64,000 bases of DNA from IMG/VR virus record IMGVR_UViG_3300031758_003913, positions 1 through 64,000 of that record; one strand, 5' to 3'. The position numbers were made by a program, and so were the translations under genes. This DNA comes from an uncultured virus (IMG/VR IMGVR_UViG_3300031758_003913) (Duplodnaviria; Heunggongvirae; Uroviricota; Caudoviricetes). The notes below the pieces were generated by a model. The model saw only the letters and a list, made by a program, of their open reading frames with translations, did no database searches and had not been told where the DNA came from. Shown in pieces: positions 1-64,000 of this stretch. Each line of letters starts with the position of its first letter. Within the stretch, counting starts at the first letter, position 1.

Positions 1-115
1 TAAACGTATTCGGGTTTGGCGTTGCAAATAGTTGGTGGTAATAAATATTTATAGAGTCGTTCACTTACGAACATGTAGAGGCAACGTTAGCCATTAATAA
101 CGGGGAGGCATTTAA

Positions 116-2788
116 TTGAGTTACGTAGACGCATTGTTTGACCGTGATCATGATACGATCAAAATAGTTGAACGCAAAGACGGAGTTAGAACATTCCGTG
201 AATATCCTGTAAAGTATACATTTTACTACAAAGACCAAAAAGGCAAGTACAAGAGTGTGTACGGAGATCCTTTGAGTCGTATTGTATGTAAGAACACAAA
301 AGATTTCCGCAAAGAAATTGCCATCAATCGAGATAAAACTTTATTTGAAAGTGATATTAATCCAATCTTTCAATGTCTAAGTGAAAACTATCTCAACCAA
401 GATGCTCCAAAACTAAACATTGCATTTTTCGATATTGAGACAGACTTTGATCCCGAACGTGGATTTGCTGACCCTAGCGATCCATTTATGGGCATTACGT
501 CTGTCTCCGTTTATTTGCAGTGGTTAGAAACAATGATATGTTTGGCAGTCCCTCCTAAGACACTTACTATGGAGCAAGCGACAGAATTAGTTAAAGATAT
601 TCCTAATGTAATGTTGTTTGAAAAAGAAAAGGACATGCTGGACACGTTCTTAACACTTATCGAAGAAGCTGATATATTAAGTGGTTGGAACAGCGAGGGC
701 TATGATATCCCTTATATTGTAAATCGTGTAGCCCGCATAATGAGTAAAGACGATACAAGACGTTTTTGCTTATGGGGTCAATTGCCTAAGAAGCGTGAAT
801 ACGAAAAGTACGGCAAGATGAGCGAGACATACGATTTAGTAGGTCGTGTACACGTAGACAGTTTGAACTTGTATCGTAAGTATACCTATGAAGAACGTCA
901 CAGTTATCGACTAGATGCTATTGGTGAAATTGAAGTAGGCGAAAACAAGACAGCATACGAAGGTACGTTGGATCAGCTTTACAACAATGACTTTAAAAAG
1001 TTTATTCAATACAACATTCAAGATACTGCACTACTTGATAAGTTAGATAAAAAACTGCGCTTTATTGATTTGAGTAATACCATTGCACATGAGAACACCG
1101 TGCTTATCCAAACTACAATGGGTGCTGTTGCTGTTACTGAACAAGGTATTATCAACGAAGCTCACAATCGTGGATTGCAGGTTCCCAATCGTACAAACAG
1201 AGATAACGAAGAAAATATACAAGCCGCAGGTGCATACGTTGCGTTTCCTAAAAAAGGCTTGCACAAATGGATTGGTTCGATGGACTTGAACTCTCTGTAT
1301 CCGTCAGTGATTCGTGCTTTGAATATGGCTCCAGAAACTATCGTTGGACAAATACGACTAGACATCAGTGATGCTCGTGTTCACGAAGACATAACTCTTA
1401 AGAAAAAAACATTTGCTGGAAGTTGGGAAGGTCGTTTTGCAACAGAAGAATACGAAGCTGTTATGAGCAAGCGCAAGGATGTTGCTCTAACAATAGACTT
1501 TGAAAGCGGACAAACAGAAGTAATGAGCGGTGCTGAAATTTATAAATTAATTTTTGACAGTAACAATCCGTGGATGCTCAGTAGTAACGGCACTATCTTT
1601 ACACAAGAGTTTGAAGGTGTTATTCCAGGTATTCTAAAGCGTTGGTATGCTGAACGTAAGGACCTGCAAAAGATGTTGAAAAAAGCAAAAGAAGCAGGTA
1701 ACAAAGCAGAAACTGAATACTGGGACAAACGACAGTTGGTTAAGAAGATTTTGCTTAACAGTTTATACGGTGCCATTCTTAATCCAGGTTGTAGATTCTT
1801 TGACAAGCGTATTGGTCAAAGTACTACTCTTACTGGTCGTACTATTGTTAAACACATGAGTGCAGAAGTAAACAAAGTTATTACTGGTGTTTATGATCAC
1901 GTTGGTGAGGCAGTAATTTACGGTGACACTGACTCTGTGTATTTTAGTGCTTGGCCTACTCTCAGTAAAGAAGTAGAAGCAGGTAAGATTCCGTGGTCTA
2001 AAGAAAATGTTATTACACTTTACGATCAAGTAGCAGAAGCAGCCAATGCTACGTTTGTTGACATGATGGCAAAATCATTTCATTGTCCAAAAAGTCGAGC
2101 AGAAGTTATTGCCGCAGGTCGTGAGATTGTTGCTGAAAGCGGATTGTTTATTACTAAAAAACGTTATGCGGCTCTGGTATATGACACAGAAGGTTTCCGC
2201 AGTGACGTAGATGGTAAGCCAGGCAAAGTAAAGGCTATGGGCTTAGACCTGCGTAGAAGTGATACACCTGTGTTTATGCAAGAATTTCTAAGCGAACTAT
2301 TGCTTATGGTGCTTACAGATAAACCTAGAGAAGATGTATTAGAACGTATTACAAGATTCCGGCAAGAGTTTAGTGAACGTCCGGGTTGGGAGAAAGGTAG
2401 TCCAAAACGTGCAAACAAGATTGGACACTATCAACGACTCGAAGCAAAACAGGGCAAAGCAAACATGCCCGGCCACGTTAGAGCAAGTATTAATTGGAAT
2501 ACACTTAAACGTATGAACGGAGACAAATACTCGCAAGAGATTGTTGACGGCATGAAAGTTATTGTTTGCAAACTAAAACAAAACCCATTGGGCTATACAA
2601 GTGTTGCTTATCCAACAGATGAATTACGTATGCCTGAATGGTTCAAAGAACTGCCATTTGATGATGCAGCAATGGCAGAAACTATTATTGATAATAAGTT
2701 AGACAATTTGATTGGAGTGCTGGACTATCCATTAGAGGATACTAAGCGACACAATACCTTCAACAGTTTGTTTGACTTTGGAGACTAA
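116..2788 (+). CDS. polB: Family B DNA polymerase with 3'-5' exonuclease (T4 gp43-like)
   Basis: ExoI DIET; polymerase motifs DLNSLYPS, KILLNSLYG, YGDTDS, KKRY; C-terminal SLFDF clamp-binding-like tail; TTG start after GGAGG. Confidence 0.97.
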   Translation: MSYVDALFDRDHDTIKIVERKDGVRTFREYPVKYTFYYKDQKGKYKSVYGDPLSRIVCKNTKDFRKEIAINRDKTLFESDINPIFQCLSENYLNQDAPKLNIAFFDIETDFDPERGFADPSDPFMGITSVSVYLQWLETMICLAVPPKTLTMEQATELVKDIPNVMLFEKEKDMLDTFLTLIEEADILSGWNSEGYDIPYIVNRVARIMSKDDTRRFCLWGQLPKKREYEKYGKMSETYDLVGRVHVDSLNLYRKYTYEERHSYRLDAIGEIEVGENKTAYEGTLDQLYNNDFKKFIQYNIQDTALLDKLDKKLRFIDLSNTIAHENTVLIQTTMGAVAVTEQGIINEAHNRGLQVPNRTNRDNEENIQAAGAYVAFPKKGLHKWIGSMDLNSLYPSVIRALNMAPETIVGQIRLDISDARVHEDITLKKKTFAGSWEGRFATEEYEAVMSKRKDVALTIDFESGQTEVMSGAEIYKLIFDSNNPWMLSSNGTIFTQEFEGVIPGILKRWYAERKDLQKMLKKAKEAGNKAETEYWDKRQLVKKILLNSLYGAILNPGCRFFDKRIGQSTTLTGRTIVKHMSAEVNKVITGVYDHVGEAVIYGDTDSVYFSAWPTLSKEVEAGKIPWSKENVITLYDQVAEAANATFVDMMAKSFHCPKSRAEVIAAGREIVAESGLFITKKRYAALVYDTEGFRSDVDGKPGKVKAMGLDLRRSDTPVFMQEFLSELLLMVLTDKPREDVLERITRFRQEFSERPGWEKGSPKRANKIGHYQRLEAKQGKANMPGHVRASINWNTLKRMNGDKYSQEIVDGMKVIVCKLKQNPLGYTSVAYPTDELRMPEWFKELPFDDAAMAETIIDNKLDNLIGVLDYPLEDTKRHNTFNSLFDFGD

Positions 2789-2789
2789 A

Positions 2790-2900
2790 ATGAAAATTAA
2801 AATTGAAGTAGAAGTAGATACAGAAAGAGATCACGATTTACAAATAATCGAAGAACTCATTCAGATGTTAAAAGAATTAAAAGAAAGATTTCAGGATTAA
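2790..2900 (+). CDS. Small hypothetical protein, 36 aa (MKIKIEVEVDTERDHDLQIIEELIQMLKELKERFQD)
   Basis: Hand-translated and below the track cutoff; GGAG upstream; fills the gap between polB and the next gene. Confidence 0.6.
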   Translation: MKIKIEVEVDTERDHDLQIIEELIQMLKELKERFQD

Positions 2901-2904
2901 AGTA

Positions 2905-3630
2905 ATGCGTATTTTAATGACAGGTCATAAAGGATTTATTGGTAGTCACCTTTATCCATATTTGTGGGATAGAGGCTATACTATGTATGGTATAGATTTA
3001 AAAGATGGAAAAGACATTCTAACATGTACACTTGATTACGAAGTTGATGTAGTAATACATCTAGCAGGAAAAAGTGGTGTAAGAGAAAGTATGCGGCTTC
3101 CTGGACCTTATTGGCATGTCAACGTTGAAGGATCGCGTAGAATTTTTGATCAGTTTAGTGAAGCTCGCATACTGTATGCAAGTTCAAGTTCAGCATATGA
3201 GCCTACACTAAATCCGTATGCCGCATCCAAATATATCATGGACATGATGGCTCCGGATAATAGCGTGGGTATGAGATTCCATACTGTGTATTCTGACAAT
3301 CCTAGAAAAGGCATGTTATTGGATAAACTGTTATCAAACTCACTAGAATATATCACTGATCATTCTAGAGATTTTATTCACGTAGAGGATCTATGTGATG
3401 CTATTGAGCTATTGATAAAAAATCCAAATATTAAAGGAGTAGTTGATGTTGGTACTGGCGAAAGTACTAACGTTCAAGATCTAGCTCCAGGAAAACCGCT
3501 TCGTTTAAATAGACTACACGAAAGAAAGTGTACACAGGCAAACATAGAAATTTTAAAAGAATTAGGCTTTGAACCTAAATACAATGTCAAAGAGTTCTTG
3601 ACAAATAAAGGCTTAGACATTAAACTGTAA
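2905..3630 (+). CDS. NAD-dependent nucleotide-sugar epimerase/dehydratase (extended SDR)
   Basis: TGHKGFIG, HLAG, SSS, YAASK (YxxxK), RDFIHVED. Confidence 0.92.
   Translation: MRILMTGHKGFIGSHLYPYLWDRGYTMYGIDLKDGKDILTCTLDYEVDVVIHLAGKSGVRESMRLPGPYWHVNVEGSRRIFDQFSEARILYASSSSAYEPTLNPYAASKYIMDMMAPDNSVGMRFHTVYSDNPRKGMLLDKLLSNSLEYITDHSRDFIHVEDLCDAIELLIKNPNIKGVVDVGTGESTNVQDLAPGKPLRLNRLHERKCTQANIEILKELGFEPKYNVKEFLTNKGLDIKL
3598..3626 (+). promoter_or_regulatory. Sigma70-type promoter TTGACA-N17-TAAACT
   Basis: Read directly; upstream of AAGGAG and the ATG at 3653. Confidence 0.65.
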
Positions 3631-3652
3631 TTTAATAAGGAGATATACAGGC

Positions 3653-4384
3653 ATGAAAGACATACTACAAGATATCGTAGCACATACACACGCACTAGGA
3701 TTTTTAGCACTAGTGAAAGTTAATTCAGAAAACGGATCAACTACTATTGATTCAATGGCAGAAGATCGTTCTGTTATTTTAACTGCAAGCACTCATAAAC
3801 CAGTCGCTGAATTTATTGGCACATTTGGTATGCCAAACTTAGATAAACTTTCTCTCCATTTAAAAAATCCTGAGTATAAGGATAAGGCAAAGATTGAAGT
3901 TAAAAGTGCAGAAAGAAACGGTGACGTTATTCCAACACACATTCACTTTGAAAATGCCGCAGGTGACTTTGAAAACGATTATCGCTTTATGAACAAAGCA
4001 ATTATCGAAGAAAAACTTAAGACTGTTAAATTCAAAGGCGCATCATGGGAAGTAACATTTAAACCTAGTGTTGCATCAATTCAACGTATGAAGCTAATGA
4101 GCGCCGCACACAGCGAAGAGCCAATCTTTACTGTCAAGACAGAGAACAATAATCTAGTTTTTTACTTTGGTGACGCAAGTACACACGCAGGTTCATTTGT
4201 ATTTCAACACGATATATCTGGATCTCTAAAGCATGCATGGAGTTGGCCAGTTGCACAAATTCAAAGTATTCTAAATCTAGACGGTGACTCTACTGTGAGC
4301 ATTTCTGATCAAGGTGCTATGATGATCAGTATTGACAGCGGATTAGCAAAATACGATTACATTCTTCCTGCGCAGAGCAAGTAA
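3653..4384 (+). CDS. Probable DNA polymerase sliding clamp (gp45/PCNA-like fold)
   Basis: 243 aa; two-repeat alpha/beta pattern; C-terminal YDYILPA resembles clamp C-termini; close to polB. Inference only. Confidence 0.5.
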   Translation: MKDILQDIVAHTHALGFLALVKVNSENGSTTIDSMAEDRSVILTASTHKPVAEFIGTFGMPNLDKLSLHLKNPEYKDKAKIEVKSAERNGDVIPTHIHFENAAGDFENDYRFMNKAIIEEKLKTVKFKGASWEVTFKPSVASIQRMKLMSAAHSEEPIFTVKTENNNLVFYFGDASTHAGSFVFQHDISGSLKHAWSWPVAQIQSILNLDGDSTVSISDQGAMMISIDSGLAKYDYILPAQSK

Positions 4385-4734
4385 TGAATAGTGTACAAAT
4401 ACTATCTGCATGTTTAGCATTTTTAGTTCTGTGTGGCGCTGTATATGGTCACATAGGATTTAAAAAAATTAAAGAATGTTACGGCATGTGGTTTACAAAG
4501 GAATATTGGACTGACTATAATACAGTAGAGTTTGCCAGTTGGGCGGCTAAGGCCTTTATTATTGTTCCTGGCTTAATATTTGGTATACAAATTTGGTGGT
4601 TATATTTCTTCACGTTGTTTACAAGTCTAACATTGATTTGGGCTAGCGAGAAGAAACTGTTACCAACATTAGTAGGGTTCAACACTATATGGGCTTGGAT
4701 TAGCTGTATGGTATTGGCACAACATTTGGTATAA
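4384..4734 (+). CDS. Small integral membrane protein
   Basis: 3-4 hydrophobic segments; coupled by TAATG overlap. Confidence 0.7.
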   Translation: MNSVQILSACLAFLVLCGAVYGHIGFKKIKECYGMWFTKEYWTDYNTVEFASWAAKAFIIVPGLIFGIQIWWLYFFTLFTSLTLIWASEKKLLPTLVGFNTIWAWISCMVLAQHLV

Positions 4735-4736
4735 TA

Positions 4737-6296
4737 ATGAATAAAGACTTAACAGCAACACAAAACGATTACGCACACTTTTTACCAGCACTAAGTGGCT
4801 TTTATGCAACTTACGTGGGCAAGCAGCGTTTTCCTGATCCTGTTAAAGGTCCTTACATCGAAGACACTCGTATTCCGGCTAACTTTCAAAATGGTGTAGA
4901 AAGTCTTAACTATCTAAATGCACAACAGGGAGCGTTTACCTATAAGTGGACGCTTTACTCTGCGGGTCACGCTGATTTAGATACAAACAAAATTGTGCCT
5001 AAAGAAGATATGGTACGGAACAGGGATCGTCAAAACACTTGGTTACTAGGCGACTCAGGTGGTTTCCAGATTGGTAAGGGTGTTTGGGAAGGTGATTGGA
5101 AAGATCCTAATTGTCCTAAGGCACAAAAGAAACGAGATGGTGTATTACGTTGGATGGATGCGTATATGGACTATGGCATGGTACTTGATATTCCTGCCTG
5201 GGTCGCTCGCTCACCCGAAGGTGCAAAAGCTACAGGCATTAGTACATACGACGAAGCTGTAACCGCAACACGTATCAATAACGATTATTGGATGAAGCAT
5301 CGTACAGGTGCTTGTAAGTTCTTAAACGTACTACAAGGTGAGAATCATACAGATGCAGAAGATTGGTATCAGCAGATGAAAGATTATTGCGATCCAGTTA
5401 AGTATCCTGACAATCACTTTAATGGGTGGTCAATGGGTGGGCAAAATATGTGTGACGTGCATCTAGTACTTAAACGTATAGTAGCACTACACTTTGATGG
5501 CTTACTACAAAGTGGCGTACATGATGTAATGCACTTCTTGGGTACTAGTAAGTTAGAGTGGGCATGTTTGCTTACAGACTTACAACGTGCTATTCGTAAG
5601 TATTACAATCCTACTATGATGTTGACATTTGACTGTGCAAGTCCATTCTTAGCAACTGCTAATGGACAGATTTATATTCAGAACGAAACACCTGATAGAG
5701 GCAAGTGGACCTATAGAATGGTTCCAAGCATTGACGATAAAAAGTATGCAACTGATACTAGAACTTTTAAACAAGCAGTATTGCAAGATGGTATCTTTAA
5801 AAACTTTGAAGATAGTCCTATTACAGCAGAAATGAAAGTTAGTGATGTATGCGTTTACAAACCAGGTGACTTGAATAAAATTGGCAAAGAAGGTCGCACA
5901 AGTTGGGATAGTTTTAGTTACGCTATTCAAATGGGCCATAATGTTTGGAGCCATATTAATGCAGTACAGGAAGCTAACAGACAGTATGATGCTGGAGTTG
6001 TACCAAACATGCTTGTACAAGAAAAGTTTGACAGGGTGTTCTTTAGAGATCTTGTAGAAGAAATCTTTTCACAGACTACAAGAGAAGCTGCAAATAAGTT
6101 GATAGAACAAAACTCAAAGTTTTGGATGGCTATTCCAGGCACTAGAGGCGCCATTGGTAAAAAGACTGTAAACTCTAGCACATATTTTGGAGCTTTGTTT
6201 GATGTAGTTGAACCTGAAGTAGAAGAACTGGAAGATGGTTGTTTTACAGAAGATGAAGAACATAAATTGGAGGCGTTAGAGGATGAGCAACTTTAA
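4737..6296 (+). CDS. dpdA: TGT-family transglycosylase, likely DNA 7-deazaguanine inserting enzyme (DpdA-like)
   Basis: DSGGFQ, MVLDIP, NVLQG, GWSMGG, HFLG, TFDCAS match the TGT catalytic motifs; folE and queE nearby. Confidence 0.85.
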   Translation: MNKDLTATQNDYAHFLPALSGFYATYVGKQRFPDPVKGPYIEDTRIPANFQNGVESLNYLNAQQGAFTYKWTLYSAGHADLDTNKIVPKEDMVRNRDRQNTWLLGDSGGFQIGKGVWEGDWKDPNCPKAQKKRDGVLRWMDAYMDYGMVLDIPAWVARSPEGAKATGISTYDEAVTATRINNDYWMKHRTGACKFLNVLQGENHTDAEDWYQQMKDYCDPVKYPDNHFNGWSMGGQNMCDVHLVLKRIVALHFDGLLQSGVHDVMHFLGTSKLEWACLLTDLQRAIRKYYNPTMMLTFDCASPFLATANGQIYIQNETPDRGKWTYRMVPSIDDKKYATDTRTFKQAVLQDGIFKNFEDSPITAEMKVSDVCVYKPGDLNKIGKEGRTSWDSFSYAIQMGHNVWSHINAVQEANRQYDAGVVPNMLVQEKFDRVFFRDLVEEIFSQTTREAANKLIEQNSKFWMAIPGTRGAIGKKTVNSSTYFGALFDVVEPEVEELEDGCFTEDEEHKLEALEDEQL

Positions 6297-6492
6297 TAAT
6301 GACTATGATAAACTCAAAGCACATCTAGAAGAATTAGAACGGCGACATAAAGAGCTTGACACAGAAATTGAAGTACGCTATAATAATATAACAGCCTCAG
6401 ACGAAGTTCGAAAAAAGAAAACTATGAAGCTATGGCTTAAAGACGAGATACATCGAATCAACCAACAATTAATAAGAATGACTTTAACATGA
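6283..6492 (+). CDS. DUF465/YdcH-like coiled-coil protein
   Basis: HKELDxEI ... KKxxxKLxLKDEI pattern. Confidence 0.65.
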   Translation: MSNFNNDYDKLKAHLEELERRHKELDTEIEVRYNNITASDEVRKKKTMKLWLKDEIHRINQQLIRMTLT

Positions 6493-7013
6493 AAAGAGAT
6501 TACAGCACAGGTGAAGCAGATGACGCAGTATTTTTCTTTGGATATGAAATAGAAAAAACTCCTGCTTATGGAATGCCCACACTGTTTGTTACAGGGGTTC
6601 ATAGTCCAGACGTTGTAGAAAAGCACATGATCGAACAAGATGTAAAGCATATTTTCTTTGGTGCTAATCACAGCTTTCATCCTGACATAGGTAGCTTTGA
6701 CGCATGGTTAGAGTGGGAATCTATGATTCTTCCATTCTTGGAACAAGGTGTTCTATGTACTTTAGACATTCCATTATCCCACGTTGAAACATTCAACGAC
6801 AGTGCATTTAACGAGTATAGCAATTTTATTCCACAGATTCGAGTTCCTATTCCATACATCCGTTTATGGAATTACAACACAATGCTTAAGATTGACGACA
6901 AAGATTTTAAAGCATCTAATCCCGGTGTTTGGTGTCACAGCCTACACGACCTAATGGATCGTTCAAAGTTTACCGAATGGTCTCAATATTCCGAAGACGA
7001 AGTTATCAAATAA
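6489..7013 (+). CDS. Hypothetical protein within the dpd locus
   Basis: ATGA-type overlap; HIFFGANHSF and GVWCH motifs; no family recognised. Confidence 0.75.
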   Translation: MKRDYSTGEADDAVFFFGYEIEKTPAYGMPTLFVTGVHSPDVVEKHMIEQDVKHIFFGANHSFHPDIGSFDAWLEWESMILPFLEQGVLCTLDIPLSHVETFNDSAFNEYSNFIPQIRVPIPYIRLWNYNTMLKIDDKDFKASNPGVWCHSLHDLMDRSKFTEWSQYSEDEVIK

Positions 7014-7014
7014 G

Positions 7015-7043
7015 TTGACAACTACCTACATTGAAAGTATCAT
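7015..7043 (+). promoter_or_regulatory. Sigma70-type promoter TTGACA-N17-TATCAT, probably giving a leaderless mRNA
   Basis: The -10 box ends at 7043, 6 nt before the ATG at 7050; no SD. Confidence 0.7.
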
Positions 7044-7049
7044 AAGAAC

Positions 7050-7439
7050 ATGAGTACAGCAATTACAAAAAGCATCTGGGTAACCTTCCGTAAAGAAGGC
7101 ATTCATCTTTACCCGGCAGCACTTACAGACCCTAATCTAAAAACTGGAGATCAGTATGACGTAAGTTTTCTAGGCTATCCCCATAGACACATTTTTCACT
7201 TTAAAATTCGTATCGAAGTGTTTCACGACGATCGTGACATCGAATTTATTCAATTTAAGCGTTGGTTAGAAAATCTTTATAATCAAGGCACACTAGAACT
7301 GAATCACAAATCATGTGAGATGATTTCAGATGATTTGTATCAGCAAATTCGTTCAAAGTTTCCAGGCCGCTTTGTCGAAATAGAAGTCTCCGAAGATGGA
7401 GAAAACGGCTCACTTATCTATTATCCATTCAATCTTTAA
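7050..7439 (+). CDS. dpdL: QueD-like T-fold protein, DpdL-type (putative CDG decarboxylase)
   Basis: GIH...LGYPHRHIF (LxxxHRHxF in place of QueD CxxxHGH), SCE, VSEDGENG. Confidence 0.65.
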   Translation: MSTAITKSIWVTFRKEGIHLYPAALTDPNLKTGDQYDVSFLGYPHRHIFHFKIRIEVFHDDRDIEFIQFKRWLENLYNQGTLELNHKSCEMISDDLYQQIRSKFPGRFVEIEVSEDGENGSLIYYPFNL

Positions 7440-7452
7440 AAGGTAAATTAAA

Positions 7453-7707
7453 ATGGCACAAACTTTTCCTCCAGTCAATAAAATTTTCGACGACTTGGAT
7501 AAGTTCCGCGACTTTTGTCGCTTCGAAGGTTACGGTGGGTATCCTTTCGATGAGAAGGATCTTTATGATACCCAGTCGCCTGTTTGGCAGGCTTACCAAA
7601 AATTCTTAATCTACAAATCGAAGAGTCGTGGTAGATTTAATAATTACAACAATAACACCAATACTAACAATGGTGCAAAACGTTTTTACGACCGTAGAGG
7701 TTCTTAA
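7453..7707 (+). CDS. Hypothetical protein with an Asn-rich, basic C-terminus
   Basis: ORF with AAGG upstream; coupled to the next gene. Confidence 0.7.
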   Translation: MAQTFPPVNKIFDDLDKFRDFCRFEGYGGYPFDEKDLYDTQSPVWQAYQKFLIYKSKSRGRFNNYNNNTNTNNGAKRFYDRRGS

Positions 7708-8798
7708 TGACAATCTATATCGTAGATATTGAAGCAGTTGACACTCGCTATACTAAGCAGTGGAAGGAATACTTACCTAAACAACTGCATCATGCTACGA
7801 ATAAAGAAGTAGTAGTCATTAGTGGCGGTGATACACCACAAGCTACAACTCCTGGAGCATTTCTTAATTTTGGTGGTACTAATGTTTATAAAAGTAAACA
7901 GTTGGAAACCATAGGGGAGATGTTTTGTAGGGGAGATGTTAAAGATGGCGACTACTTCCTTTATACTGATGCGTGGAACCCTACAGTTATACAGCTTCGT
8001 TACATGGCTGAATTGCTAAACATTAATATCAGAATTGGTGGCTTATGGCATGCTGGTAGTTATGATCCTCAAGATTTCTTAGGTCGACTGATTGGAAACA
8101 AGCCTTGGGTAAGACATGCTGAACAGAGTATGTTTTTTACATACGACGATAACTTCTTTGCTACAGATTTTCACATTGACATGTTTGTAAGAACATTGTT
8201 TGGTCTAGATAATCCTTGGATAGAAGATGATATAGCTGATGCATTGGCTGGCGAACATCCTAGAATCAAACGTGTGGGCTGGCCTATGGAATATCTAGAA
8301 CACAGCCTAGACAGTTACAAATGCATGGATAAGGAAAATTTAATTGTTTTCCCTCATCGTATTGCTCCCGAGAAACAAGTTGATATTTTTCGCGATCTTA
8401 AAGAACAACTACCTCAGTATGAATTTGTAATTTGTCAAGAGCAACAATTAACTAAGAACGAATATCATAATATTCTTGGTCGTGCTAAATTAGTGTTTTC
8501 AGCTAACTTGCAAGAAACATTAGGTATTAGTTGGTACGAAGGCGCTCTAGTAAATGCTATTCCAATGGTTCCTGATCGTTTAAGCTATTCTGAAATGGCT
8601 TTAGCAGAGTTTAAGTATCCTAGTACATGGACAGAAGATTTTGGATCTTATATTCAAAATAGAAAACAAATAGTAAATCAAGTAGTTGAATATATGGAAA
8701 ATTACGAAAGTTTTCTTCCTAGCTTACTTAAACAAACAGCAAAACTTAAAAAAGAATTCTTCTCAGGAAAAGCTCTTTATGAGGCAATAAATGGATGA
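7707..8798 (+). CDS. GT-B fold glycosyltransferase (GT4-like)
   Basis: FPHRIAPEKQ and ETLGISWYEG (Ex7E) signatures. Confidence 0.8.
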   Translation: MTIYIVDIEAVDTRYTKQWKEYLPKQLHHATNKEVVVISGGDTPQATTPGAFLNFGGTNVYKSKQLETIGEMFCRGDVKDGDYFLYTDAWNPTVIQLRYMAELLNINIRIGGLWHAGSYDPQDFLGRLIGNKPWVRHAEQSMFFTYDDNFFATDFHIDMFVRTLFGLDNPWIEDDIADALAGEHPRIKRVGWPMEYLEHSLDSYKCMDKENLIVFPHRIAPEKQVDIFRDLKEQLPQYEFVICQEQQLTKNEYHNILGRAKLVFSANLQETLGISWYEGALVNAIPMVPDRLSYSEMALAEFKYPSTWTEDFGSYIQNRKQIVNQVVEYMENYESFLPSLLKQTAKLKKEFFSGKALYEAING

Positions 8799-9189
8799 TA
8801 AAGATTCCAACACTGTTGTTATAAATTTAAACGACACATACGGTTCAACAACTACATATCTTGGCGGTAGCGGTGTTGGCATCCTAGCACAAGATCTAGG
8901 TTCAATAGATAGCAGTTATACAATAACTCTTGATGATACTATTAGTATAGGCAGTGGTGCAGGTGGATATAATACGATAACCAGCGGCGCTGGTGGAACT
9001 TACACTACAATAAGCCCTGTAGACCCCCAATGGTGGGTAACCACACAAAACACGCATATCGAAATAGTTGAAGTTGAATCTATGTGTAAAGAATACCCTG
9101 CACTAGCAAAGGTATACGAAAACTTCAAAACAGTATACGATCTTGTACTACAAGATTGGAAAGGTAAGAAAGATGCTGAAAATTCTTGA
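8791..9189 (+). CDS. Hypothetical protein, Gly/Ser/Thr-rich N-terminus
   Basis: ORF track; low-complexity region plus YPALAKVYENFK helix. Confidence 0.7.
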   Translation: MDDKDSNTVVINLNDTYGSTTTYLGGSGVGILAQDLGSIDSSYTITLDDTISIGSGAGGYNTITSGAGGTYTTISPVDPQWWVTTQNTHIEIVEVESMCKEYPALAKVYENFKTVYDLVLQDWKGKKDAENS

Positions 9190-9625
9190 ACGTTTAGGTA
9201 GAAAAAGAATTATTATGGATCGTGTTAATGACGAGCCGTATTTAGAGCGTTACTATCTTTTCTTAAAAGAAAGAGAACGTTTTCCTTTCAATATATTTTT
9301 ACACAAGTTTTTAAAAGGCGATCCAGATGATGTACATGATCATCCTTGGCCTTATGCTACATTAATTCTTAAAGGCGGTTACTACGAATGGATTCCGCAA
9401 TTTAATTCAGACGGCACTAAATCATGTGAAGTGCGTAAATGGAGAGGTCCTGGGCATTTCCGTATTTGCAGTCCTAATAGCTATCATCGCATTGAACTAA
9501 AAGAAGGTGTCACTGCTTGGACACTTTTTATGCCTGGTCCACATAAACGTGATTGGGGATTTTTAGTTAACAATAAATGGATACCAAACGAACAATATCT
9601 AAAGGAACGGCATGGGAACAGTTAA
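9173..9625 (+). CDS. Cupin-fold protein
   Basis: HDHPW...GGYYE...YHRIEL metal-binding pattern; start moved to ATG 9173. Confidence 0.65.
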   Translation: MLKILERLGRKRIIMDRVNDEPYLERYYLFLKERERFPFNIFLHKFLKGDPDDVHDHPWPYATLILKGGYYEWIPQFNSDGTKSCEVRKWRGPGHFRICSPNSYHRIELKEGVTAWTLFMPGPHKRDWGFLVNNKWIPNEQYLKERHGNS

Positions 9626-10037
9626 TACTAAATCCAATCCGATTGCATGGACTGTTAATTCATTGTATAATAATCTTGCTCCTAATAACAATACAGTAGT
9701 CAATGGTGGATATACTACCTCTGCAATTACTAATTCGTCTGTAGATGCTAGTTTGATAATAAATCAAGGTCGGATGACTGTTACTGTTCCGCTTGACGTT
9801 AACGGCATTGATGTTGAACAAGTACTTAAAGATTTAATGGCAGTCACTGGCGTTGTAAATCGTAACAGGGATTTAGAATCAAAGTTTAAAGGACTTAAAC
9901 AATCAGGAGAACAATATCAATTACTCTTGCAAAAACTTCAAAGTGATGTTAATATAAAAATTAAAGAGGCGGCACAAGAGTATCGACTTGCCGAAGAAAA
10001 GTATAAAATATTTGAAACTATAAAGGACTCAAAATGA
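9612..10037 (+). CDS. Hypothetical protein
   Basis: ORF track; in operon order. Confidence 0.65.
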   Translation: MGTVNTKSNPIAWTVNSLYNNLAPNNNTVVNGGYTTSAITNSSVDASLIINQGRMTVTVPLDVNGIDVEQVLKDLMAVTGVVNRNRDLESKFKGLKQSGEQYQLLLQKLQSDVNIKIKEAAQEYRLAEEKYKIFETIKDSK

Positions 10038-10264
10038 AACTACATGAATCAGTTGCACACACTCGTAGAGAAATGACAATTAAAGAACACGATGGTTATC
10101 GTGTACGCATGGTAAAACACGAAGTACTAAACCCTAAGGGATTGTTTAGTCTTGAACTTATTCAAGAAAGTTTAAAAGACGGTGAAGTTGCCGATAGTCA
10201 AACATACAATTTTTTTATGACTAAAGAAGAACTTCAAGCATTGGCCTACGGTTTAACGCAATGA
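10034..10264 (+). CDS. Hypothetical protein
   Basis: ORF track; 4-nt overlaps on both sides. Confidence 0.7.
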   Translation: MKLHESVAHTRREMTIKEHDGYRVRMVKHEVLNPKGLFSLELIQESLKDGEVADSQTYNFFMTKEELQALAYGLTQ

Positions 10265-10806
10265 AGAAACTCTACTACACTTGGTCTGATATTCAACACA
10301 TGTGTGTAGGCATCAGTATGCAGATGTACAAAGATAATTGGCGTCCAGACTACATTGTTGGTATTACTCGTGGCGGTGCTATACCTGCTGTAATACTAAG
10401 TCATCTAACTGATATTCCTATGCGCCCACTAGAAGTTAGTCTGCGTGATGGTGGCCAATGTGTAAGTGATTTAGGTATAGCTGAAGATGCATTTGGGGTT
10501 GTATCACCTGAAGAGCAATTGACATTAAAGAGTAGATGGGATATTTCAAAAAGAAAGAATATCCTTGTTATCGATGATATCAACGATACCGGTGCTACGT
10601 TTAATTGGATCAAAGAAGATTGGTCTAGTGGATGTTTTCCAAACGAAGATTCAGCATGGAATAGTGTGTGGGGTAAGAACGTTAGATTTGCAGTGCTAAC
10701 TAACAATCTAAGTTCTAAGTTTGACGAAGTTAGCTACTACAGTACAGAAGTAAACAAGGCAGAAGAAGATGTTTGGTTAGTATATCCATGGGAACAATCA
10801 GAATGA
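10261..10806 (+). CDS. Type I purine phosphoribosyltransferase (Gpt-like)
   Basis: VGITRGG, ILVIDDINDTGAT (PRPP loop), WLVYPWE. Confidence 0.9.
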   Translation: MKKLYYTWSDIQHMCVGISMQMYKDNWRPDYIVGITRGGAIPAVILSHLTDIPMRPLEVSLRDGGQCVSDLGIAEDAFGVVSPEEQLTLKSRWDISKRKNILVIDDINDTGATFNWIKEDWSSGCFPNEDSAWNSVWGKNVRFAVLTNNLSSKFDEVSYYSTEVNKAEEDVWLVYPWEQSE

Positions 10807-11054
10807 CACTACCTGACGAAAGGTATCGAGCAGTGGTACAGACTCAAAAATTTTTAGTTGAGATTCTGAATACTCCTCGAGTCCCGAAAGCAATTAAAGA
10901 CGGCGCTAGACATTGTTTGCGTCATTATCCTAGCGACTGGGATATGAAACGTGCAGCCGACGGCGCACCAGATGTATTCCAAGAACAAATGGAAGCAGTA
11001 ACTCGTTTATTTAAATCCTATGAGGAACAGAAAAATGCCAGGACCATGGACTAA
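10803..11054 (+). CDS. Hypothetical protein (MTLPDERYRAV...LRHYP)
   Basis: ATGA overlap with the PRTase; start moved to 10803. Confidence 0.7.
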   Translation: MTLPDERYRAVVQTQKFLVEILNTPRVPKAIKDGARHCLRHYPSDWDMKRAADGAPDVFQEQMEAVTRLFKSYEEQKNARTMD

Positions 11055-11388
11055 CGTATTAATTGATTCTAAAGATTTTACAGTATACAAGGACGGATTT
11101 CCTGTAACTGACGGACATTTATTGTTTGTACCTAAAGTAGAAGATTGGTCTCACATGGTAAAATGTTGGGAAGCAGCCTACAAGTGGGGTTATGACTGGG
11201 TTGAGCGTGGATACTGCGATGCATTTAATATTGGACAAAATGTAGGCGAGGCAGCAGGCCAAACTGTTATGTATCCGCACATACACTTAATTCCCCGTAG
11301 AAAGGGAGACATGGAAGATCCTAGAGGCGGAGTACGTCATGTTATACCAGAAAAAGGCAACTATAAAAAGGAAACTATATGCAAGTAA
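11035..11388 (+). CDS. HIT family nucleotide hydrolase
   Basis: PVTDGHLLFVPK, NVGEAAGQTV, HIHLIPRRKGD. Confidence 0.9.
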   Translation: MPGPWTNVLIDSKDFTVYKDGFPVTDGHLLFVPKVEDWSHMVKCWEAAYKWGYDWVERGYCDAFNIGQNVGEAAGQTVMYPHIHLIPRRKGDMEDPRGGVRHVIPEKGNYKKETICK

Positions 11389-11558
11389 GAGTAAAAGAAG
11401 ATGTTAACGAAATCGGTAACTGCGGATGTGGTCGCAGTCCTACAGGTAAATGTATTGGTTGGCACGGACTGCCTGAAGAAGAATTTAGACAACGTTTAGC
11501 TGAGTATGAAGATAAGCAATTAAAAGAAGCATTAGAACAAGGAGACAATGATGCGTAA
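11379..11558 (+). CDS. Small CDGSH-like Cys3His metal/[2Fe-2S] protein, 59 aa
   Basis: Hand-translated MQVRVKEDVNEIGNCGCGRSPTGKCIGWHGLPEEE...; absent from the track. Confidence 0.65.
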   Translation: MQVRVKEDVNEIGNCGCGRSPTGKCIGWHGLPEEEFRQRLAEYEDKQLKEALEQGDNDA

Positions 11559-11754
11559 AGAACTACTACAAGCCAGTAAAGCACATTTTGAATCACATAT
11601 TTTAAAACATAGAATGAATGTTGAAACTATGTTACGGAACCCAATTGCTATTCCAGAGCATACAGACATAATGAGTGCTATTGAAGCAGAGATAGCTCAA
11701 ATTGCAGAATATGATGATAAGCTAGAAATGCTTAACAAATATTTTTCAGAATGA
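11548..11754 (+). CDS. Hypothetical protein
   Basis: GGAG SD; ORF track. Confidence 0.7.
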   Translation: MMRKELLQASKAHFESHILKHRMNVETMLRNPIAIPEHTDIMSAIEAEIAQIAEYDDKLEMLNKYFSE

Positions 11755-11783
11755 TTGACAACGATCTAAATAAAGTATATAAT
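11755..11783 (+). promoter_or_regulatory. Consensus sigma70 promoter TTGACA-N17-TATAAT upstream of folE
   Basis: Perfect match read directly in an intergenic gap. Confidence 0.85.
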
Positions 11784-11823
11784 TTAACAATAGACATCCA
11801 CGTCTATAACTCGGAGAATAAAA

Positions 11824-12663
11824 TTGACAAAAGCAGAATTTAAACCGGATCCGATAATGAACGGTCCTGACAACAGGGAGTTTGTTGAAGAGAAATATGA
11901 ACCATTGGGTAAGCCGGTTTATATTAAAAAAGAAACAGCACTTGACGCAATGGCAGGTGACGGCGGATATAAGGAATCTAGTCTATCTGCTGTACTACGT
12001 GCTAAAATGAAAAGAGAAGGAAAGAGATATTGGGCTGGAGACAATATAAGTGATTACTTACACGAAAGTGATAAAGAACATTTAATCAACGAAGCTACAG
12101 AAGCATTTGAACAAGTATTAGATACTTTGTTGATTGATCGTGAAAACGATCCTAACTCGCATGGTACAGCAAGACGGCTTGCTAAAATGTACTTCAACGA
12201 AATTATGAGTGGCAGATATGAACCAGGACCAGACGCAACAGCATTTCCAAACGACTCGCAGGACCGTTACGAAGGTATGTTGGTTGTTCGTAGTGAGCTT
12301 CGCAGTATGTGCAGTCATCATCATCAACCCGTTAGTGGCGTTGCTTATATTGGTATTATTGCCGCTCAGAAACTTATTGGGCTCAGCAAGTACACACGTA
12401 TTGCACAGTGGTGTGCTAGACGAGGCACACTCCAGGAGGAGCTTTGCAACGACATTGCCCGTGAGATTAGTAAAGCTACTGACTCCGAAAACGTAGCAGT
12501 ATACATTCAAGCAACACATGGATGTTGTGAGAATCGCGGCATTATGGCGCATAGCTCACTAACACAGACTACAGTCCTTAAAGGAACATTTAAAGATGAT
12601 CCTCATACAAAGAAAGAATTCTTTGACAATATCAAATTACAACAAGAGTTTGCACCGAGATAA
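11824..12663 (+). CDS. folE: GTP cyclohydrolase I, with N-terminal extension
   Basis: SMCSHH, IGLSK, RRGTLQE, HGCCENRG; TTG start after GGAG. Confidence 0.95.
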   Translation: MTKAEFKPDPIMNGPDNREFVEEKYEPLGKPVYIKKETALDAMAGDGGYKESSLSAVLRAKMKREGKRYWAGDNISDYLHESDKEHLINEATEAFEQVLDTLLIDRENDPNSHGTARRLAKMYFNEIMSGRYEPGPDATAFPNDSQDRYEGMLVVRSELRSMCSHHHQPVSGVAYIGIIAAQKLIGLSKYTRIAQWCARRGTLQEELCNDIAREISKATDSENVAVYIQATHGCCENRGIMAHSSLTQTTVLKGTFKDDPHTKKEFFDNIKLQQEFAPR

Positions 12664-12673
12664 GGAACAAAAT

Positions 12674-13336
12674 ATGACTACTTGGAAACTTTCACCACAA
12701 TATAAAAAATCCGCTGTTGAGCGACAATTTTGGTATAAAGACAGCAAGGTAATTATTCGCGAAGAAGGTTATCGCTGGGGTACTTTTAGCGTAGAATCAG
12801 ATGAGCGACCACTTACTGACGAAGAACTTAAAAACGAAGACGGTTACGAACTTAGCTGTATTGAAAATGACGAATGTTGGGAACTATGGGACCTAATTGA
12901 CGGATGTTGGGCAGACACTGAAGCAGGTCGTAACTGTACTGATACAGACCTTGAAGAGTTTAATACTGCTTGGGACGAAGATACATACGAAGCTGTTGAG
13001 GCGTTAGGTTGGATGCTAGACGATACAGAATATCACTACTACGGTCCTTTAGAACTTACTAATCAAGATACTGGCGAAGTATTTCAAGGCGAACCTGATA
13101 AAAATATTTCTGTAGGCGGAGTTCCTATTAAATCTGTTGAAGAAATAGTAGTTGAAGAGCCAGAAGTAACTGATTGGTTTTCTGTAAATATTAATCCTGT
13201 AAGAAACGGTACTTATCAAATTACTTCAAGTGTAACACCTAATTGGCCATTTCCTACATATGCACAATGGGACGGCAATCAATGGTCCAACGAACATGTA
13301 GTACTGTGGCGTGGTTTAATAAAGGAAACAAAATGA
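12674..13336 (+). CDS. Hypothetical acidic protein
   Basis: Start moved to ATG 12674, after AAGGA. Confidence 0.7.
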   Translation: MTTWKLSPQYKKSAVERQFWYKDSKVIIREEGYRWGTFSVESDERPLTDEELKNEDGYELSCIENDECWELWDLIDGCWADTEAGRNCTDTDLEEFNTAWDEDTYEAVEALGWMLDDTEYHYYGPLELTNQDTGEVFQGEPDKNISVGGVPIKSVEEIVVEEPEVTDWFSVNINPVRNGTYQITSSVTPNWPFPTYAQWDGNQWSNEHVVLWRGLIKETK

Positions 13337-13548
13337 ACTCAATAGACATGACTAACGATTTAATTAATCGTGCTAGAAATTTAAAAAAGTTTGAAGTTAA
13401 ACGTATGTTAGAAGACGGTATATTGTTTAACGGACCTGTGCCATTTGATATTAAAGGCAAGGATGAATGTTATTGGATTTATGCTTATGCTGTTTCACAG
13501 GAAGAAGCAGAAGCCAAAGTAGACGAGTGGTTAAAGGACAAAGTATGA
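13333..13548 (+). CDS. Hypothetical protein
   Basis: AAGGA SD; 4-nt overlap. Confidence 0.65.
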   Translation: MNSIDMTNDLINRARNLKKFEVKRMLEDGILFNGPVPFDIKGKDECYWIYAYAVSQEEAEAKVDEWLKDKV

Positions 13549-13820
13549 AATGGATTAAACGTAAATTACGTAATTGGATGTTTGAAGAAGATACTCCTGG
13601 AAAAGATATATGCATATCTAGTAGAGAAAGTGATTGCATTGAAGGCGAACCTGTGTTAAACTTTAAAGTATACAATGCAATAGGCGGCAAAGTTGTAGAG
13701 TTTCGTTACTATGATCGCATAAAGGATCGCAGTCATAACCAAACTTATATTATCACTAATGATCAAGACTTTGGCGATCGTATTGCAAAAATAGCAACCA
13801 TGGAATCATTAAAAGCATGA
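13545..13820 (+). CDS. Hypothetical protein
   Basis: AAGGA SD; ATGA overlaps. Confidence 0.65.
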   Translation: MKWIKRKLRNWMFEEDTPGKDICISSRESDCIEGEPVLNFKVYNAIGGKVVEFRYYDRIKDRSHNQTYIITNDQDFGDRIAKIATMESLKA

Positions 13821-14674
13821 GCAAAATAAAAATAGCAGAACTTTTTTACAGTATACAAGGCGAAGGTAGGTACATGGGTGTACCTAGTGTCTTTTTACGC
13901 ACATTCGGCTGCAACTTTAAATGTGCAGGCTTTGGTATGCCGCGTGATAAAATTAGTATTGAAGCAGATGATATTGCGTATACACATGCAAATATAGAGT
14001 CTTTTCAAAAATATGAAGAACTTCCGTTAGTAAGTACAGGATGTGATAGTTATGCAAGTTGGCATCCAGCATTTAAAGATCTAAGTCCAATGCTTACTAG
14101 TGATGCCATTGCTGATCGCATTATGGAGATATTGCCATACAATGAGTGGGAAGACGAACATCTTGTAATTACAGGCGGCGAACCTTTACTAGGTTGGCAA
14201 CGTGCTTATCCAGACTTGCTAAGTCATCCTAAGATGGCGGGTTTGAAAGAGATTACATTTGAAACAAACGGTACCCAGAGACTTACTCCAGAATTTAAAG
14301 AATACTTAACAGATTGGTTTCTTGGTAGTGACGAGAGAGAAGTTACATTCAGTGTAAGTGCTAAACTTCCATGTAGTGGTGAGAAGTGGGAAGAAGCAAT
14401 TCTTCCTGAAATAGTTTGTGAATACGAAAAAGTTGGTACAGCATATTTGAAGTTTGTTATTGCTACAGAACAAGATTTTGAAGATGCTAAACGTGCAACT
14501 GAAGAATATCGTGCGGCTGGTTTTGACGGGCATGTTTATCTAATGCCAGTTGGCGGTGTAGAAAGTGTGTACGCACTAAACAATAAGAATGTAGCATTAC
14601 TGGCAATGAAAAACGGATTACGCTATAGCGATCGTTTGCAAGTGCCGCTATTTAAAAATGAATGGGGTACTTAA
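13817..14674 (+). CDS. queE: 7-carboxy-7-deazaguanine synthase (radical SAM)
   Basis: ELFYSIQGEG, FLRTFGCNFKC...GCDS, ITGGEP, ETNG, SVSAK. Confidence 0.9.
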   Translation: MSKIKIAELFYSIQGEGRYMGVPSVFLRTFGCNFKCAGFGMPRDKISIEADDIAYTHANIESFQKYEELPLVSTGCDSYASWHPAFKDLSPMLTSDAIADRIMEILPYNEWEDEHLVITGGEPLLGWQRAYPDLLSHPKMAGLKEITFETNGTQRLTPEFKEYLTDWFLGSDEREVTFSVSAKLPCSGEKWEEAILPEIVCEYEKVGTAYLKFVIATEQDFEDAKRATEEYRAAGFDGHVYLMPVGGVESVYALNNKNVALLAMKNGLRYSDRLQVPLFKNEWGT

Positions 14675-15123
14675 TGAAAAAATTTATAGAAAAATTATTT
14701 GGCATAGATAAGATCAAGGCAGAAGCTGAACGTAATATGGCAATAGCTACAGCCGCTGCCAAAGCAGCCAAAACAGCCACTGAGGCTGCTGAACGTGCTG
14801 CCAAAGCAGAAGAACAAGCTAAATTGACACCAAAAGAACGTGCTACAGTTAAAGGAGAACCTTGGGTAGCGGTGCTTGATACTAAAGTTAATCCAGAAAA
14901 TATTAGGAATGGATTTTTTGAGCTTGACTGGAATGACCTTTTTATAGTACAATTAAGACAAGCTGGATACGGGTTTGAAGGTGATCCAGATGAAGAAGTT
15001 GTAGATCGTTGGTTCCGCGACATTGTATCACAAATGCTAAGTGAAGAAGGCATGGATGCAAATCGCGGCGCTGGTTATATTAATGTAGTACCAATTGCAA
15101 AAGGCAAAAGCGAAGTTTCATGA
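14674..15123 (+). CDS. Hypothetical protein with an Ala-rich helix
   Basis: TAATG overlap with queE. Confidence 0.7.
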   Translation: MKKFIEKLFGIDKIKAEAERNMAIATAAAKAAKTATEAAERAAKAEEQAKLTPKERATVKGEPWVAVLDTKVNPENIRNGFFELDWNDLFIVQLRQAGYGFEGDPDEEVVDRWFRDIVSQMLSEEGMDANRGAGYINVVPIAKGKSEVS

Positions 15124-16106
15124 GCACATACATCCTAGTAGATACTGCAAACACTTTTTTTAGAGCTCGACACGTAGTACGTGGTGACCTTGACACAAAA
15201 GTGGGCATGGCCCTGCATATTACATTCAATTCGATTAAAAAGGCTTGGACTGACTTTAATGCAGATCATGTAGTATTCTGTCTTGAGGGACGTAGCTGGC
15301 GTAAAGATTTTTATCAACCTTACAAGCGAAATCGACAAGAAACTCGTGATGCGCTCACTCCCCGTGAAGCTGAGGAAGATAAAATGTTTTGGGAAATCTT
15401 TGACGAGTTTAAAGATTTTGTACAAACTAAAACAAATTGTACTGTAATGCAACACCCACAACTAGAAGCAGATGACTTGATTGCAGGCTGGGTGCAGAAT
15501 CACCCGCATGACAATCACGTGATTATTTCTACAGACGGCGACTTTGCACAACTCATTGCACCAAACGTAAAACAATATAATGGTGTCAGTAATATTACAA
15601 CTACTCATGAAGGCTATTTTGACGACAAGGGTAAGTCTGTAATTGATAAGAAAACGAAAGAAATTAAGCCTGCCCCTAATCCAGATTGGTTGCTATTTGA
15701 AAAATGTATGCGTGGCGATACTAGTGATAATGTCTTTAGTGCATATCCTGGTGTTAGAGTTAAAGGTACTAAGAATAAAGTAGGCCTTACTGAAGCATAT
15801 GCTGATAAGAATACCAAAGGCTATGCTTGGAATAATCTCATGTTGCAACGTTGGTCCGATCACGAGGGTGTAGAACATCGTGTGTTAGACGACTATAATA
15901 GAAATGTGACTCTATGCGATTTAACAGCACAACCTTTAGAAATTAAAGAACTAATTAATAATACAATTAAACAAGCTAGCTTTCCAAAAGACATTACACA
16001 AGTTGGAATGCGACTGATTAAATTTTGTGCTAAGTGGGACATGCAACGAGTGGCCGACAATGCACAGTTATATGCTGTACCATTAAATGCGAGGTATCCG
16101 GGATGA
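15120..16106 (+). CDS. 5'-3' exonuclease / T4 RNase H-like (FEN family)
   Basis: LVD, SWRK..YKRNR, EADD, STDGD, GDTSDN. Confidence 0.9.
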   Translation: MSTYILVDTANTFFRARHVVRGDLDTKVGMALHITFNSIKKAWTDFNADHVVFCLEGRSWRKDFYQPYKRNRQETRDALTPREAEEDKMFWEIFDEFKDFVQTKTNCTVMQHPQLEADDLIAGWVQNHPHDNHVIISTDGDFAQLIAPNVKQYNGVSNITTTHEGYFDDKGKSVIDKKTKEIKPAPNPDWLLFEKCMRGDTSDNVFSAYPGVRVKGTKNKVGLTEAYADKNTKGYAWNNLMLQRWSDHEGVEHRVLDDYNRNVTLCDLTAQPLEIKELINNTIKQASFPKDITQVGMRLIKFCAKWDMQRVADNAQLYAVPLNARYPG

Positions 16107-16573
16107 ATAAAATGATAGCGAAAGAAATATTAGGTGGTAAATTTTGGATTGTTGAGGAAGATGGTGAAAATGTAGCTACCATTTCTTATAACGATGAAAA
16201 GTATATCCTAAGCGACAAAGCTGGCACACGATTTTTTGAAAATCAAAAACAACTTAAGAAAACCTTAGGTAACGATGTAACATGGACTGCTCTTAAAATA
16301 GCCAAAGACTATACCAAAGAAGTTCACGGCTATGCAACATCGTGTCAACCACACAATCCTATATTTGATGTAAAACGAAAACTTCCTCTTTTTACAAAAT
16401 CAGCTAAATCAAAAAGTTTATATTGTGCAGGATATTATGTGATTCACTTTGAAAAAGGTTGGGTCAAAAGTTTTTGTCCAAAGCTGATCACTGTAGAACG
16501 CTACGAAACTAAAGGTCCGTTTAGGACTGAGATAGAAATGAGACAGGAGTTAAGTCGTGTCAACACAAAATGA
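16103..16573 (+). CDS. Hypothetical protein
   Basis: ATGA overlap; start moved to 16103. Confidence 0.7.
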   Translation: MNKMIAKEILGGKFWIVEEDGENVATISYNDEKYILSDKAGTRFFENQKQLKKTLGNDVTWTALKIAKDYTKEVHGYATSCQPHNPIFDVKRKLPLFTKSAKSKSLYCAGYYVIHFEKGWVKSFCPKLITVERYETKGPFRTEIEMRQELSRVNTK

Positions 16574-16805
16574 GCCGTTAAACACTACACCTATTACGCA
16601 GTTTCTTAACCAAGTTAAGAGTGCAGATGCCAGTCGAGCCAAAGACATCCGCATAGACATACAGCAAGCTAAGGCTCTAGCATTTACTTTAGGGCTTGTT
16701 ATGACACGTTTAAACGGTGATTTAGAACAAATATTAGCTAAAAAGAACTCAGGCGACAACGAAGTAATTCAAATTCAAATAGGTTCAAGTAATCCTGGAT
16801 GGTAA
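16557..16805 (+). CDS. Hypothetical protein
   Basis: GTG start after AGGAG. Confidence 0.65.
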   Translation: MSTQNEPLNTTPITQFLNQVKSADASRAKDIRIDIQQAKALAFTLGLVMTRLNGDLEQILAKKNSGDNEVIQIQIGSSNPGW

Positions 16806-16832
16806 TAAACAGGTAATATAATGTGTTTTTGA

Positions 16833-16840
16833 TATAAATA
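16833..16840 (+). promoter_or_regulatory. T4-type late promoter TATAAATA
   Basis: Exact motif in an intergenic gap before the ORF at 16871. Confidence 0.6.
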
Positions 16841-16870
16841 TATACGTAGTTAATTTAAAGGATTGCGTAT

Positions 16871-17167
16871 ATGAGTAGACCAAAACCCACTGTGTTGTTA
16901 GATCACGTAGATAAAAAAACATACAAGAGTGAGCAAGTGCTTCGTGCTGAAGCTATTTGGGCTGTCTTTTACAAGGGCGATCCGTTTAATCTTAAAAGTT
17001 CTAACATGCTCACTAATTATCCGGGACCAAAATATAAAAAAGTTTCGTTTAGTAATCCTGGCCATGCATTTAATTTGGCAAAAAAATTAAACGAAATGTT
17101 TTCCTGCGCAGACTTCCAAGTAGTAAAATTAACTTCAGGCGAAATCGTACTTGAAGAAATACAATGA
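16871..17167 (+). CDS. Hypothetical protein
   Basis: ORF track; AAGGA upstream. Confidence 0.75.
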   Translation: MSRPKPTVLLDHVDKKTYKSEQVLRAEAIWAVFYKGDPFNLKSSNMLTNYPGPKYKKVSFSNPGHAFNLAKKLNEMFSCADFQVVKLTSGEIVLEEIQ

Positions 17168-17550
17168 ATTGGAAAGAAACATATACAAAGATATTTCTAA
17201 AACAGGCCGGAAAAGGTGTTAACGAAATATCTTTTAAAGAATATTATTCAACATGGTGGCAAAACACTAGATCCAAAGACGAAGGTGGCCTGCGTCTTAC
17301 AGATCAAGGATATCTTTTTGTCACTGATACACTTGATCTCCAAACATACGAAGTTCCTTTTCCAAAAGATTTTGAATTAACTACGCAAACCATAATTTGG
17401 TTAGATCGATTTATTACTTGTCCATATTGGTTAGGCAGAGATTCAATTATTGTAACGGACGAAAAGAAAGCTCTCGAACTTCATCTTTTTTCCGGAGACA
17501 TACGTAAATACGGATTAACCAAAGCAATGAAACGACACGATGCGGAGTAG
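17164..17550 (+). CDS. Hypothetical protein
   Basis: ATGA overlap. Confidence 0.75.
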   Translation: MNWKETYTKIFLKQAGKGVNEISFKEYYSTWWQNTRSKDEGGLRLTDQGYLFVTDTLDLQTYEVPFPKDFELTTQTIIWLDRFITCPYWLGRDSIIVTDEKKALELHLFSGDIRKYGLTKAMKRHDAE

Positions 17551-17566
17551 TTTGGTAAACTAGATC

Positions 17567-17594
17567 TTGACTTATATTGTGTAGGTGTTACAAT
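17567..17594 (+). promoter_or_regulatory. Sigma70-type promoter TTGACT-N16-TACAAT with extended -10 TG
   Basis: Intergenic; upstream of the AAA+ ATPase. Confidence 0.55.
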
Positions 17595-17644
17595 ATAAGA
17601 ACAGTAAGGCACTGACTGTTTTATAACTTAACAAGGAATACACA

Positions 17645-18736
17645 ATGGCATCGGAAAGCTCATCGGCCCGTCAACTTTCGCCTAATTCGGCAAAAGCTAG
17701 CATTAAACATGCAATCATCAAACGTCGACCAATTTTCCTGTGGGGTCCCCCAGGTATTGGTAAATCTGATGTTGTTCACCAAATTGGTGAATATATGAAC
17801 GCTCACGTAATTGACGTTCGTCTATCTCTTTGGGAACCTACAGACATTAAAGGTATTCCTTACTTTGATTCTAATCAAGGTAAAATGGTTTGGGCTCCTC
17901 CGGCAGAATTGCCTGATGAGATCATGGCATCAAAGCACGAAAATATTATTTTGTTCTTAGATGAAATGAATAGTGCGGCTCCTAGCGTACAGGCAGCGGC
18001 TTATCAATTAGTTTTGAACCGTCGAGTTGGACAATACAAATTGCCCGATAACGTGTTTATTGTTGCAGCCGGTAATCGAGAAGCTGACAAAGGTGTTACT
18101 TATCGTATGCCTGCTCCGTTAGCTAACCGTTTTGTTCACTTGGAAATGGCTGTCAATTTTGATGACTGGTTCCAATGGGCTGTAAATCATAGTATCCACA
18201 GAGACGTTGTAGGCTTCTTGACTTTTAGCAAGAAGGACCTCTACGACTTTGATCCAAAGTCCCCTAGCCGTTCGTTTGCTACTCCACGTTCGTGGTCCTT
18301 TGTTAGCGAACTGTTAGATGACGAGCTTGATAGCAATACACTTACTGACCTAGTCTCTGGCGCAGTCGGTGAAGGTCTTGCTGTTAAGTTTATGGCGCAC
18401 CGCAAGGTTGCCAGTCAGATGCCTAATCCAACAGATATTTTGGATGGCAAGGTAAAGGAGCTGAAGACTAAAGAAATCAGTGCCATGTATTCCTTGACAG
18501 TCTCGCTCTGCTACGAGCTAAAAGAGGCGTCTGACAAGAGCGATAAGAAGTTTGACAATAAAGTTAACAATTTCCTGCGCTTTGCAATGGATAATTTTGA
18601 AACTGAATTGGTTGTTATGGGCATCAAACTCGCTCTTACTCAGTACAGCTTGCCAATTGATCCGGACGAAGTCGAATGTTTTGACGAGTTCCACAGTCGA
18701 TTTGGTAAGTATATTACTGCCGCTCAAAAGGCGTAA
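17645..18736 (+). CDS. MoxR-like AAA+ ATPase
   Basis: Walker A GPPGIGKS, Walker B LFLDE, AAGN, PLANRF, TPRSW. Confidence 0.92.
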   Translation: MASESSSARQLSPNSAKASIKHAIIKRRPIFLWGPPGIGKSDVVHQIGEYMNAHVIDVRLSLWEPTDIKGIPYFDSNQGKMVWAPPAELPDEIMASKHENIILFLDEMNSAAPSVQAAAYQLVLNRRVGQYKLPDNVFIVAAGNREADKGVTYRMPAPLANRFVHLEMAVNFDDWFQWAVNHSIHRDVVGFLTFSKKDLYDFDPKSPSRSFATPRSWSFVSELLDDELDSNTLTDLVSGAVGEGLAVKFMAHRKVASQMPNPTDILDGKVKELKTKEISAMYSLTVSLCYELKEASDKSDKKFDNKVNNFLRFAMDNFETELVVMGIKLALTQYSLPIDPDEVECFDEFHSRFGKYITAAQKA

Positions 18737-18747
18737 TATAGAGTTTA

Positions 18748-18783
18748 TGGGCGTTTCTCCAAAAAACGCCCACTTTCTTTCTT
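18748..18783 (+). terminator. Rho-independent terminator-like hairpin
   Basis: TGGGCGTTT-loop-AAACGCCCA followed by CTTTCTTTCTT. Confidence 0.6.
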
Positions 18784-18809
18784 GACTTTATCCGCAAATG
18801 CTGTATAAT
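18782..18809 (+). promoter_or_regulatory. Sigma70-type promoter TTGACT-N16-TATAAT
   Basis: Intergenic; upstream of AGGAG and the ATG at 18841. Confidence 0.6.
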
Positions 18810-18840
18810 ACATATATACAGTTACATAGGAGTATAGCAT

Positions 18841-20124
18841 ATGAGCGTAGCAAGCAAAAAACAATGGACACCTGATCCAAATATTACACCCGAACAACTT
18901 GCAGAGATGCGTACAGAAGTTCTTGATCGTATCATTGTTGCAAGAGTTGGCTTACTTCTACGTCACCCATTCTTTGGTAACATGGCAACTCGTTTGCGAA
19001 TTCAGGCAGCAGATGAATGGTTGCCTACTGCCGCTGTAGACGGTCGAAATCTTTATTTCAATACTCAATTCTTTAATGCAATGTCTAATAAAGAGATTGA
19101 GTTTGTTATTGCACACGAGATCCTGCATTGTGTATTTGACCATCTTGGTCGCCGTACTTGGCAAGATCGTAACATGGATCCAGTTTTGTCTAATATTGCA
19201 CAGGACTACATTGTCAACAACTTGTTAATTCGAGATCGAATTGGTGTAGAGCCTACCCTAGTAGACTGCTTTAAAGATGCAAAATATGCTGGCTGGACTA
19301 GCGAAGAAGTTTACGAAGAACTATTTAAGCAAGCACAAAAAAATGGTAAAGAATTTCTAGAAAGTCTAGGTTCTATGCTAGACGAACACCTAGACCTCGA
19401 CGGTGAAGGTGATGGAGAAGGTGATGACAAAGACGGTAAAGGCAAAGGTCGTCCAAAGTATTCTAAAGATGAGATGCAAAAGATTCGTGACGAGATTAAA
19501 GAAGGCATGCTACAAGCGGCACAGGCAGCAGGTGCTGGTAACACTCCGGGCGAAATTGTACGTATGATCAAAGAGCTTACTGAGCCAAAAATGAATTGGC
19601 GTGAACTTCTGCGTCAACAAATCCAAAGCACTATTAAGCATGACTTTACCTTTGCTCGTCCTTCGCGTAAAGGCTGGCATACTGGTGCCGTATTACCCGG
19701 ACAACAATACGACGAAACTATCGATATTGCTGTTAGTTTGGATATGAGCGGAAGTATCGGTGATGATCAGGCTAAAGACTTTTTAAGTGAAATTAAAGGC
19801 ATTATGGACGAGTACAAAGATTATCAAATTAAACTTTGGTGCTTTGATACAAAAGTGTATAATGAACAAGACTTTACTGCTGACACAGGCGATGACTTGC
19901 TCAGTTACGAGATTATGGGCGGCGGCGGTACTGACTTTATGGCTAACTGGAAATACATGAGAGACCATGATATTAACCCTAAAAAGTTTATTATGTTTAC
20001 TGACGGTTATCCGTGGGACAGTTGGGGCGAGGATGATTACTGTGATACTATTTTTATTGTTCACGGACATCATGACAAAAATTTACAAGCACCGTTTGGA
20101 TTGACTGCGCACTACGACAAGTAA
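18841..20124 (+). CDS. Metallopeptidase-like (HExxH) plus VWA domain protein, partner of the AAA+ ATPase
   Basis: AHEILH; MIDAS DMSGS, GGGTDF, FTDG. Confidence 0.9.
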   Translation: MSVASKKQWTPDPNITPEQLAEMRTEVLDRIIVARVGLLLRHPFFGNMATRLRIQAADEWLPTAAVDGRNLYFNTQFFNAMSNKEIEFVIAHEILHCVFDHLGRRTWQDRNMDPVLSNIAQDYIVNNLLIRDRIGVEPTLVDCFKDAKYAGWTSEEVYEELFKQAQKNGKEFLESLGSMLDEHLDLDGEGDGEGDDKDGKGKGRPKYSKDEMQKIRDEIKEGMLQAAQAAGAGNTPGEIVRMIKELTEPKMNWRELLRQQIQSTIKHDFTFARPSRKGWHTGAVLPGQQYDETIDIAVSLDMSGSIGDDQAKDFLSEIKGIMDEYKDYQIKLWCFDTKVYNEQDFTADTGDDLLSYEIMGGGGTDFMANWKYMRDHDINPKKFIMFTDGYPWDSWGEDDYCDTIFIVHGHHDKNLQAPFGLTAHYDK

Positions 20125-20402
20125 TGTTACGTCTTAAAGATCCAAATCCTTTAAACTTTTTTGATCTGAGACAACTCAAAGTGCCTCCAAAGCATTTTGA
20201 GTATGTCTCAGTTCCCATGAATTACAACTTGCAAGACAGTATTGCAAAGTGGATTATGGATCATCAAAAGGGCAGATTTTATGTTGGAAAAACTGTAGAA
20301 GTAGATTCTACCAATCAAGTAGTAACTTTGTTAAAAATAGGTTTTGAAGATCATAAAGAACTTTCTTATTTCACTTTGGCGTGTCCATATTTAAAATACT
20401 AG
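20124..20402 (+). CDS. Hypothetical protein
   Basis: TAATG overlap. Confidence 0.7.
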   Translation: MLRLKDPNPLNFFDLRQLKVPPKHFEYVSVPMNYNLQDSIAKWIMDHQKGRFYVGKTVEVDSTNQVVTLLKIGFEDHKELSYFTLACPYLKY

Positions 20403-20435
20403 TAAATAAAAAGCGCATTTAATTAAGGAGATATT

Positions 20436-20669
20436 ATGAGCGATGAACAAAAGAAACAACCTGAAACTACTGCAACAACTGCACCTGCACAACCTAGCGC
20501 AGAACTAACTGTGCAGGATCTAAACGCCCTAAAGCAAATTATTGATGTTGCAAGTCAAAGGGGTACTTTTAAACCCAGCGAAATGGTTGTAGTAGGACAG
20601 ACATACAATAAACTAGAAGCATTTCTAGCCGCTGTAGCTTCACAACAACCTAAAAAAGAAGGAGAATAA
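20436..20669 (+). CDS. Hypothetical protein
   Basis: AAGGAG SD; TAAATA at 20403-20408. Confidence 0.75.
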   Translation: MSDEQKKQPETTATTAPAQPSAELTVQDLNALKQIIDVASQRGTFKPSEMVVVGQTYNKLEAFLAAVASQQPKKEGE

Positions 20670-20670
20670 T

Positions 20671-21294
20671 ATGTCTCTAAAACATGTTGGTAGAGTAAAA
20701 AATAACCAAAGAAAAATAGTTGTAGCGTATCGTACAATACCAGGTGATGCAGAAAACTGTATTGTAGTTACTACAGAGAACTTACAAGCAGACGAGCATG
20801 ACACTTTAATGAAATTGATTGAATCAAATGCTGGCCAAACTGCTTATGAATTTGCAGAAGCAATGGCTCGCACATCACTACCAGACGGTAGGAATATGTT
20901 GGCAGCATTTCACGTTACAGGTAAAATGGTAAAAATGGCCACTAATTTAGTAGAAATGACGCCGGATATGAAAACTACTATTTTGTTAAGCGATTTAAAT
21001 CAAGCAATTGCACAACAAAAAGGTGTAAGTATTGACGAATTAGCTCTTAAGAGTTCTGATATGCAAACTGCATCAGTAGTAAATACTGACGAAAACTCCG
21101 TTGAGGTTACAGATATTGCTACTATACAAACACTTGCGGCACCAGCCGACGGCGTACTTACAGATGATCAAATAGCTTCTAAATATCGCAGCGATGCTGA
21201 TCGATTATATAAAGAAGCTAAACGTCTTAGAGAAGAAGCAGATAAGTTATCACCTGTAAAGAAAAAGAGTGCAAAATCCGAAGAAAGTGCCTAA
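20671..21294 (+). CDS. Hypothetical protein
   Basis: AAGGAG SD. Confidence 0.8.
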   Translation: MSLKHVGRVKNNQRKIVVAYRTIPGDAENCIVVTTENLQADEHDTLMKLIESNAGQTAYEFAEAMARTSLPDGRNMLAAFHVTGKMVKMATNLVEMTPDMKTTILLSDLNQAIAQQKGVSIDELALKSSDMQTASVVNTDENSVEVTDIATIQTLAAPADGVLTDDQIASKYRSDADRLYKEAKRLREEADKLSPVKKKSAKSEESA

Positions 21295-21604
21295 AAAAAT
21301 AACAGAACTTCCTGAAGATGTAATAGCACATTGGCCTGAAGTATTTCAAGATGTTAGAGTTGAAGCAGTACCCATAGAGTATCTCCATTCCGTTAGAGTT
21401 AGCTTTAAGGGCGGAAAAGTATGGGATATTGACGTTGAAAAATCTCGACAAAAACACTCTAGTTTAGACTTAGAATCTGTTCTCGAACAGATGTTTAAAG
21501 AGTACGACGAGCACATTATTAACGTTGATTTTAGGTTAGATACAGATCGTATCAAACGAGATATACAAACTCGCACTAAAAGCTTCTTAAAAAAGAACAA
21601 GTAG
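21269..21604 (+). CDS. Hypothetical protein
   Basis: ORF track; alternative GTG start at 21287. Confidence 0.7.
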   Translation: MQNPKKVPKKITELPEDVIAHWPEVFQDVRVEAVPIEYLHSVRVSFKGGKVWDIDVEKSRQKHSSLDLESVLEQMFKEYDEHIINVDFRLDTDRIKRDIQTRTKSFLKKNK

Positions 21605-21657
21605 TCTTTTATTCAAAGGCATAAATACTATATGATATTGATACCAGGAGTATTTAC

Positions 21658-22803
21658 ATGGCTTTGAAATTAAGACGCGGTACTGAAGCAGAACGTGTTA
21701 CTGCATTCGTAGACATAGGCGAAATTGTCTACGTTACTGATACGAAAAAGTTATTTGTAGGCGACGGAGCTACTACAGGTGGTATTCTCGTTGGCCCAAC
21801 TGCCCTTTCAACTGAAACAAGTCCACTGCTGGGCGGCAATTTAAACTTAAACGGTAATAACATAATAGGCACAGGTAACATTAATATTACTGGTAATATT
21901 ACTGCTACTGGATCTATTAACTTAGGTGACAATGCAACCGACAATATCAGTGTACTTGGTTTAATTAATTCGTCACTGACTCCAGCCATTGACGATTCTT
22001 ATAATTTAGGTACAAGTGCCAAACAGTGGCGTAATCTTTGGGCTACTCAAGCAAACGTAGACACTACGTTAGCAGTTGGTTCACAAATTATTAAACTCTC
22101 AAGCGGCTCAGCAGATAGTAATTTAGTGCTATGGGACGCAGAAACTGATACACTTACTGCAAGAGAAATCATAGGCGATTTAACAGGTTCTGTTTTTGCT
22201 GATGATTCTAGCACTCTTGTTGATTCAGTAGCTGGAAAAATTGTTGGCGAAGTTGATAATATTGCCATTACTACTAAAGATGTTAACGGTGCTACAATTA
22301 CATTATCAGGACAAAATAATAACGGTACTTTAGCAGGATTAGCTGTATATACTACTGGTACTGCGGACGATGCGTATGACGCTATGTCTATCTATGGCGC
22401 TTCTAATACTGTAGAAGGGCCAGCAGTATTGTATAGTAGATATAGAGGAACGCATGAAACACCATTGCCACTTCAAATTGGTGATAAAATTGTTAGTCAA
22501 TACTGGCTTGGTGCAGATAGCAACGGTAGTCCTGCTGTAGTAGCCGGTATTCAAATTTTTGTAGATGACACTCCGGGTGCTGGGTATATTCCAGGTAGAA
22601 TAGAATTAGGTTGTGTAAATGCTACAGAAGAACTTGTTACTATGTTATCTATAGACAGCGAGGGGATTATCGGAATACAAGATAATTCAATAGTAGCTGG
22701 TGCTGGTTCCGGCGAAGTTAATACAGGTGGAACAGTTAAATATATTAGAATTATAGTTGATGGCGTAGATTATGCACTTCCACTATATCCTCTAAATCCT
22801 TAA
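21658..22803 (+). CDS. Tail fibre-like virion structural protein
   Basis: N-terminal LRRGT...GEIVYVTDTKKLFVGDG fibre module; G/N/T-rich beta repeats; ATAAATA upstream at 21621. Confidence 0.7.
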   Translation: MALKLRRGTEAERVTAFVDIGEIVYVTDTKKLFVGDGATTGGILVGPTALSTETSPLLGGNLNLNGNNIIGTGNINITGNITATGSINLGDNATDNISVLGLINSSLTPAIDDSYNLGTSAKQWRNLWATQANVDTTLAVGSQIIKLSSGSADSNLVLWDAETDTLTAREIIGDLTGSVFADDSSTLVDSVAGKIVGEVDNIAITTKDVNGATITLSGQNNNGTLAGLAVYTTGTADDAYDAMSIYGASNTVEGPAVLYSRYRGTHETPLPLQIGDKIVSQYWLGADSNGSPAVVAGIQIFVDDTPGAGYIPGRIELGCVNATEELVTMLSIDSEGIIGIQDNSIVAGAGSGEVNTGGTVKYIRIIVDGVDYALPLYPLNP

Positions 22804-23294
22804 ATCGTAATAGTATTAACCTGACAGGTTATAAAATCTACTGTAGAAGCATTAGCGGCGCAGTGGAATGAACGATGATCAAATAACCAAACATCTCCAC
22901 ACTTCCATCTTGTTATAGTCTTTTCTTCAAAATCAACAGAATGTCCAAGTACCCAATCATTTAGAAAAATTAAATATCTTCTACATTTTTCTATATCAAC
23001 ATTGTACTTGGTTCTTAGTTTATAAAACTCATCAGTATGAACAGGTAGGACTTGACCCGGTACTAGGTTAGTCCAAGATACTGTACCTTCTGTTGTACCT
23101 AGCTCAATTAGAAATTTATTCCAATACTCTGGTAAATCATTGTCAAATGCTTGCAAGAGAGGTTTGGCATTTTGAAAATTAGGATGATTCCAATAATCTC
23201 TTACATTAGTGTTAAGAGGTGACATAACTGGAAAGACAAATTTTTCTAAATCAGTTGACCAAAAATCTTTTATATTTGTTACAAACTCAATCAT
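22800..23294 (-). CDS. Fe(II)/2OG-type oxygenase (Asp/Asn beta-hydroxylase-like)
   Basis: PGQVLPVHTD ... HCAAN; start moved to 23294. Confidence 0.7.
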   Translation of the reverse strand: MIEFVTNIKDFWSTDLEKFVFPVMSPLNTNVRDYWNHPNFQNAKPLLQAFDNDLPEYWNKFLIELGTTEGTVSWTNLVPGQVLPVHTDEFYKLRTKYNVDIEKCRRYLIFLNDWVLGHSVDFEEKTITRWKCGDVWLFDHRSFHCAANASTVDFITCQVNTITI

Positions 23295-24349
23295 GTATAA
23301 TCCTCTAACGATCCTGTTCTTCTTAAATCTAAAGTAGTACAATGAAGTCCGCCACTAAGTGTTTGAGCGTGCCGCATTTTTACATGTACTACATCAAATC
23401 CTTGTTTTTCTAAAACTCTTGTTAAATTAATCTGATCTTCGCCTACTATTACTGTACTAGGGTTTATACTTAAAATATTCATTCCTATATACGGACTGCA
23501 CGGACTGATACTGCCTGGTCCGGTTTCTGTAGTAGGATTAATATTTACATCTTTAAACCATATCTTATCCCATTTTTCAAATATCTTAGGACAATTTTCA
23601 GGCGTGACTCTAGTACTATTTAACAAAACTTTCCCCGGACTTAAAGGAACGATGGTACTATCCATATGAGCAAAACTGTAAATATGCTCTGCCGCATGTA
23701 TTCTATAACCTCTAGGTTCAAGCACATTTTTTAACCATTGCATTCCTAAATGATTACCAGTGTTTGAAATTTGAAATAAAATATCTTTACCCAAACGCAC
23801 ACAGTTAGGAGCATCAAATATAGGTTCTAAATTTAATAAACTTGGCTTTCCTTGTATATCTTCAAATTGATAGCCTTCATCTAATAGAATAGGTTTAGGT
23901 GCTGCTATCCATTCAACTCCATCTCGAACTGCTTCTAACATTATATCGTGATATGCCCTAGTTTCAAAATATCTAGAACGACACCCACTAGGCGTTTCAA
24001 TAATTAGATTTTTTAACGGCAACAGTAAGTCTCTAGGACACCAAGTATACCAACCAGTAGTTTGCCACTCTGGTGTACTAAACTGTTTACTGTGATCTAA
24101 CGGCTTTGGTCTATGTACTTTAACTCCGGCTTTTCTTAGCGCGGTAGCCAATCCTTCCAAGTCTTCGTTAGCTTCATCAATTAACCATTGAGGATATGCT
24201 CCTTCTAAAGGTTTAACACTATCCATACTATAGTTACTGTAGCTCATATTCATGGTGCTTCTGTCCACTGTAGGCACTCGTGCATGATCAGCTATGCCTA
24301 CAATTATTTCTTCTAATGGATCCCAATGATTATTTGTTGATATTTTCAA
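23291..24349 (-). CDS. Amidinotransferase (glycine / inosamine-phosphate amidinotransferase family)
   Basis: WDPLEEIIVG, CPRD, FDA, HMDST, GGLHCTTLD; TTG start after AAGGA (track start 24382). Confidence 0.92.
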   Translation of the reverse strand: MKISTNNHWDPLEEIIVGIADHARVPTVDRSTMNMSYSNYSMDSVKPLEGAYPQWLIDEANEDLEGLATALRKAGVKVHRPKPLDHSKQFSTPEWQTTGWYTWCPRDLLLPLKNLIIETPSGCRSRYFETRAYHDIMLEAVRDGVEWIAAPKPILLDEGYQFEDIQGKPSLLNLEPIFDAPNCVRLGKDILFQISNTGNHLGMQWLKNVLEPRGYRIHAAEHIYSFAHMDSTIVPLSPGKVLLNSTRVTPENCPKIFEKWDKIWFKDVNINPTTETGPGSISPCSPYIGMNILSINPSTVIVGEDQINLTRVLEKQGFDVVHVKMRHAQTLSGGLHCTTLDLRRTGSLEDYT

Positions 24350-24359
24350 AATATTTCCT

Positions 24360-24935
24360 TTAAATAAAAAATCTCTTATCAATATTTAAGATTAACATAG
24401 TCCACCACTCGTTAGTGTGGTTCCATGCTTGATGCGGTGTTTGTGGGTCAAATGTTACATCTACATTATGACCATGAGAATAAACTTCACCGTTTACTTC
24501 TATACCTACCATGTTAGAATCTGTCGACGGTACTGTAATTCCAAAACAGGCATTCCAAACTCCTATTGTATCGTTTGAATCTTTCGCTACATATTCGCCG
24601 TGTACATGTAATGGTAAGATTGAATTTGGAGTCATAAAGAAAACAAACCCAGCAGAATATCCTTTTAAATTTGTTAGTATATCTGATTCTTCTTTTAATA
24701 GTTTGCCTAAGTTTGGTTTTCCATCAAAGGGCAAAGCACCGCAAAGAATTTTAACATTTTTTCTATCTCTAGGATGTATGTCTGTTAAATCAGGAGCCGG
24801 GTCAACTTGAGTCAAGTCGTACATATCACTTGACATAGTTTCTCTAAATTCTGCAACTTTTTTAGCCATTGAATCTACAGCACTAATAATCTTGTTATAT
24901 TCAATATACCGTTTACAGCTTATAGTTGATGTCAT
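24360..24935 (-). CDS. Asp/Asn beta-hydroxylase-like oxygenase
   Basis: PNSILPLHVH ... FDPQTPHQAWN. Confidence 0.7.
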   Translation of the reverse strand: MTSTISCKRYIEYNKIISAVDSMAKKVAEFRETMSSDMYDLTQVDPAPDLTDIHPRDRKNVKILCGALPFDGKPNLGKLLKEESDILTNLKGYSAGFVFFMTPNSILPLHVHGEYVAKDSNDTIGVWNACFGITVPSTDSNMVGIEVNGEVYSHGHNVDVTFDPQTPHQAWNHTNEWWTMLILNIDKRFFI

Positions 24936-25552
24936 TTGAAAAGCCTTTTTAGTAATGGACTACTATCATCAACACGCATACTACAAACAATTCTTAAACT
25001 ATCAGTAGGATTATGCACTGCATGGGGAACACTAACTTTTAGAAATGCAGGTTTGTTAAGAGTAAATTTATCCACTTCAACTACATTACTGTAATCGACA
25101 CAACCTCCAAAATATACATGAGTGTCTTTTGTGTGTTTATTTGGATCTATAAAATCATAAAAAAACGTAGTACTGTTTTCACAATTTATTAATGGAATAT
25201 TAAATACATATCTTGGAGAAAACAATGTAGGAGCTGATTCCTTTAACAAATGTTCATCGTCATCCTTACTGTCAACATGTATATAAATTGTTTTTGGATC
25301 ATTCATGTCTGTAGAATTTAAATCAGTAGGGGGGAAAGATATAAAAATTAACTGTTTTATGTATAGACCAAGCTGTGCATAATCGTCAATAACATCTTTT
25401 AAATCCATAGAAAATTCATCATAGTTTAACGCAGCCCATGATTGATTGTCAGTTACGATGTCAGCCATCTTTAATTGTCTATATGCTAACAATTTTTTTT
25501 GATGTTCTAACCAATTTGGATAATCAAAATACTGATAAAATTCTGAACTCAT
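24932..25552 (-). CDS. Fe(II)/2OG-type (DSBH) oxygenase-like protein
   Basis: IHVD ... NIPLINC ... VPHAVHN...R. Confidence 0.65.
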   Translation of the reverse strand: MSSEFYQYFDYPNWLEHQKKLLAYRQLKMADIVTDNQSWAALNYDEFSMDLKDVIDDYAQLGLYIKQLIFISFPPTDLNSTDMNDPKTIYIHVDSKDDDEHLLKESAPTLFSPRYVFNIPLINCENSTTFFYDFIDPNKHTKDTHVYFGGCVDYSNVVEVDKFTLNKPAFLKVSVPHAVHNPTDSLRIVCSMRVDDSSPLLKRLFK

Positions 25553-25567
25553 AAATAACTCCTTTTA

Positions 25568-26500
25568 TTAATTATGTAATAGATGGTTAATGACATAAGT
25601 TTTATTTGGAATGTTTGTTTCGCTAATCAAATTAATAATTTGTTCCTTTTGTTCAAAATTAGAAATATCTAAATGTGTAGGATATGTTAAAACATTTACT
25701 ATCCACGGTACTCCTAATTGTTGTATAAAGGATTCAAGCTCCTTTATTCCGTGCCAGTTATTTAAATGTAACACTGTATTCACTTCTAGATCAAAGTTAG
25801 ATTTAGATATCTGTTCTATAAAACTTAAAATATCTTCCCACTTACTTCCAGATCTAACTTTGTTATTTAGATCTTTGTACCCATCAATACTTAACGTAAA
25901 TTTTACCGATTTAAACTGATGTAAAAAATTAATAAATTCTTCTTTTAACAAAAACATTCCGTTAGTGTTGTAAATTATTTCAACTGCTGCTGGATTTTCA
26001 ATTAGTTTTAAAAACTTTTCATGCCGGTTGGTCATTAAAGGTTCACCGCCTAAAAAGAGTATTTTTTTAATACTAGACGGAACTTTAACAATCTCATCAA
26101 CTGAACGATAGTGAGTAATCTTGTTTGCAGTAGGGTTAAGTTTTTTACTCCACTCGGAACTAAAATCACTCCAGCATCCGTCACAGGTTAAATTACATAT
26201 ATTGTCAAACCCTATTTCTAAAAATTCTAATTCAACTGTGTCAGTAGTATATTCTTTGTTTAATCGTTGTCGAAGACTTTGCCTACCGTTGGCATCTTCG
26301 TAATAGCATTTTTCGCAACCTTGGATAAATTCACCGTTTAAACTTTTTTTTCTAAGTTCTTTATATGCACTGGACTCTAATATATGAATTAAATCGCCGT
26401 TGAAATTATCTACAGGATTCTTAAATCTACAACAGGGAAATATTTTGTTATCGCTACGAACATTAGTATGTTTCCAGAAAGCTGCACATTTAGAATCCAT
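25568..26500 (-). CDS. Radical SAM protein with N-terminal twitch domain
   Basis: C..PCC..CEKC then CNLTCDGC, GGEP, TNG, SIDG. Confidence 0.9.
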   Translation of the reverse strand: MDSKCAAFWKHTNVRSDNKIFPCCRFKNPVDNFNGDLIHILESSAYKELRKKSLNGEFIQGCEKCYYEDANGRQSLRQRLNKEYTTDTVELEFLEIGFDNICNLTCDGCWSDFSSEWSKKLNPTANKITHYRSVDEIVKVPSSIKKILFLGGEPLMTNRHEKFLKLIENPAAVEIIYNTNGMFLLKEEFINFLHQFKSVKFTLSIDGYKDLNNKVRSGSKWEDILSFIEQISKSNFDLEVNTVLHLNNWHGIKELESFIQQLGVPWIVNVLTYPTHLDISNFEQKEQIINLISETNIPNKTYVINHLLHN

Positions 26501-27677
26501 CAGGTATTCTCCTAATGAGATACGGATAACCTTTGATATTAGCATATGGCTGGATATCATCTGACGAAACATTTAAATCGTGCTTTAAGAATTTAAAAAT
26601 TTTATCCTGATTGTTTACATGATTAAAATACATTTGATAATTATATTCTACGTCTTTTTCTATAGCATCTAAATTATTTTTTATATTTTTTAATAAGTAT
26701 TCTGTATTTTTGACTACAGCATCTAGTCTTTCATTTTCATCTTCAATATAGGCGTAATCTTTGATTAACAAATATTCTTCAAATGTTTTAAATCCAAGTT
26801 TCTTAATATATCTAAATTGATCAGGGTGCCCGGCAAATATAAAAGGATGACGATGTAAAAAAGTTCGCCATGTTTTTTCTGTAATGAAACTCCAATCTTC
26901 AGACCAAAAATTTGGACCTTCAGATATAACACTAAAAAGTGTATCGCTATATACTTTAGAATCAATATGACTGGGTAATTGAACCCAGTCAATATTAACT
27001 ACATCATACCATAGCGGTGCATTTTCCGTTGAAGTATACGATCCATAGAATGGCTTACACGTTTCATATCTATTATCAAAAGATCTTTCACAATTAATTA
27101 AAAATGTATTGTAGTGTTCATCACTATAATGTTTAAGATATTCTCTACACCAAGATTGATCCATAGGTGTCCATGGGCCAAAAAAACTCCACTCAGCAGT
27201 GTCTAATAAATCTTTATCATAGTACTTGCTCAATAGACCTATACGATTAGGTCTATTTGGCATGCCAGTTAAAAAGAGAAACTTTGTATTTTCAGGATTG
27301 AATTTAGGTAATACATTTAGATCAGGATAGCTATTAATTAATAATCTAAGATTAAAATCTAAAAACAGGTATTCAAAGGGACAATTATCTAATGTTTCGC
27401 CATGGCCACTTATTAGAATTATTTTTTTAATTCCAGCATTGTAAGCATAATCTTTTATTTCGTTTAGGTGCAAAATAAACTCTTTGTATCTATACTTAGG
27501 TTGTAAAAACCCATCCATTAGATAAAGCCCTACAACAGTATCAACATTTTCATCTATGGCTTGATCAATGTCTTTTTTAATTAAATCAGTTTTAATTTTA
27601 TCAAATTGTTCATGGGTGTAATGATTGTGATCACACATCCATTCAAAATTTATAATTTTAGATTTTGACATATTCAT
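26490..27677 (-). CDS. Putative glycosyltransferase-like protein (ITEK family)
   Basis: SVISEG...FITEKTW...HPFI..G...GFKTF, similar to GT10-like C-terminal motifs; inference. Confidence 0.5.
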   Translation of the reverse strand: MNMSKSKIINFEWMCDHNHYTHEQFDKIKTDLIKKDIDQAIDENVDTVVGLYLMDGFLQPKYRYKEFILHLNEIKDYAYNAGIKKIILISGHGETLDNCPFEYLFLDFNLRLLINSYPDLNVLPKFNPENTKFLFLTGMPNRPNRIGLLSKYYDKDLLDTAEWSFFGPWTPMDQSWCREYLKHYSDEHYNTFLINCERSFDNRYETCKPFYGSYTSTENAPLWYDVVNIDWVQLPSHIDSKVYSDTLFSVISEGPNFWSEDWSFITEKTWRTFLHRHPFIFAGHPDQFRYIKKLGFKTFEEYLLIKDYAYIEDENERLDAVVKNTEYLLKNIKNNLDAIEKDVEYNYQMYFNHVNNQDKIFKFLKHDLNVSSDDIQPYANIKGYPYLIRRIPDGF

Positions 27678-28572
27678 CTAAGCACTCTGTATCTTCCATG
27701 TGTAAAAAATTATGTAATCCTAATCTGTTAGTAGCTCTATCACGATTGTATTCCTGCCATTCAGAGCCGCCTATTCCAAACAACACAGTATTGCTAGGAG
27801 TTACATTTAATTTTTTACAGATTTCAATTTGTTTATTTTTATACTTATTAACTATGTAGTCAGAATCAAAATGATTAATAAGATTAAGTCCTATACTTGC
27901 TGCTAATCTATTTGTGTAGCCACTTTTGTTATACACAAATAACAAATCGTCATTATCAATCCTTGAAAGACGCATACCTATTCTAATATGAGCTACTGGA
28001 AAAGTTTTAGATAAACTAAAGATGATTTCTTTTATACAAGGTCTTGTAAAATCAAAATTTATATTACTACAAATACCAAAGTAGCAACAATCAAGTACTA
28101 CAGGAATATTTAGTTTGTCACATTGATCTAAAATATCATTAAGTAAAGGATGCTGATCGCCTGTATCAGAAAAAGGTTGACTAATTATTACTACGTCATT
28201 GGCATCAAGCGCATCATCCTCTAAGTATTTCCAATTAAATCTATCATCTCTCCAAGCTAATTTATGATAAACATACTCGCCTTTAAAACATCGAAATCTT
28301 CTATGAGAATAATTCATATAAAATTTTTCAAACGCTTCAGATGTCCCTTGCGAAAAACATTTGAATGGATACTGATCAATACCAGTTACTTTGTTATTTG
28401 TTGTAGTCAATATCCATTCTACATACTTGCTAAGGAATTGTTCGTTAATTGTTTGATCGTTTAATGTTTGTGTTGAGATACTACAATTATTGATAAAAGA
28501 TAATGTTTCTTTGTCTTGTATAGCTGTAGAATGTCCAAAAGGAAGATGCCGTTTATCGTAATTATTTTTCAT
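27658..28572 (-). CDS. PLP-dependent fold-type I enzyme (aminotransferase-like)
   Basis: LDCCY, FSLSKTF (PLP lysine), RIG. Confidence 0.75.
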   Translation of the reverse strand: MKNNYDKRHLPFGHSTAIQDKETLSFINNCSISTQTLNDQTINEQFLSKYVEWILTTTNNKVTGIDQYPFKCFSQGTSEAFEKFYMNYSHRRFRCFKGEYVYHKLAWRDDRFNWKYLEDDALDANDVVIISQPFSDTGDQHPLLNDILDQCDKLNIPVVLDCCYFGICSNINFDFTRPCIKEIIFSLSKTFPVAHIRIGMRLSRIDNDDLLFVYNKSGYTNRLAASIGLNLINHFDSDYIVNKYKNKQIEICKKLNVTPSNTVLFGIGGSEWQEYNRDRATNRLGLHNFLHMEDTECLDEYVKI

Positions 28573-28640
28573 GATAGTCTAACAGATATAGTCATAAACT
28601 TATTTATAACCATACACTATTGATAACTACGAATATGATG

Positions 28641-29849
28641 CTAGCCTAATTTTTTGAGGTCGGCAACGGGCCTAATCAAATTTTCATAGCCGGTTGTACT
28701 AAAAAATTTTGAAAACTCAGCATCAGGAATATTGTATTTTGATTTTAAAGATGTTAGTAGACAATTTTGATCATTGGCTAGTTTTAAGAATAAGTTAAAA
28801 TTATGTTCAATATCTTGTTGTATTTCTTTTTGATGATAAGTTTGGTGTTTTAAAAAATGTTCTACATTTTTAACAATCAATTCAATTCTTTCTTTTTCAT
28901 CTTCCACCTGTGCATAATTTTGAATAAGCATATATTTTTCAAATGTTTCAAATCCCATTTGTTTAATATATCTAAACTGTTCAGGCGGGCCTGCAAATAT
29001 AAAAGGATGCTTATAAATTATTGTCCGCCATGTTTTTTCTGTAATAAATTTATAATCAGGCGACCAATAATTTGGACCTTCAGAAATTATACTTAACGAA
29101 GTTTCATCGTAAACTTCAGGATCTATGTATATAGGATTTTTCCAAAAATCAGTATGAACTATTTCGCCCCACTTTTCAAGATCGCCTTCTTCGTACGGTG
29201 CATAGTCTTGAAAAAAGTTAGCCATTTCTTGATATTTTTCATCTATTGAGCTAGTACAGTTTTTTAAAAAAGTTTCGTACTCTTCATCTGAATAATGTGA
29301 TAATAAATTTCTGCAATAATTTTTATCTTCTTGGGATAACGGAATAAAAAATGACCATTTACCATTTATTAAAAGATTGTTTTCATACAACTTACTTAAT
29401 AAATAAATTCTATTTAATCTAGTAGGAATTCCACCTAAGAATAAAAACTTATTATTGATAGTTTTTGATTTTCTAGGAATATTATTAATGATGTTGTAAC
29501 ATACTCTTAAAGGATATGATGAGTATATTACCTCAAATGGAAGATTGTTTAAAATACTACCATTTTCTATACTATACTGATTGTTAAAACTTTCTCCAAG
29601 GCCTGACAATAGAATAACTTCTAAATTGTATTTGTCAGCTATTTTTTTAATTTCTAAAAACAGTTGTTGATTATGACAATCATGCGGATAAATTCCCTCC
29701 ATTAAAAACATTCCAAAAATGGTAGTTACTCCGTCAGCTACTGCTTCTTGAAATTCTAATTCAAGTAGTTTTGGTAATACAACATTGACGCTTAGGTCAG
29801 TATCCCACAGTAATTCAAAGTTTATTAATCTTCCTTGTTTCATAATCAA
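28641..29849 (-). CDS. Putative glycosyltransferase-like protein, paralog of 26490-27677
   Basis: Shared KFLFLxG.P.R.NRI.LLSK and ISEGPN.WS...FITEKTWRT. Confidence 0.5.
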   Translation of the reverse strand: MIMKQGRLINFELLWDTDLSVNVVLPKLLELEFQEAVADGVTTIFGMFLMEGIYPHDCHNQQLFLEIKKIADKYNLEVILLSGLGESFNNQYSIENGSILNNLPFEVIYSSYPLRVCYNIINNIPRKSKTINNKFLFLGGIPTRLNRIYLLSKLYENNLLINGKWSFFIPLSQEDKNYCRNLLSHYSDEEYETFLKNCTSSIDEKYQEMANFFQDYAPYEEGDLEKWGEIVHTDFWKNPIYIDPEVYDETSLSIISEGPNYWSPDYKFITEKTWRTIIYKHPFIFAGPPEQFRYIKQMGFETFEKYMLIQNYAQVEDEKERIELIVKNVEHFLKHQTYHQKEIQQDIEHNFNLFLKLANDQNCLLTSLKSKYNIPDAEFSKFFSTTGYENLIRPVADLKKLG

Positions 29850-30679
29850 ATTTTCTTCATCAGTATTTGTTTACGAAATTTTAAAGGATCTGGTTTTTTA
29901 ATCATTTCAACTGAATTGGGACACATACTACAAAATTTTTCTGCACCTTTATTAAAAAACTCTGTAATTTCATTGTCCGAAGCTTCCGGCTTTAGTGGAA
30001 CATAACTTAGATAATAATCCCAATTCTCTGAAAGATTAATTTTTTGTTTAGTCATAGGCAAGTACGCTAAATTTGAGCATTTATAAATATCGCCATTATA
30101 TATCTGAAAACAATCTTGTCCCGTTATACAATTATCCCAACTTTTTTCAAAGTTTTCTTCGTTAAACGGTTCCATAGTGCTACCGTAACCTTTATAAAAT
30201 GGAGTCCAATAATTATAAAAATCTAGTATACGAACTTGGATTCCGTATTTTTCTACCCATTCATTTAAAATGTTTTTAGATTTATCAAACAATTTATTAT
30301 AACTTGGATCTTCACTATGCCAAGACACTGAAATAGAACAATTAGAATCTTTTAATACTTTAGGTAAATCTGGAAATTTGTGAATTAAAAGTCCGTTAGT
30401 TGTTAATTGTAATTGTTCTAGATACGGATCATCCCACATTTCTCTTGTTAAAGAAATAATTTTACAGATATCTTTGTTTAATAAAGGTTCTCCCCCTAAA
30501 ATGTCTATTGATTTTGGTGCTAGTCTATGACTCCATTTTGAATACCAGTCTTTGATCTCATTATAACTAACTATTCCTTTTTGCCCATAATCAGAAAGAT
30601 GGCAACAACCTTTACAAGATAGATTACAAGCATGAGCAACATGCCACTCAAGATGTGGGATTTTTATTTTTGTGTTCAT
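29846..30679 (-). CDS. Radical SAM protein with C-terminal Cys cluster
   Basis: CNLSCKGC, LGGEP, TTNG, YKC...CSMC. Confidence 0.9.
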   Translation of the reverse strand: MNTKIKIPHLEWHVAHACNLSCKGCCHLSDYGQKGIVSYNEIKDWYSKWSHRLAPKSIDILGGEPLLNKDICKIISLTREMWDDPYLEQLQLTTNGLLIHKFPDLPKVLKDSNCSISVSWHSEDPSYNKLFDKSKNILNEWVEKYGIQVRILDFYNYWTPFYKGYGSTMEPFNEENFEKSWDNCITGQDCFQIYNGDIYKCSNLAYLPMTKQKINLSENWDYYLSYVPLKPEASDNEITEFFNKGAEKFCSMCPNSVEMIKKPDPLKFRKQILMKKI

Positions 30680-30683
30680 AAAC

Positions 30684-30695
30684 TATTTATAAATA
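30684..30695. promoter_or_regulatory. Palindromic bidirectional late promoter TATTTATAAATA
   Basis: TATAAATA on both strands between divergent genes. Confidence 0.65.
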
Positions 30696-30722
30696 CAAGA
30701 TATAAAATACTAGGTTAATGAC

Positions 30723-31469
30723 ATGAATACCACTGCGTTGGATTTTTATCACAAAAACAAAAATATAAAATCTAACTTACCTAAAATGCCTGAATGGGCG
30801 AAAACTGATTATGAAATAGCAGATTGGTTATTGAACAAAAGTAATTTTGGTTGGTTAGAACTTGATATTGAGTTTGATGTTGATAAATGGATTAAAGAAG
30901 CTGAGGATTCAAAAGTACATTTAGTTCCTCATAGAGAAAGCGATAGTCATGGGTGGAATAGTTGCTGTATACACGGTATAAACGCGGCTAGCACCGGTGC
31001 ATGGACTTCGTATGGTTACACCCATGAAGATCAAGTACCATATGATTGGACCCCGGTAGCATCCAAAACACCTGTAATTAAAGAATTTTGGAAGAACTTT
31101 CCGTACGATACTTATAGAAGAATAAGATTTATGGAATTGGAAGCAGGAGGGCATATTAGCCCGCATAGTGATGCCCCTGGTAAATTACCTGGTGAAGAAA
31201 ACTTTGATGCTCTCAAATTTGGAGTTCCCATAAACATAGCATTAGTACATCCAGAAGAATGTTATATGAGCTTGGACGGTTACGGATGTGTTCCATTTAA
31301 AACCGGAAAAGCATTTATCATAAATATTAGAAATTATCATAGCGTAATAAATTTATCTAACACGTCTAGGATACATTTAATTGCGCACGGTAAATTAGAA
31401 AATAAAACAAGTGAGTTTACTAAACTCGTTGCTAGAAGTTATAAAAAGGAATATAATGCCCAATCTTAA
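30723..31469 (+). CDS. Asp/Asn beta-hydroxylase-like Fe(II)/2OG oxygenase
   Basis: GGHISPHSD ... YHSVIN...RIHLI. Confidence 0.8.
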   Translation: MNTTALDFYHKNKNIKSNLPKMPEWAKTDYEIADWLLNKSNFGWLELDIEFDVDKWIKEAEDSKVHLVPHRESDSHGWNSCCIHGINAASTGAWTSYGYTHEDQVPYDWTPVASKTPVIKEFWKNFPYDTYRRIRFMELEAGGHISPHSDAPGKLPGEENFDALKFGVPINIALVHPEECYMSLDGYGCVPFKTGKAFIINIRNYHSVINLSNTSRIHLIAHGKLENKTSEFTKLVARSYKKEYNAQS

Positions 31470-32457
31470 AGTTTTTGATATTTTTTACGGCAATAAATGT
31501 CAAATTGCCTGCCAACAGTGTGATACACGTAGTGACTTGATTAGAAAAGGAGAACATGATCCTGACCTTGAAACAATCAAAGAAGGAATTCTGTTAACTA
31601 AAGAAAAGTTTCATATTGAACACTATAGTTTACTAGGCGGTGAACCACTGTTATACAAAGACAGAATTGAATCACTCCTAGAATTTATTAGAAGCTTTGA
31701 TCAAACTACACCAGTATGGATTCCAACTAATGGCGAACTTATCGATAAGAACATAGACTTCTTATCTAATATTATTGTTAAGTATAAAGTTATGATATTA
31801 GTTAGTGATCACTTTATTCAATTTGAAGATAAGACTCGATCAAATAGAATAAAAGCTGCCGTTGAAGTGTTAACAGAAAAACTTGATATTCAAAAACTTC
31901 CTAGTGAGAATTTTTGGTCAAAGATGATGTACGACTCTACTGATGGTTGGAGGAATTATTGGATTGATGTTAAGGACTATAGACATAATGCTTATTGTGC
32001 TATAGAAAATAAATCACCAATTCCGCCTGATGATGACTTTTGGTGGAACGGCCAGTACGGTGTACTTTCAATTGATCAAGATTCCCATCTAAAACATTTT
32101 TACATGAAAGATAATAAACCAAAACCGTTTAACTCAACGGATATTGAAAAGGCTTATTATGGTAACTGTCCAAGTTGTTACTGTACATTTATGTATAATA
32201 AAAAACTTTATAAGTGTGCAGCATTAGGAACTTTAAAAAACTTTTTAGAAAGACATAATGCAGTCGACGACGAAGAATGGCAGAAATTTTTAGCATACAA
32301 ACCTCTTGACTTAACTAATTGTACTGACGAAGAAGTAGAAAATTTTTCTATTTCTAAGTATAAACCAATTAGTGAATGTTCAATGTGTCCGTCATCTCAA
32401 AATGAAGTAATATTGACCGAAGAAAATGTTTTGCCTATTAAATTTTATAAAAAATGA
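31456..32457 (+). CDS. Radical SAM protein
   Basis: CQIACQQC, LGGEP, TNG, YKC...CSMC; related to 29846-30679. Confidence 0.88.
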   Translation: MPNLKVFDIFYGNKCQIACQQCDTRSDLIRKGEHDPDLETIKEGILLTKEKFHIEHYSLLGGEPLLYKDRIESLLEFIRSFDQTTPVWIPTNGELIDKNIDFLSNIIVKYKVMILVSDHFIQFEDKTRSNRIKAAVEVLTEKLDIQKLPSENFWSKMMYDSTDGWRNYWIDVKDYRHNAYCAIENKSPIPPDDDFWWNGQYGVLSIDQDSHLKHFYMKDNKPKPFNSTDIEKAYYGNCPSCYCTFMYNKKLYKCAALGTLKNFLERHNAVDDEEWQKFLAYKPLDLTNCTDEEVENFSISKYKPISECSMCPSSQNEVILTEENVLPIKFYKK

Positions 32458-33677
32458 ATGTAGTTGAGTACAATTATAATTCTTCTAATAAGATTGCATT
32501 TTGTTTTATAGATAATACTAATCAGATACAAGATAATTTTTGTAAGGAAATTATAAAAAATCAGTCTGATTATACATTATCAAATGTACTAAATAAAAAT
32601 TATGATGTATATCAGTCTTTAAATGAGGATACTGTATTACAACATGTAGCAAATTTAGATTATACCTATGCTCTTGTCTTTAGTACTGGGACAGAATTTA
32701 TTAACGGAAGTGAGTTTTTTAATTCATTAGAAGATCTTATCAAAGACGATTTTTTTATCTATGGACATATTCTAGATAGAGGTACCGCATATTATGAACT
32801 GCACAATCAGTGTTATCTAATAAATTTAGAAATATATCGTAAATTAGGTTGTCCAGCAATTGGTCAATTAGAGCTTGGTACTAAACATACTCAAGTGATT
32901 CCAGAAAGAAGTGTAGAAAATATACACGATGATTATACACCTATTTGGGTTAAAACTGGATATCAAACTAAATCATATGATCATAAATGTCACGGATGGA
33001 ATATATTAAGTTTAGCACTTACATATAATCTGCCTGTTAAAATATTTAATAACGATATTAGACATAACAAAAAACATCTTTATCCAGAATCTAAAAAAGA
33101 CTTTTTAGAAAATCTTAATTGGGTATACTTTCGAGAAAAGTATGCAGCATCTGAATTTATTCATACAGAAAATACCGAAGAACATAGCAATGTTAATAAA
33201 AAATTTACACAATTAATTATTCCAGCTAGTGGTCTACTTTATACTGATTTAATTGACGAGGGTCGAATCGTTGTTTATGATTACAATGATAATGCTTTAA
33301 ACTACTGGAAGAACAAAATTCAACAAAAGAATAATATTGAGTATATATTTGTAAAAGCCGATTTACTATTAGAAAATAATCTTATAGATTACATCAACGC
33401 AGAGCATAATTCAACTACGTTAATTAATTTATCAAATATTTTTTGCTACGAAGGTACAGCATGTTTGTCACCGTTGTACTATAGGGTACACAAAGAAAAT
33501 GAAATTATTAATTCATTAAAAGAAAAAGTTCCTGAATGTACAATTAATTTTAATATTAGGGCCGCAGTTGGATTTGTAGAAAATTTAAAGACATTGGGAA
33601 TTAGTAAAGATTTTAAAATTACTAATATGGAAACTTTAAAAAAACCAACTTGGCATTATAATCTAGACTGGAATTAA
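32454..33677 (+). CDS. Hypothetical protein
   Basis: 407 aa ORF; no family recognised. Confidence 0.75.
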   Translation: MNVVEYNYNSSNKIAFCFIDNTNQIQDNFCKEIIKNQSDYTLSNVLNKNYDVYQSLNEDTVLQHVANLDYTYALVFSTGTEFINGSEFFNSLEDLIKDDFFIYGHILDRGTAYYELHNQCYLINLEIYRKLGCPAIGQLELGTKHTQVIPERSVENIHDDYTPIWVKTGYQTKSYDHKCHGWNILSLALTYNLPVKIFNNDIRHNKKHLYPESKKDFLENLNWVYFREKYAASEFIHTENTEEHSNVNKKFTQLIIPASGLLYTDLIDEGRIVVYDYNDNALNYWKNKIQQKNNIEYIFVKADLLLENNLIDYINAEHNSTTLINLSNIFCYEGTACLSPLYYRVHKENEIINSLKEKVPECTINFNIRAAVGFVENLKTLGISKDFKITNMETLKKPTWHYNLDWN

Positions 33678-34828
33678 TTTTGTAGTTTTTTAAATTCTTT
33701 TATTAAAAAAACTTTACTTTCTGCTCTAGTTACCTTAGAAGTATACTTTTCAATATATTGTTTTAACAGCGGATTAAATTCTGCCATATCTTCCGATCTA
33801 ATTTCATCAAGCTGTTGAGAATAGTTTATAAAATGTTGGAAATGATCATTTCCTTCTGAGTTGAGATATTCAGTAATACTATCGTTATTAATGTATTTAG
33901 AGACTAGTTCTTTATATTCTAATGGAGTGTTTTTAATAGACAAAAATACTGGATATTGTACTAGTTGAAATGTTTTAGAAAATCTAGGGAAGTGTTCTTT
34001 AACGTAGTTGTCTAACAAGTCGAGTTGGTTTACATTATAAATGCTTACTGCCGTATGCACGTTCATTGATGTTTTTTTATCTTTTCTTAAATCAATTAAG
34101 TTATCATAAAATTTTAAATTCTGTTCAATTGCATTCCAATCGGAGCCGCTTCTAATATAATCATTATAATGACCAAATCCGTCTATACTAATATTTAAAC
34201 TTAATTCTTTACAACTTAATAAACTGTCTAATACAGAGTCAGTTGGTTCTATAGTTCCGTTTGTGCTTAGTTGTATAGAAAGATTTTTTAAAATGTCCTT
34301 GTCTTTTAATAATTTAAAAAAATCTCTAGTTCCCGGACTGTACATTGGCTCACCACCAAGAACTTCTATTTCAATTAAGCTATCTAACTCAAGATCTTTG
34401 TATAAAGTATTTTTAATATATTTTTTCTTAGAAAAAGATTCTCCGTAAATTTTTATTTCATCTTCGTGCCAAGTATGACTATTAGGTGAACCACAACTTC
34501 TGCATTTTATGTTACAGATGTTATCCATGACTAATTCTAATTTTTTTATTGTAGTGTCAGTAGTAAATTCATATTTGTTAAGTCCGCTTTGGCGCATTGA
34601 CGGAATACCTACATCTTCTTCAGCATAGCATTGACATCCTTCTACTCGTTCGCCGTTTAACATTTTTCTACGCATTTCTTGCATTACAGGGCCGTGTCTT
34701 ACTTCATTTATTGGAATAATGTTTTGAAATAGAGTAGATTTCATAAACTGTCCGCAAGGCAAAACTGTGTTATCTGCTTGCAGACTAGAACTTATAAAAG
34801 GATATACGCAATATGTCTTAGATGTCAT
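33674..34828 (-). CDS. Radical SAM protein with N-terminal twitch domain
   Basis: CVYP..PC..CQC; CNIKCRSC, GGEP, SIDG. Confidence 0.9.
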   Translation of the reverse strand: MTSKTYCVYPFISSSLQADNTVLPCGQFMKSTLFQNIIPINEVRHGPVMQEMRRKMLNGERVEGCQCYAEEDVGIPSMRQSGLNKYEFTTDTTIKKLELVMDNICNIKCRSCGSPNSHTWHEDEIKIYGESFSKKKYIKNTLYKDLELDSLIEIEVLGGEPMYSPGTRDFFKLLKDKDILKNLSIQLSTNGTIEPTDSVLDSLLSCKELSLNISIDGFGHYNDYIRSGSDWNAIEQNLKFYDNLIDLRKDKKTSMNVHTAVSIYNVNQLDLLDNYVKEHFPRFSKTFQLVQYPVFLSIKNTPLEYKELVSKYINNDSITEYLNSEGNDHFQHFINYSQQLDEIRSEDMAEFNPLLKQYIEKYTSKVTRAESKVFLIKEFKKLQN

Positions 34829-35315
34829 ATTCTGTAATTTGTAAAACAAGTCTAGGTATCTGGCCTATGTTAGCAGCGCCATGTAAATCTGTAGAACTAG
34901 TGTAAACATATACATCACCTTTTTTATAATTAGTGATCATTTCATCTTTGTATACAAATATATGCCCAGGATGATAGTCCTGTAACGGAACCCAATATCG
35001 CAAACAGCTAACATCGTGTGTATGAGGATCAGTGTGCATTGGCATGAATTGTCCTGGGGTTAATTTAGTAATCCACCAATGAATTTTTCCATTGGTCCAA
35101 GGCGGGGAAATTATTATATCTAGATCTTTACTTTCGTAAATCCACCAATTAACTGCGTTTAGATCGTATCCAGAAGTTGCATATCGCTGATATTCTTCTT
35201 GTTCAATTTTAGAATTTGGCGGCCAATCTCTGGGGCGGGCTTGTCCTGGAGTTTCTAATATTTTAGAAATCCAATTGTCATTTATCCAAGAACTATAATT
35301 TCCTATATATTTCAT
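34818..35315 (-). CDS. Fe(II)/2OG-type oxygenase
   Basis: PGQFMPMHTD ... LHGAAN...R. Confidence 0.75.
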   Translation of the reverse strand: MKYIGNYSSWINDNWISKILETPGQARPRDWPPNSKIEQEEYQRYATSGYDLNAVNWWIYESKDLDIIISPPWTNGKIHWWITKLTPGQFMPMHTDPHTHDVSCLRYWVPLQDYHPGHIFVYKDEMITNYKKGDVYVYTSSTDLHGAANIGQIPRLVLQITEYDI

Positions 35316-36046
35316 AAATTAAAATCTAAAACTTTTCCGTTACCATGATTGTCAATTGCTTCTACTAACATGTTTTTTACAAGATCATTAATTTCATTAC
35401 CAAATAAATGATTTGAAACTGTATCTGTATTATAATCAACATCTTTATTATACTTAGAAAAATTTTCTAAAGCTGGTCTACACTCTGTGCCACTTAAAAA
35501 TCTATAATCATAATACATGTTGTTTGCACTATAACGTGTGTTAGGGTCGTGCCAAGTTTTAAAGTTACCAAAACTCCATAGATGAATTATTTTAGTTTTT
35601 TCCATTAAGGGAAGTAATACTTCTCTATCGTAATGATATAAGGCTGCTAATCTTTCTCGCTTTTCTTTTTCCTCATTATAGAGCTCTTTATAAAATTCAG
35701 CTGCAACTTTATATTTTTTCTTATATAAAAGTCTAGTATAATGAAATTCTGAAATAGGCACATTATCTATATCTAAAACCCAAGAAGTAATGTTTCGACA
35801 CTCAGGATGATAAATTCGTCCAGGCGAAGTCCATACAAATATGCATACATCAGGTAAGTTATTAATAAACTTTGGAAATTGATACAGTATTAGATCCCAA
35901 TAGCTACTACCCCCATATCCTAAATTTACTATTTTTGCTTTGTAATGATCCTGCAATTTGTTGATATAAGTATCATACTTGTTTTTCCAAGTATAAGTAT
36001 TATTCATTTCTGCACAAAAGCTGTCGCCAAAAAAACCTATTTTCAT
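35312..36046 (-). CDS. SGNH/GDSL-like protein
   Basis: FFGDSF, NLGYGGSS, C-terminal NHL. Confidence 0.65.
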   Translation of the reverse strand: MKIGFFGDSFCAEMNNTYTWKNKYDTYINKLQDHYKAKIVNLGYGGSSYWDLILYQFPKFINNLPDVCIFVWTSPGRIYHPECRNITSWVLDIDNVPISEFHYTRLLYKKKYKVAAEFYKELYNEEKEKRERLAALYHYDREVLLPLMEKTKIIHLWSFGNFKTWHDPNTRYSANNMYYDYRFLSGTECRPALENFSKYNKDVDYNTDTVSNHLFGNEINDLVKNMLVEAIDNHGNGKVLDFNL

Positions 36047-36861
36047 TAATAATTTTCCAAATAATCTATCTTAAGAGCCTTGCGAAACTCTTCTGTAAAT
36101 TTACAATCTACACGTAAAGCATAATCCTGTTCGCCTATACTGTCGCCGCCATGCCAGTCTTCGTCATTCCAGAAGCCGGCATTGCTATTGATATAGTGTT
36201 TGTTCTCAGTATCCGGATCCCAAATATAAAATCCACGCTTGGTTCTAAAACGTATGTGTATAAATTCGTTGCGGTGGTCAGTGTAGGAGTTCTTTTCTAA
36301 TACACCATTGTTAGCATCTAAGTCTCTGTGCTCAAACCCTAGTCCATTATGATCACAGTGAAAGAATATAACTCGACCAATTTGGCTAATAATGTTTTGT
36401 TCTACTAGATTGTTTACCCACGTTACTACACCAGGAAAGTATTTGCTTTCTTCTGTAGGTTTGCGTTCTGCGCTACGGTCGTTCCAATCACCTTGTTCCC
36501 ACAGAAAGTAGTAAATATAAGGATCACTCGCACCCATGGCCATTTTAAGATAACGTGTGAATAAGTTACGATTTTTAAAATCACTCAAGTCTGTAAAATA
36601 CATAGGATCGCCGTGTACACGAATAGGATGCTCCTTGGGTAAAGCTAGATATTCTTCTACTGCTTTATAAATTGGTTTCCAATTAACTATGTAACTAGCA
36701 TCTTTCCAATCAAACCCTGGTTTCATCCAAGTGCCTTCCTTGGCATAATCTCTAGCTAGGGCAAACCCTTTACATATTTCTGGATGTAGATTTTTAAATC
36801 CATCAATATCTAAAAATGGATCTAAGTTTATATAAGGCTTACCGCCAATTCCTTTAATCAT
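36046..36861 (-). CDS. Fe(II)/2OG-type oxygenase-like protein
   Basis: EHRD ... WHGG...LRVD. Confidence 0.55.
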   Translation of the reverse strand: MIKGIGGKPYINLDPFLDIDGFKNLHPEICKGFALARDYAKEGTWMKPGFDWKDASYIVNWKPIYKAVEEYLALPKEHPIRVHGDPMYFTDLSDFKNRNLFTRYLKMAMGASDPYIYYFLWEQGDWNDRSAERKPTEESKYFPGVVTWVNNLVEQNIISQIGRVIFFHCDHNGLGFEHRDLDANNGVLEKNSYTDHRNEFIHIRFRTKRGFYIWDPDTENKHYINSNAGFWNDEDWHGGDSIGEQDYALRVDCKFTEEFRKALKIDYLENY

Positions 36862-36865
36862 AAAA

Positions 36866-36873
36866 TATTTATC
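36866..36873 (-). promoter_or_regulatory. Late-promoter-like GATAAATA, 4 nt before an ATG
   Basis: Read directly at a divergent junction. Confidence 0.55.
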
Positions 36874-36906
36874 TGGTAATTATATATACAATCGAGAAAC
36901 TGACAC

Positions 36907-37878
36907 ATGGTATATAAACATCTCAAGTACGGCATGACAATGATAAATGACGTTGTTCGAAATAGTTTTTATAAAAAGATTCTAAAAGATACAAAAAATA
37001 AAAACTGTTTAGAAATAGGTTTTGGATCTGGTATATTATCTATCCTTGCACTTGAAGCGGGTGCTAATCATATTGTTGCTTACGAAGAAGATTTAGAAAC
37101 TTATCAACTAGGACTTGAGATTATTCAAAATTTAGGTTTACAAAATAAAATTGAACTTATAGGCCAACAGTTTAGACCAGATAAAATACACAACCACAAA
37201 AATATAGATTACATTTTTACTGAAACAATTAATCACACTCTGTTTGGAGAGTCTATGCTTAAGGCAGTAGGTGGTGCGCTTCCAGAAATTTTACCGAACA
37301 TTTATTTTTTAGAAGTATATGCAGTTCCAATTAGCAATAATTATGCAAAAAGATTAATCAATGACGATAAAGAAGTTTGTAATCCCGGTTTAGAAATTAC
37401 TGAAAAATTTAGTGCAGTAGTAAACAAAATATTAAATAAATCAGAAGTACAACTTAAAGATGGTCTTCATGGTATAACTATCAATAATATACATCAAGTA
37501 TTAGATGTTTGCGAAATATCAAACAGTTTACCTACAAAAATGTATAATATTAATATTAACGAACCTGTTACACAAGAAGGTATTGATTGGAACATTGAAT
37601 TAGAAACAGGAACTAATTATTTGTTAATATTTAGAACTGGAATCAAGTACAAAGAACATAAACTTTATACAGACATTTGTGACAACTGGGGAACTTTTGC
37701 ACAATATCCATTAATTGTAAATGCCAACAATAATTTTAGAATAGAACAAAATTTTGCTGACGGAAATTTTATATTTTCATATAATGATCAAACAATACAT
37801 TTAATCAAAGAAGAACACAAGCACAAGTACAATATAATTGAAACACCAAAAAATAAGGTGATTAACTTTGTCCACTAA
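36907..37878 (+). CDS. Class I SAM methyltransferase, PRMT-like
   Basis: MINDVVRN.FY, LEIGFGSGILS, AYE, TETINHTLFGE (double-E-loop-like). Confidence 0.75.
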   Translation: MVYKHLKYGMTMINDVVRNSFYKKILKDTKNKNCLEIGFGSGILSILALEAGANHIVAYEEDLETYQLGLEIIQNLGLQNKIELIGQQFRPDKIHNHKNIDYIFTETINHTLFGESMLKAVGGALPEILPNIYFLEVYAVPISNNYAKRLINDDKEVCNPGLEITEKFSAVVNKILNKSEVQLKDGLHGITINNIHQVLDVCEISNSLPTKMYNININEPVTQEGIDWNIELETGTNYLLIFRTGIKYKEHKLYTDICDNWGTFAQYPLIVNANNNFRIEQNFADGNFIFSYNDQTIHLIKEEHKHKYNIIETPKNKVINFVH

Positions 37879-38563
37879 TTTTGAATACTATTATAATGAC
37901 GTACCTGGTAAAGGATTATGTCGTAATAATTTAATTTATACAAGTCTTATAAGTAAGGATCGTAAAACATTTTGTCAATGGTACCATAATGATACTGATT
38001 ATCATCGAGGACAAAATCAAATTGTTGATCCTGACTTAATGGAGGAAAAATGGTTACGTGAAGTAAACTACATTACTCAAATGCGTAATACATTTCCGCA
38101 TCTAGTTCCTAAGATTATTAATATAGATTTAGAAAAAAGAAAACTCTATCTTGAAATAGACGGTGTTGATTTTTGGCAACAAGCTGATCCTATTAAACAA
38201 GACTATGATAGTGTACTACCCAATTGGCGTGAACAAATGTTGGAAATATTTAAGGCGCATACGTCATTAGGAATATACAAATATAGTTTACATCCCAGTA
38301 GTTATTTTGTTGTTAACGGTCAGCTTAAAAGTATCAATTATTTTTTCTGTTATCGAGACCTTGATCAGCAAATTAGTTTACGTAGTGTGATGAGTCACAT
38401 CAGCGAAGATAGACAAAAGGACTTGCTACCTAAAATGACTGCTGCGGGTATAGACGTAAATATGCCAACTCCTTTTAAAGATATACAGTTACTAGCATTT
38501 GAAAGTTTTAAAACAAATTTTCCTTCAGACTTTATGGATGAATGTAAAAAATTATATGTTTAA
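37868..38563 (+). CDS. Kinase-like fold protein (divergent)
   Basis: REV.Y....VPKI, GIYKYSLHPSS, LKSINY resemble APH/protein-kinase subdomains; catalytic Asp residues not evident. Confidence 0.45.
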   Translation: MSTNFEYYYNDVPGKGLCRNNLIYTSLISKDRKTFCQWYHNDTDYHRGQNQIVDPDLMEEKWLREVNYITQMRNTFPHLVPKIINIDLEKRKLYLEIDGVDFWQQADPIKQDYDSVLPNWREQMLEIFKAHTSLGIYKYSLHPSSYFVVNGQLKSINYFFCYRDLDQQISLRSVMSHISEDRQKDLLPKMTAAGIDVNMPTPFKDIQLLAFESFKTNFPSDFMDECKKLYV

Positions 38564-39107
38564 AATTGTTCCATGGTCAGAAGAATTAGACTTAACCGAA
38601 TTCTATTCTAATGCAAAACGTAGGGGGTTTGAAAACAATAGTAATCAAAAAGTAATGATTGACTGTTTTCAAAATGAACCAGAGTGGGCAGCATGGATTC
38701 TATATCAAAATGATCGTGCTATTGGAAGTGTAGCTGCACATAGTTTTAATATCATGGGGCCTAACGCTTATCGTGTACTAGCACGTACCTGTACACTTGC
38801 TGAGGCTAATTTAAACACTGGATTGATTACAGCTAAGAAATTAATTGCTGAACATCAAAACTTAACAGATCAGTTTTTACTCCCTGCATGTATTAACTGG
38901 GCAAAGGGGGATTTGTATGCTACAAGCAATGAAAGTGTTGTAGCAAGTCAACGTCTAGTACATAGACATTATTTTCCTACACTTGCTAAACTAGGGATTG
39001 TAGAACGTGTGTGCGAAATGAATTATCGCAATACTGATCAAACTGTCTGGCGAATATATCCAGATCGATTTCTTGCTAATTTAGAACTGTATCCTAGATG
39101 GATCTAG
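38556..39107 (+). CDS. Hypothetical protein, possibly GNAT-like
   Basis: W.LY....IG.V..H...RVLAR pattern; weak. Confidence 0.45.
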   Translation: MFKIVPWSEELDLTEFYSNAKRRGFENNSNQKVMIDCFQNEPEWAAWILYQNDRAIGSVAAHSFNIMGPNAYRVLARTCTLAEANLNTGLITAKKLIAEHQNLTDQFLLPACINWAKGDLYATSNESVVASQRLVHRHYFPTLAKLGIVERVCEMNYRNTDQTVWRIYPDRFLANLELYPRWI

Positions 39108-39680
39108 GTTAGGATTGATACGATTTAATTCTGCTAATACATGTGGAGTTAATTTCCATCTAAATTCAATTTGCCTAATGCTAGGCTTTTGCGCCCAGAA
39201 TATAATTGTATCAACAATATCGTCTAATTTAGTATTGTAGTCGCTAACAAACGCAGTTGGGTCAGCATTATCTACTGCTGTACCTTCTAAAAATCCTAAG
39301 TCTAAATGTAATAAAGGAATACCATCTGGATTCAAACTTATTAGTCTACAAGTTTCTGCTAGTTCTTGTTTATCATGTACATATTGCGTAGGTATAAGTT
39401 CAGGGTAGAATCTACTAACACTTCCCATAACTACCATCATATCTACTTTGTCTTTAAGAGCATTAACTAGTTTAGTCTGTTGCTGATCACGGTAAGCATT
39501 ATTGATAAACAACTCACATCCTTCCGCTTCAGCAACTATCTTGTCAAAGTCTTTATCAATATCGTAACCGTTGCTACGACTCATTCCTATAATCTCGTGG
39601 CAACTTATTTCTGTAAACTTATCATATATTGCTTTACCTATACCATGTGTATGGCCTGTTATAATTATTTTCTTTGTCAT
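39081..39680 (-). CDS. Short-chain dehydrogenase-like protein
   Basis: ITGHTHGIG, FINNA, GS, YVHDK (YxxxK). Confidence 0.8.
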   Translation of the reverse strand: MTKKIIITGHTHGIGKAIYDKFTEISCHEIIGMSRSNGYDIDKDFDKIVAEAEGCELFINNAYRDQQQTKLVNALKDKVDMMVVMGSVSRFYPELIPTQYVHDKQELAETCRLISLNPDGIPLLHLDLGFLEGTAVDNADPTAFVSDYNTKLDDIVDTIIFWAQKPSIRQIEFRWKLTPHVLAELNRINPNLDPSRIQF

Positions 39681-40117
39681 CTATTAGGACCTCCGGTTGC
39701 TCTGAACGATATAACATTAACTAATGGATTTGCCAGCCAATACTCAATAGCATTGATTACGATTTGCGAATCGTTGTAGGCAGTACTAGATAGTTTTAAT
39801 AGAACTACGTTCGGACTTTTAAGATCTAGTACACGTTCTTCTAATTTTGTTTTTTGCTGTGTATAGTCTGGCATTTCTACATCAGGAAAGTCTGTAACTA
39901 TACTGCCCATAACAACCATTTTGCCAACACTTGTGTACAACTGATTAAGTATATCCATTTGTATACCATAGGCGTTATTAATAAGCAAGTCACAACCAAC
40001 TGCGTCACCAATGTCTGATCCTCTATTAAAGGCTATAACATGATGACCTTTGTTAACAAAATGGTCGTGTAGTGCTTGGCCAAGTCCGCGAGTAGTTCCA
40101 GTAATACCGACTTTCAT
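39677..40117 (-). CDS. Short-chain dehydrogenase-like protein (minimal)
   Basis: ITGTTRGLG, LINNA, GS, YTQQK. Confidence 0.8.
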   Translation of the reverse strand: MKVGITGTTRGLGQALHDHFVNKGHHVIAFNRGSDIGDAVGCDLLINNAYGIQMDILNQLYTSVGKMVVMGSIVTDFPDVEMPDYTQQKTKLEERVLDLKSPNVVLLKLSSTAYNDSQIVINAIEYWLANPLVNVISFRATGGPNR

Positions 40118-41145
40118 TTAACTAAATCATCTATATTTTTAAAAAAGTCTATACCTAACACTTCTTCAACTTTTGTTCTTAATGGACTGGTTTCAAGATT
40201 TTTTAATTTTCTATAAAGTTGAATATTACCCCTTTGTATGTCCATAAACTTCTTAACATAAAATTCGTTACGTAGTTGAGGATTTTCCTGAGGAACAAAA
40301 TCTTCTCTGTCAGTAAATCCAATTCGTTCACTAGCACTAAAAAAACAACTAGCTACCCATTTAGTACCTTTGGTTATTAGTGTACTTTCATGAATTGTTG
40401 ACCAATTTATAGCTTCGTCCTCGTATCCTTGTTTAAAATATAACATTGAACCAGTTTTTGGTTTAATGTGTACATCTAATTTAGGGAAACTAGTAATGCC
40501 GCCGTCAAAGTTATCGTTTAAATATAAAATACCTGTACCAACTCTATCACCACCGTGACTGTAATAATTAATCTGCGTAGGATCATAAGGGTAATCGTGA
40601 TGTAGATCTAAGAACTGTCCTACTTCATAATTGTATATGTCGATCGCTTCTATATACGAATAAGGTATACCAATGTTATCTACGATAGTTCTAGCAATAA
40701 TGTTGTAATGATGCGGATCCATACCTAGGCTAATTCCTCGATTTTCAACATCTTCAGTTACTTGAGTGTAGCTTTCTTGTCTTGATTGACCGCCACTATT
40801 AGGATTCATACCATCTAAGACATGTTTGTTTATTATTTCGTTACACATATCAATAGATACTACATCTTCAAATACAGCTATGAACGGCATCATAGAATAT
40901 ACTTTGCAGTTTTTCATAGTAAGAATGGGTTTAGCTATAGCATCATCACGTATAACAGAAATAACAGTTGCGTGATCTCTGCCATTTACAGTTACACGCT
41001 CAAAAGAAATTTGTTGTAGTTCCTTCATAGTCTTTGGTTCTGTAATTAAGTGTCGCTTGTCACAGATTATTTCGTCACCTTGATCTGTTCTAACAAATCC
41101 AAAGCCTTTAGCATCATTAAACCATGTAACTATACCTTTTTCCAT
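40114..41145 (-). CDS. Cold-shock domain fused to prolyl-4-hydroxylase-like 2OG-Fe(II) oxygenase
   Basis: GIVTWFNDAKGFGFV; HHD, LYLNDNFDGGITSFP, IHE...GTKW. Confidence 0.85.
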   Translation of the reverse strand: MEKGIVTWFNDAKGFGFVRTDQGDEIICDKRHLITEPKTMKELQQISFERVTVNGRDHATVISVIRDDAIAKPILTMKNCKVYSMMPFIAVFEDVVSIDMCNEIINKHVLDGMNPNSGGQSRQESYTQVTEDVENRGISLGMDPHHYNIIARTIVDNIGIPYSYIEAIDIYNYEVGQFLDLHHDYPYDPTQINYYSHGGDRVGTGILYLNDNFDGGITSFPKLDVHIKPKTGSMLYFKQGYEDEAINWSTIHESTLITKGTKWVASCFFSASERIGFTDREDFVPQENPQLRNEFYVKKFMDIQRGNIQLYRKLKNLETSPLRTKVEEVLGIDFFKNIDDLVK

Positions 41146-41149
41146 TTTA

Positions 41150-41710
41150 TCACCATATGTTAAATAAATATTTTGGTACTAAGCCGCAGTTCATACCCGA
41201 GTGCCATAACCTTCGACTATCCCACTGAAATACGTCACCTTGTTCTTTACTATACAGTATTTCATCATCTACTACAAATACATGACCAAATGCTGGCTTG
41301 CTAATATGAGCATGCCATCTTAATCTATCTGGAATAGACAGGTAGTATTCCTCGTTGTCGTTTACGTCCCAGTGTATTGGGGCAAAGCGGCCTGGCCACA
41401 CTCGACTAATCCACGCAGAGTCATACTTTTCAATACTATACTTTTTACAAAATGCATCTACTACACTCTGATCAAAGTGTACACCGGGAAAAAACATATC
41501 CCATTGCACAGTACCACCTTCTTCTACGGCTTTGTATCCATTTTGCTTCCATAACTCAATAACTTCATTTAACTTAGGAATATCATCACCTTCTTTGTGA
41601 CTTGGCCCAGTAAACGGGCCTGGATGACTTTCGTGACCACATTTTTCTAGTCCGGCTATAACTTCGTCCCAGTTAATTATATCGCTAGAGTTACCTAAAA
41701 ATTTAATCAT
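41150..41710 (-). CDS. Fe(II)/2OG-type oxygenase
   Basis: PGRFAPIHWD ... WHSGMN...K. Confidence 0.7.
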   Translation of the reverse strand: MIKFLGNSSDIINWDEVIAGLEKCGHESHPGPFTGPSHKEGDDIPKLNEVIELWKQNGYKAVEEGGTVQWDMFFPGVHFDQSVVDAFCKKYSIEKYDSAWISRVWPGRFAPIHWDVNDNEEYYLSIPDRLRWHAHISKPAFGHVFVVDDEILYSKEQGDVFQWDSRRLWHSGMNCGLVPKYLFNIW

Positions 41711-42278
41711 TTAACGATCCTAAAAAATGAAATAGATATTGCGGTCCTTCGCCGCCATTAACACCTGCGTGATGGGATCGATAATTATCCCACTGATATA
41801 TTTCTCCACGTTTAATATTATGAAAGGCCTTGTCTTCTAAAATCATTACGTGACCAAATTTTGGAGGGTCTATAAAACAAACGTAGCGCACTAATGTACC
41901 TTCTTTTAACCATTCCTTTTCATGATCCTCGACGTCCCAGTGATAAGGAACCATGTTACCTGGCATTACTTTGCTTATAAACACTCGTCGAGGTTTTATA
42001 TTAAACATACGTTCAAACACCTGTTGTACTTCTATATCAAAGTGTTGCCCTGGATAATAGTCCCACCATTCTATTTGTTTTAAATCGTAACCAGCTTTTT
42101 CCCAAGTACCAATTACTTCTCTATAAGAGCTTAGTAATTCTTGGTCGTCTACTGCTTCTGCTTCGCTGCGATCCACTACACTAGTAACAGTATTATGATC
42201 ACCAACATGATGTTGAATATCAGCAACAACTTTATCCCAGTCAATTAAGCCCTGTGTTGTTCCTACTCTTTTAGGCAT
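41703..42278 (-). CDS. Fe(II)/2OG-type oxygenase, paralog of 41150-41710
   Basis: PGNMVPYHWD ... HHAGVN; shared PG.HFD and P.FGHV. Confidence 0.7.
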   Translation of the reverse strand: MPKRVGTTQGLIDWDKVVADIQHHVGDHNTVTSVVDRSEAEAVDDQELLSSYREVIGTWEKAGYDLKQIEWWDYYPGQHFDIEVQQVFERMFNIKPRRVFISKVMPGNMVPYHWDVEDHEKEWLKEGTLVRYVCFIDPPKFGHVMILEDKAFHNIKRGEIYQWDNYRSHHAGVNGGEGPQYLFHFLGSLND

Positions 42279-42948
42279 TAAAAATCTCCTTGTAAATGTA
42301 ATTCATATTTTGATTACCCCACATTACATGTGTGTTTAAACTACGTTTGAACATAGTTTCTAAATTTAATAAATTATTAATTGAAGATCCAGTTTCATCT
42401 AATCTAAATTTTGCAGTTTCGTGTATAATACCTTGCATAAATTTTTCCTGTATATAAGGTTCATTGACCGGTACACATCCATACCAATCTATTGCTCTCA
42501 TATTGTTGTTATTATCAATATAATGACAATGAGGATACATTGTTAATTTATAAACTCCTTTAGAATATTGATCAATAATTATATCTTTTATTTGTTTACG
42601 CCATTCTTGCTGTGGCCAAAATTTTCCGCTGTATATAATTTGATTACAGCTTTCGCCGTACCACTTAATGTATATTTTCTTATTGATTAAATCAATATCA
42701 GTTACTTCAGGTGCATATGCACTATCTTTAAAATATTCTATCCAATATAATTCATTAGAAAAAAACCAATCTACGACTTCTTTGGTATAAAGCGGTCTTT
42801 CTTTTTCATACATGAACTGATAGTTATTTGGCCAACTGTAGTTTTTGCAGAAAATTTTTCCGTCACTACTTATTAATGGCTCATAGGTTTGCTGAGCCAT
42901 ACTAGAAATACCTTCTTCATTAAGTTTTAAATAAGGTGTCCACTGCAT
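42271..42948 (-). CDS. Kinase-like fold protein, paralog of 37868-38563
   Basis: LISSDGKIFC, NEL.W...APEV, GVYKLTMYPH, AIDWY. Confidence 0.45.
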   Translation of the reverse strand: MQWTPYLKLNEEGISSMAQQTYEPLISSDGKIFCKNYSWPNNYQFMYEKERPLYTKEVVDWFFSNELYWIEYFKDSAYAPEVTDIDLINKKIYIKWYGESCNQIIYSGKFWPQQEWRKQIKDIIIDQYSKGVYKLTMYPHCHYIDNNNNMRAIDWYGCVPVNEPYIQEKFMQGIIHETAKFRLDETGSSINNLLNLETMFKRSLNTHVMWGNQNMNYIYKEIFNA

Positions 42949-42949
42949 A

Positions 42950-43609
42950 TCAATTCATATAAATCTTTATAGTTGATGGTACTATTGTTAGTAACTCATG
43001 CAAACACTTATGTTCAACTGCAAATAACGCACTATTACCTTCTATTCTAAAGTTGTCTAAAATACTTCTTTTAACTGCTTGATTTAACCAACTACTTATA
43101 GAATTATCAAAGTCATATCTTGAGTTTGGATCAATTTGTGTTAATTTAACATTAATTGGATCTACTAATACAGAATGAGTTAATAATTTTCTAACAACTA
43201 ATTGAATTCTGTATTTCTTTCCAACAGCGATTGCTGTGTGTAGTTTACCAGCATTCATTATATACCATATGCCATCATTAATTAAAGGATATATTTTTAA
43301 ATCATTGAGGTCCAACAAGTAACTACCGTCCCCTGTAATGTTTAAATGATATCTATCGTCAATATCAGCATGTTGTGTATAAGCACTTGGTGAATCTAAT
43401 ACAATAATTCTAACCTCACCTATGTTAGGGCCTAGAGGCTCAATTAGTTTTTCCCATACAGATCCAATAAATTCTTGTTTTAATGTCCAAGGATCATAAA
43501 ATAGATCGCCCGTCGGCTCATTTAATGTAGTTTTCATCACATCAAAAGACTTTGTTTCTGCAATTAATAGTAGATCAGAAGGTACTGTTATTGTCGTTTT
43601 TACTAGCAT
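42950..43609 (-). CDS. Asp/Asn beta-hydroxylase-like oxygenase
   Basis: HADIDDRYH ... LHTA...RIQLV; start moved to 43609. Confidence 0.65.
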   Translation of the reverse strand: MLVKTTITVPSDLLLIAETKSFDVMKTTLNEPTGDLFYDPWTLKQEFIGSVWEKLIEPLGPNIGEVRIIVLDSPSAYTQHADIDDRYHLNITGDGSYLLDLNDLKIYPLINDGIWYIMNAGKLHTAIAVGKKYRIQLVVRKLLTHSVLVDPINVKLTQIDPNSRYDFDNSISSWLNQAVKRSILDNFRIEGNSALFAVEHKCLHELLTIVPSTIKIYMN

Positions 43610-43614
43610 AATAA

Positions 43615-43658
43615 TATTTACCGCTTCTAAATTAAGTGCGCAGTTATCCTGGTAAATA
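43615..43658. promoter_or_regulatory. Divergent pair of GGTAAATA late-promoter-like motifs
   Basis: GGTAAATA-N5-ATG on both strands (ATG at 43609 minus and 43664 plus). Confidence 0.6.
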
Positions 43659-43663
43659 TTAAC

Positions 43664-44347
43664 ATGGAACTTTATATAAATCCTGCGTGGCAAAAAATTG
43701 GAATAAGTCTAAGTGGTGGTGCTGATAGCGCACTTCTTGCTTATCTAATTTGTCTTAGAACAGATGCAGAAATACATATTGTTAGTCAAGTAAGATGTTG
43801 GAAAAATCGACCATGGCAACGACATAATAGTTTGGAAGTGTTTAAATGGTTAGAAAAGCGTTTTCCAAAAAATAAATTTGTAAGACACGAAGGGTTTATT
43901 CCGCCAGAATTAGAAGAACCAAATACTACCTATATTAAAGACGAATACGGACAAACTAAACCAGGTAATAGGATAATACTTAGGGCCCATAACGAATTCA
44001 TAATTCATACATATAAATTAGATGCTTGGTTTTCTGCTGTAACTAAAAATCCAAATATAGATATAGTAGGAGCTTTAAAAGAAAGAGATGAAGGCGTGTT
44101 ACCCATTCATATGAAACATATGGGTATTGACATTTATCATCCTTTCGTGTATACTATGAAAGACTGGATAATAAAACAGTATTTTAAAAACAACATTGAA
44201 GACCTTTTAAAATTAACTCGTAGTTGTGAGGGCGAATTTGAAGATATAGATTATACAACATATACACCAGGACAATATGTTCCTGTATGCGGTAATTGTT
44301 TCTGGTGTAAAGAACGTGAGTGGGCATTAGAGTGTCAAGGCTTATAA
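43664..44347 (+). CDS. QueC-like PP-loop ATPase with Zn-binding Cys cluster
   Basis: SLSGGADS; TRSC...CGNCFWCKER. Confidence 0.75.
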   Translation: MELYINPAWQKIGISLSGGADSALLAYLICLRTDAEIHIVSQVRCWKNRPWQRHNSLEVFKWLEKRFPKNKFVRHEGFIPPELEEPNTTYIKDEYGQTKPGNRIILRAHNEFIIHTYKLDAWFSAVTKNPNIDIVGALKERDEGVLPIHMKHMGIDIYHPFVYTMKDWIIKQYFKNNIEDLLKLTRSCEGEFEDIDYTTYTPGQYVPVCGNCFWCKEREWALECQGL

Positions 44348-44940
44348 CATTCGGGTGTTCGTTTACATCTGGTTACGGACTAACAGATTCATCACAAGCA
44401 TGGCCTGTAGTTTTAGGTAAACTTATTAAACGGACTGTAGTTAATAAAAGTATTCCAGGAAGTAGTAATCTTGAAATACTTAATAACATATTATCGTTTA
44501 AATTTAAAGAAGATGATATAGTTGTTGTAGGATGGACATATTGTCATAGAGATATAGTGTTTAATAAATTATTGCCAGATATAAGAATTTCGCCAGGCAG
44601 AGATAGTACGTTATTTAAAAAATGGACTGAGCTACATAGCAATTATGATAATAATGTGAGAGCAGGAATTTATATACATCACGCAGAGTTATATATGAAT
44701 AGTATAGGCATTAAACATTGTAATTTTTGGGCTCCGTCTTATGCAGATTCTATATTGGATAAGATATTAGATTCTGTTGCCGGACAGTATCTTGGAAGTA
44801 TACCTAAATTTGTTGGTAAAAATACTCTGTATAGTAATATTTTAAACATTGTTGATTTAGCAAGCGATAACAGTCATCCTGGTCCTATTTCACACAGTAT
44901 TGCCGCAGAAAAACTTTATAAGATTATAAATGAAAAGTGA
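44332..44940 (+). CDS. SGNH/GDSL-like protein
   Basis: FGCSFT, PGSSN, DNSHPG. Confidence 0.65.
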   Translation: MSRLITFGCSFTSGYGLTDSSQAWPVVLGKLIKRTVVNKSIPGSSNLEILNNILSFKFKEDDIVVVGWTYCHRDIVFNKLLPDIRISPGRDSTLFKKWTELHSNYDNNVRAGIYIHHAELYMNSIGIKHCNFWAPSYADSILDKILDSVAGQYLGSIPKFVGKNTLYSNILNIVDLASDNSHPGPISHSIAAEKLYKIINEK

Positions 44941-46177
44941 AACATTTTGTATGCACCCTTTTACAGGGTTAGCAACACGCGAAGATGGTGCAATTAAAAT
45001 TTGCTGCCGGAGCCAACCTATTGGCTGGATACAAAATCAAAGTTTAGAAGAGGTGTGGAATAGTGACAATATGCAACTTGTTCGCAAGCAAGTATTGTGC
45101 GGAGAACGTCCTGAAGTTTGTAAACCCTGTTTTGATTTAGAAGATCAAGGTGTAGAAAGTTTACGACAACGTCACATTAATGGTGTTATACCTGAAGCAC
45201 GTATTAACTTATATCCTAATACACCGCTACAAGAAATAATGCCTTTTGAATTTCCTACAATGGAAATTAAACTTAATAATTTATGTAATTTAAAATGTCG
45301 TATGTGCAATCCGCTAGATAGCACTAACTGGAAAGATTGGAATGAGGTTGTTCCATTTTATAAAAAAGAAAATAACTATCTTGTACCTACTATAGAAAGT
45401 CTTGTTAAAACACCAGGTCAATATATTGGACCATTTGACGACACAGATAATTGGTGGACAAGTTTTGAAAAATTAATTCCACATTTTAAACGAGTTGAGT
45501 TTGCAGGCGGAGAACCACTAATGGATCCGCAGCATTACAAAATACTTGATATGCTTAAACCATATGGTAAGAATATAGAAATTAAATATGCCACTAATGG
45601 CACAACATTAGGCATAAGCAAAGGAAGGACTATACATGATTATTGGCCACATTTTAGAAGTGTTGCCGTTAATGTCAGCATTGACGGCATTCACGATATT
45701 TACAATTACATACGTGGTAACGGTAACTTTAATGACGTTGAAAGAAACATTAAAGAGATAAAAAAGATTCCAAATGTAAGTCGTGTAGTTGGTGCATTTA
45801 CAGCACAGGCTGGTAACATACTACAAGCCGCAGAATGTATTGATTATTTTATTAACAAAATGGACATAGTATTTTATAGTCATCGCGTAAGCTACCCTAA
45901 TTGCTTATCAGCACAGGTATTGCCTAACGATTTAAAAGCATTAGCTATTACTAAATTGTTAGCAGTTAAGTCTCAAGTAGATGAATGGGAAGCAGTTAAG
46001 AAAAATCCTTTACTAAGAACAGTTACACATCAACAAATACAAGATAATATTAACTATCTTCAAGCAAAAGATCAGCATAATCTATGGAGAGACTTTTTAG
46101 AGTTTAATCTAGCTTTAGATGCCACACGCAATCAAAGTTTGTTTGATGTAATTCCAGAGTTTAGGCCATATGTATAA
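44930..46177 (+). CDS. Radical SAM protein with N-terminal twitch domain
   Basis: CMHP..ICC..CKPC; CNLKCRMC, GGEP. Confidence 0.92.
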   Translation: MKSETFCMHPFTGLATREDGAIKICCRSQPIGWIQNQSLEEVWNSDNMQLVRKQVLCGERPEVCKPCFDLEDQGVESLRQRHINGVIPEARINLYPNTPLQEIMPFEFPTMEIKLNNLCNLKCRMCNPLDSTNWKDWNEVVPFYKKENNYLVPTIESLVKTPGQYIGPFDDTDNWWTSFEKLIPHFKRVEFAGGEPLMDPQHYKILDMLKPYGKNIEIKYATNGTTLGISKGRTIHDYWPHFRSVAVNVSIDGIHDIYNYIRGNGNFNDVERNIKEIKKIPNVSRVVGAFTAQAGNILQAAECIDYFINKMDIVFYSHRVSYPNCLSAQVLPNDLKALAITKLLAVKSQVDEWEAVKKNPLLRTVTHQQIQDNINYLQAKDQHNLWRDFLEFNLALDATRNQSLFDVIPEFRPYV

Positions 46178-47057
46178 AGTTACAAGTAGGTGGCCGCACC
46201 AGAATAGTATTAAGATCGAATGGAACATCGGCAAACGTTGTAACTATGATTGTAGTTATTGTCCAAGTAGTATACACGACAACTCAAGTCCACATACTGA
46301 TATAGAAATACTTAAACGTACTGTAGATAAATTAGTAACATTAGGCAAATCTATACGTTTAAGTTTTACAGGCGGTGAACCATGCGTTCATCCTAAGTTC
46401 CTAGAATTAGTAAGATACTGTAAACATGTAGGCATTAGTTGGATTAGTGTAACAACTAACGGCACATTACCGTACGAATTCTATGCTAGTCTTCCAGTAG
46501 ATCAATATGTATTCAGCATACATCTAGAGTATGACTGGAAACGTGTTTTTAACACTATAGAAAGTGTTGTTGACATTACTAAGATAAATGTAATAGCACA
46601 AATTATGGCTCATCACAATTATATGGACGCTGTATTACAATTACGAGCAAAGTGTTTGCTAGCAGAAATTCCTAGTACTGTTAGACGTATACGATGGACT
46701 AAGGGTGATCACGATTTATTTGACGATCTTCGATATAATGCAAATGACTTAAATTGGTTAAAAGAACAAGATGCAACAGTTCAGCCAAATACAATAATAG
46801 ATGACACGCAATTAATACATGCCAACGATGTAATTAAATTGCATTTAAACAAATACAATGGTTGGACTTGCAACGCAGGTATAGAAAGCCTGATGATAAA
46901 TTGGGATGGAGATGTACACAGGGCAACTTGTAGAGTTGGTGGTAGTCTAGGCAATATTTATGAAGATAACTTTGTTGTTCCTAGCGAACCAGTTACGTGC
47001 AACCGTAATTTCTGTACCTGCGCGGCAGACATACCGTTAACTAAGGAAAAATTGTGA
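46170..47057 (+). CDS. Radical SAM protein with C-terminal SPASM/twitch-like domain
   Basis: CNYDCSYC, TGGEP; CNAG...C..GN..C...CTC. Confidence 0.92.
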   Translation: MYKVTSRWPHQNSIKIEWNIGKRCNYDCSYCPSSIHDNSSPHTDIEILKRTVDKLVTLGKSIRLSFTGGEPCVHPKFLELVRYCKHVGISWISVTTNGTLPYEFYASLPVDQYVFSIHLEYDWKRVFNTIESVVDITKINVIAQIMAHHNYMDAVLQLRAKCLLAEIPSTVRRIRWTKGDHDLFDDLRYNANDLNWLKEQDATVQPNTIIDDTQLIHANDVIKLHLNKYNGWTCNAGIESLMINWDGDVHRATCRVGGSLGNIYEDNFVVPSEPVTCNRNFCTCAADIPLTKEKL

Positions 47058-47725
47058 AACGTACTATTGGATTTTTTGGTGATAGCTTTTGTGCTAGTCG
47101 ATATTCATTGTCGTTTAACTACAAAACTTATACCTCAATGCTTTCTGATTATTATAATGCTAAAATTGTAAATTTGGGAACTGGCGGTAGTTCTATTGGC
47201 GATCTTATTTTGTTGCAATTAAAACCATTCATTCAAAAAAACAAGGTTCCTGATATTTGTGTTTTTGCATGGACTGATCCAGGTAGATTATTTCATCGAA
47301 CTATTAGAAATTTAAATTACGCATCGGTACAAACTAATACTGAACGATCTAAGGTATGGGATTCAGCTCGAGATTATTTTACATACTTAAATGATCAGGA
47401 ATTTTTAGAATTACAATATGTAGCATTATTAGAACATGTTGATAATAACGTGTTACCTAAACTACCAACTAAAACTAAAATTGTACATCTGTGGTCGTTT
47501 GGAAAACCAAAAGAATGGAATACGGCAGGATTTAACGCAAGTAATCTTGAATATTATTATACTTGGAAAAATGGTGTTGAAGTTAGGCCGTCGTTAATGT
47601 CGGTGTGTATGATGGATAACCCTTTAGATGATATCTTTAATGATACAGCTCCCAATCATTTATCCAATAAATTAAAAAATGAACTAGTATTTAATTACAT
47701 TAAATCTGCTATCGATATACAATAA
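47054..47725 (+). CDS. SGNH/GDSL-like protein, paralog of 35312-36046
   Basis: FFGDSFCA, AKIVNLG.GGSS, KI.HLWSFG, NHL. Confidence 0.65.
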   Translation: MKRTIGFFGDSFCASRYSLSFNYKTYTSMLSDYYNAKIVNLGTGGSSIGDLILLQLKPFIQKNKVPDICVFAWTDPGRLFHRTIRNLNYASVQTNTERSKVWDSARDYFTYLNDQEFLELQYVALLEHVDNNVLPKLPTKTKIVHLWSFGKPKEWNTAGFNASNLEYYYTWKNGVEVRPSLMSVCMMDNPLDDIFNDTAPNHLSNKLKNELVFNYIKSAIDIQ

Positions 47726-47749
47726 TATACAATTAAAAAAAGGTCAGTA

Positions 47750-48841
47750 ATGATAAAGACAACAGCAATCAACGAAAAAGTTCAATCTAGTATGATGATT
47801 ACATGGGATACTGGACGTAGATGTAACTACGACTGTACATATTGTGATGCAACCAGACATACTAATTATAGCAAACATTCTAGTTTAGATGAACTTTTAA
47901 AGACTTTTCATTTTGCAAAAGAGTGGTATGAAACTTATACAGCTCATCGTGCGAATCCAGTGTACGATCCTGGCATTGATTTCACTGGTGGTGAACCAAC
48001 TAACAATCCTAACTTTTGGAAATTAATTAAAGAGATTAAAACTATCGATGATCGCTGGAGACTAAGTTTAACTACTAACGGCACTTGGCATTATAAGCGT
48101 ATGGACACTGTGCTTGATACATTATTTGGTCTTTCAATTAGTTATCACCCAGAAGCAGATAAAAAATTAAAAGACCGTGTTTTAAAAAATATTGTTGAAA
48201 TTGCGCAGACTAGTCTTTGGTTACAAGTTAACGTAATGCTTCATGTTGATTATTGGGATGAGGTTGTACAAGTATGTGACTTTCTAGATTCTAAAGGAAT
48301 CAAATATAACCCTGTTCCGATTGGAGATGGCAATAGAGCCATCAGTGGTTGGTTCATTGATGCCGACGGAAACAATCGACGTACAAGTCATGTTTACAAT
48401 AAAGAACAACAAGAATGGTTTTGGAAGAAAACTAACTTTAAAGGTTCAGCTAGTAATAGTAATGAGGGCACAAATATTGGTCGTAAATGTTGTGGCGGTA
48501 GATGTTTAATAGGAAAAGTAGAAGACGAATGGCAAGATATAAAATTAGTTGACAATCACTTTAAAGGCTGGAGTTGTACAGTTGACTGGTACTTTTTACA
48601 TATTAATCAAGAGTTTGGAGATATATTCCATCATCAAACTTGCCGAGCATTACACGGTGAGAAGATAGGTGCTATTGGTAATCTTAAAGATGGTGAAAAA
48701 CTTATTGCAGATTTAAAAGAACGTTTAAAAAATCCAACACCAATTATTTGTCCAAATCAACGATGCGGATGTGGTATGTGTACTCCTAAAGCAAGAGATG
48801 AAAAGGACTTTAAAGTAATATGGACTCAACTAGTAAAATAA
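47750..48841 (+). CDS. Radical SAM protein with Cys-rich C-terminus
   Basis: CNYDCTYC, TGGEP; CCGGRC, CPNQRCGCGMC. Confidence 0.9.
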   Translation: MIKTTAINEKVQSSMMITWDTGRRCNYDCTYCDATRHTNYSKHSSLDELLKTFHFAKEWYETYTAHRANPVYDPGIDFTGGEPTNNPNFWKLIKEIKTIDDRWRLSLTTNGTWHYKRMDTVLDTLFGLSISYHPEADKKLKDRVLKNIVEIAQTSLWLQVNVMLHVDYWDEVVQVCDFLDSKGIKYNPVPIGDGNRAISGWFIDADGNNRRTSHVYNKEQQEWFWKKTNFKGSASNSNEGTNIGRKCCGGRCLIGKVEDEWQDIKLVDNHFKGWSCTVDWYFLHINQEFGDIFHHQTCRALHGEKIGAIGNLKDGEKLIADLKERLKNPTPIICPNQRCGCGMCTPKARDEKDFKVIWTQLVK

Positions 48842-49917
48842 TAATGATTAAGGTAGATAATGGGCGTGACCTTGCCGGCCTTAATCACGAAACAAAGAAT
48901 TTACAGGGTAAATTTTGTAGTAAGCCATTTGAAACATTATCAGTGCGTGATGATGGCAGTTGCTGGATGTGCTGTACAAGCTGGTTACCTTATAGCATTG
49001 GCAATTTAAACGAACAGTCATTTGAAGATATATGGCACGGCGAAGTGGCCACTATAATTCGTGAATCTATACTAGACGGAAGTTTTAGATATTGTAATCA
49101 TACAGTGTGTGGCGATATATCCGATAACCGGTTGCCTGATATTGAAGGCACTCCTACACCAGCAGGATTTCCAACACACATTATGTTTGAAAACGATGCT
49201 AGTTGTAATTTAACTTGTCCAAGTTGTCGTACTGAAAAAATATACGACCATGAAGGGCCGGACTATGAACGTAAGTTGGCATTACATTATAAAATTATCA
49301 ATACTGTATTTGACAAACCACATAACAAACATATTACATTAGATATGACCGGCAGTGGAGATCCATTTGGTTCTAAAATATTTCGTGAGTTTCTAGTTAA
49401 TTTTGATCCAACACCGTGGCCTAACTTAATATTAGACCTACAAACCAACGGGGTAATGCTTACACCAGCATATTGGCGTAGAATAGCTAAGTGGCACAGT
49501 AAAATTAGAAGTATTCGAATTAGCTTTGATGCGGCTTGCGAGGAAACTTATAACGTAGTGCGGCGGGGAGGAAATTGGCCAACGTTGCTAATAAACTGCG
49601 ACTACATCAATAACGAAATAAGCAAATATCCCAACATTAACGTACTAACACAATTTGTAGTACAAGATTTAAATTATAAAGAAATGATCGACTATACTAA
49701 CTTAATACTTACACGTTACCCTAATTTTTATTATGTAGAGTTTCAGTTAGTTATTGATTGGGGAACATGGAGTGAGGACATTTACAATCAACGTACTATC
49801 TGGAAAACAGAACATCCAGAATATACAGCATTTAAAGAAGTGCTAACTAATCCAGTCTTTAATAACCCTAAAGTTAGACTGGGCAATGTAGCAAATGTGC
49901 CAGCTCTGGAAACGTAG
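48820..49917 (+). CDS. Radical SAM protein with N-terminal twitch domain
   Basis: CSKP..MCC..C..C; CNLTCPSC, GSGDPF. Confidence 0.9.
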   Translation: MDSTSKIIMIKVDNGRDLAGLNHETKNLQGKFCSKPFETLSVRDDGSCWMCCTSWLPYSIGNLNEQSFEDIWHGEVATIIRESILDGSFRYCNHTVCGDISDNRLPDIEGTPTPAGFPTHIMFENDASCNLTCPSCRTEKIYDHEGPDYERKLALHYKIINTVFDKPHNKHITLDMTGSGDPFGSKIFREFLVNFDPTPWPNLILDLQTNGVMLTPAYWRRIAKWHSKIRSIRISFDAACEETYNVVRRGGNWPTLLINCDYINNEISKYPNINVLTQFVVQDLNYKEMIDYTNLILTRYPNFYYVEFQLVIDWGTWSEDIYNQRTIWKTEHPEYTAFKEVLTNPVFNNPKVRLGNVANVPALET

Positions 49918-51268
49918 ATTTAAAATTAGTCTTACGTAATGCTTCTAATTTTTCAATGTATTCTTTAAAAGCAGGTAGTTGATCAGTATGATCTTCTGCA
50001 TTCATAAAATCTAATACTGCTTGCCAACGTTTCCAACCGTACGGATTATTTTTCCAGAAGTCTTCATCTTGTCTGTAATTTTCATATAACCAACTAGCAA
50101 GATCTGCAAAACTCTTACGTACTTCTTCTTTGTCTGCTTCGGGCAATAGTCTAATACTTAAAAATGTAGGTATGTACAACAGATGCATATTAACAATTCC
50201 GCCGCCAGCTTGTATACCGCCTACAGTATTTTCAAGATTAACTTTCTTAAAATTCTGTTTAATTTTCCATTTAGCAAAATCAGCCAAGTGTTTAATATTA
50301 AGAATTTGTATAGCAGTAGCAATACTAACTTGTATGTTGTCAGGTGTATTATCTAACTTGTGAAGATTACGCTCGATAGTATCCCAGTCACTAGGATAGC
50401 GTATATAATAATTACGATCGCCGACTGCATCGATGCTGAATCCCACTTTAACTTTTTTAAATTTTTTCCAAAGCTCAATAATTTCGTCATCAACTAATAA
50501 TCCATTTGTATTATAACGTATAAGAATTTTATCTGAATACCCTTGACGAATAATTTCTTCAAGGAACCACTTATGCTCGCGAATCATCAATGGTTCTCCG
50601 CCAGCAAAGTATACTTGTTTTAAATTAGGAATCTGTGCATACATTTCTTTCCAGAAGTCTGGATTTTCATGCCAAAAGTTATTAAAATCTTTTCTATCCC
50701 ATTGCATTTGTTCTTTAAGTTCTTTTGCTTGAAATAGTGGATAGATTTTCTTGTGATCACCAACCCATTGACTGCTGTCATGCGGACTGCACATAACACA
50801 CTTTAAGTTACAAGTGTGTCCTAATCTTAAATCTAAATAAACAAGTTTCTCAGGAACAGTGCCATCTTCTTTGGTTTGTTTAATAAGTTCTTCAACATCA
50901 ATTCCATCTTCCATCCAAGAACCTGTTTCCCAAATACGTTTACTGGCAACCCCACGTGACTCTTCAGCAATGCACTTACTACAACTAGCAGGTATCTTCC
51001 CTTCAAGCATAGTTAAGCGTACATCTTTCATATACTCATTGTTCCAAGCACTCATAGGAGTTTCACGGCCAAAATTTGCTGGTTGCCCTTTTTCGTTTTT
51101 AACAAGGCCTACAGTATGATTCTCACCTGCACCACTAGCATTAGCACTACAGCACAATCGCATATCACCGTTGGGTCGTGTAGCAAAATGTATCCATGGC
51201 AATATGCAAAAAGTCTTGCTTCCTGATACTACTTCAATTTTATCTTGCCATTGTTTAATTTTATTCAT
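49874..51268 (-). CDS. Radical SAM protein with N-terminal twitch domain
   Basis: CILPW..LCC..CSKC; CNLKCVMC, GGEP. Confidence 0.92.
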   Translation of the reverse strand: MNKIKQWQDKIEVVSGSKTFCILPWIHFATRPNGDMRLCCSANASGAGENHTVGLVKNEKGQPANFGRETPMSAWNNEYMKDVRLTMLEGKIPASCSKCIAEESRGVASKRIWETGSWMEDGIDVEELIKQTKEDGTVPEKLVYLDLRLGHTCNLKCVMCSPHDSSQWVGDHKKIYPLFQAKELKEQMQWDRKDFNNFWHENPDFWKEMYAQIPNLKQVYFAGGEPLMIREHKWFLEEIIRQGYSDKILIRYNTNGLLVDDEIIELWKKFKKVKVGFSIDAVGDRNYYIRYPSDWDTIERNLHKLDNTPDNIQVSIATAIQILNIKHLADFAKWKIKQNFKKVNLENTVGGIQAGGGIVNMHLLYIPTFLSIRLLPEADKEEVRKSFADLASWLYENYRQDEDFWKNNPYGWKRWQAVLDFMNAEDHTDQLPAFKEYIEKLEALRKTNFKSTFPELAHLLHCPV

Positions 51269-51870
51269 TTTTTACCAATAATCATAAATCTTTTATATAG
51301 AGGAAGATCAATTTCGCCAGCATATAAAATATTTTTAATATTACACTGAGATTTGAATTCTTCTAAATCTTGAGAAATTCTAACATGCTCTGGTATATTG
51401 TAATTATTACCTTGCACAATAATTAATACATCGTCAGAGAGTAAATTAAACCATTGATCGTATTGTTGTTGTGTTATATGTTCACAACTTGTGTTAATAA
51501 CTATAGTAGCTTCGGGATTAGTGTAATGACACATATCACCTGTAATAGCACTAAATCTACCTTCTATCTCTTGTCTCTTATTAACTGTAGATGCAATTTT
51601 TTCACATTCAGGGTCAATGTCAATACTTGTAATATGATTAATACCTATATCTGTATTAAACAACAAACTTGCAAGTACTCCATTCCATCCTCCATATATA
51701 ACAATATTTGCTGTTACTGGAAGCCATGAGAACGTTTTTTCTAAAGATTCTATTAACCAAACTTTACTGTTAATTTGTCCTTTCCAAAAACTTTCAAGTG
51801 TGCGATGTTGATTATCGCTGTTACGAATTGCATCCATCCAAAATAAAACATCTTGTATATCAACTTTCAA
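51265..51870 (-). CDS. Class I SAM-dependent methyltransferase-like protein
   Basis: IYGGWNG, SIDID, GDM, INTSCEH. Confidence 0.7.
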   Translation of the reverse strand: MKVDIQDVLFWMDAIRNSDNQHRTLESFWKGQINSKVWLIESLEKTFSWLPVTANIVIYGGWNGVLASLLFNTDIGINHITSIDIDPECEKIASTVNKRQEIEGRFSAITGDMCHYTNPEATIVINTSCEHITQQQYDQWFNLLSDDVLIIVQGNNYNIPEHVRISQDLEEFKSQCNIKNILYAGEIDLPLYKRFMIIGKK

Positions 51871-52846
51871 ACTGCGCTCCTAATTTGTCAAACGTTCCAC
51901 ACTGTTTACTACATTCTATTAGAGGATCATTATTCCAAGTTTCTGCTATTTTATCAAAATACCCACTGTTAAAAATTTCACCCAAGGAATGACTATTTAG
52001 ATCTGGTAATACTCCAATTTTATCCATATAATCAATCCGCCGATTTTGATTAGGCAGTATCCAATCAAAGTCTAACCAACAGCACGGAGTAATTTTACCA
52101 CACGAGGATACATAGAAATTTTTGTTCTTCTGTGCTTTACATTTTATCTCTGGTTTAACATCTGTAATGTAACCAGTTACCTTACTCATCATATCTTTGC
52201 TTTTTTGTGTAGGGTATAAGATATGTGTAGTTTTACCTACATCGTCAAGTACATTGAATTTACCTTTTTCAAATCTAGTAGTATGTTTAATTTGAAATTT
52301 TTTAAATCCAAGCTCTTCGCTTAGTTTTTTACATTTTTCTATTTGATGCTCGTTATGATCAAACACTAACATATGCCATTCAGCATATCCACCAGCTTGT
52401 ATAAAGTCATAAGCATTGTCAATTATCTTATCAAAGTCTGTGTTAATTCGATACAAATTATGAGTGTCTTCTAACCCGTCTATACCAAATACTGTTCGAA
52501 CATTTGCACGGGCTAGACCTTGCCACCATGATTTATCTCTTGCACTACCGTTTGTGTGCATTGATAATTGTATTAAAGGATTTACTGTTCTAAGATATTC
52601 AAAGATTTCTAAACAGTCTTTAGCAATAATAGGATCACCTAAGTTACCACACATAAACAAACTATCTAGTTGTTTAATAAATGAGTCAGGAAACCAAGAC
52701 TTAAATTTGTCTAGATTAATTTCATCTAATTTAATTAACGGATTAATTACACCGCCGTTTATCCTTCGAGGACACATAGGACAACGAGCCTGGCACTTGC
52801 TGGTAATTTCTAAGTGTATGTCTCGTATATCTTCTAATTTATACAT
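51860..52846 (-). CDS. Radical SAM protein with C-terminal twitch domain
   Basis: CQARCPMC, GNLGDP, HTNG; C..PCC..C..C. Confidence 0.9.
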   Translation of the reverse strand: MYKLEDIRDIHLEITSKCQARCPMCPRRINGGVINPLIKLDEINLDKFKSWFPDSFIKQLDSLFMCGNLGDPIIAKDCLEIFEYLRTVNPLIQLSMHTNGSARDKSWWQGLARANVRTVFGIDGLEDTHNLYRINTDFDKIIDNAYDFIQAGGYAEWHMLVFDHNEHQIEKCKKLSEELGFKKFQIKHTTRFEKGKFNVLDDVGKTTHILYPTQKSKDMMSKVTGYITDVKPEIKCKAQKNKNFYVSSCGKITPCCWLDFDWILPNQNRRIDYMDKIGVLPDLNSHSLGEIFNSGYFDKIAETWNNDPLIECSKQCGTFDKLGAQFES

Positions 52847-53825
52847 TTTTCATCTTTGGTATTTTGCTATCTGCGCTACTAACGCAACTAGGTGTTACAC
52901 AGTGTTTTGCTGATTTAAAAATATCAAACCCATGCTCTAATGTTCCTAAAGGTTGTTCGTAACAACTATAGCTACGCTTTACTTCGTTTTCTCGAATTAC
53001 TATTCCTTGATATCCTGCATTACATAACCAACCTTTAAATTTATTAAATCCAAATGCATTGAATCGCTCAGCTTGATCTATATAATACTTATTACCTGTT
53101 GCATCCTCTAATTCAATTTGAGATACATTTTCGCTTTGCCACACTTGCGGAAACCCTATTTGCATTTTATCAATTTGATCCGTTGTGTATTCATTTATTA
53201 CAAAACTTGCGGTGGGGTCACTTTGAGGTTTTAAAGTAACATTAATACCTCGTTCAGCAAATCTTTCACATCTAGCATATAAGTCATCAAACTGATTAGG
53301 AACCATAACTTGATTAATGGTTACAAATACTCCATTGTTTATAAGATATAAACATTTGTCGCCAAACTCTTGCTCTTTTGCAAACTCAGCATGATAACTT
53401 GCTGTAATACTTCTTCGCTGTAAAGAGTCTGTAGTAGTTAACCAATTGTTCCACCATTTACTGCCAGGGGATAAATTAGTGGTCATGTGGATGCTTTGAT
53501 ACAAAGCATTACTATCCGCACAGTAATGTTCTATAATTTTATCAAATTGTTTGTAAGCAGTAGGTTCGCCGCCACTAAAACTAAAATGAAAATCTGGAAA
53601 ATTATTTGCGCGAGCTTGAGCTTTTATACTGTCAATAGTACGTAGGTATAATTCTAATTCTTGATGATCTGGTTTGTCAGACCTAGCATAGGGCCAGCAA
53701 TAGGAACAATTATAATTACAGAATCTTGCAAGGATCCACGATACTGTAAAAAGACGAGTATCTAATAAAGTTTTTTGACCAAAGCGTACTATTTGTTCAA
53801 AAGGTATTTTTTGAAAATTGTTCAT
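52839..53825 (-). CDS. Radical SAM protein, related to 46170-47057
   Basis: CNYNCSYC, SGGEP; CNAG...C..C..C.S.AD. Confidence 0.9.
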   Translation of the reverse strand: MNNFQKIPFEQIVRFGQKTLLDTRLFTVSWILARFCNYNCSYCWPYARSDKPDHQELELYLRTIDSIKAQARANNFPDFHFSFSGGEPTAYKQFDKIIEHYCADSNALYQSIHMTTNLSPGSKWWNNWLTTTDSLQRRSITASYHAEFAKEQEFGDKCLYLINNGVFVTINQVMVPNQFDDLYARCERFAERGINVTLKPQSDPTASFVINEYTTDQIDKMQIGFPQVWQSENVSQIELEDATGNKYYIDQAERFNAFGFNKFKGWLCNAGYQGIVIRENEVKRSYSCYEQPLGTLEHGFDIFKSAKHCVTPSCVSSADSKIPKMKNV

Positions 53826-54480
53826 TTAACCATTCGAAGTCATTTATCTTCGCTAATTCACTAGGTGCATTTTGCCAAAACAAACCAAAATATTTTCCAG
53901 CAATAGCTCCCAGATGTGCATATTTGCCGTATGGCGCTGACTCATTTAATGTACACCACGCTTCTAGTCTTAACTGAGTTTCTATATCGTCTTGCCTATC
54001 GATTGTTTTGCTTGATAATTTTACACATTCTCTAAATGCACTTTTCCACGTATTAAACGGATCAGTATTAAATGCTGTAATATTAGATATTTCAGGCATT
54101 GCTTTAAACAACGTACTAATACTTGTTGTCATATCAGTTTTTGATGTATCCATGTTTATTGTTAATTTACGAGGAAGTAGTTTAACACCTCCGTAACCAT
54201 AAACTAAATCGTTAACAGGATTTATACTGCGCCATACATGTACTGTTTCTAAATCCCATTCAGGAACAACATAATCAAATTTAAAATCTTCAACTATTTC
54301 TGCATCAGCATCTACGACCCAAAACATCTTTGTAAAACACAATTTTGCCGCTTGGATGTGTGCTTGATGAATTCCTTTTACTCCGTGAACTCTTTTAGCT
54401 GTAGGAAATTTAGACTTTAATCTTTCCCAATTAATGTCTGCATAAGGTTCTTGATAAGAAATAAAAATGATATCATACAT
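53797..54480 (-). CDS. GT-A fold glycosyltransferase-like protein
   Basis: FWVVDAD (DxD), YGYGGVK, W.SAFRE. Confidence 0.6.
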   Translation of the reverse strand: MYDIIFISYQEPYADINWERLKSKFPTAKRVHGVKGIHQAHIQAAKLCFTKMFWVVDADAEIVEDFKFDYVVPEWDLETVHVWRSINPVNDLVYGYGGVKLLPRKLTINMDTSKTDMTTSISTLFKAMPEISNITAFNTDPFNTWKSAFRECVKLSSKTIDRQDDIETQLRLEAWCTLNESAPYGKYAHLGAIAGKYFGLFWQNAPSELAKINDFEWLNEQFSKNTF

Positions 54481-54486
54481 ATTATT

Positions 54487-54515
54487 ATTATACTATTATT
54501 TTAAAGTATTGTCAA
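54487..54515 (-). promoter_or_regulatory. Consensus sigma70 promoter TTGACA-N17-TATAAT, probably giving a leaderless mRNA
   Basis: Perfect match on the minus strand; -10 box ends 6 nt before the ATG at 54480. Confidence 0.8.
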
Positions 54516-55479
54516 CCATAAAGTCTTTAAGACTAAAATTAGTTCCAAGCATATGATCTAGTGATGCTGCTTTGTCGTTACTCCAAACTAACACCTCGGG
54601 GTCGTCGTATAAAAAATCACAATTCTTACAGTAATCAATACTATCAAAATTTTTGTTAGCATGTGCATCACGTAATTTATTGTATGCTTCTCCGTTCCAT
54701 ATTTCTTCTATTGATTGTGTTTCTACATGTCCTAGCACACTTAAACTTTCGTTTGGTGGACCCATTGTTTGACAACACGAAGTAACTGCGCCTGTAAGAC
54801 CATTATTGCCACCGGCTCGGATTGTAATTTCAGGAGCAAATGGTCTACCACAAGTTCTACGTTTTTTAGGATCTCTAAAATATACAGGAGTATAATTGCC
54901 ACTCCAGTTGTGCATTTTCCATATGTATCCTAACGTTCCAGTTGGGCCAATAAAATTATTACGGTACTGTTCAACTTCGTAATCTATTTGCGTATTATCT
55001 AATATCAAATGATAACTAGACAGTATACATTTGCTGTTAGATTTTTTAATATACTCTTTGGCCTTTATTACATTGGTCTTTAGTAAATCAAAATTATCAA
55101 CATTCATCCACTCACGATATTTTTCTTTATTGTATCCAATACAGCTAAATCTTGCAAAACTTAGTCCAGCGTCTACACAATCTTGCATGAAATGACCGCT
55201 GAAAAAACTTCCATTAGTATACATAAAACTAGGAAAATTTCGTTTAGTGCATGCTTCTATGTACAAAGGCAAATCTTTAGCAAGAGTAGGTTCGCCACTA
55301 CCTTCAAGATTAATAACTGGATTACCTGGTAACTGATCTAATATATTTTCAAACATATTAAGTGGCATTTTACGTGTCCAGGCCTTGCCTCTACCTTCAG
55401 TCTGTGGACACATTTGACAGGTATAATTACATCCCCCAAAAACTTCAACTACTGCACGTTCTAGATTAGGTACGCTCAA
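54496..55479 (-). CDS. Radical SAM protein with C-terminal twitch domain (BtrN-like architecture)
   Basis: CNYTCQMC, GSGEP; CGRP..SCC..CKNC; TTG start after GGAG (track start 55500). Confidence 0.9.
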   Translation of the reverse strand: MSVPNLERAVVEVFGGCNYTCQMCPQTEGRGKAWTRKMPLNMFENILDQLPGNPVINLEGSGEPTLAKDLPLYIEACTKRNFPSFMYTNGSFFSGHFMQDCVDAGLSFARFSCIGYNKEKYREWMNVDNFDLLKTNVIKAKEYIKKSNSKCILSSYHLILDNTQIDYEVEQYRNNFIGPTGTLGYIWKMHNWSGNYTPVYFRDPKKRRTCGRPFAPEITIRAGGNNGLTGAVTSCCQTMGPPNESLSVLGHVETQSIEEIWNGEAYNKLRDAHANKNFDSIDYCKNCDFLYDDPEVLVWSNDKAASLDHMLGTNFSLKDFMVDNTLK

Positions 55480-56275
55480 TTTTAACTCCATGTCCTTCAA
55501 AATTATTAAACGACGGTAATAGTAGCATTGCTTTTACCTTTGTATCCATAGACTGATCTTCAATAGTTATTTTTATGCGTTTTTTTTCAGTTTTTAATAT
55601 TTTTGTTTCATCATATCCTAACTCAGCTAAATCAAAATTAGCTTCAATCTTAGTTTTTCTAAAAAACTTTTTCATCTGTGCATGTGTCTCGACCATTGCA
55701 GGTTTAATAGTAAATCCATCTAAATGAACATGCGGTATATAATGACCGCGTTCATCTGTAACTACTAAAAAAACTTTAGAGCTATTAGTATATTCAGCAA
55801 TTTCTTCTACTGTGTTAAATTCTTTTATAAATTGCATAGGTTGACCGCCTGTATTAAAACAAAGACAATCTATTTCATCGGGTGCAAAATATTTTATAAT
55901 TGCTTGTCTTGTTCCACCCGGATGTATTCTCCAGTCAAGAGACACAGGACTCCAATGAACCCCAACTGGCTTTCTTAGACCGCCTTCAGTAAAAAATCCA
56001 TGTGTAAGCCAAACTGCTTTTACATATCCTTCAATTTCTTCTTGATATCTGTTATACACAGGATCTGTGTGAGATAACCATATAGTAGGTTCTACTTCTT
56101 TATTAATACCGTATTGAAAATAATTTATTAAGTAGTTTTCGTAGTTTTTAATTCTGGGCCAATAACTTAACATGTGTTTAGACACACGAGCTATACCTAA
56201 TATTTCGTCAGGTTTCTTAATATTCCAAAATTCATTTCCAGCATTTTCCCATATACCATTAATAAAATTAGCCAT
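55466..56275 (-). CDS. Hypothetical protein
   Basis: ORF track; IHPGGTR motif; no family assigned. Confidence 0.7.
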   Translation of the reverse strand: MANFINGIWENAGNEFWNIKKPDEILGIARVSKHMLSYWPRIKNYENYLINYFQYGINKEVEPTIWLSHTDPVYNRYQEEIEGYVKAVWLTHGFFTEGGLRKPVGVHWSPVSLDWRIHPGGTRQAIIKYFAPDEIDCLCFNTGGQPMQFIKEFNTVEEIAEYTNSSKVFLVVTDERGHYIPHVHLDGFTIKPAMVETHAQMKKFFRKTKIEANFDLAELGYDETKILKTEKKRIKITIEDQSMDTKVKAMLLLPSFNNFEGHGVKIERT

Positions 56276-57230
56276 TCCATTTACTCCACATACGTTCTAA
56301 CATAGGAAAATAACCAATATCAGTATGTCTGTAGTCGTATTCTATGCGTTTTTTATTAAATTCAATTGAGTAAAAATCTGTATATTCTTTAAAAAAATCT
56401 ACTGCCTCAGTATATGGCATATCAATAATTTTTCCCACAGGTGCATAACCAAGTGCAAGCTGTTCGTCTGTAGGATCTACTCCTCTTGCTTCTAACCATT
56501 TTGTAAAATTGTCATCCATAGGCAATTCATAGCCTGTTCCAAAGTAACAATTAAACTCGCCGCTGATTATTCTGTGTTCTGAAATGCCATTTGCTTCTAC
56601 TATATTATCATTGTCAAGATATGCTTCGTACCATGTCTTGCCTGTTTGCGCATAATGAAGATAAACTAAACCATCAGTAATGTCTCTAGTAAAATTTCGT
56701 TTTTCTTCTAGAGGAATTTCAATACGATCTGTTACTCCAAGTACATTATAATAAAAATATCCGTTGGTCCATTCAGGGCTATTTTTTTCTGTTTCATACC
56801 ATGCCTCTAATTCATGGCAACAATGGTTAAGCATAGATATTGCATTTCTTGTTTCCCCATTAGCTTTAGCTAAAACAGTACCTGGTTTCCATAATTGTCC
56901 TTGTGTTATTTCAAAATGATGATGTAGAACATTAAGAAGATCTTGATTGTGTTCGTATCTTAAAGAACTAAAATCTTCATTAATTCTATATGCTTTATAA
57001 TAATTTATTGTTTGGATACTCCTATCTAAATCATTACAAATATGTTCTCGCGTTCTGCAATCGTTATGAAACCCTAACAAACTAAAATTCTTTTGAAATA
57101 TTTTGTTATTATGTGTTAGTAATAAATGATCTAATTGTTTAGTCCATGCAGATGCCAATGCTGTATCATCAGGTTTAATCTGAAGATATTTTATTTGATT
57201 ATCTTTATTTCTAAAACCAAGCTCTATCAT
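56268..57230 (-). CDS. Hypothetical protein
   Basis: LNVLHHHFE, LNHCCHELE (possible metal site); start moved to 57230. Confidence 0.7.
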   Translation of the reverse strand: MIELGFRNKDNQIKYLQIKPDDTALASAWTKQLDHLLLTHNNKIFQKNFSLLGFHNDCRTREHICNDLDRSIQTINYYKAYRINEDFSSLRYEHNQDLLNVLHHHFEITQGQLWKPGTVLAKANGETRNAISMLNHCCHELEAWYETEKNSPEWTNGYFYYNVLGVTDRIEIPLEEKRNFTRDITDGLVYLHYAQTGKTWYEAYLDNDNIVEANGISEHRIISGEFNCYFGTGYELPMDDNFTKWLEARGVDPTDEQLALGYAPVGKIIDMPYTEAVDFFKEYTDFYSIEFNKKRIEYDYRHTDIGYFPMLERMWSKWNG

Positions 57231-58062
57231 ATATTGCTCTTTTAATTTGCTCTGCATGTGCATGTTGAGAACGTATACCAGGATGCATTTTATCTCTAGC
57301 GCATTTATCATCAATATTAGGAAAAGGTTTTATTGTTTCATTAGGGTACATAACCTCACATAAATCGTTTAGTGGATAATCCCAAGAACATAAAATTATT
57401 TTTATATTTTTATGTTCTGCTAAATCATGTATCCAGTTTACATAAGATACTGCTTGTACTATATAATATTCCTCGTCTAAAGCAGTAAGCTGATTACTTA
57501 ATTCTTCATACTGTTGATGCGGCCATTGGGGTATAAGATTAACAATTTTACCTTGATCGTCAAGATACATTTGTCTATGCCATTGCGGCAAGGTAAACAC
57601 AGCATAATCAAGATCTATTACTTTAGAGGCAGCACTAAACGTTTTTGCCACCCTTTGTAAAGAAGATCCACCTATAGCTAAATTAAAACAATTAAGGTCA
57701 AACTGCTTTGAAACCATACTAACAAATGTATCTTTATATTCTATACCTTCACCAAATGTAAAACTACAACCAAAAAATCCAATTTTAGGTCTAGGAGAAT
57801 TAAAGTCCCATATTTCTCTAAAATTGTATCTATTGATAACGTACTCCCAATCTCCAGGTTTTACTATTTTTTCCTCTGCTGAATTCATACCTAGTACAGT
57901 TGTATAGCCGCGCTCATAGTCATCTTTAGACCATACTGATTTTTTAATACCAAATTGTGCAAGGTCGTCAATACTATTAACATGACTTGATGATGTTTTT
58001 ACATATTTTATATACTCTTCAAGAGTTAAACCTCTTATATATTTTTTTATTTTATTTAACAT
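57211..58062 (-). CDS. SGNH/GDSL-like protein
   Basis: FFGCSFTFGEG, NLAIGGSS, DKMHPG; start moved to 58062. Confidence 0.65.
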   Translation of the reverse strand: MLNKIKKYIRGLTLEEYIKYVKTSSSHVNSIDDLAQFGIKKSVWSKDDYERGYTTVLGMNSAEEKIVKPGDWEYVINRYNFREIWDFNSPRPKIGFFGCSFTFGEGIEYKDTFVSMVSKQFDLNCFNLAIGGSSLQRVAKTFSAASKVIDLDYAVFTLPQWHRQMYLDDQGKIVNLIPQWPHQQYEELSNQLTALDEEYYIVQAVSYVNWIHDLAEHKNIKIILCSWDYPLNDLCEVMYPNETIKPFPNIDDKCARDKMHPGIRSQHAHAEQIKRAIYDRAWF

Positions 58063-59311
58063 TGATAAGCTCCGGATTAAATGCAAAAACATCATTGTTT
58101 CGAATAGTATCAATCTGTTGCGATTTCCATTTAAACTTTTCAAATAGTATGCTGCGATCTTCACTATACATAAAATCAATAATATTTTGCCAACCGCTAA
58201 AAGGTATTGCTGTGTCAGCCTCAAGCTTCTTGCCATACTTTGTTATTTTTTCAGCGGCTTGATCTTTTAAATGGGCAGGAAGAACTGTTATACTATAATA
58301 ATCAGGAGTAAACAAAGGATTCAGGTGAAATCTATCAACCCAATAATTTTCAATGTTGAAGCCCATGTGCTTGTGTATTGATTTTAAAGGCATAAGATCT
58401 GCTTTATGTAAAACTTCATGCAATTCTGTTAATCTAAATATATTTAATATACTCACTGTAGGATGAAACCAATAATCAACTACTCCGCTTTCTCGTATAC
58501 GTTTTAAATTTTCAAATGTAGATTTCCAGTTACCTTTATATCTGATATATTCAAATGCATCACCTTCGCCATCGATGCTCAAACTTAAATGTACATGTTT
58601 AAATTTTTTCCAATAATCTAATACATTGTCTTTATCTCTACCTAACGTGGTCCCATTGGTACTGTATCTTAATTCAATGTCATATTTTTTACGTTCATCA
58701 AGTAGTTTTAAAATTTTCCAATGTTCAGGCATCATTAGTGGTTCGCCACCTGCAAAATGTATCTGCTTCATTGTATCTAAATTTTGTGCAATGTCGTCCC
58801 AAAATAAATCTGCTTTTTCTAAATCAATTAATCTTGTTTCAGAATATTTGTCGTATCCAGGATGTAGTTTAATCCAATCAGATGCCCACTGTGTACTAAA
58901 CAGTGGTGAACATGTTGTGCAAGCTAGATTACAATAGTTACTAAATCTAAAATCCCAGTATTTTAATTGCAATGAAGGAATGGCACCGTCTATATCTGTT
59001 TGTTCAATTAACGGTTGCATTTCTGCATACCATCTATCATTAAAGCCTGTTCGCATACTATTAAGTCCAACAGCTTCTTTAGAAGTACATCTTTCACAAG
59101 CAGTAGGCAGAGGCTTGCCTTCAAGCATATTTTTCCTCATTACTTTAGCTTGATCACTATTAACAATTTCTATAAGTTTTTGAGTTTTTACATTTCCAAA
59201 ACTATTTTCGTTTTTTAATGGGGTTTGACAACATGCAAAAGCTCTACCGTCGTTGATGACGTGCAAGTGCATCCAGGGTGCTACACAAAAATTATTAAAA
59301 TCTTTATTCAT
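58052..59311 (-). CDS. Radical SAM protein with N-terminal twitch domain
   Basis: CVAPW..ACC..CERC; CNLACTTC, GGEP. Confidence 0.92.
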   Translation of the reverse strand: MNKDFNNFCVAPWMHLHVINDGRAFACCQTPLKNENSFGNVKTQKLIEIVNSDQAKVMRKNMLEGKPLPTACERCTSKEAVGLNSMRTGFNDRWYAEMQPLIEQTDIDGAIPSLQLKYWDFRFSNYCNLACTTCSPLFSTQWASDWIKLHPGYDKYSETRLIDLEKADLFWDDIAQNLDTMKQIHFAGGEPLMMPEHWKILKLLDERKKYDIELRYSTNGTTLGRDKDNVLDYWKKFKHVHLSLSIDGEGDAFEYIRYKGNWKSTFENLKRIRESGVVDYWFHPTVSILNIFRLTELHEVLHKADLMPLKSIHKHMGFNIENYWVDRFHLNPLFTPDYYSITVLPAHLKDQAAEKITKYGKKLEADTAIPFSGWQNIIDFMYSEDRSILFEKFKWKSQQIDTIRNNDVFAFNPELINVK

Positions 59312-60599
59312 ATTGCATTTCTTTGAAAAGGTCGTAAAATTTCCAAGTGTGTTTTTTATCATAAAACTTTTTCTTATTGGCCTCGATAAATGGTTTTGTT
59401 AAAATTATACGATCATTAATTTCTTCTTTAGACAATTTAGATAATCTGTCAACTTCAGTCATTATTAAATTTAATTTAATTTTTAAATCACTAACACTAT
59501 CATATGTTTCATTAAACAGATCTACATAACTAAAATATCCTTCGTTATTAAGATAACGCATAGTAGATAAACTTCCTACTACCATAAAAGGATAACCTTG
59601 AGCAATAGCGTTCCATATATTTGGCGATACCCATAGTGCATTTGTTTCTGACAGATACGTTTTATCCATCATAGGTGTGAACGGCTCTGCTACAATTGCA
59701 AATAGACTGTCTTCTAATGACTCCGATATATTTGCGATAGTTGTCTCAGATGATAATAAATTATTAATTATATCTTTTTTTGACTGTTTGTTATTTAACA
59801 ATGACTCATTAGTAAATATTTTACTATCTAAATTTAGATTTTTGTTTTTCTTAACATTAAATTCATAGCAACCTTTATCTAATAATTCTCTAGATTCTAG
59901 TTCAGTAATAGTAGCCAGTGAATGCATTGACGATTCACCAGTTAATGCTGTAAATAGTAAACTGGGATTATTCCAATTATTGATATCAAAACTTTCACGC
60001 ACTTCATCATCTAGTAAAAATGTGACCCAATGATAATCAATATTTTGATACTTAGATTTACAAGTTAGTTGATAAGCAATTTGCCACCAATCAATACCAA
60101 ATACTTTAACCTTGTCAAATAATTCCTGATAGGAACAATTAATATCACCGGTTATTAAATAAATTTGATCAGTAGGAACTCCGTTTCGAATTAATACATC
60201 AATTCTTTCTTTAAGATTTTGCATAAAGTTATAATCACCTATCCATTGTTGATAAAGTAATAATAATTTCATTTTTCGTTTTTTAATACGAGTTAATGTC
60301 TTTTCCGGAATAATATCAATAAGACGATTCCGTATTGCTGTTTTTGAAAGCTCCAATGGATAAAATAAATTTGACGCCATATCTCTTTTAGTAAACAAAT
60401 TAACTGTGACTTCGTTTGCCTTCATTACATTATAAAAATACGTAGTTTTAAGGACTTGATCACTGTATTCTAAACTAGACATCACTGGAATATCGTACTG
60501 TTTATTAATTTTATATCGTGTTATGCCGTTAGGAACAGGTATTCCGTTAACAATATTATCGTAATATAAATTAATTGTAGGTCGCAATAGGATCATCAA
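59304..60599 (-). CDS. Divergent member of the ITEK glycosyltransferase-like family
   Basis: FAIVAE...PFMVVG...YL...GY.SY...F.E.YD; ITEK replaced by VSPN. Confidence 0.45.
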   Translation of the reverse strand: MMILLRPTINLYYDNIVNGIPVPNGITRYKINKQYDIPVMSSLEYSDQVLKTTYFYNVMKANEVTVNLFTKRDMASNLFYPLELSKTAIRNRLIDIIPEKTLTRIKKRKMKLLLLYQQWIGDYNFMQNLKERIDVLIRNGVPTDQIYLITGDINCSYQELFDKVKVFGIDWWQIAYQLTCKSKYQNIDYHWVTFLLDDEVRESFDINNWNNPSLLFTALTGESSMHSLATITELESRELLDKGCYEFNVKKNKNLNLDSKIFTNESLLNNKQSKKDIINNLLSSETTIANISESLEDSLFAIVAEPFTPMMDKTYLSETNALWVSPNIWNAIAQGYPFMVVGSLSTMRYLNNEGYFSYVDLFNETYDSVSDLKIKLNLIMTEVDRLSKLSKEEINDRIILTKPFIEANKKKFYDKKHTWKFYDLFKEMQYE

Positions 60600-62019
60600 T
60601 GTTCCTTGAGTCAGGTGTTAACACCCAGCCTTCTTTGTCTGCTAACTCTTTTATTGCTATGTCTGTATCAGGTATAGTATCAATCCAATCTGTTAAAATT
60701 TTAGGAAATACATATATGGATTTTGATCTGCGCTGATCGTACTGCTGATAAAAAGTTTTAAAGTCTCTCCACAGTGTAATAGGATTACTTGTTCTGCGAT
60801 GAGGTGCATCTACTGTAACAAGATAATCAATTAATCTTTCAATACTTGCACGTTCAAATTCGTGCCAACCTGGTAGGTCTTTATTTTGCGCATACCATGT
60901 TGACAGCTTTTTATGGCAATGATCTTTAATATGATTAGGTAGTGCCAACGGACTTTGAAAACTAGGAAATCTTAACAGATTTAAACTAACAGTAGGAGTT
61001 CTACTTTGTGTCATTTCTTTTAGCTGGTACATTTCGTCAAGAAATTCAGTAATACTAAACAAAGATAAACTATTAATAGTCATCATTATGTGTACACCTT
61101 TATAGTTTGCTTCTGTAAGAATTCTTTTTAGATTTGTTTTCCATAGTTGATAATCTAGACCATCACGTATGTATTCTGCTTGATCGCCTACTGCTTCGCA
61201 ACTTGTGTACAAATCAAAGTGTTTAATATTTTTTGATTTAGCAATTAACTTATCTATAATATCAGACTTTGCAATTAAGTTACTGTTAATAGCAAATCTC
61301 ATATCACTGTTTTGCGCTTCAAACCAATCAAATAATTTCCATGTGTTACCACTCATTAGAGGTTCGCCGCCTGTGATTCGTAACTCTTGTAGACTTTCTG
61401 ATAGTCCGTTATCCCACCATTTCCAAAATGCTTGTACATAGGGATTATCTTCATCGTCTTTGTAAGGCTGTGCCCAAGATCCATCGTGATGAAATGCGCC
61501 TGCGCCGTCACTTACAAGATTAATATAAGGACCGTTGTTTTTAATATCCTTTGCCCATGTAGTTGAGAAACTAGCATTACAATATGAACAGGCAAGATTA
61601 CATACCCTATCAAATGCAATTTCAAAAGTTTTTAAATTAGTATTTTCGTTTATGTCTGCATCAAACGCCTGTTGTAGTTCTTCATCAGTATAAATGATAC
61701 TTTTAAATGTTCGATCACTAACAGCATCTTTGCCCATGTCTTCCATTTTCCAACAGTACTCACACTCGCGAGGGCGTTCGCCAGACTGCATCATTCGACG
61801 CATTTCTTTTTTATGTTCAGTATTATGAATAGCAGTGTAATTACGTTTAATTTCCTCTATTGGAATTTTATGTGCTGGAGGATGATGGCAACTTGCTGTG
61901 GTACCACTACCTAGCCATGTAGTAGCATTATACCATTTTGCTCCGCAGAAGCTGGTGCTCTTAGTGTCTAGAACACGTTCTCTATATTGCTTTAAATCTT
62001 CTTCAGGCTTCTTGGGCAT
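60571..62019 (-). CDS. Radical SAM protein with N-terminal twitch domain
   Basis: CGAKW..SCHH..CEYC; CNLACSYC, GGEP. Confidence 0.92.
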   Translation of the reverse strand: MPKKPEEDLKQYRERVLDTKSTSFCGAKWYNATTWLGSGTTASCHHPPAHKIPIEEIKRNYTAIHNTEHKKEMRRMMQSGERPRECEYCWKMEDMGKDAVSDRTFKSIIYTDEELQQAFDADINENTNLKTFEIAFDRVCNLACSYCNASFSTTWAKDIKNNGPYINLVSDGAGAFHHDGSWAQPYKDDEDNPYVQAFWKWWDNGLSESLQELRITGGEPLMSGNTWKLFDWFEAQNSDMRFAINSNLIAKSDIIDKLIAKSKNIKHFDLYTSCEAVGDQAEYIRDGLDYQLWKTNLKRILTEANYKGVHIMMTINSLSLFSITEFLDEMYQLKEMTQSRTPTVSLNLLRFPSFQSPLALPNHIKDHCHKKLSTWYAQNKDLPGWHEFERASIERLIDYLVTVDAPHRRTSNPITLWRDFKTFYQQYDQRRSKSIYVFPKILTDWIDTIPDTDIAIKELADKEGWVLTPDSRNIDDPIATYN

Positions 62020-63385
62020 CCCATTCCTTTAATAAGTTTTTGAATTCAGGAAATATCTTAGTAAACGATTTGTTTCTTCTAAAATTATACTCTTGTATGT
62101 ATCTTACAAAGTCCTGTCTGTGTTCTACTGCTGGTTCTGCTGTGCGTAAGTAATCACAAAATCTTTGTATTTGATCCCATTCTTCTAAATAGATTCGAGC
62201 ATACTTTTCTAAGCTATAATATTTCAGCCATTTTTCACAAGCTACATAGATATCATCTGCATACTGCTGTCTTTCTTCTTTATCTAAAAGAGTGCATTGC
62301 AAATGTGGTGGCCATCTTAGATAATTTATACTGAGCGGAATTCGATTATGTTCAAAGTTTGTATTGTAATCTTTACGTAACTGCATTACTAGTTCTATAA
62401 AATCTACAAAGGTAGGTAAACTTAATATGTTAACAGTGGTCATTATAGCCACTGTTGATTGCGTATTATCTAATACTTTACAAACATTCTGCTGCCATAC
62501 ACTGATGTCTAATCCGTCTCTTGCATATTCTGCCTGAGATCCAGTGCTTTCAAGACTAGTGTAAATATCTAAACGCTTTATCACACCTCGTAAGCTATTA
62601 ATTTTATTAATTAATTTTTCAATTAATACATCAGGCACACACATGTTAGTGTTAATAGCTAATTCTAATTCAGGCTGCGGGTTTTCAATTAAGTAATCTA
62701 ATAATTTCCATAAGTCTTTACTCATAGTTGGTTCACCGCCTGTAATACGCAACACTTTTAAATGCGGTAACGTTTCTGGAAACCATTTCCAGAAAGCGTC
62801 TACATACGGATTCTCATCGTGATGTGCATACGGATAACGTCCCACTTGTTTTAACCAGCCTAAATGATGAGCTCCATTCTTAACTGGGTAAGACCCGTTC
62901 TGTTGTATATCTTCCATCCATTTAGATGAAATTTCAGGACTACAGTAAATACACGCAAAATTACATGCATTGGAAAAACTAATTTCTAAATAACTAGGAT
63001 AAACATTATCATTAGGGTCGCTGTTAGCAATTTGATCAAATTTATCCCATGCCCAGTAATCCGATGTTTTATAATGCCTATCGCTAAAATAATCTTTATT
63101 TAAATCTTCTATGTTCCAACAATAATCACACTCACTAGGTCGCTCGCCTTTGAGCATCAGTTCACGTTGGCTTTTTTTAAATTTACTGTTATGCAATGCC
63201 GCAGGATCTGCTAGTACTTCTTCGAGAGGAATCTTATGAGGAGCAGGATGATGGCAACTGTGATTGTAACCGTTTTGCAGATATAAAGTTGTTTGTAACC
63301 ATTTAGCTGTGCAAAAACTACAACTTACTGAGTTAATTTTATCTCGTTTATCTTTGAGTATTTGTATTTTTTGCTCGTTGCTCAT
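62003..63385 (-). CDS. Radical SAM protein with N-terminal twitch domain, paralog of 60571-62019
   Basis: CTAKW..SCHH..CDYC; CNFACIYC, GGEP. Confidence 0.92.
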   Translation of the reverse strand: MSNEQKIQILKDKRDKINSVSCSFCTAKWLQTTLYLQNGYNHSCHHPAPHKIPLEEVLADPAALHNSKFKKSQRELMLKGERPSECDYCWNIEDLNKDYFSDRHYKTSDYWAWDKFDQIANSDPNDNVYPSYLEISFSNACNFACIYCSPEISSKWMEDIQQNGSYPVKNGAHHLGWLKQVGRYPYAHHDENPYVDAFWKWFPETLPHLKVLRITGGEPTMSKDLWKLLDYLIENPQPELELAINTNMCVPDVLIEKLINKINSLRGVIKRLDIYTSLESTGSQAEYARDGLDISVWQQNVCKVLDNTQSTVAIMTTVNILSLPTFVDFIELVMQLRKDYNTNFEHNRIPLSINYLRWPPHLQCTLLDKEERQQYADDIYVACEKWLKYYSLEKYARIYLEEWDQIQRFCDYLRTAEPAVEHRQDFVRYIQEYNFRRNKSFTKIFPEFKNLLKEWDAQEA

Positions 63386-64000
63386 TTTGCCCTTTTAATT
63401 ATTCTTGGCGTGTTTTGATACACCGTCTTGAAAAATTTTGAACCGTCACTATCAATATTGGAAACTTCTAAACCGCACTTGTGTTTAAGTTCAGTACCTA
63501 ACCAATTAAAATAATCAGAAGTATCTGTTGTAGGACCGTATCCCTTTTCTTTCCAATACTCAGTTAAATATTCAAAGTCGCGCACCTGTGCATAATCCCA
63601 GTCAGTACAATTAGTCATGTAACAACCTTCTCGAGCACCTATTGTACTCCAAATGCCGTTATCAACGTCTACACCAATATTGCACCATATAAGTAATCGT
63701 TGATAATTTTGCCACCACACCTTTTTTATATCAGTAGTTTTAGTGCCTTGGTTGAGGCTCATTTTAACACCTTCGCGGAATCCTGCTCGCCAGGCTTGAA
63801 AAGGTGTTGCATTAGTAAAACTTTCTGAATAACTGTCGTTGAACTGATAATACTTTTCGTCAAAACAAAATTCTACTTTTCCCTTTTCGTCGTCAACTGC
63901 TGAATTTTCGTGTGTACGCATATTATTAACAAATTTACGTGTCCACATTTTTAAACCACCATTGCCATACATAAGGCCGTTGACGTGAACTTTTCCGCAC
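63382..64000 (-). CDS. GT-A-like protein, paralog of 53797-54480 (N-terminus beyond the window edge)
   Basis: Frame open to the edge; VNGLMYGNGGLK and PFQAWRAGFRE match VNDLVYGYGGVK and PFNTWKSAFRE. Confidence 0.6.
   Translation of the reverse strand, partial: CGKVHVNGLMYGNGGLKMWTRKFVNNMRTHENSAVDDEKGKVEFCFDEKYYQFNDSYSESFTNATPFQAWRAGFREGVKMSLNQGTKTTDIKKVWWQNYQRLLIWCNIGVDVDNGIWSTIGAREGCYMTNCTDWDYAQVRDFEYLTEYWKEKGYGPTTDTSDYFNWLGTELKHKCGLEVSNIDSDGSKFFKTVYQNTPRIIKRAK

Follow-up and report, generated by a model that had tools for sequence, protein, structure and literature searches.

The window, a 64,000-nucleotide stretch from an uncultured giant phage of lake-water origin, holds most of an enzyme island of about 45 kb that adjoins tail-fibre genes. 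Positions 22800 to 64000 are filled by 47 packed, non-nested ORFs of 146 to 482 amino acids, numbered g01 to g47 by coordinate order (g48 and above lie beyond the window); the last ORF runs past the window end. A preliminary description had reported a run of about 45 enzyme genes over more than 41 kb, and the run is in fact longer: the island ends at about 67.8 kb on the contig, where g48 to g52 are followed by g53 and g54, both Thr/Ser/Gly-rich, and then by three tail-fibre genes. Searches assigned no family to about 10 island proteins, among them g04, g12, g19, g40-g42, g48, and g52; of these, g12 drew only viral hypothetical clusters from the Atlas; g12, g40, and g41 showed no relation to glycosyltransferase (GT) families in our comparisons. 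The island comprises two modules, described here with reference to a related record, G001 (80% complete).

22800..53825, no single strand: module B (g01-g37), enzymes in six strand blocks; synteny with G001 230-261 kb
53797..64000, minus strand: module A (g38-g47), continuing to 67.8 kb on the contig as g48-g52

The contig belongs to a jumbo phage of the T4 type, whose DNA polymerase is nearest to those of Phosso, Atu_ph07, and Rak2-like jumbo phages (42-48%). The left part of the window carries FolE and a QueE-like gene. The island had been proposed to be phage encoded, and a check for capsid genes bears this out: a 185.8-kb record, G002 (52% complete), matches the contig at 100% identity along 21.4 kb (L012) and carries the gp23 capsid and gp20 portal genes, so a chimera with cellular DNA is ruled out. 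Degenerate genes are likewise ruled out, since motifs are intact and dN/dS is 0.04-0.15 in 15 of 22 gene pairs, those with an estimable dS. The island genes are under purifying selection.

Radical SAM (rSAM) enzymes are as numerous as first described: 15 of the 47 ORFs match Pfam PF04055 at E<=0.01 (12 above the 29.5-bit cut-off; g33, g36, and g45 below it), and CxxxCxxC is intact in all 15. Seven paralogs (g05, g13, g29, g34, g43, g45, and g46) qualify as NF033640 N_Twi_rSAM proteins, exceeding the family's 170-bit cut-off with 210-415 bits, whereas g33, at 54 bits, is not a member. Group-B proteins have the core first and three C-terminal Cys.

25568..26572, minus strand: g05, N-terminal-twitch rSAM; NF033640 212 bits
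29846..30679, minus strand: g09, group-B rSAM; 39% identity to S-SCSM2R ORF306
31411..32457, plus strand: g11, group-B rSAM
33674..34849, minus strand: g13, N-twitch rSAM; NF033640 233 bits
44930..46177, plus strand: g29, N-twitch rSAM; NF033640 320 bits
46170..47057, plus strand: g30, group-B rSAM; NF038073 53 bits, below its cut-off
47750..48841, plus strand: g32, group-B rSAM
48820..49917, plus strand: g33, divergent N-SPASM rSAM; SPASM at residues 33-83, rSAM 21.4 bits
49874..51268, minus strand: g34, N-twitch rSAM; NF033640 415 bits
51860..52846, minus strand: g36, rSAM with C-terminal SPASM
52839..53825, minus strand: g37, group-B rSAM
54496..55500, minus strand: g39, rSAM with C-terminal SPASM
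58052..59362, minus strand: g43, N-twitch rSAM; NF033640 379 bits
60571..62019, minus strand: g45, N-twitch rSAM; NF033640 302 bits
62003..63385, minus strand: g46, N-twitch rSAM; NF033640 325 bits; 45% identity to the RsoM2USA_349 region

Cys positions in the alignment place the Cys-rich twitch domain N-terminal to the rSAM core in NF033640-type proteins, and in g05, g29, g33, g34, and g43 the Pfam SPASM match precedes the rSAM domain. The N-terminal domain aligns with the BtrN twitch (profile positions 14-101 to residues 157-241; E 1e-7). In this auxiliary-cluster domain the family is homologous to BtrN and other sugar-acting twitch rSAMs, but it has the opposite domain order, and the resemblance between the cores is no more than generic. 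Many weak NCBIfam matches to peptide maturases were also seen. In a relative, protein P0146 is a fusion of the orthologs of g06 (GT-B-like) and g05 (rSAM). A complex prediction for g06 and g05 gave a score of 0.02, which is no answer and counts neither way. Our literature search found no paper on NF033640, a family that is catalogued only; g34 has 3884 metagenome relatives at E<=1e-10. The contig profile scan for the rSAM family took a three-paralog alignment as query. Genomes of Bdellovibrionota also contain this rSAM family in tandem arrays; at one of three annotated loci the array abuts AsnB, GT2, and UDP-glucose dehydrogenase, and no glycan genes are found at the other two. Some high-identity "MAG" matches on 3- to 5-kb contigs (L097 and L098) are probably mis-binned phage DNA and were left out as cellular evidence.

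About nine HxD..H oxygenase-like proteins accompany the rSAMs, close to the 10 or so initially counted. Four have profile support (g03, g10, g22, and g26), four are assigned by paralogy, sub-threshold PF05118 scores, and a shared H..D..H (g01, g14, g23, and g24), and g16 by motif only. Both the PF05118 cut-off and the HxD..H triad are found in g10; g03 is above the cut-off but lacks the Asp, and in the four paralogs the triad is present with a PF05118 score that is sub-threshold or absent. A weak OlsC match was also seen for g03; PF05118 includes lipid hydroxylases (LpxO) as well. Other assignments in the preliminary description held to differing degrees. Its amidinotransferase (g02) and one of its two methyltransferases (g17) are above cut-off, the other methyltransferase (g35) being recognizable by motifs only. 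Its PLP enzyme (g07) is borderline, its QueC-like protein (g27) and two kinase-like proteins are weak, and its two SDR proteins (g20 and g21) are sub-threshold. Of four SGNH-like proteins, three have sub-threshold GDSL matches (g15, g31, and g28) and the fourth was not found.

22800..23342, minus strand: g01, cupin oxygenase-like
23291..24382, minus strand: g02, amidinotransferase/deiminase fold; PF02274 26.8 bits; homologs in S-SCSM2R and CP220
24360..24935, minus strand: g03, Asp/Arg-hydroxylase family; PF05118 27.1 bits
27658..28572, minus strand: g07, PLP aminotransferase-like; 19.6 versus 19.7 bits
30723..31469, plus strand: g10, Asp/Arg-hydroxylase family; PF05118 33.9 bits
34818..35315, minus strand: g14, cupin oxygenase-like
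35312..36046, minus strand: g15, SGNH-like (weak), paralog of g31
36046..36861, minus strand: g16, possible oxygenase; invariant H178, D180, and H237
36907..37878, plus strand: g17, class I methyltransferase
37868..38563, plus strand: g18, kinase-like (E 1e-3), paralog of g25
40114..41145, minus strand: g22, P4H-type 2OG oxygenase (PF13640) with a fused cold-shock domain
41150..42278, minus strand: g23 and g24, cupin oxygenase-like paralogs
42271..42948, minus strand: g25, kinase-like (E 1e-3), paralog of g18
42950..43693, minus strand: g26, Cpz10-like beta-hydroxylase; profile match to PDB 7v4f, E 4.6e-14
47054..47725, plus strand: g31, SGNH-like (weak), paralog of g15

Collagen-like G-X-Y repeats, a candidate substrate for the P4H-type g22, were not found in g53-g59. 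Cpz10, from the caprazamycin pathway, acts on a small nucleoside, according to the accessible part of its description (PMC9814697).

The island holds six to seven sugar-transferase-like proteins. Among the three ITEK proteins previously called GT-like, g06 and g08 carry the motif FITEKTWR, and g44 is a weak relative; the two GT-A-like proteins were both recovered.

26490..27677, minus strand: g06, GT-B-like "TEK" protein, 39% identical to g08
28641..29849, minus strand: g08, GT-B-like "TEK" protein; AF2 pLDDT 90
53797..54480, minus strand: g38, GT-A-like, paralog of g47
59304..60599, minus strand: g44, perhaps distantly related to the TEK/GT-B proteins; hhalign probability 73%, E 3e-5, 69 columns
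63382..64000, cut by the window end, minus strand: g47, GT-A-like with an invariant DxD; AF2 pLDDT 85

The AF2 model of g08 predicts a two-Rossmann GT-B fold: almost all of its top 50 VIA-align matches are GT-B enzymes (Z 8.7-11.6; 255-288 residues aligned), including the T4 alpha- and beta-glucosyltransferases (Z 11.6 and 10.6), which are tied with other GT-B enzymes. A TEK motif marks the CAZy GT10 fucosyltransferases; g06, g08, and g44 have no PF00852 match, the Atlas gives only a lead to PF00852, for g44 (0.78-0.79), and an 11.7-bit PF00852 match within g16 was dismissed as spurious. For g47, the model predicts a GT-A fold over residues 1-155 (Z 9-10) plus a DxD, with D63 and D65 invariant; matches include B4GALNT1 (Z 10.3), STIV A197 (Z 10.0), SpsA (Z 9.3), and PBCV-1 A64R (Z 8.4). 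These GT matches are moderate (Z 8-12), and nucleotidyltransferases score similarly against the GT-A fold. Just past the window, g50 and g51 have no Pfam match and appear GT8-like in a nucleotide-binding N-terminal region with a DxD, as suggested by a profile match to glycogenin (E 1.8e-5; 90 positions including the DxD). Also inside the island, g49 is an NDP-sugar epimerase/dehydratase. PDB profile searches of the g08 and g47 families and of g35 gave no informative match.

None of the 52 island proteins is clearly membrane bound, the only strong hydrophobic stretch lying at the doubtful N terminus of g42, and no flippase, polymerase, or lipid-carrier transferase was seen among them. As previously stated, profile searches of these proteins matched no transporter, regulator, or NRPS/PKS family; nor did they recognize a cyclitol synthase, resistance gene, exporter, or RiPP recognition domain. 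With intergenic gaps of 68 bp at most, the island leaves no space for a peptide gene and has no RiPP precursor gene; one may lie elsewhere in the genome.

Module A sits directly behind fibre genes in this contig, G001, and RsoM2USA. In G001, however, some 80 kb separate the two modules; therefore, fibre adjacency is not obligatory. Island content differs among relatives. Each of g07, g10, and g54 is preceded by the sequence TATAAATA at a distance of 25-30 nt (28 nt for g07 and 27 nt for g10), and late-type promoters lie ahead of some operons. Sigma-70-like promoters are found before g52 and g38; thus, part of the island may be expressed early.

No characterised pathway of this composition was known to the preliminary description, but such islands are already in print, uncharacterised, and ours is an unusually large variant of this known kind. 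Small versions occur in the cultured phages Campylobacter CP220, Ralstonia RsoM2USA, cyanophage S-SCSM2R, and Vibrio K566. As far as the accessible text of Timms 2010 goes (PMC2853527), CP220/CPt10 carry 11-12 rSAM genes per genome, five of them with an amidinotransferase in one interchangeable module whose content varies between sister phages and whose function is, as here, uncharacterised. CP220, like our phage, is T4-type; its module, just behind baseplate genes, combines the rSAM genes with an amidinotransferase sharing 35% identity with g02 and with two GT-A-like proteins that have a nucleotide-diphospho-sugar-transferase domain. In contrast, the module has 12 CDSs against about 52 here, and no NF033640-type match was seen in it, its best matches being to g36 and g37. 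RsoM2USA 347-354, which lies behind a fibre-like gene, follows the order g52, g51, g50, g47, g46, g38, g35 with identities of 32-45%, but has one rSAM against our 15, and its genes are all annotated as hypothetical. The second published island of such composition is that of S-SCSM2R (PMC12801897), where homologs of g09, g01, and g02 lie among five annotated glycosyltransferases. Pelagimyophages belong to another lineage than this phage, to judge by its DNA polymerase; the accessible text on them (PMC7029224) describes large, hypervariable, fibre-adjacent host-recognition clusters that, as here, combine glycosyltransferases with rSAM cassettes.

The analysis establishes directly which families and folds the genes represent, how they are ordered and conserved, and that they are of phage origin. 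A glycan-type pathway, as first proposed, is the probable function and the best fit to soluble proteins with GT-B, GT-A, and GT8-like folds and to the presence of an NDP-sugar epimerase. In favour of the fuller reading given next we also counted the P0146 fusion, the BtrN-twitch alignment, fibre/baseplate proximity, the S-SCSM2R context, one of the three Bdellovibrionota loci, TATAAATA, and dN/dS. Against it we counted the moderate fold matches, the sigma-70-like promoters, the module distance in G001, the other two Bdellovibrionota loci, the nucleoside likeness of g26, the nucleic-acid-binding domain of g22, and the roughly 10 proteins that have no assignment. Our best explanation, which we favour tentatively, is a cytoplasmic, phage-encoded pathway of glycan building and radical tailoring, most likely decorating virion proteins. 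Island enzymes would make activated sugars in the cytoplasm, and the GT-B, GT-A, and GT8-like enzymes would transfer them. The auxiliary-cluster rSAMs may edit these sugars by abstracting H atoms from C-H bonds, with oxidation, epimerisation, deoxygenation, or C-C/C-methyl chemistry as outcomes; further editing may come from Fe/2OG hydroxylases and from transferases of methyl, acyl, amidino, and phospho groups. The likeliest acceptor would be a virion protein from the neighbouring late genes, either the fibres or g53/g54; that a virion protein is the target is a possibility we hold somewhat less firmly. The hydroxyl handles on proteins that the preliminary description ascribed to the oxygenases are likewise a possibility, and one of these enzymes, g26, has Cpz10 as its closest match.

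Virus-encoded virion glycosylation occurs in chlorovirus and mimivirus, and is said to have been described in mycobacteriophages by Freeman in 2023. As here, soluble virus-encoded glycosyltransferases lie beside structural genes; to our knowledge, none of these systems uses rSAM enzymes.

The same enzymes could instead remodel the surface of the infected cell, acting on its LPS, capsule, or lipid A, perhaps as a means of blocking superinfection. The pelagimyophage clusters have been read this way, at least in the accessible text (PMC7029224), and the kinship of PF05118 with LpxO, the OlsC match of g03, and the variable island content fit such remodelling; it is nonetheless unlikely given the lack of a flippase, polymerase, lipid-carrier transferase, or clear membrane protein among the 52, functions that the host could supply. 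An aminoglycoside-like or nucleoside-like small molecule made during infection is improbable. A BtrN-like twitch, an amidinotransferase fold, a PLP enzyme, a GT-B, and kinase-like proteins do form an aminocyclitol-like set, g26 resembles Cpz10, and the S-SCSM2R homologs were termed antibiotic synthesis genes by their authors (PMC12801897), but the missing cyclitol synthase, resistance gene, and exporter speak against it, and the recurrent position by fibre/baseplate genes would be left unexplained.

Modification of DNA with sugars would account for the T4 glucosyltransferases among the top g08 matches, for FolE and the QueE-like gene, and for the cold-shock domain of g22. Known glycosylated bases, however, start from ThyA-type or TGT-type enzymes, according to the part of PMC13326640 available, and neither the PF00303 ThyA-type base hydroxylase/hydroxymethylase nor PF01702 TGT was found in G001 (80% complete) or G002 (52% complete), which, along with late-type promoters ahead of some operons, makes this reading quite improbable. 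Highly doubtful is a sugar-free, RiPP-like modification in which structural proteins would be cross-linked, epimerised, or hydroxylated: peptides are common substrates of SPASM/twitch rSAMs and Asp/Asn hydroxylases, in line with the peptide maturase matches, but neither a precursor gene nor a RiPP recognition domain was found in the island, and the GT-like proteins and the GT-rSAM fusion would be left unexplained.

If the glycan-type pathway acting on virion proteins is correct, it would add oxygen-independent radical chemistry to virus-encoded glycosylation and give a function to the catalogued but unstudied NF033640 family, common in aquatic jumbo phages. More speculatively, phages, together with Bdellovibrionota that have these rSAM subfamilies, might use batteries of specialised N-terminal-twitch rSAMs to rewrite sugars during or after glycosyl transfer, yielding virion glycans whose chemistry would be new among glycoconjugates; variation in cassette content could then adjust host range or protect the virion. 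Since cultured carriers exist, the question is directly testable.

The 47 tightly packed ORFs that fill the window from 22.8 kb to its end (g01–g47, by coordinate) belong to phage DNA. The record that holds them is linear, with 78,599 bases in IMG/VR, of which the window covers 1–64000, and a CheckV completeness of 22%; its DNA polymerase is 42–48% identical to those of the jumbo phages Phosso and Atu_ph07 and of the Rak2-like group. A related 185.8-kb record, G002, is 100% identical to the contig across the 21.4 kb compared and encodes homologs of T4 gp23 and gp20. Genes in the left part are all on the plus strand, with five sigma-70-like promoters in the intergenic gaps, and G+C falls from 0.36–0.42 there to 0.28–0.36 in the island. 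In the remainder of the record, enzyme genes continue to ~67.8 kb. Next come g53 and g54 (paralogs rich in Thr, Ser, and Gly), a trio of tail-fibre paralogs, a phrog_11259 protein, and a large product spanning 855 aa or more.

Features of the left part and the island (assignments from g18 downward are weaker)
1–22.8 kb, plus strand: T4-type DNA polymerase, FolE, QueE-like enzyme, exonuclease, CobS-like ATPase
Radical SAM group 1, eight proteins: auxiliary Cys-rich domain ahead of the core; seven of eight in NF033640 (N-terminal twitch family)
Radical SAM group 2, five proteins: core ahead, three invariant C-terminal Cys
Radical SAM group 3, two proteins: ordinary radical SAM-SPASM proteins
g18, g25: kinase-like
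g15, g31, g28: SGNH-like
g20, g21: SDR-like
g17, g35: methyltransferases
g02: amidinotransferase fold
g07: PLP enzyme
g27: PP-loop

Radical SAM enzymes account for 15 island proteins in three groups, and paralogs share just 21–39% identity. The N-terminal domain of group 1 can be aligned to the twitch domain of BtrN. In a quick tree of 71 family members (those candidate ORFs, 250 aa or longer, that passed an HMM at E 1e-20) with several long branches, the window's eight paralogs are scattered, each paired with an ortholog from other phages, and several are interleaved with Bdellovibrionota sequences. Five related records have 9–19 PF04055 matches each, and relatives of the radical SAM protein g34 occur in 90 IMG/VR stretches and among 3884 metagenome proteins (E ≤ 1e-10), on contigs reaching 384 kb.

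The island also encodes nine oxygenase-like proteins and a set of sugar enzymes: g08 and its paralog g06 have a GT-B fold, g47 and g38 a GT-A fold with DxD, g50 and g51 match glycogenin, and g49 is an NDP-sugar epimerase/dehydratase. In one metagenome protein, the orthologs of g06 and g05 are joined into a single chain. The only strongly hydrophobic stretch lies in g42 (57211–58236, minus strand), at the N-terminus that the longest ORF adds through a 185-nt overlap with g43; the true start is probably further downstream. An odd pairing occurs in g22 (40114–41145, minus strand), where a cold-shock (nucleic-acid-binding) domain is fused to a prolyl-4-hydroxylase-type 2OG oxygenase, which may point to a substrate linked to RNA or ssDNA.

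In G001, an 80%-complete relative, g54–g38 and additional radical SAM genes lie at 137–151 kb, directly after a tail fibre, and g37–g01 lie at 230–261 kb; the "island" is therefore two modules. G001 also encodes a 769-aa protein (L091:6405–8714) joining a ~540-aa N-terminal part of unknown kind to a g38-like GT-A domain. Among 80 related loci, g29, g30, g32, and g34–g37 recur in 57–78, g41 is found in five, and g39, g40, g42, and g44 are confined to four near-identical loci. In 15 of 22 gene pairs, those with unsaturated dS, dN/dS is 0.04–0.15.

The motif TATAAATA occurs six times in the window, versus 12.8 expected by chance. Three copies stand 27–30 nt upstream of a start codon (g07, g10, and one left-part gene), and a seventh, beyond the window, lies ~25 nt upstream of g54. 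Together with sigma-70-like sites upstream of g52 and g38, these copies suggest mixed expression timing. A 43-bp divergent spacer (30680–30722) holds overlapping copies of this motif on both strands; the minus-strand copy leaves only 4 nt to the start called for g09, which may therefore be wrong.

Radical SAM-rich modules of T4-type phages are already in print (PMC2853527, PMC5332604, PMC7029224, and PMC12801897); the second of these papers reports an environmental genome with 12 radical SAM genes. Our literature search turned up no publication that deals with the N-terminal-twitch family or with its role in phages. The present island is the largest of those compared here, and cultured phages carry smaller versions. 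Namely, in RsoM2USA the order g52-g51-g50-g47-g46-g38-g35 is preserved, and the set lies behind a fibre-like gene; behind its baseplate genes, CP220 has five radical SAM proteins together with a homolog of g02 and a pair of GT-A-like proteins; in S-SCSM2R, g09, g01, and g02 each have a homolog in the midst of annotated glycosyltransferases; and K566 has three annotated radical SAM proteins, with matches to the N-twitch paralogs.

A species-genome scan for the family returned 74 loci (L097–L170), mostly from Bdellovibrionota, including Mb-size contigs with tandem arrays of up to seven members. The array adjoins AsnB, GT2, and UDP-glucose dehydrogenase genes in one of three annotated loci and lacks such neighbors in the other two. 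NF033640-type proteins are concentrated in Bdellovibrionota MAGs. Within a single Crocinitomicaceae bin, phage-like copies occur on two contigs at 63% and 42% identity; they may be phage DNA that was mis-binned, or a pointer to the host.

FolE and a QueE-like gene lie at 11824–14674 (plus strand) and a weak QueC-like gene at 43664–44347 (plus strand). PF01702 (TGT/DpdA) was not found in the two longer relatives, G001 and G002, so a deazaguanine DNA pathway is an unconfirmed candidate. The island enzymes may instead act on the host surface or on DNA, yield a small molecule, or modify proteins without sugar. Overall, the best fit to the gene families, the folds, the fusion, protein solubility, and recurrent adjacency to fibre or baseplate genes is a cytoplasmic pathway of glycan building and radical tailoring, for which virion proteins are the likeliest acceptor.
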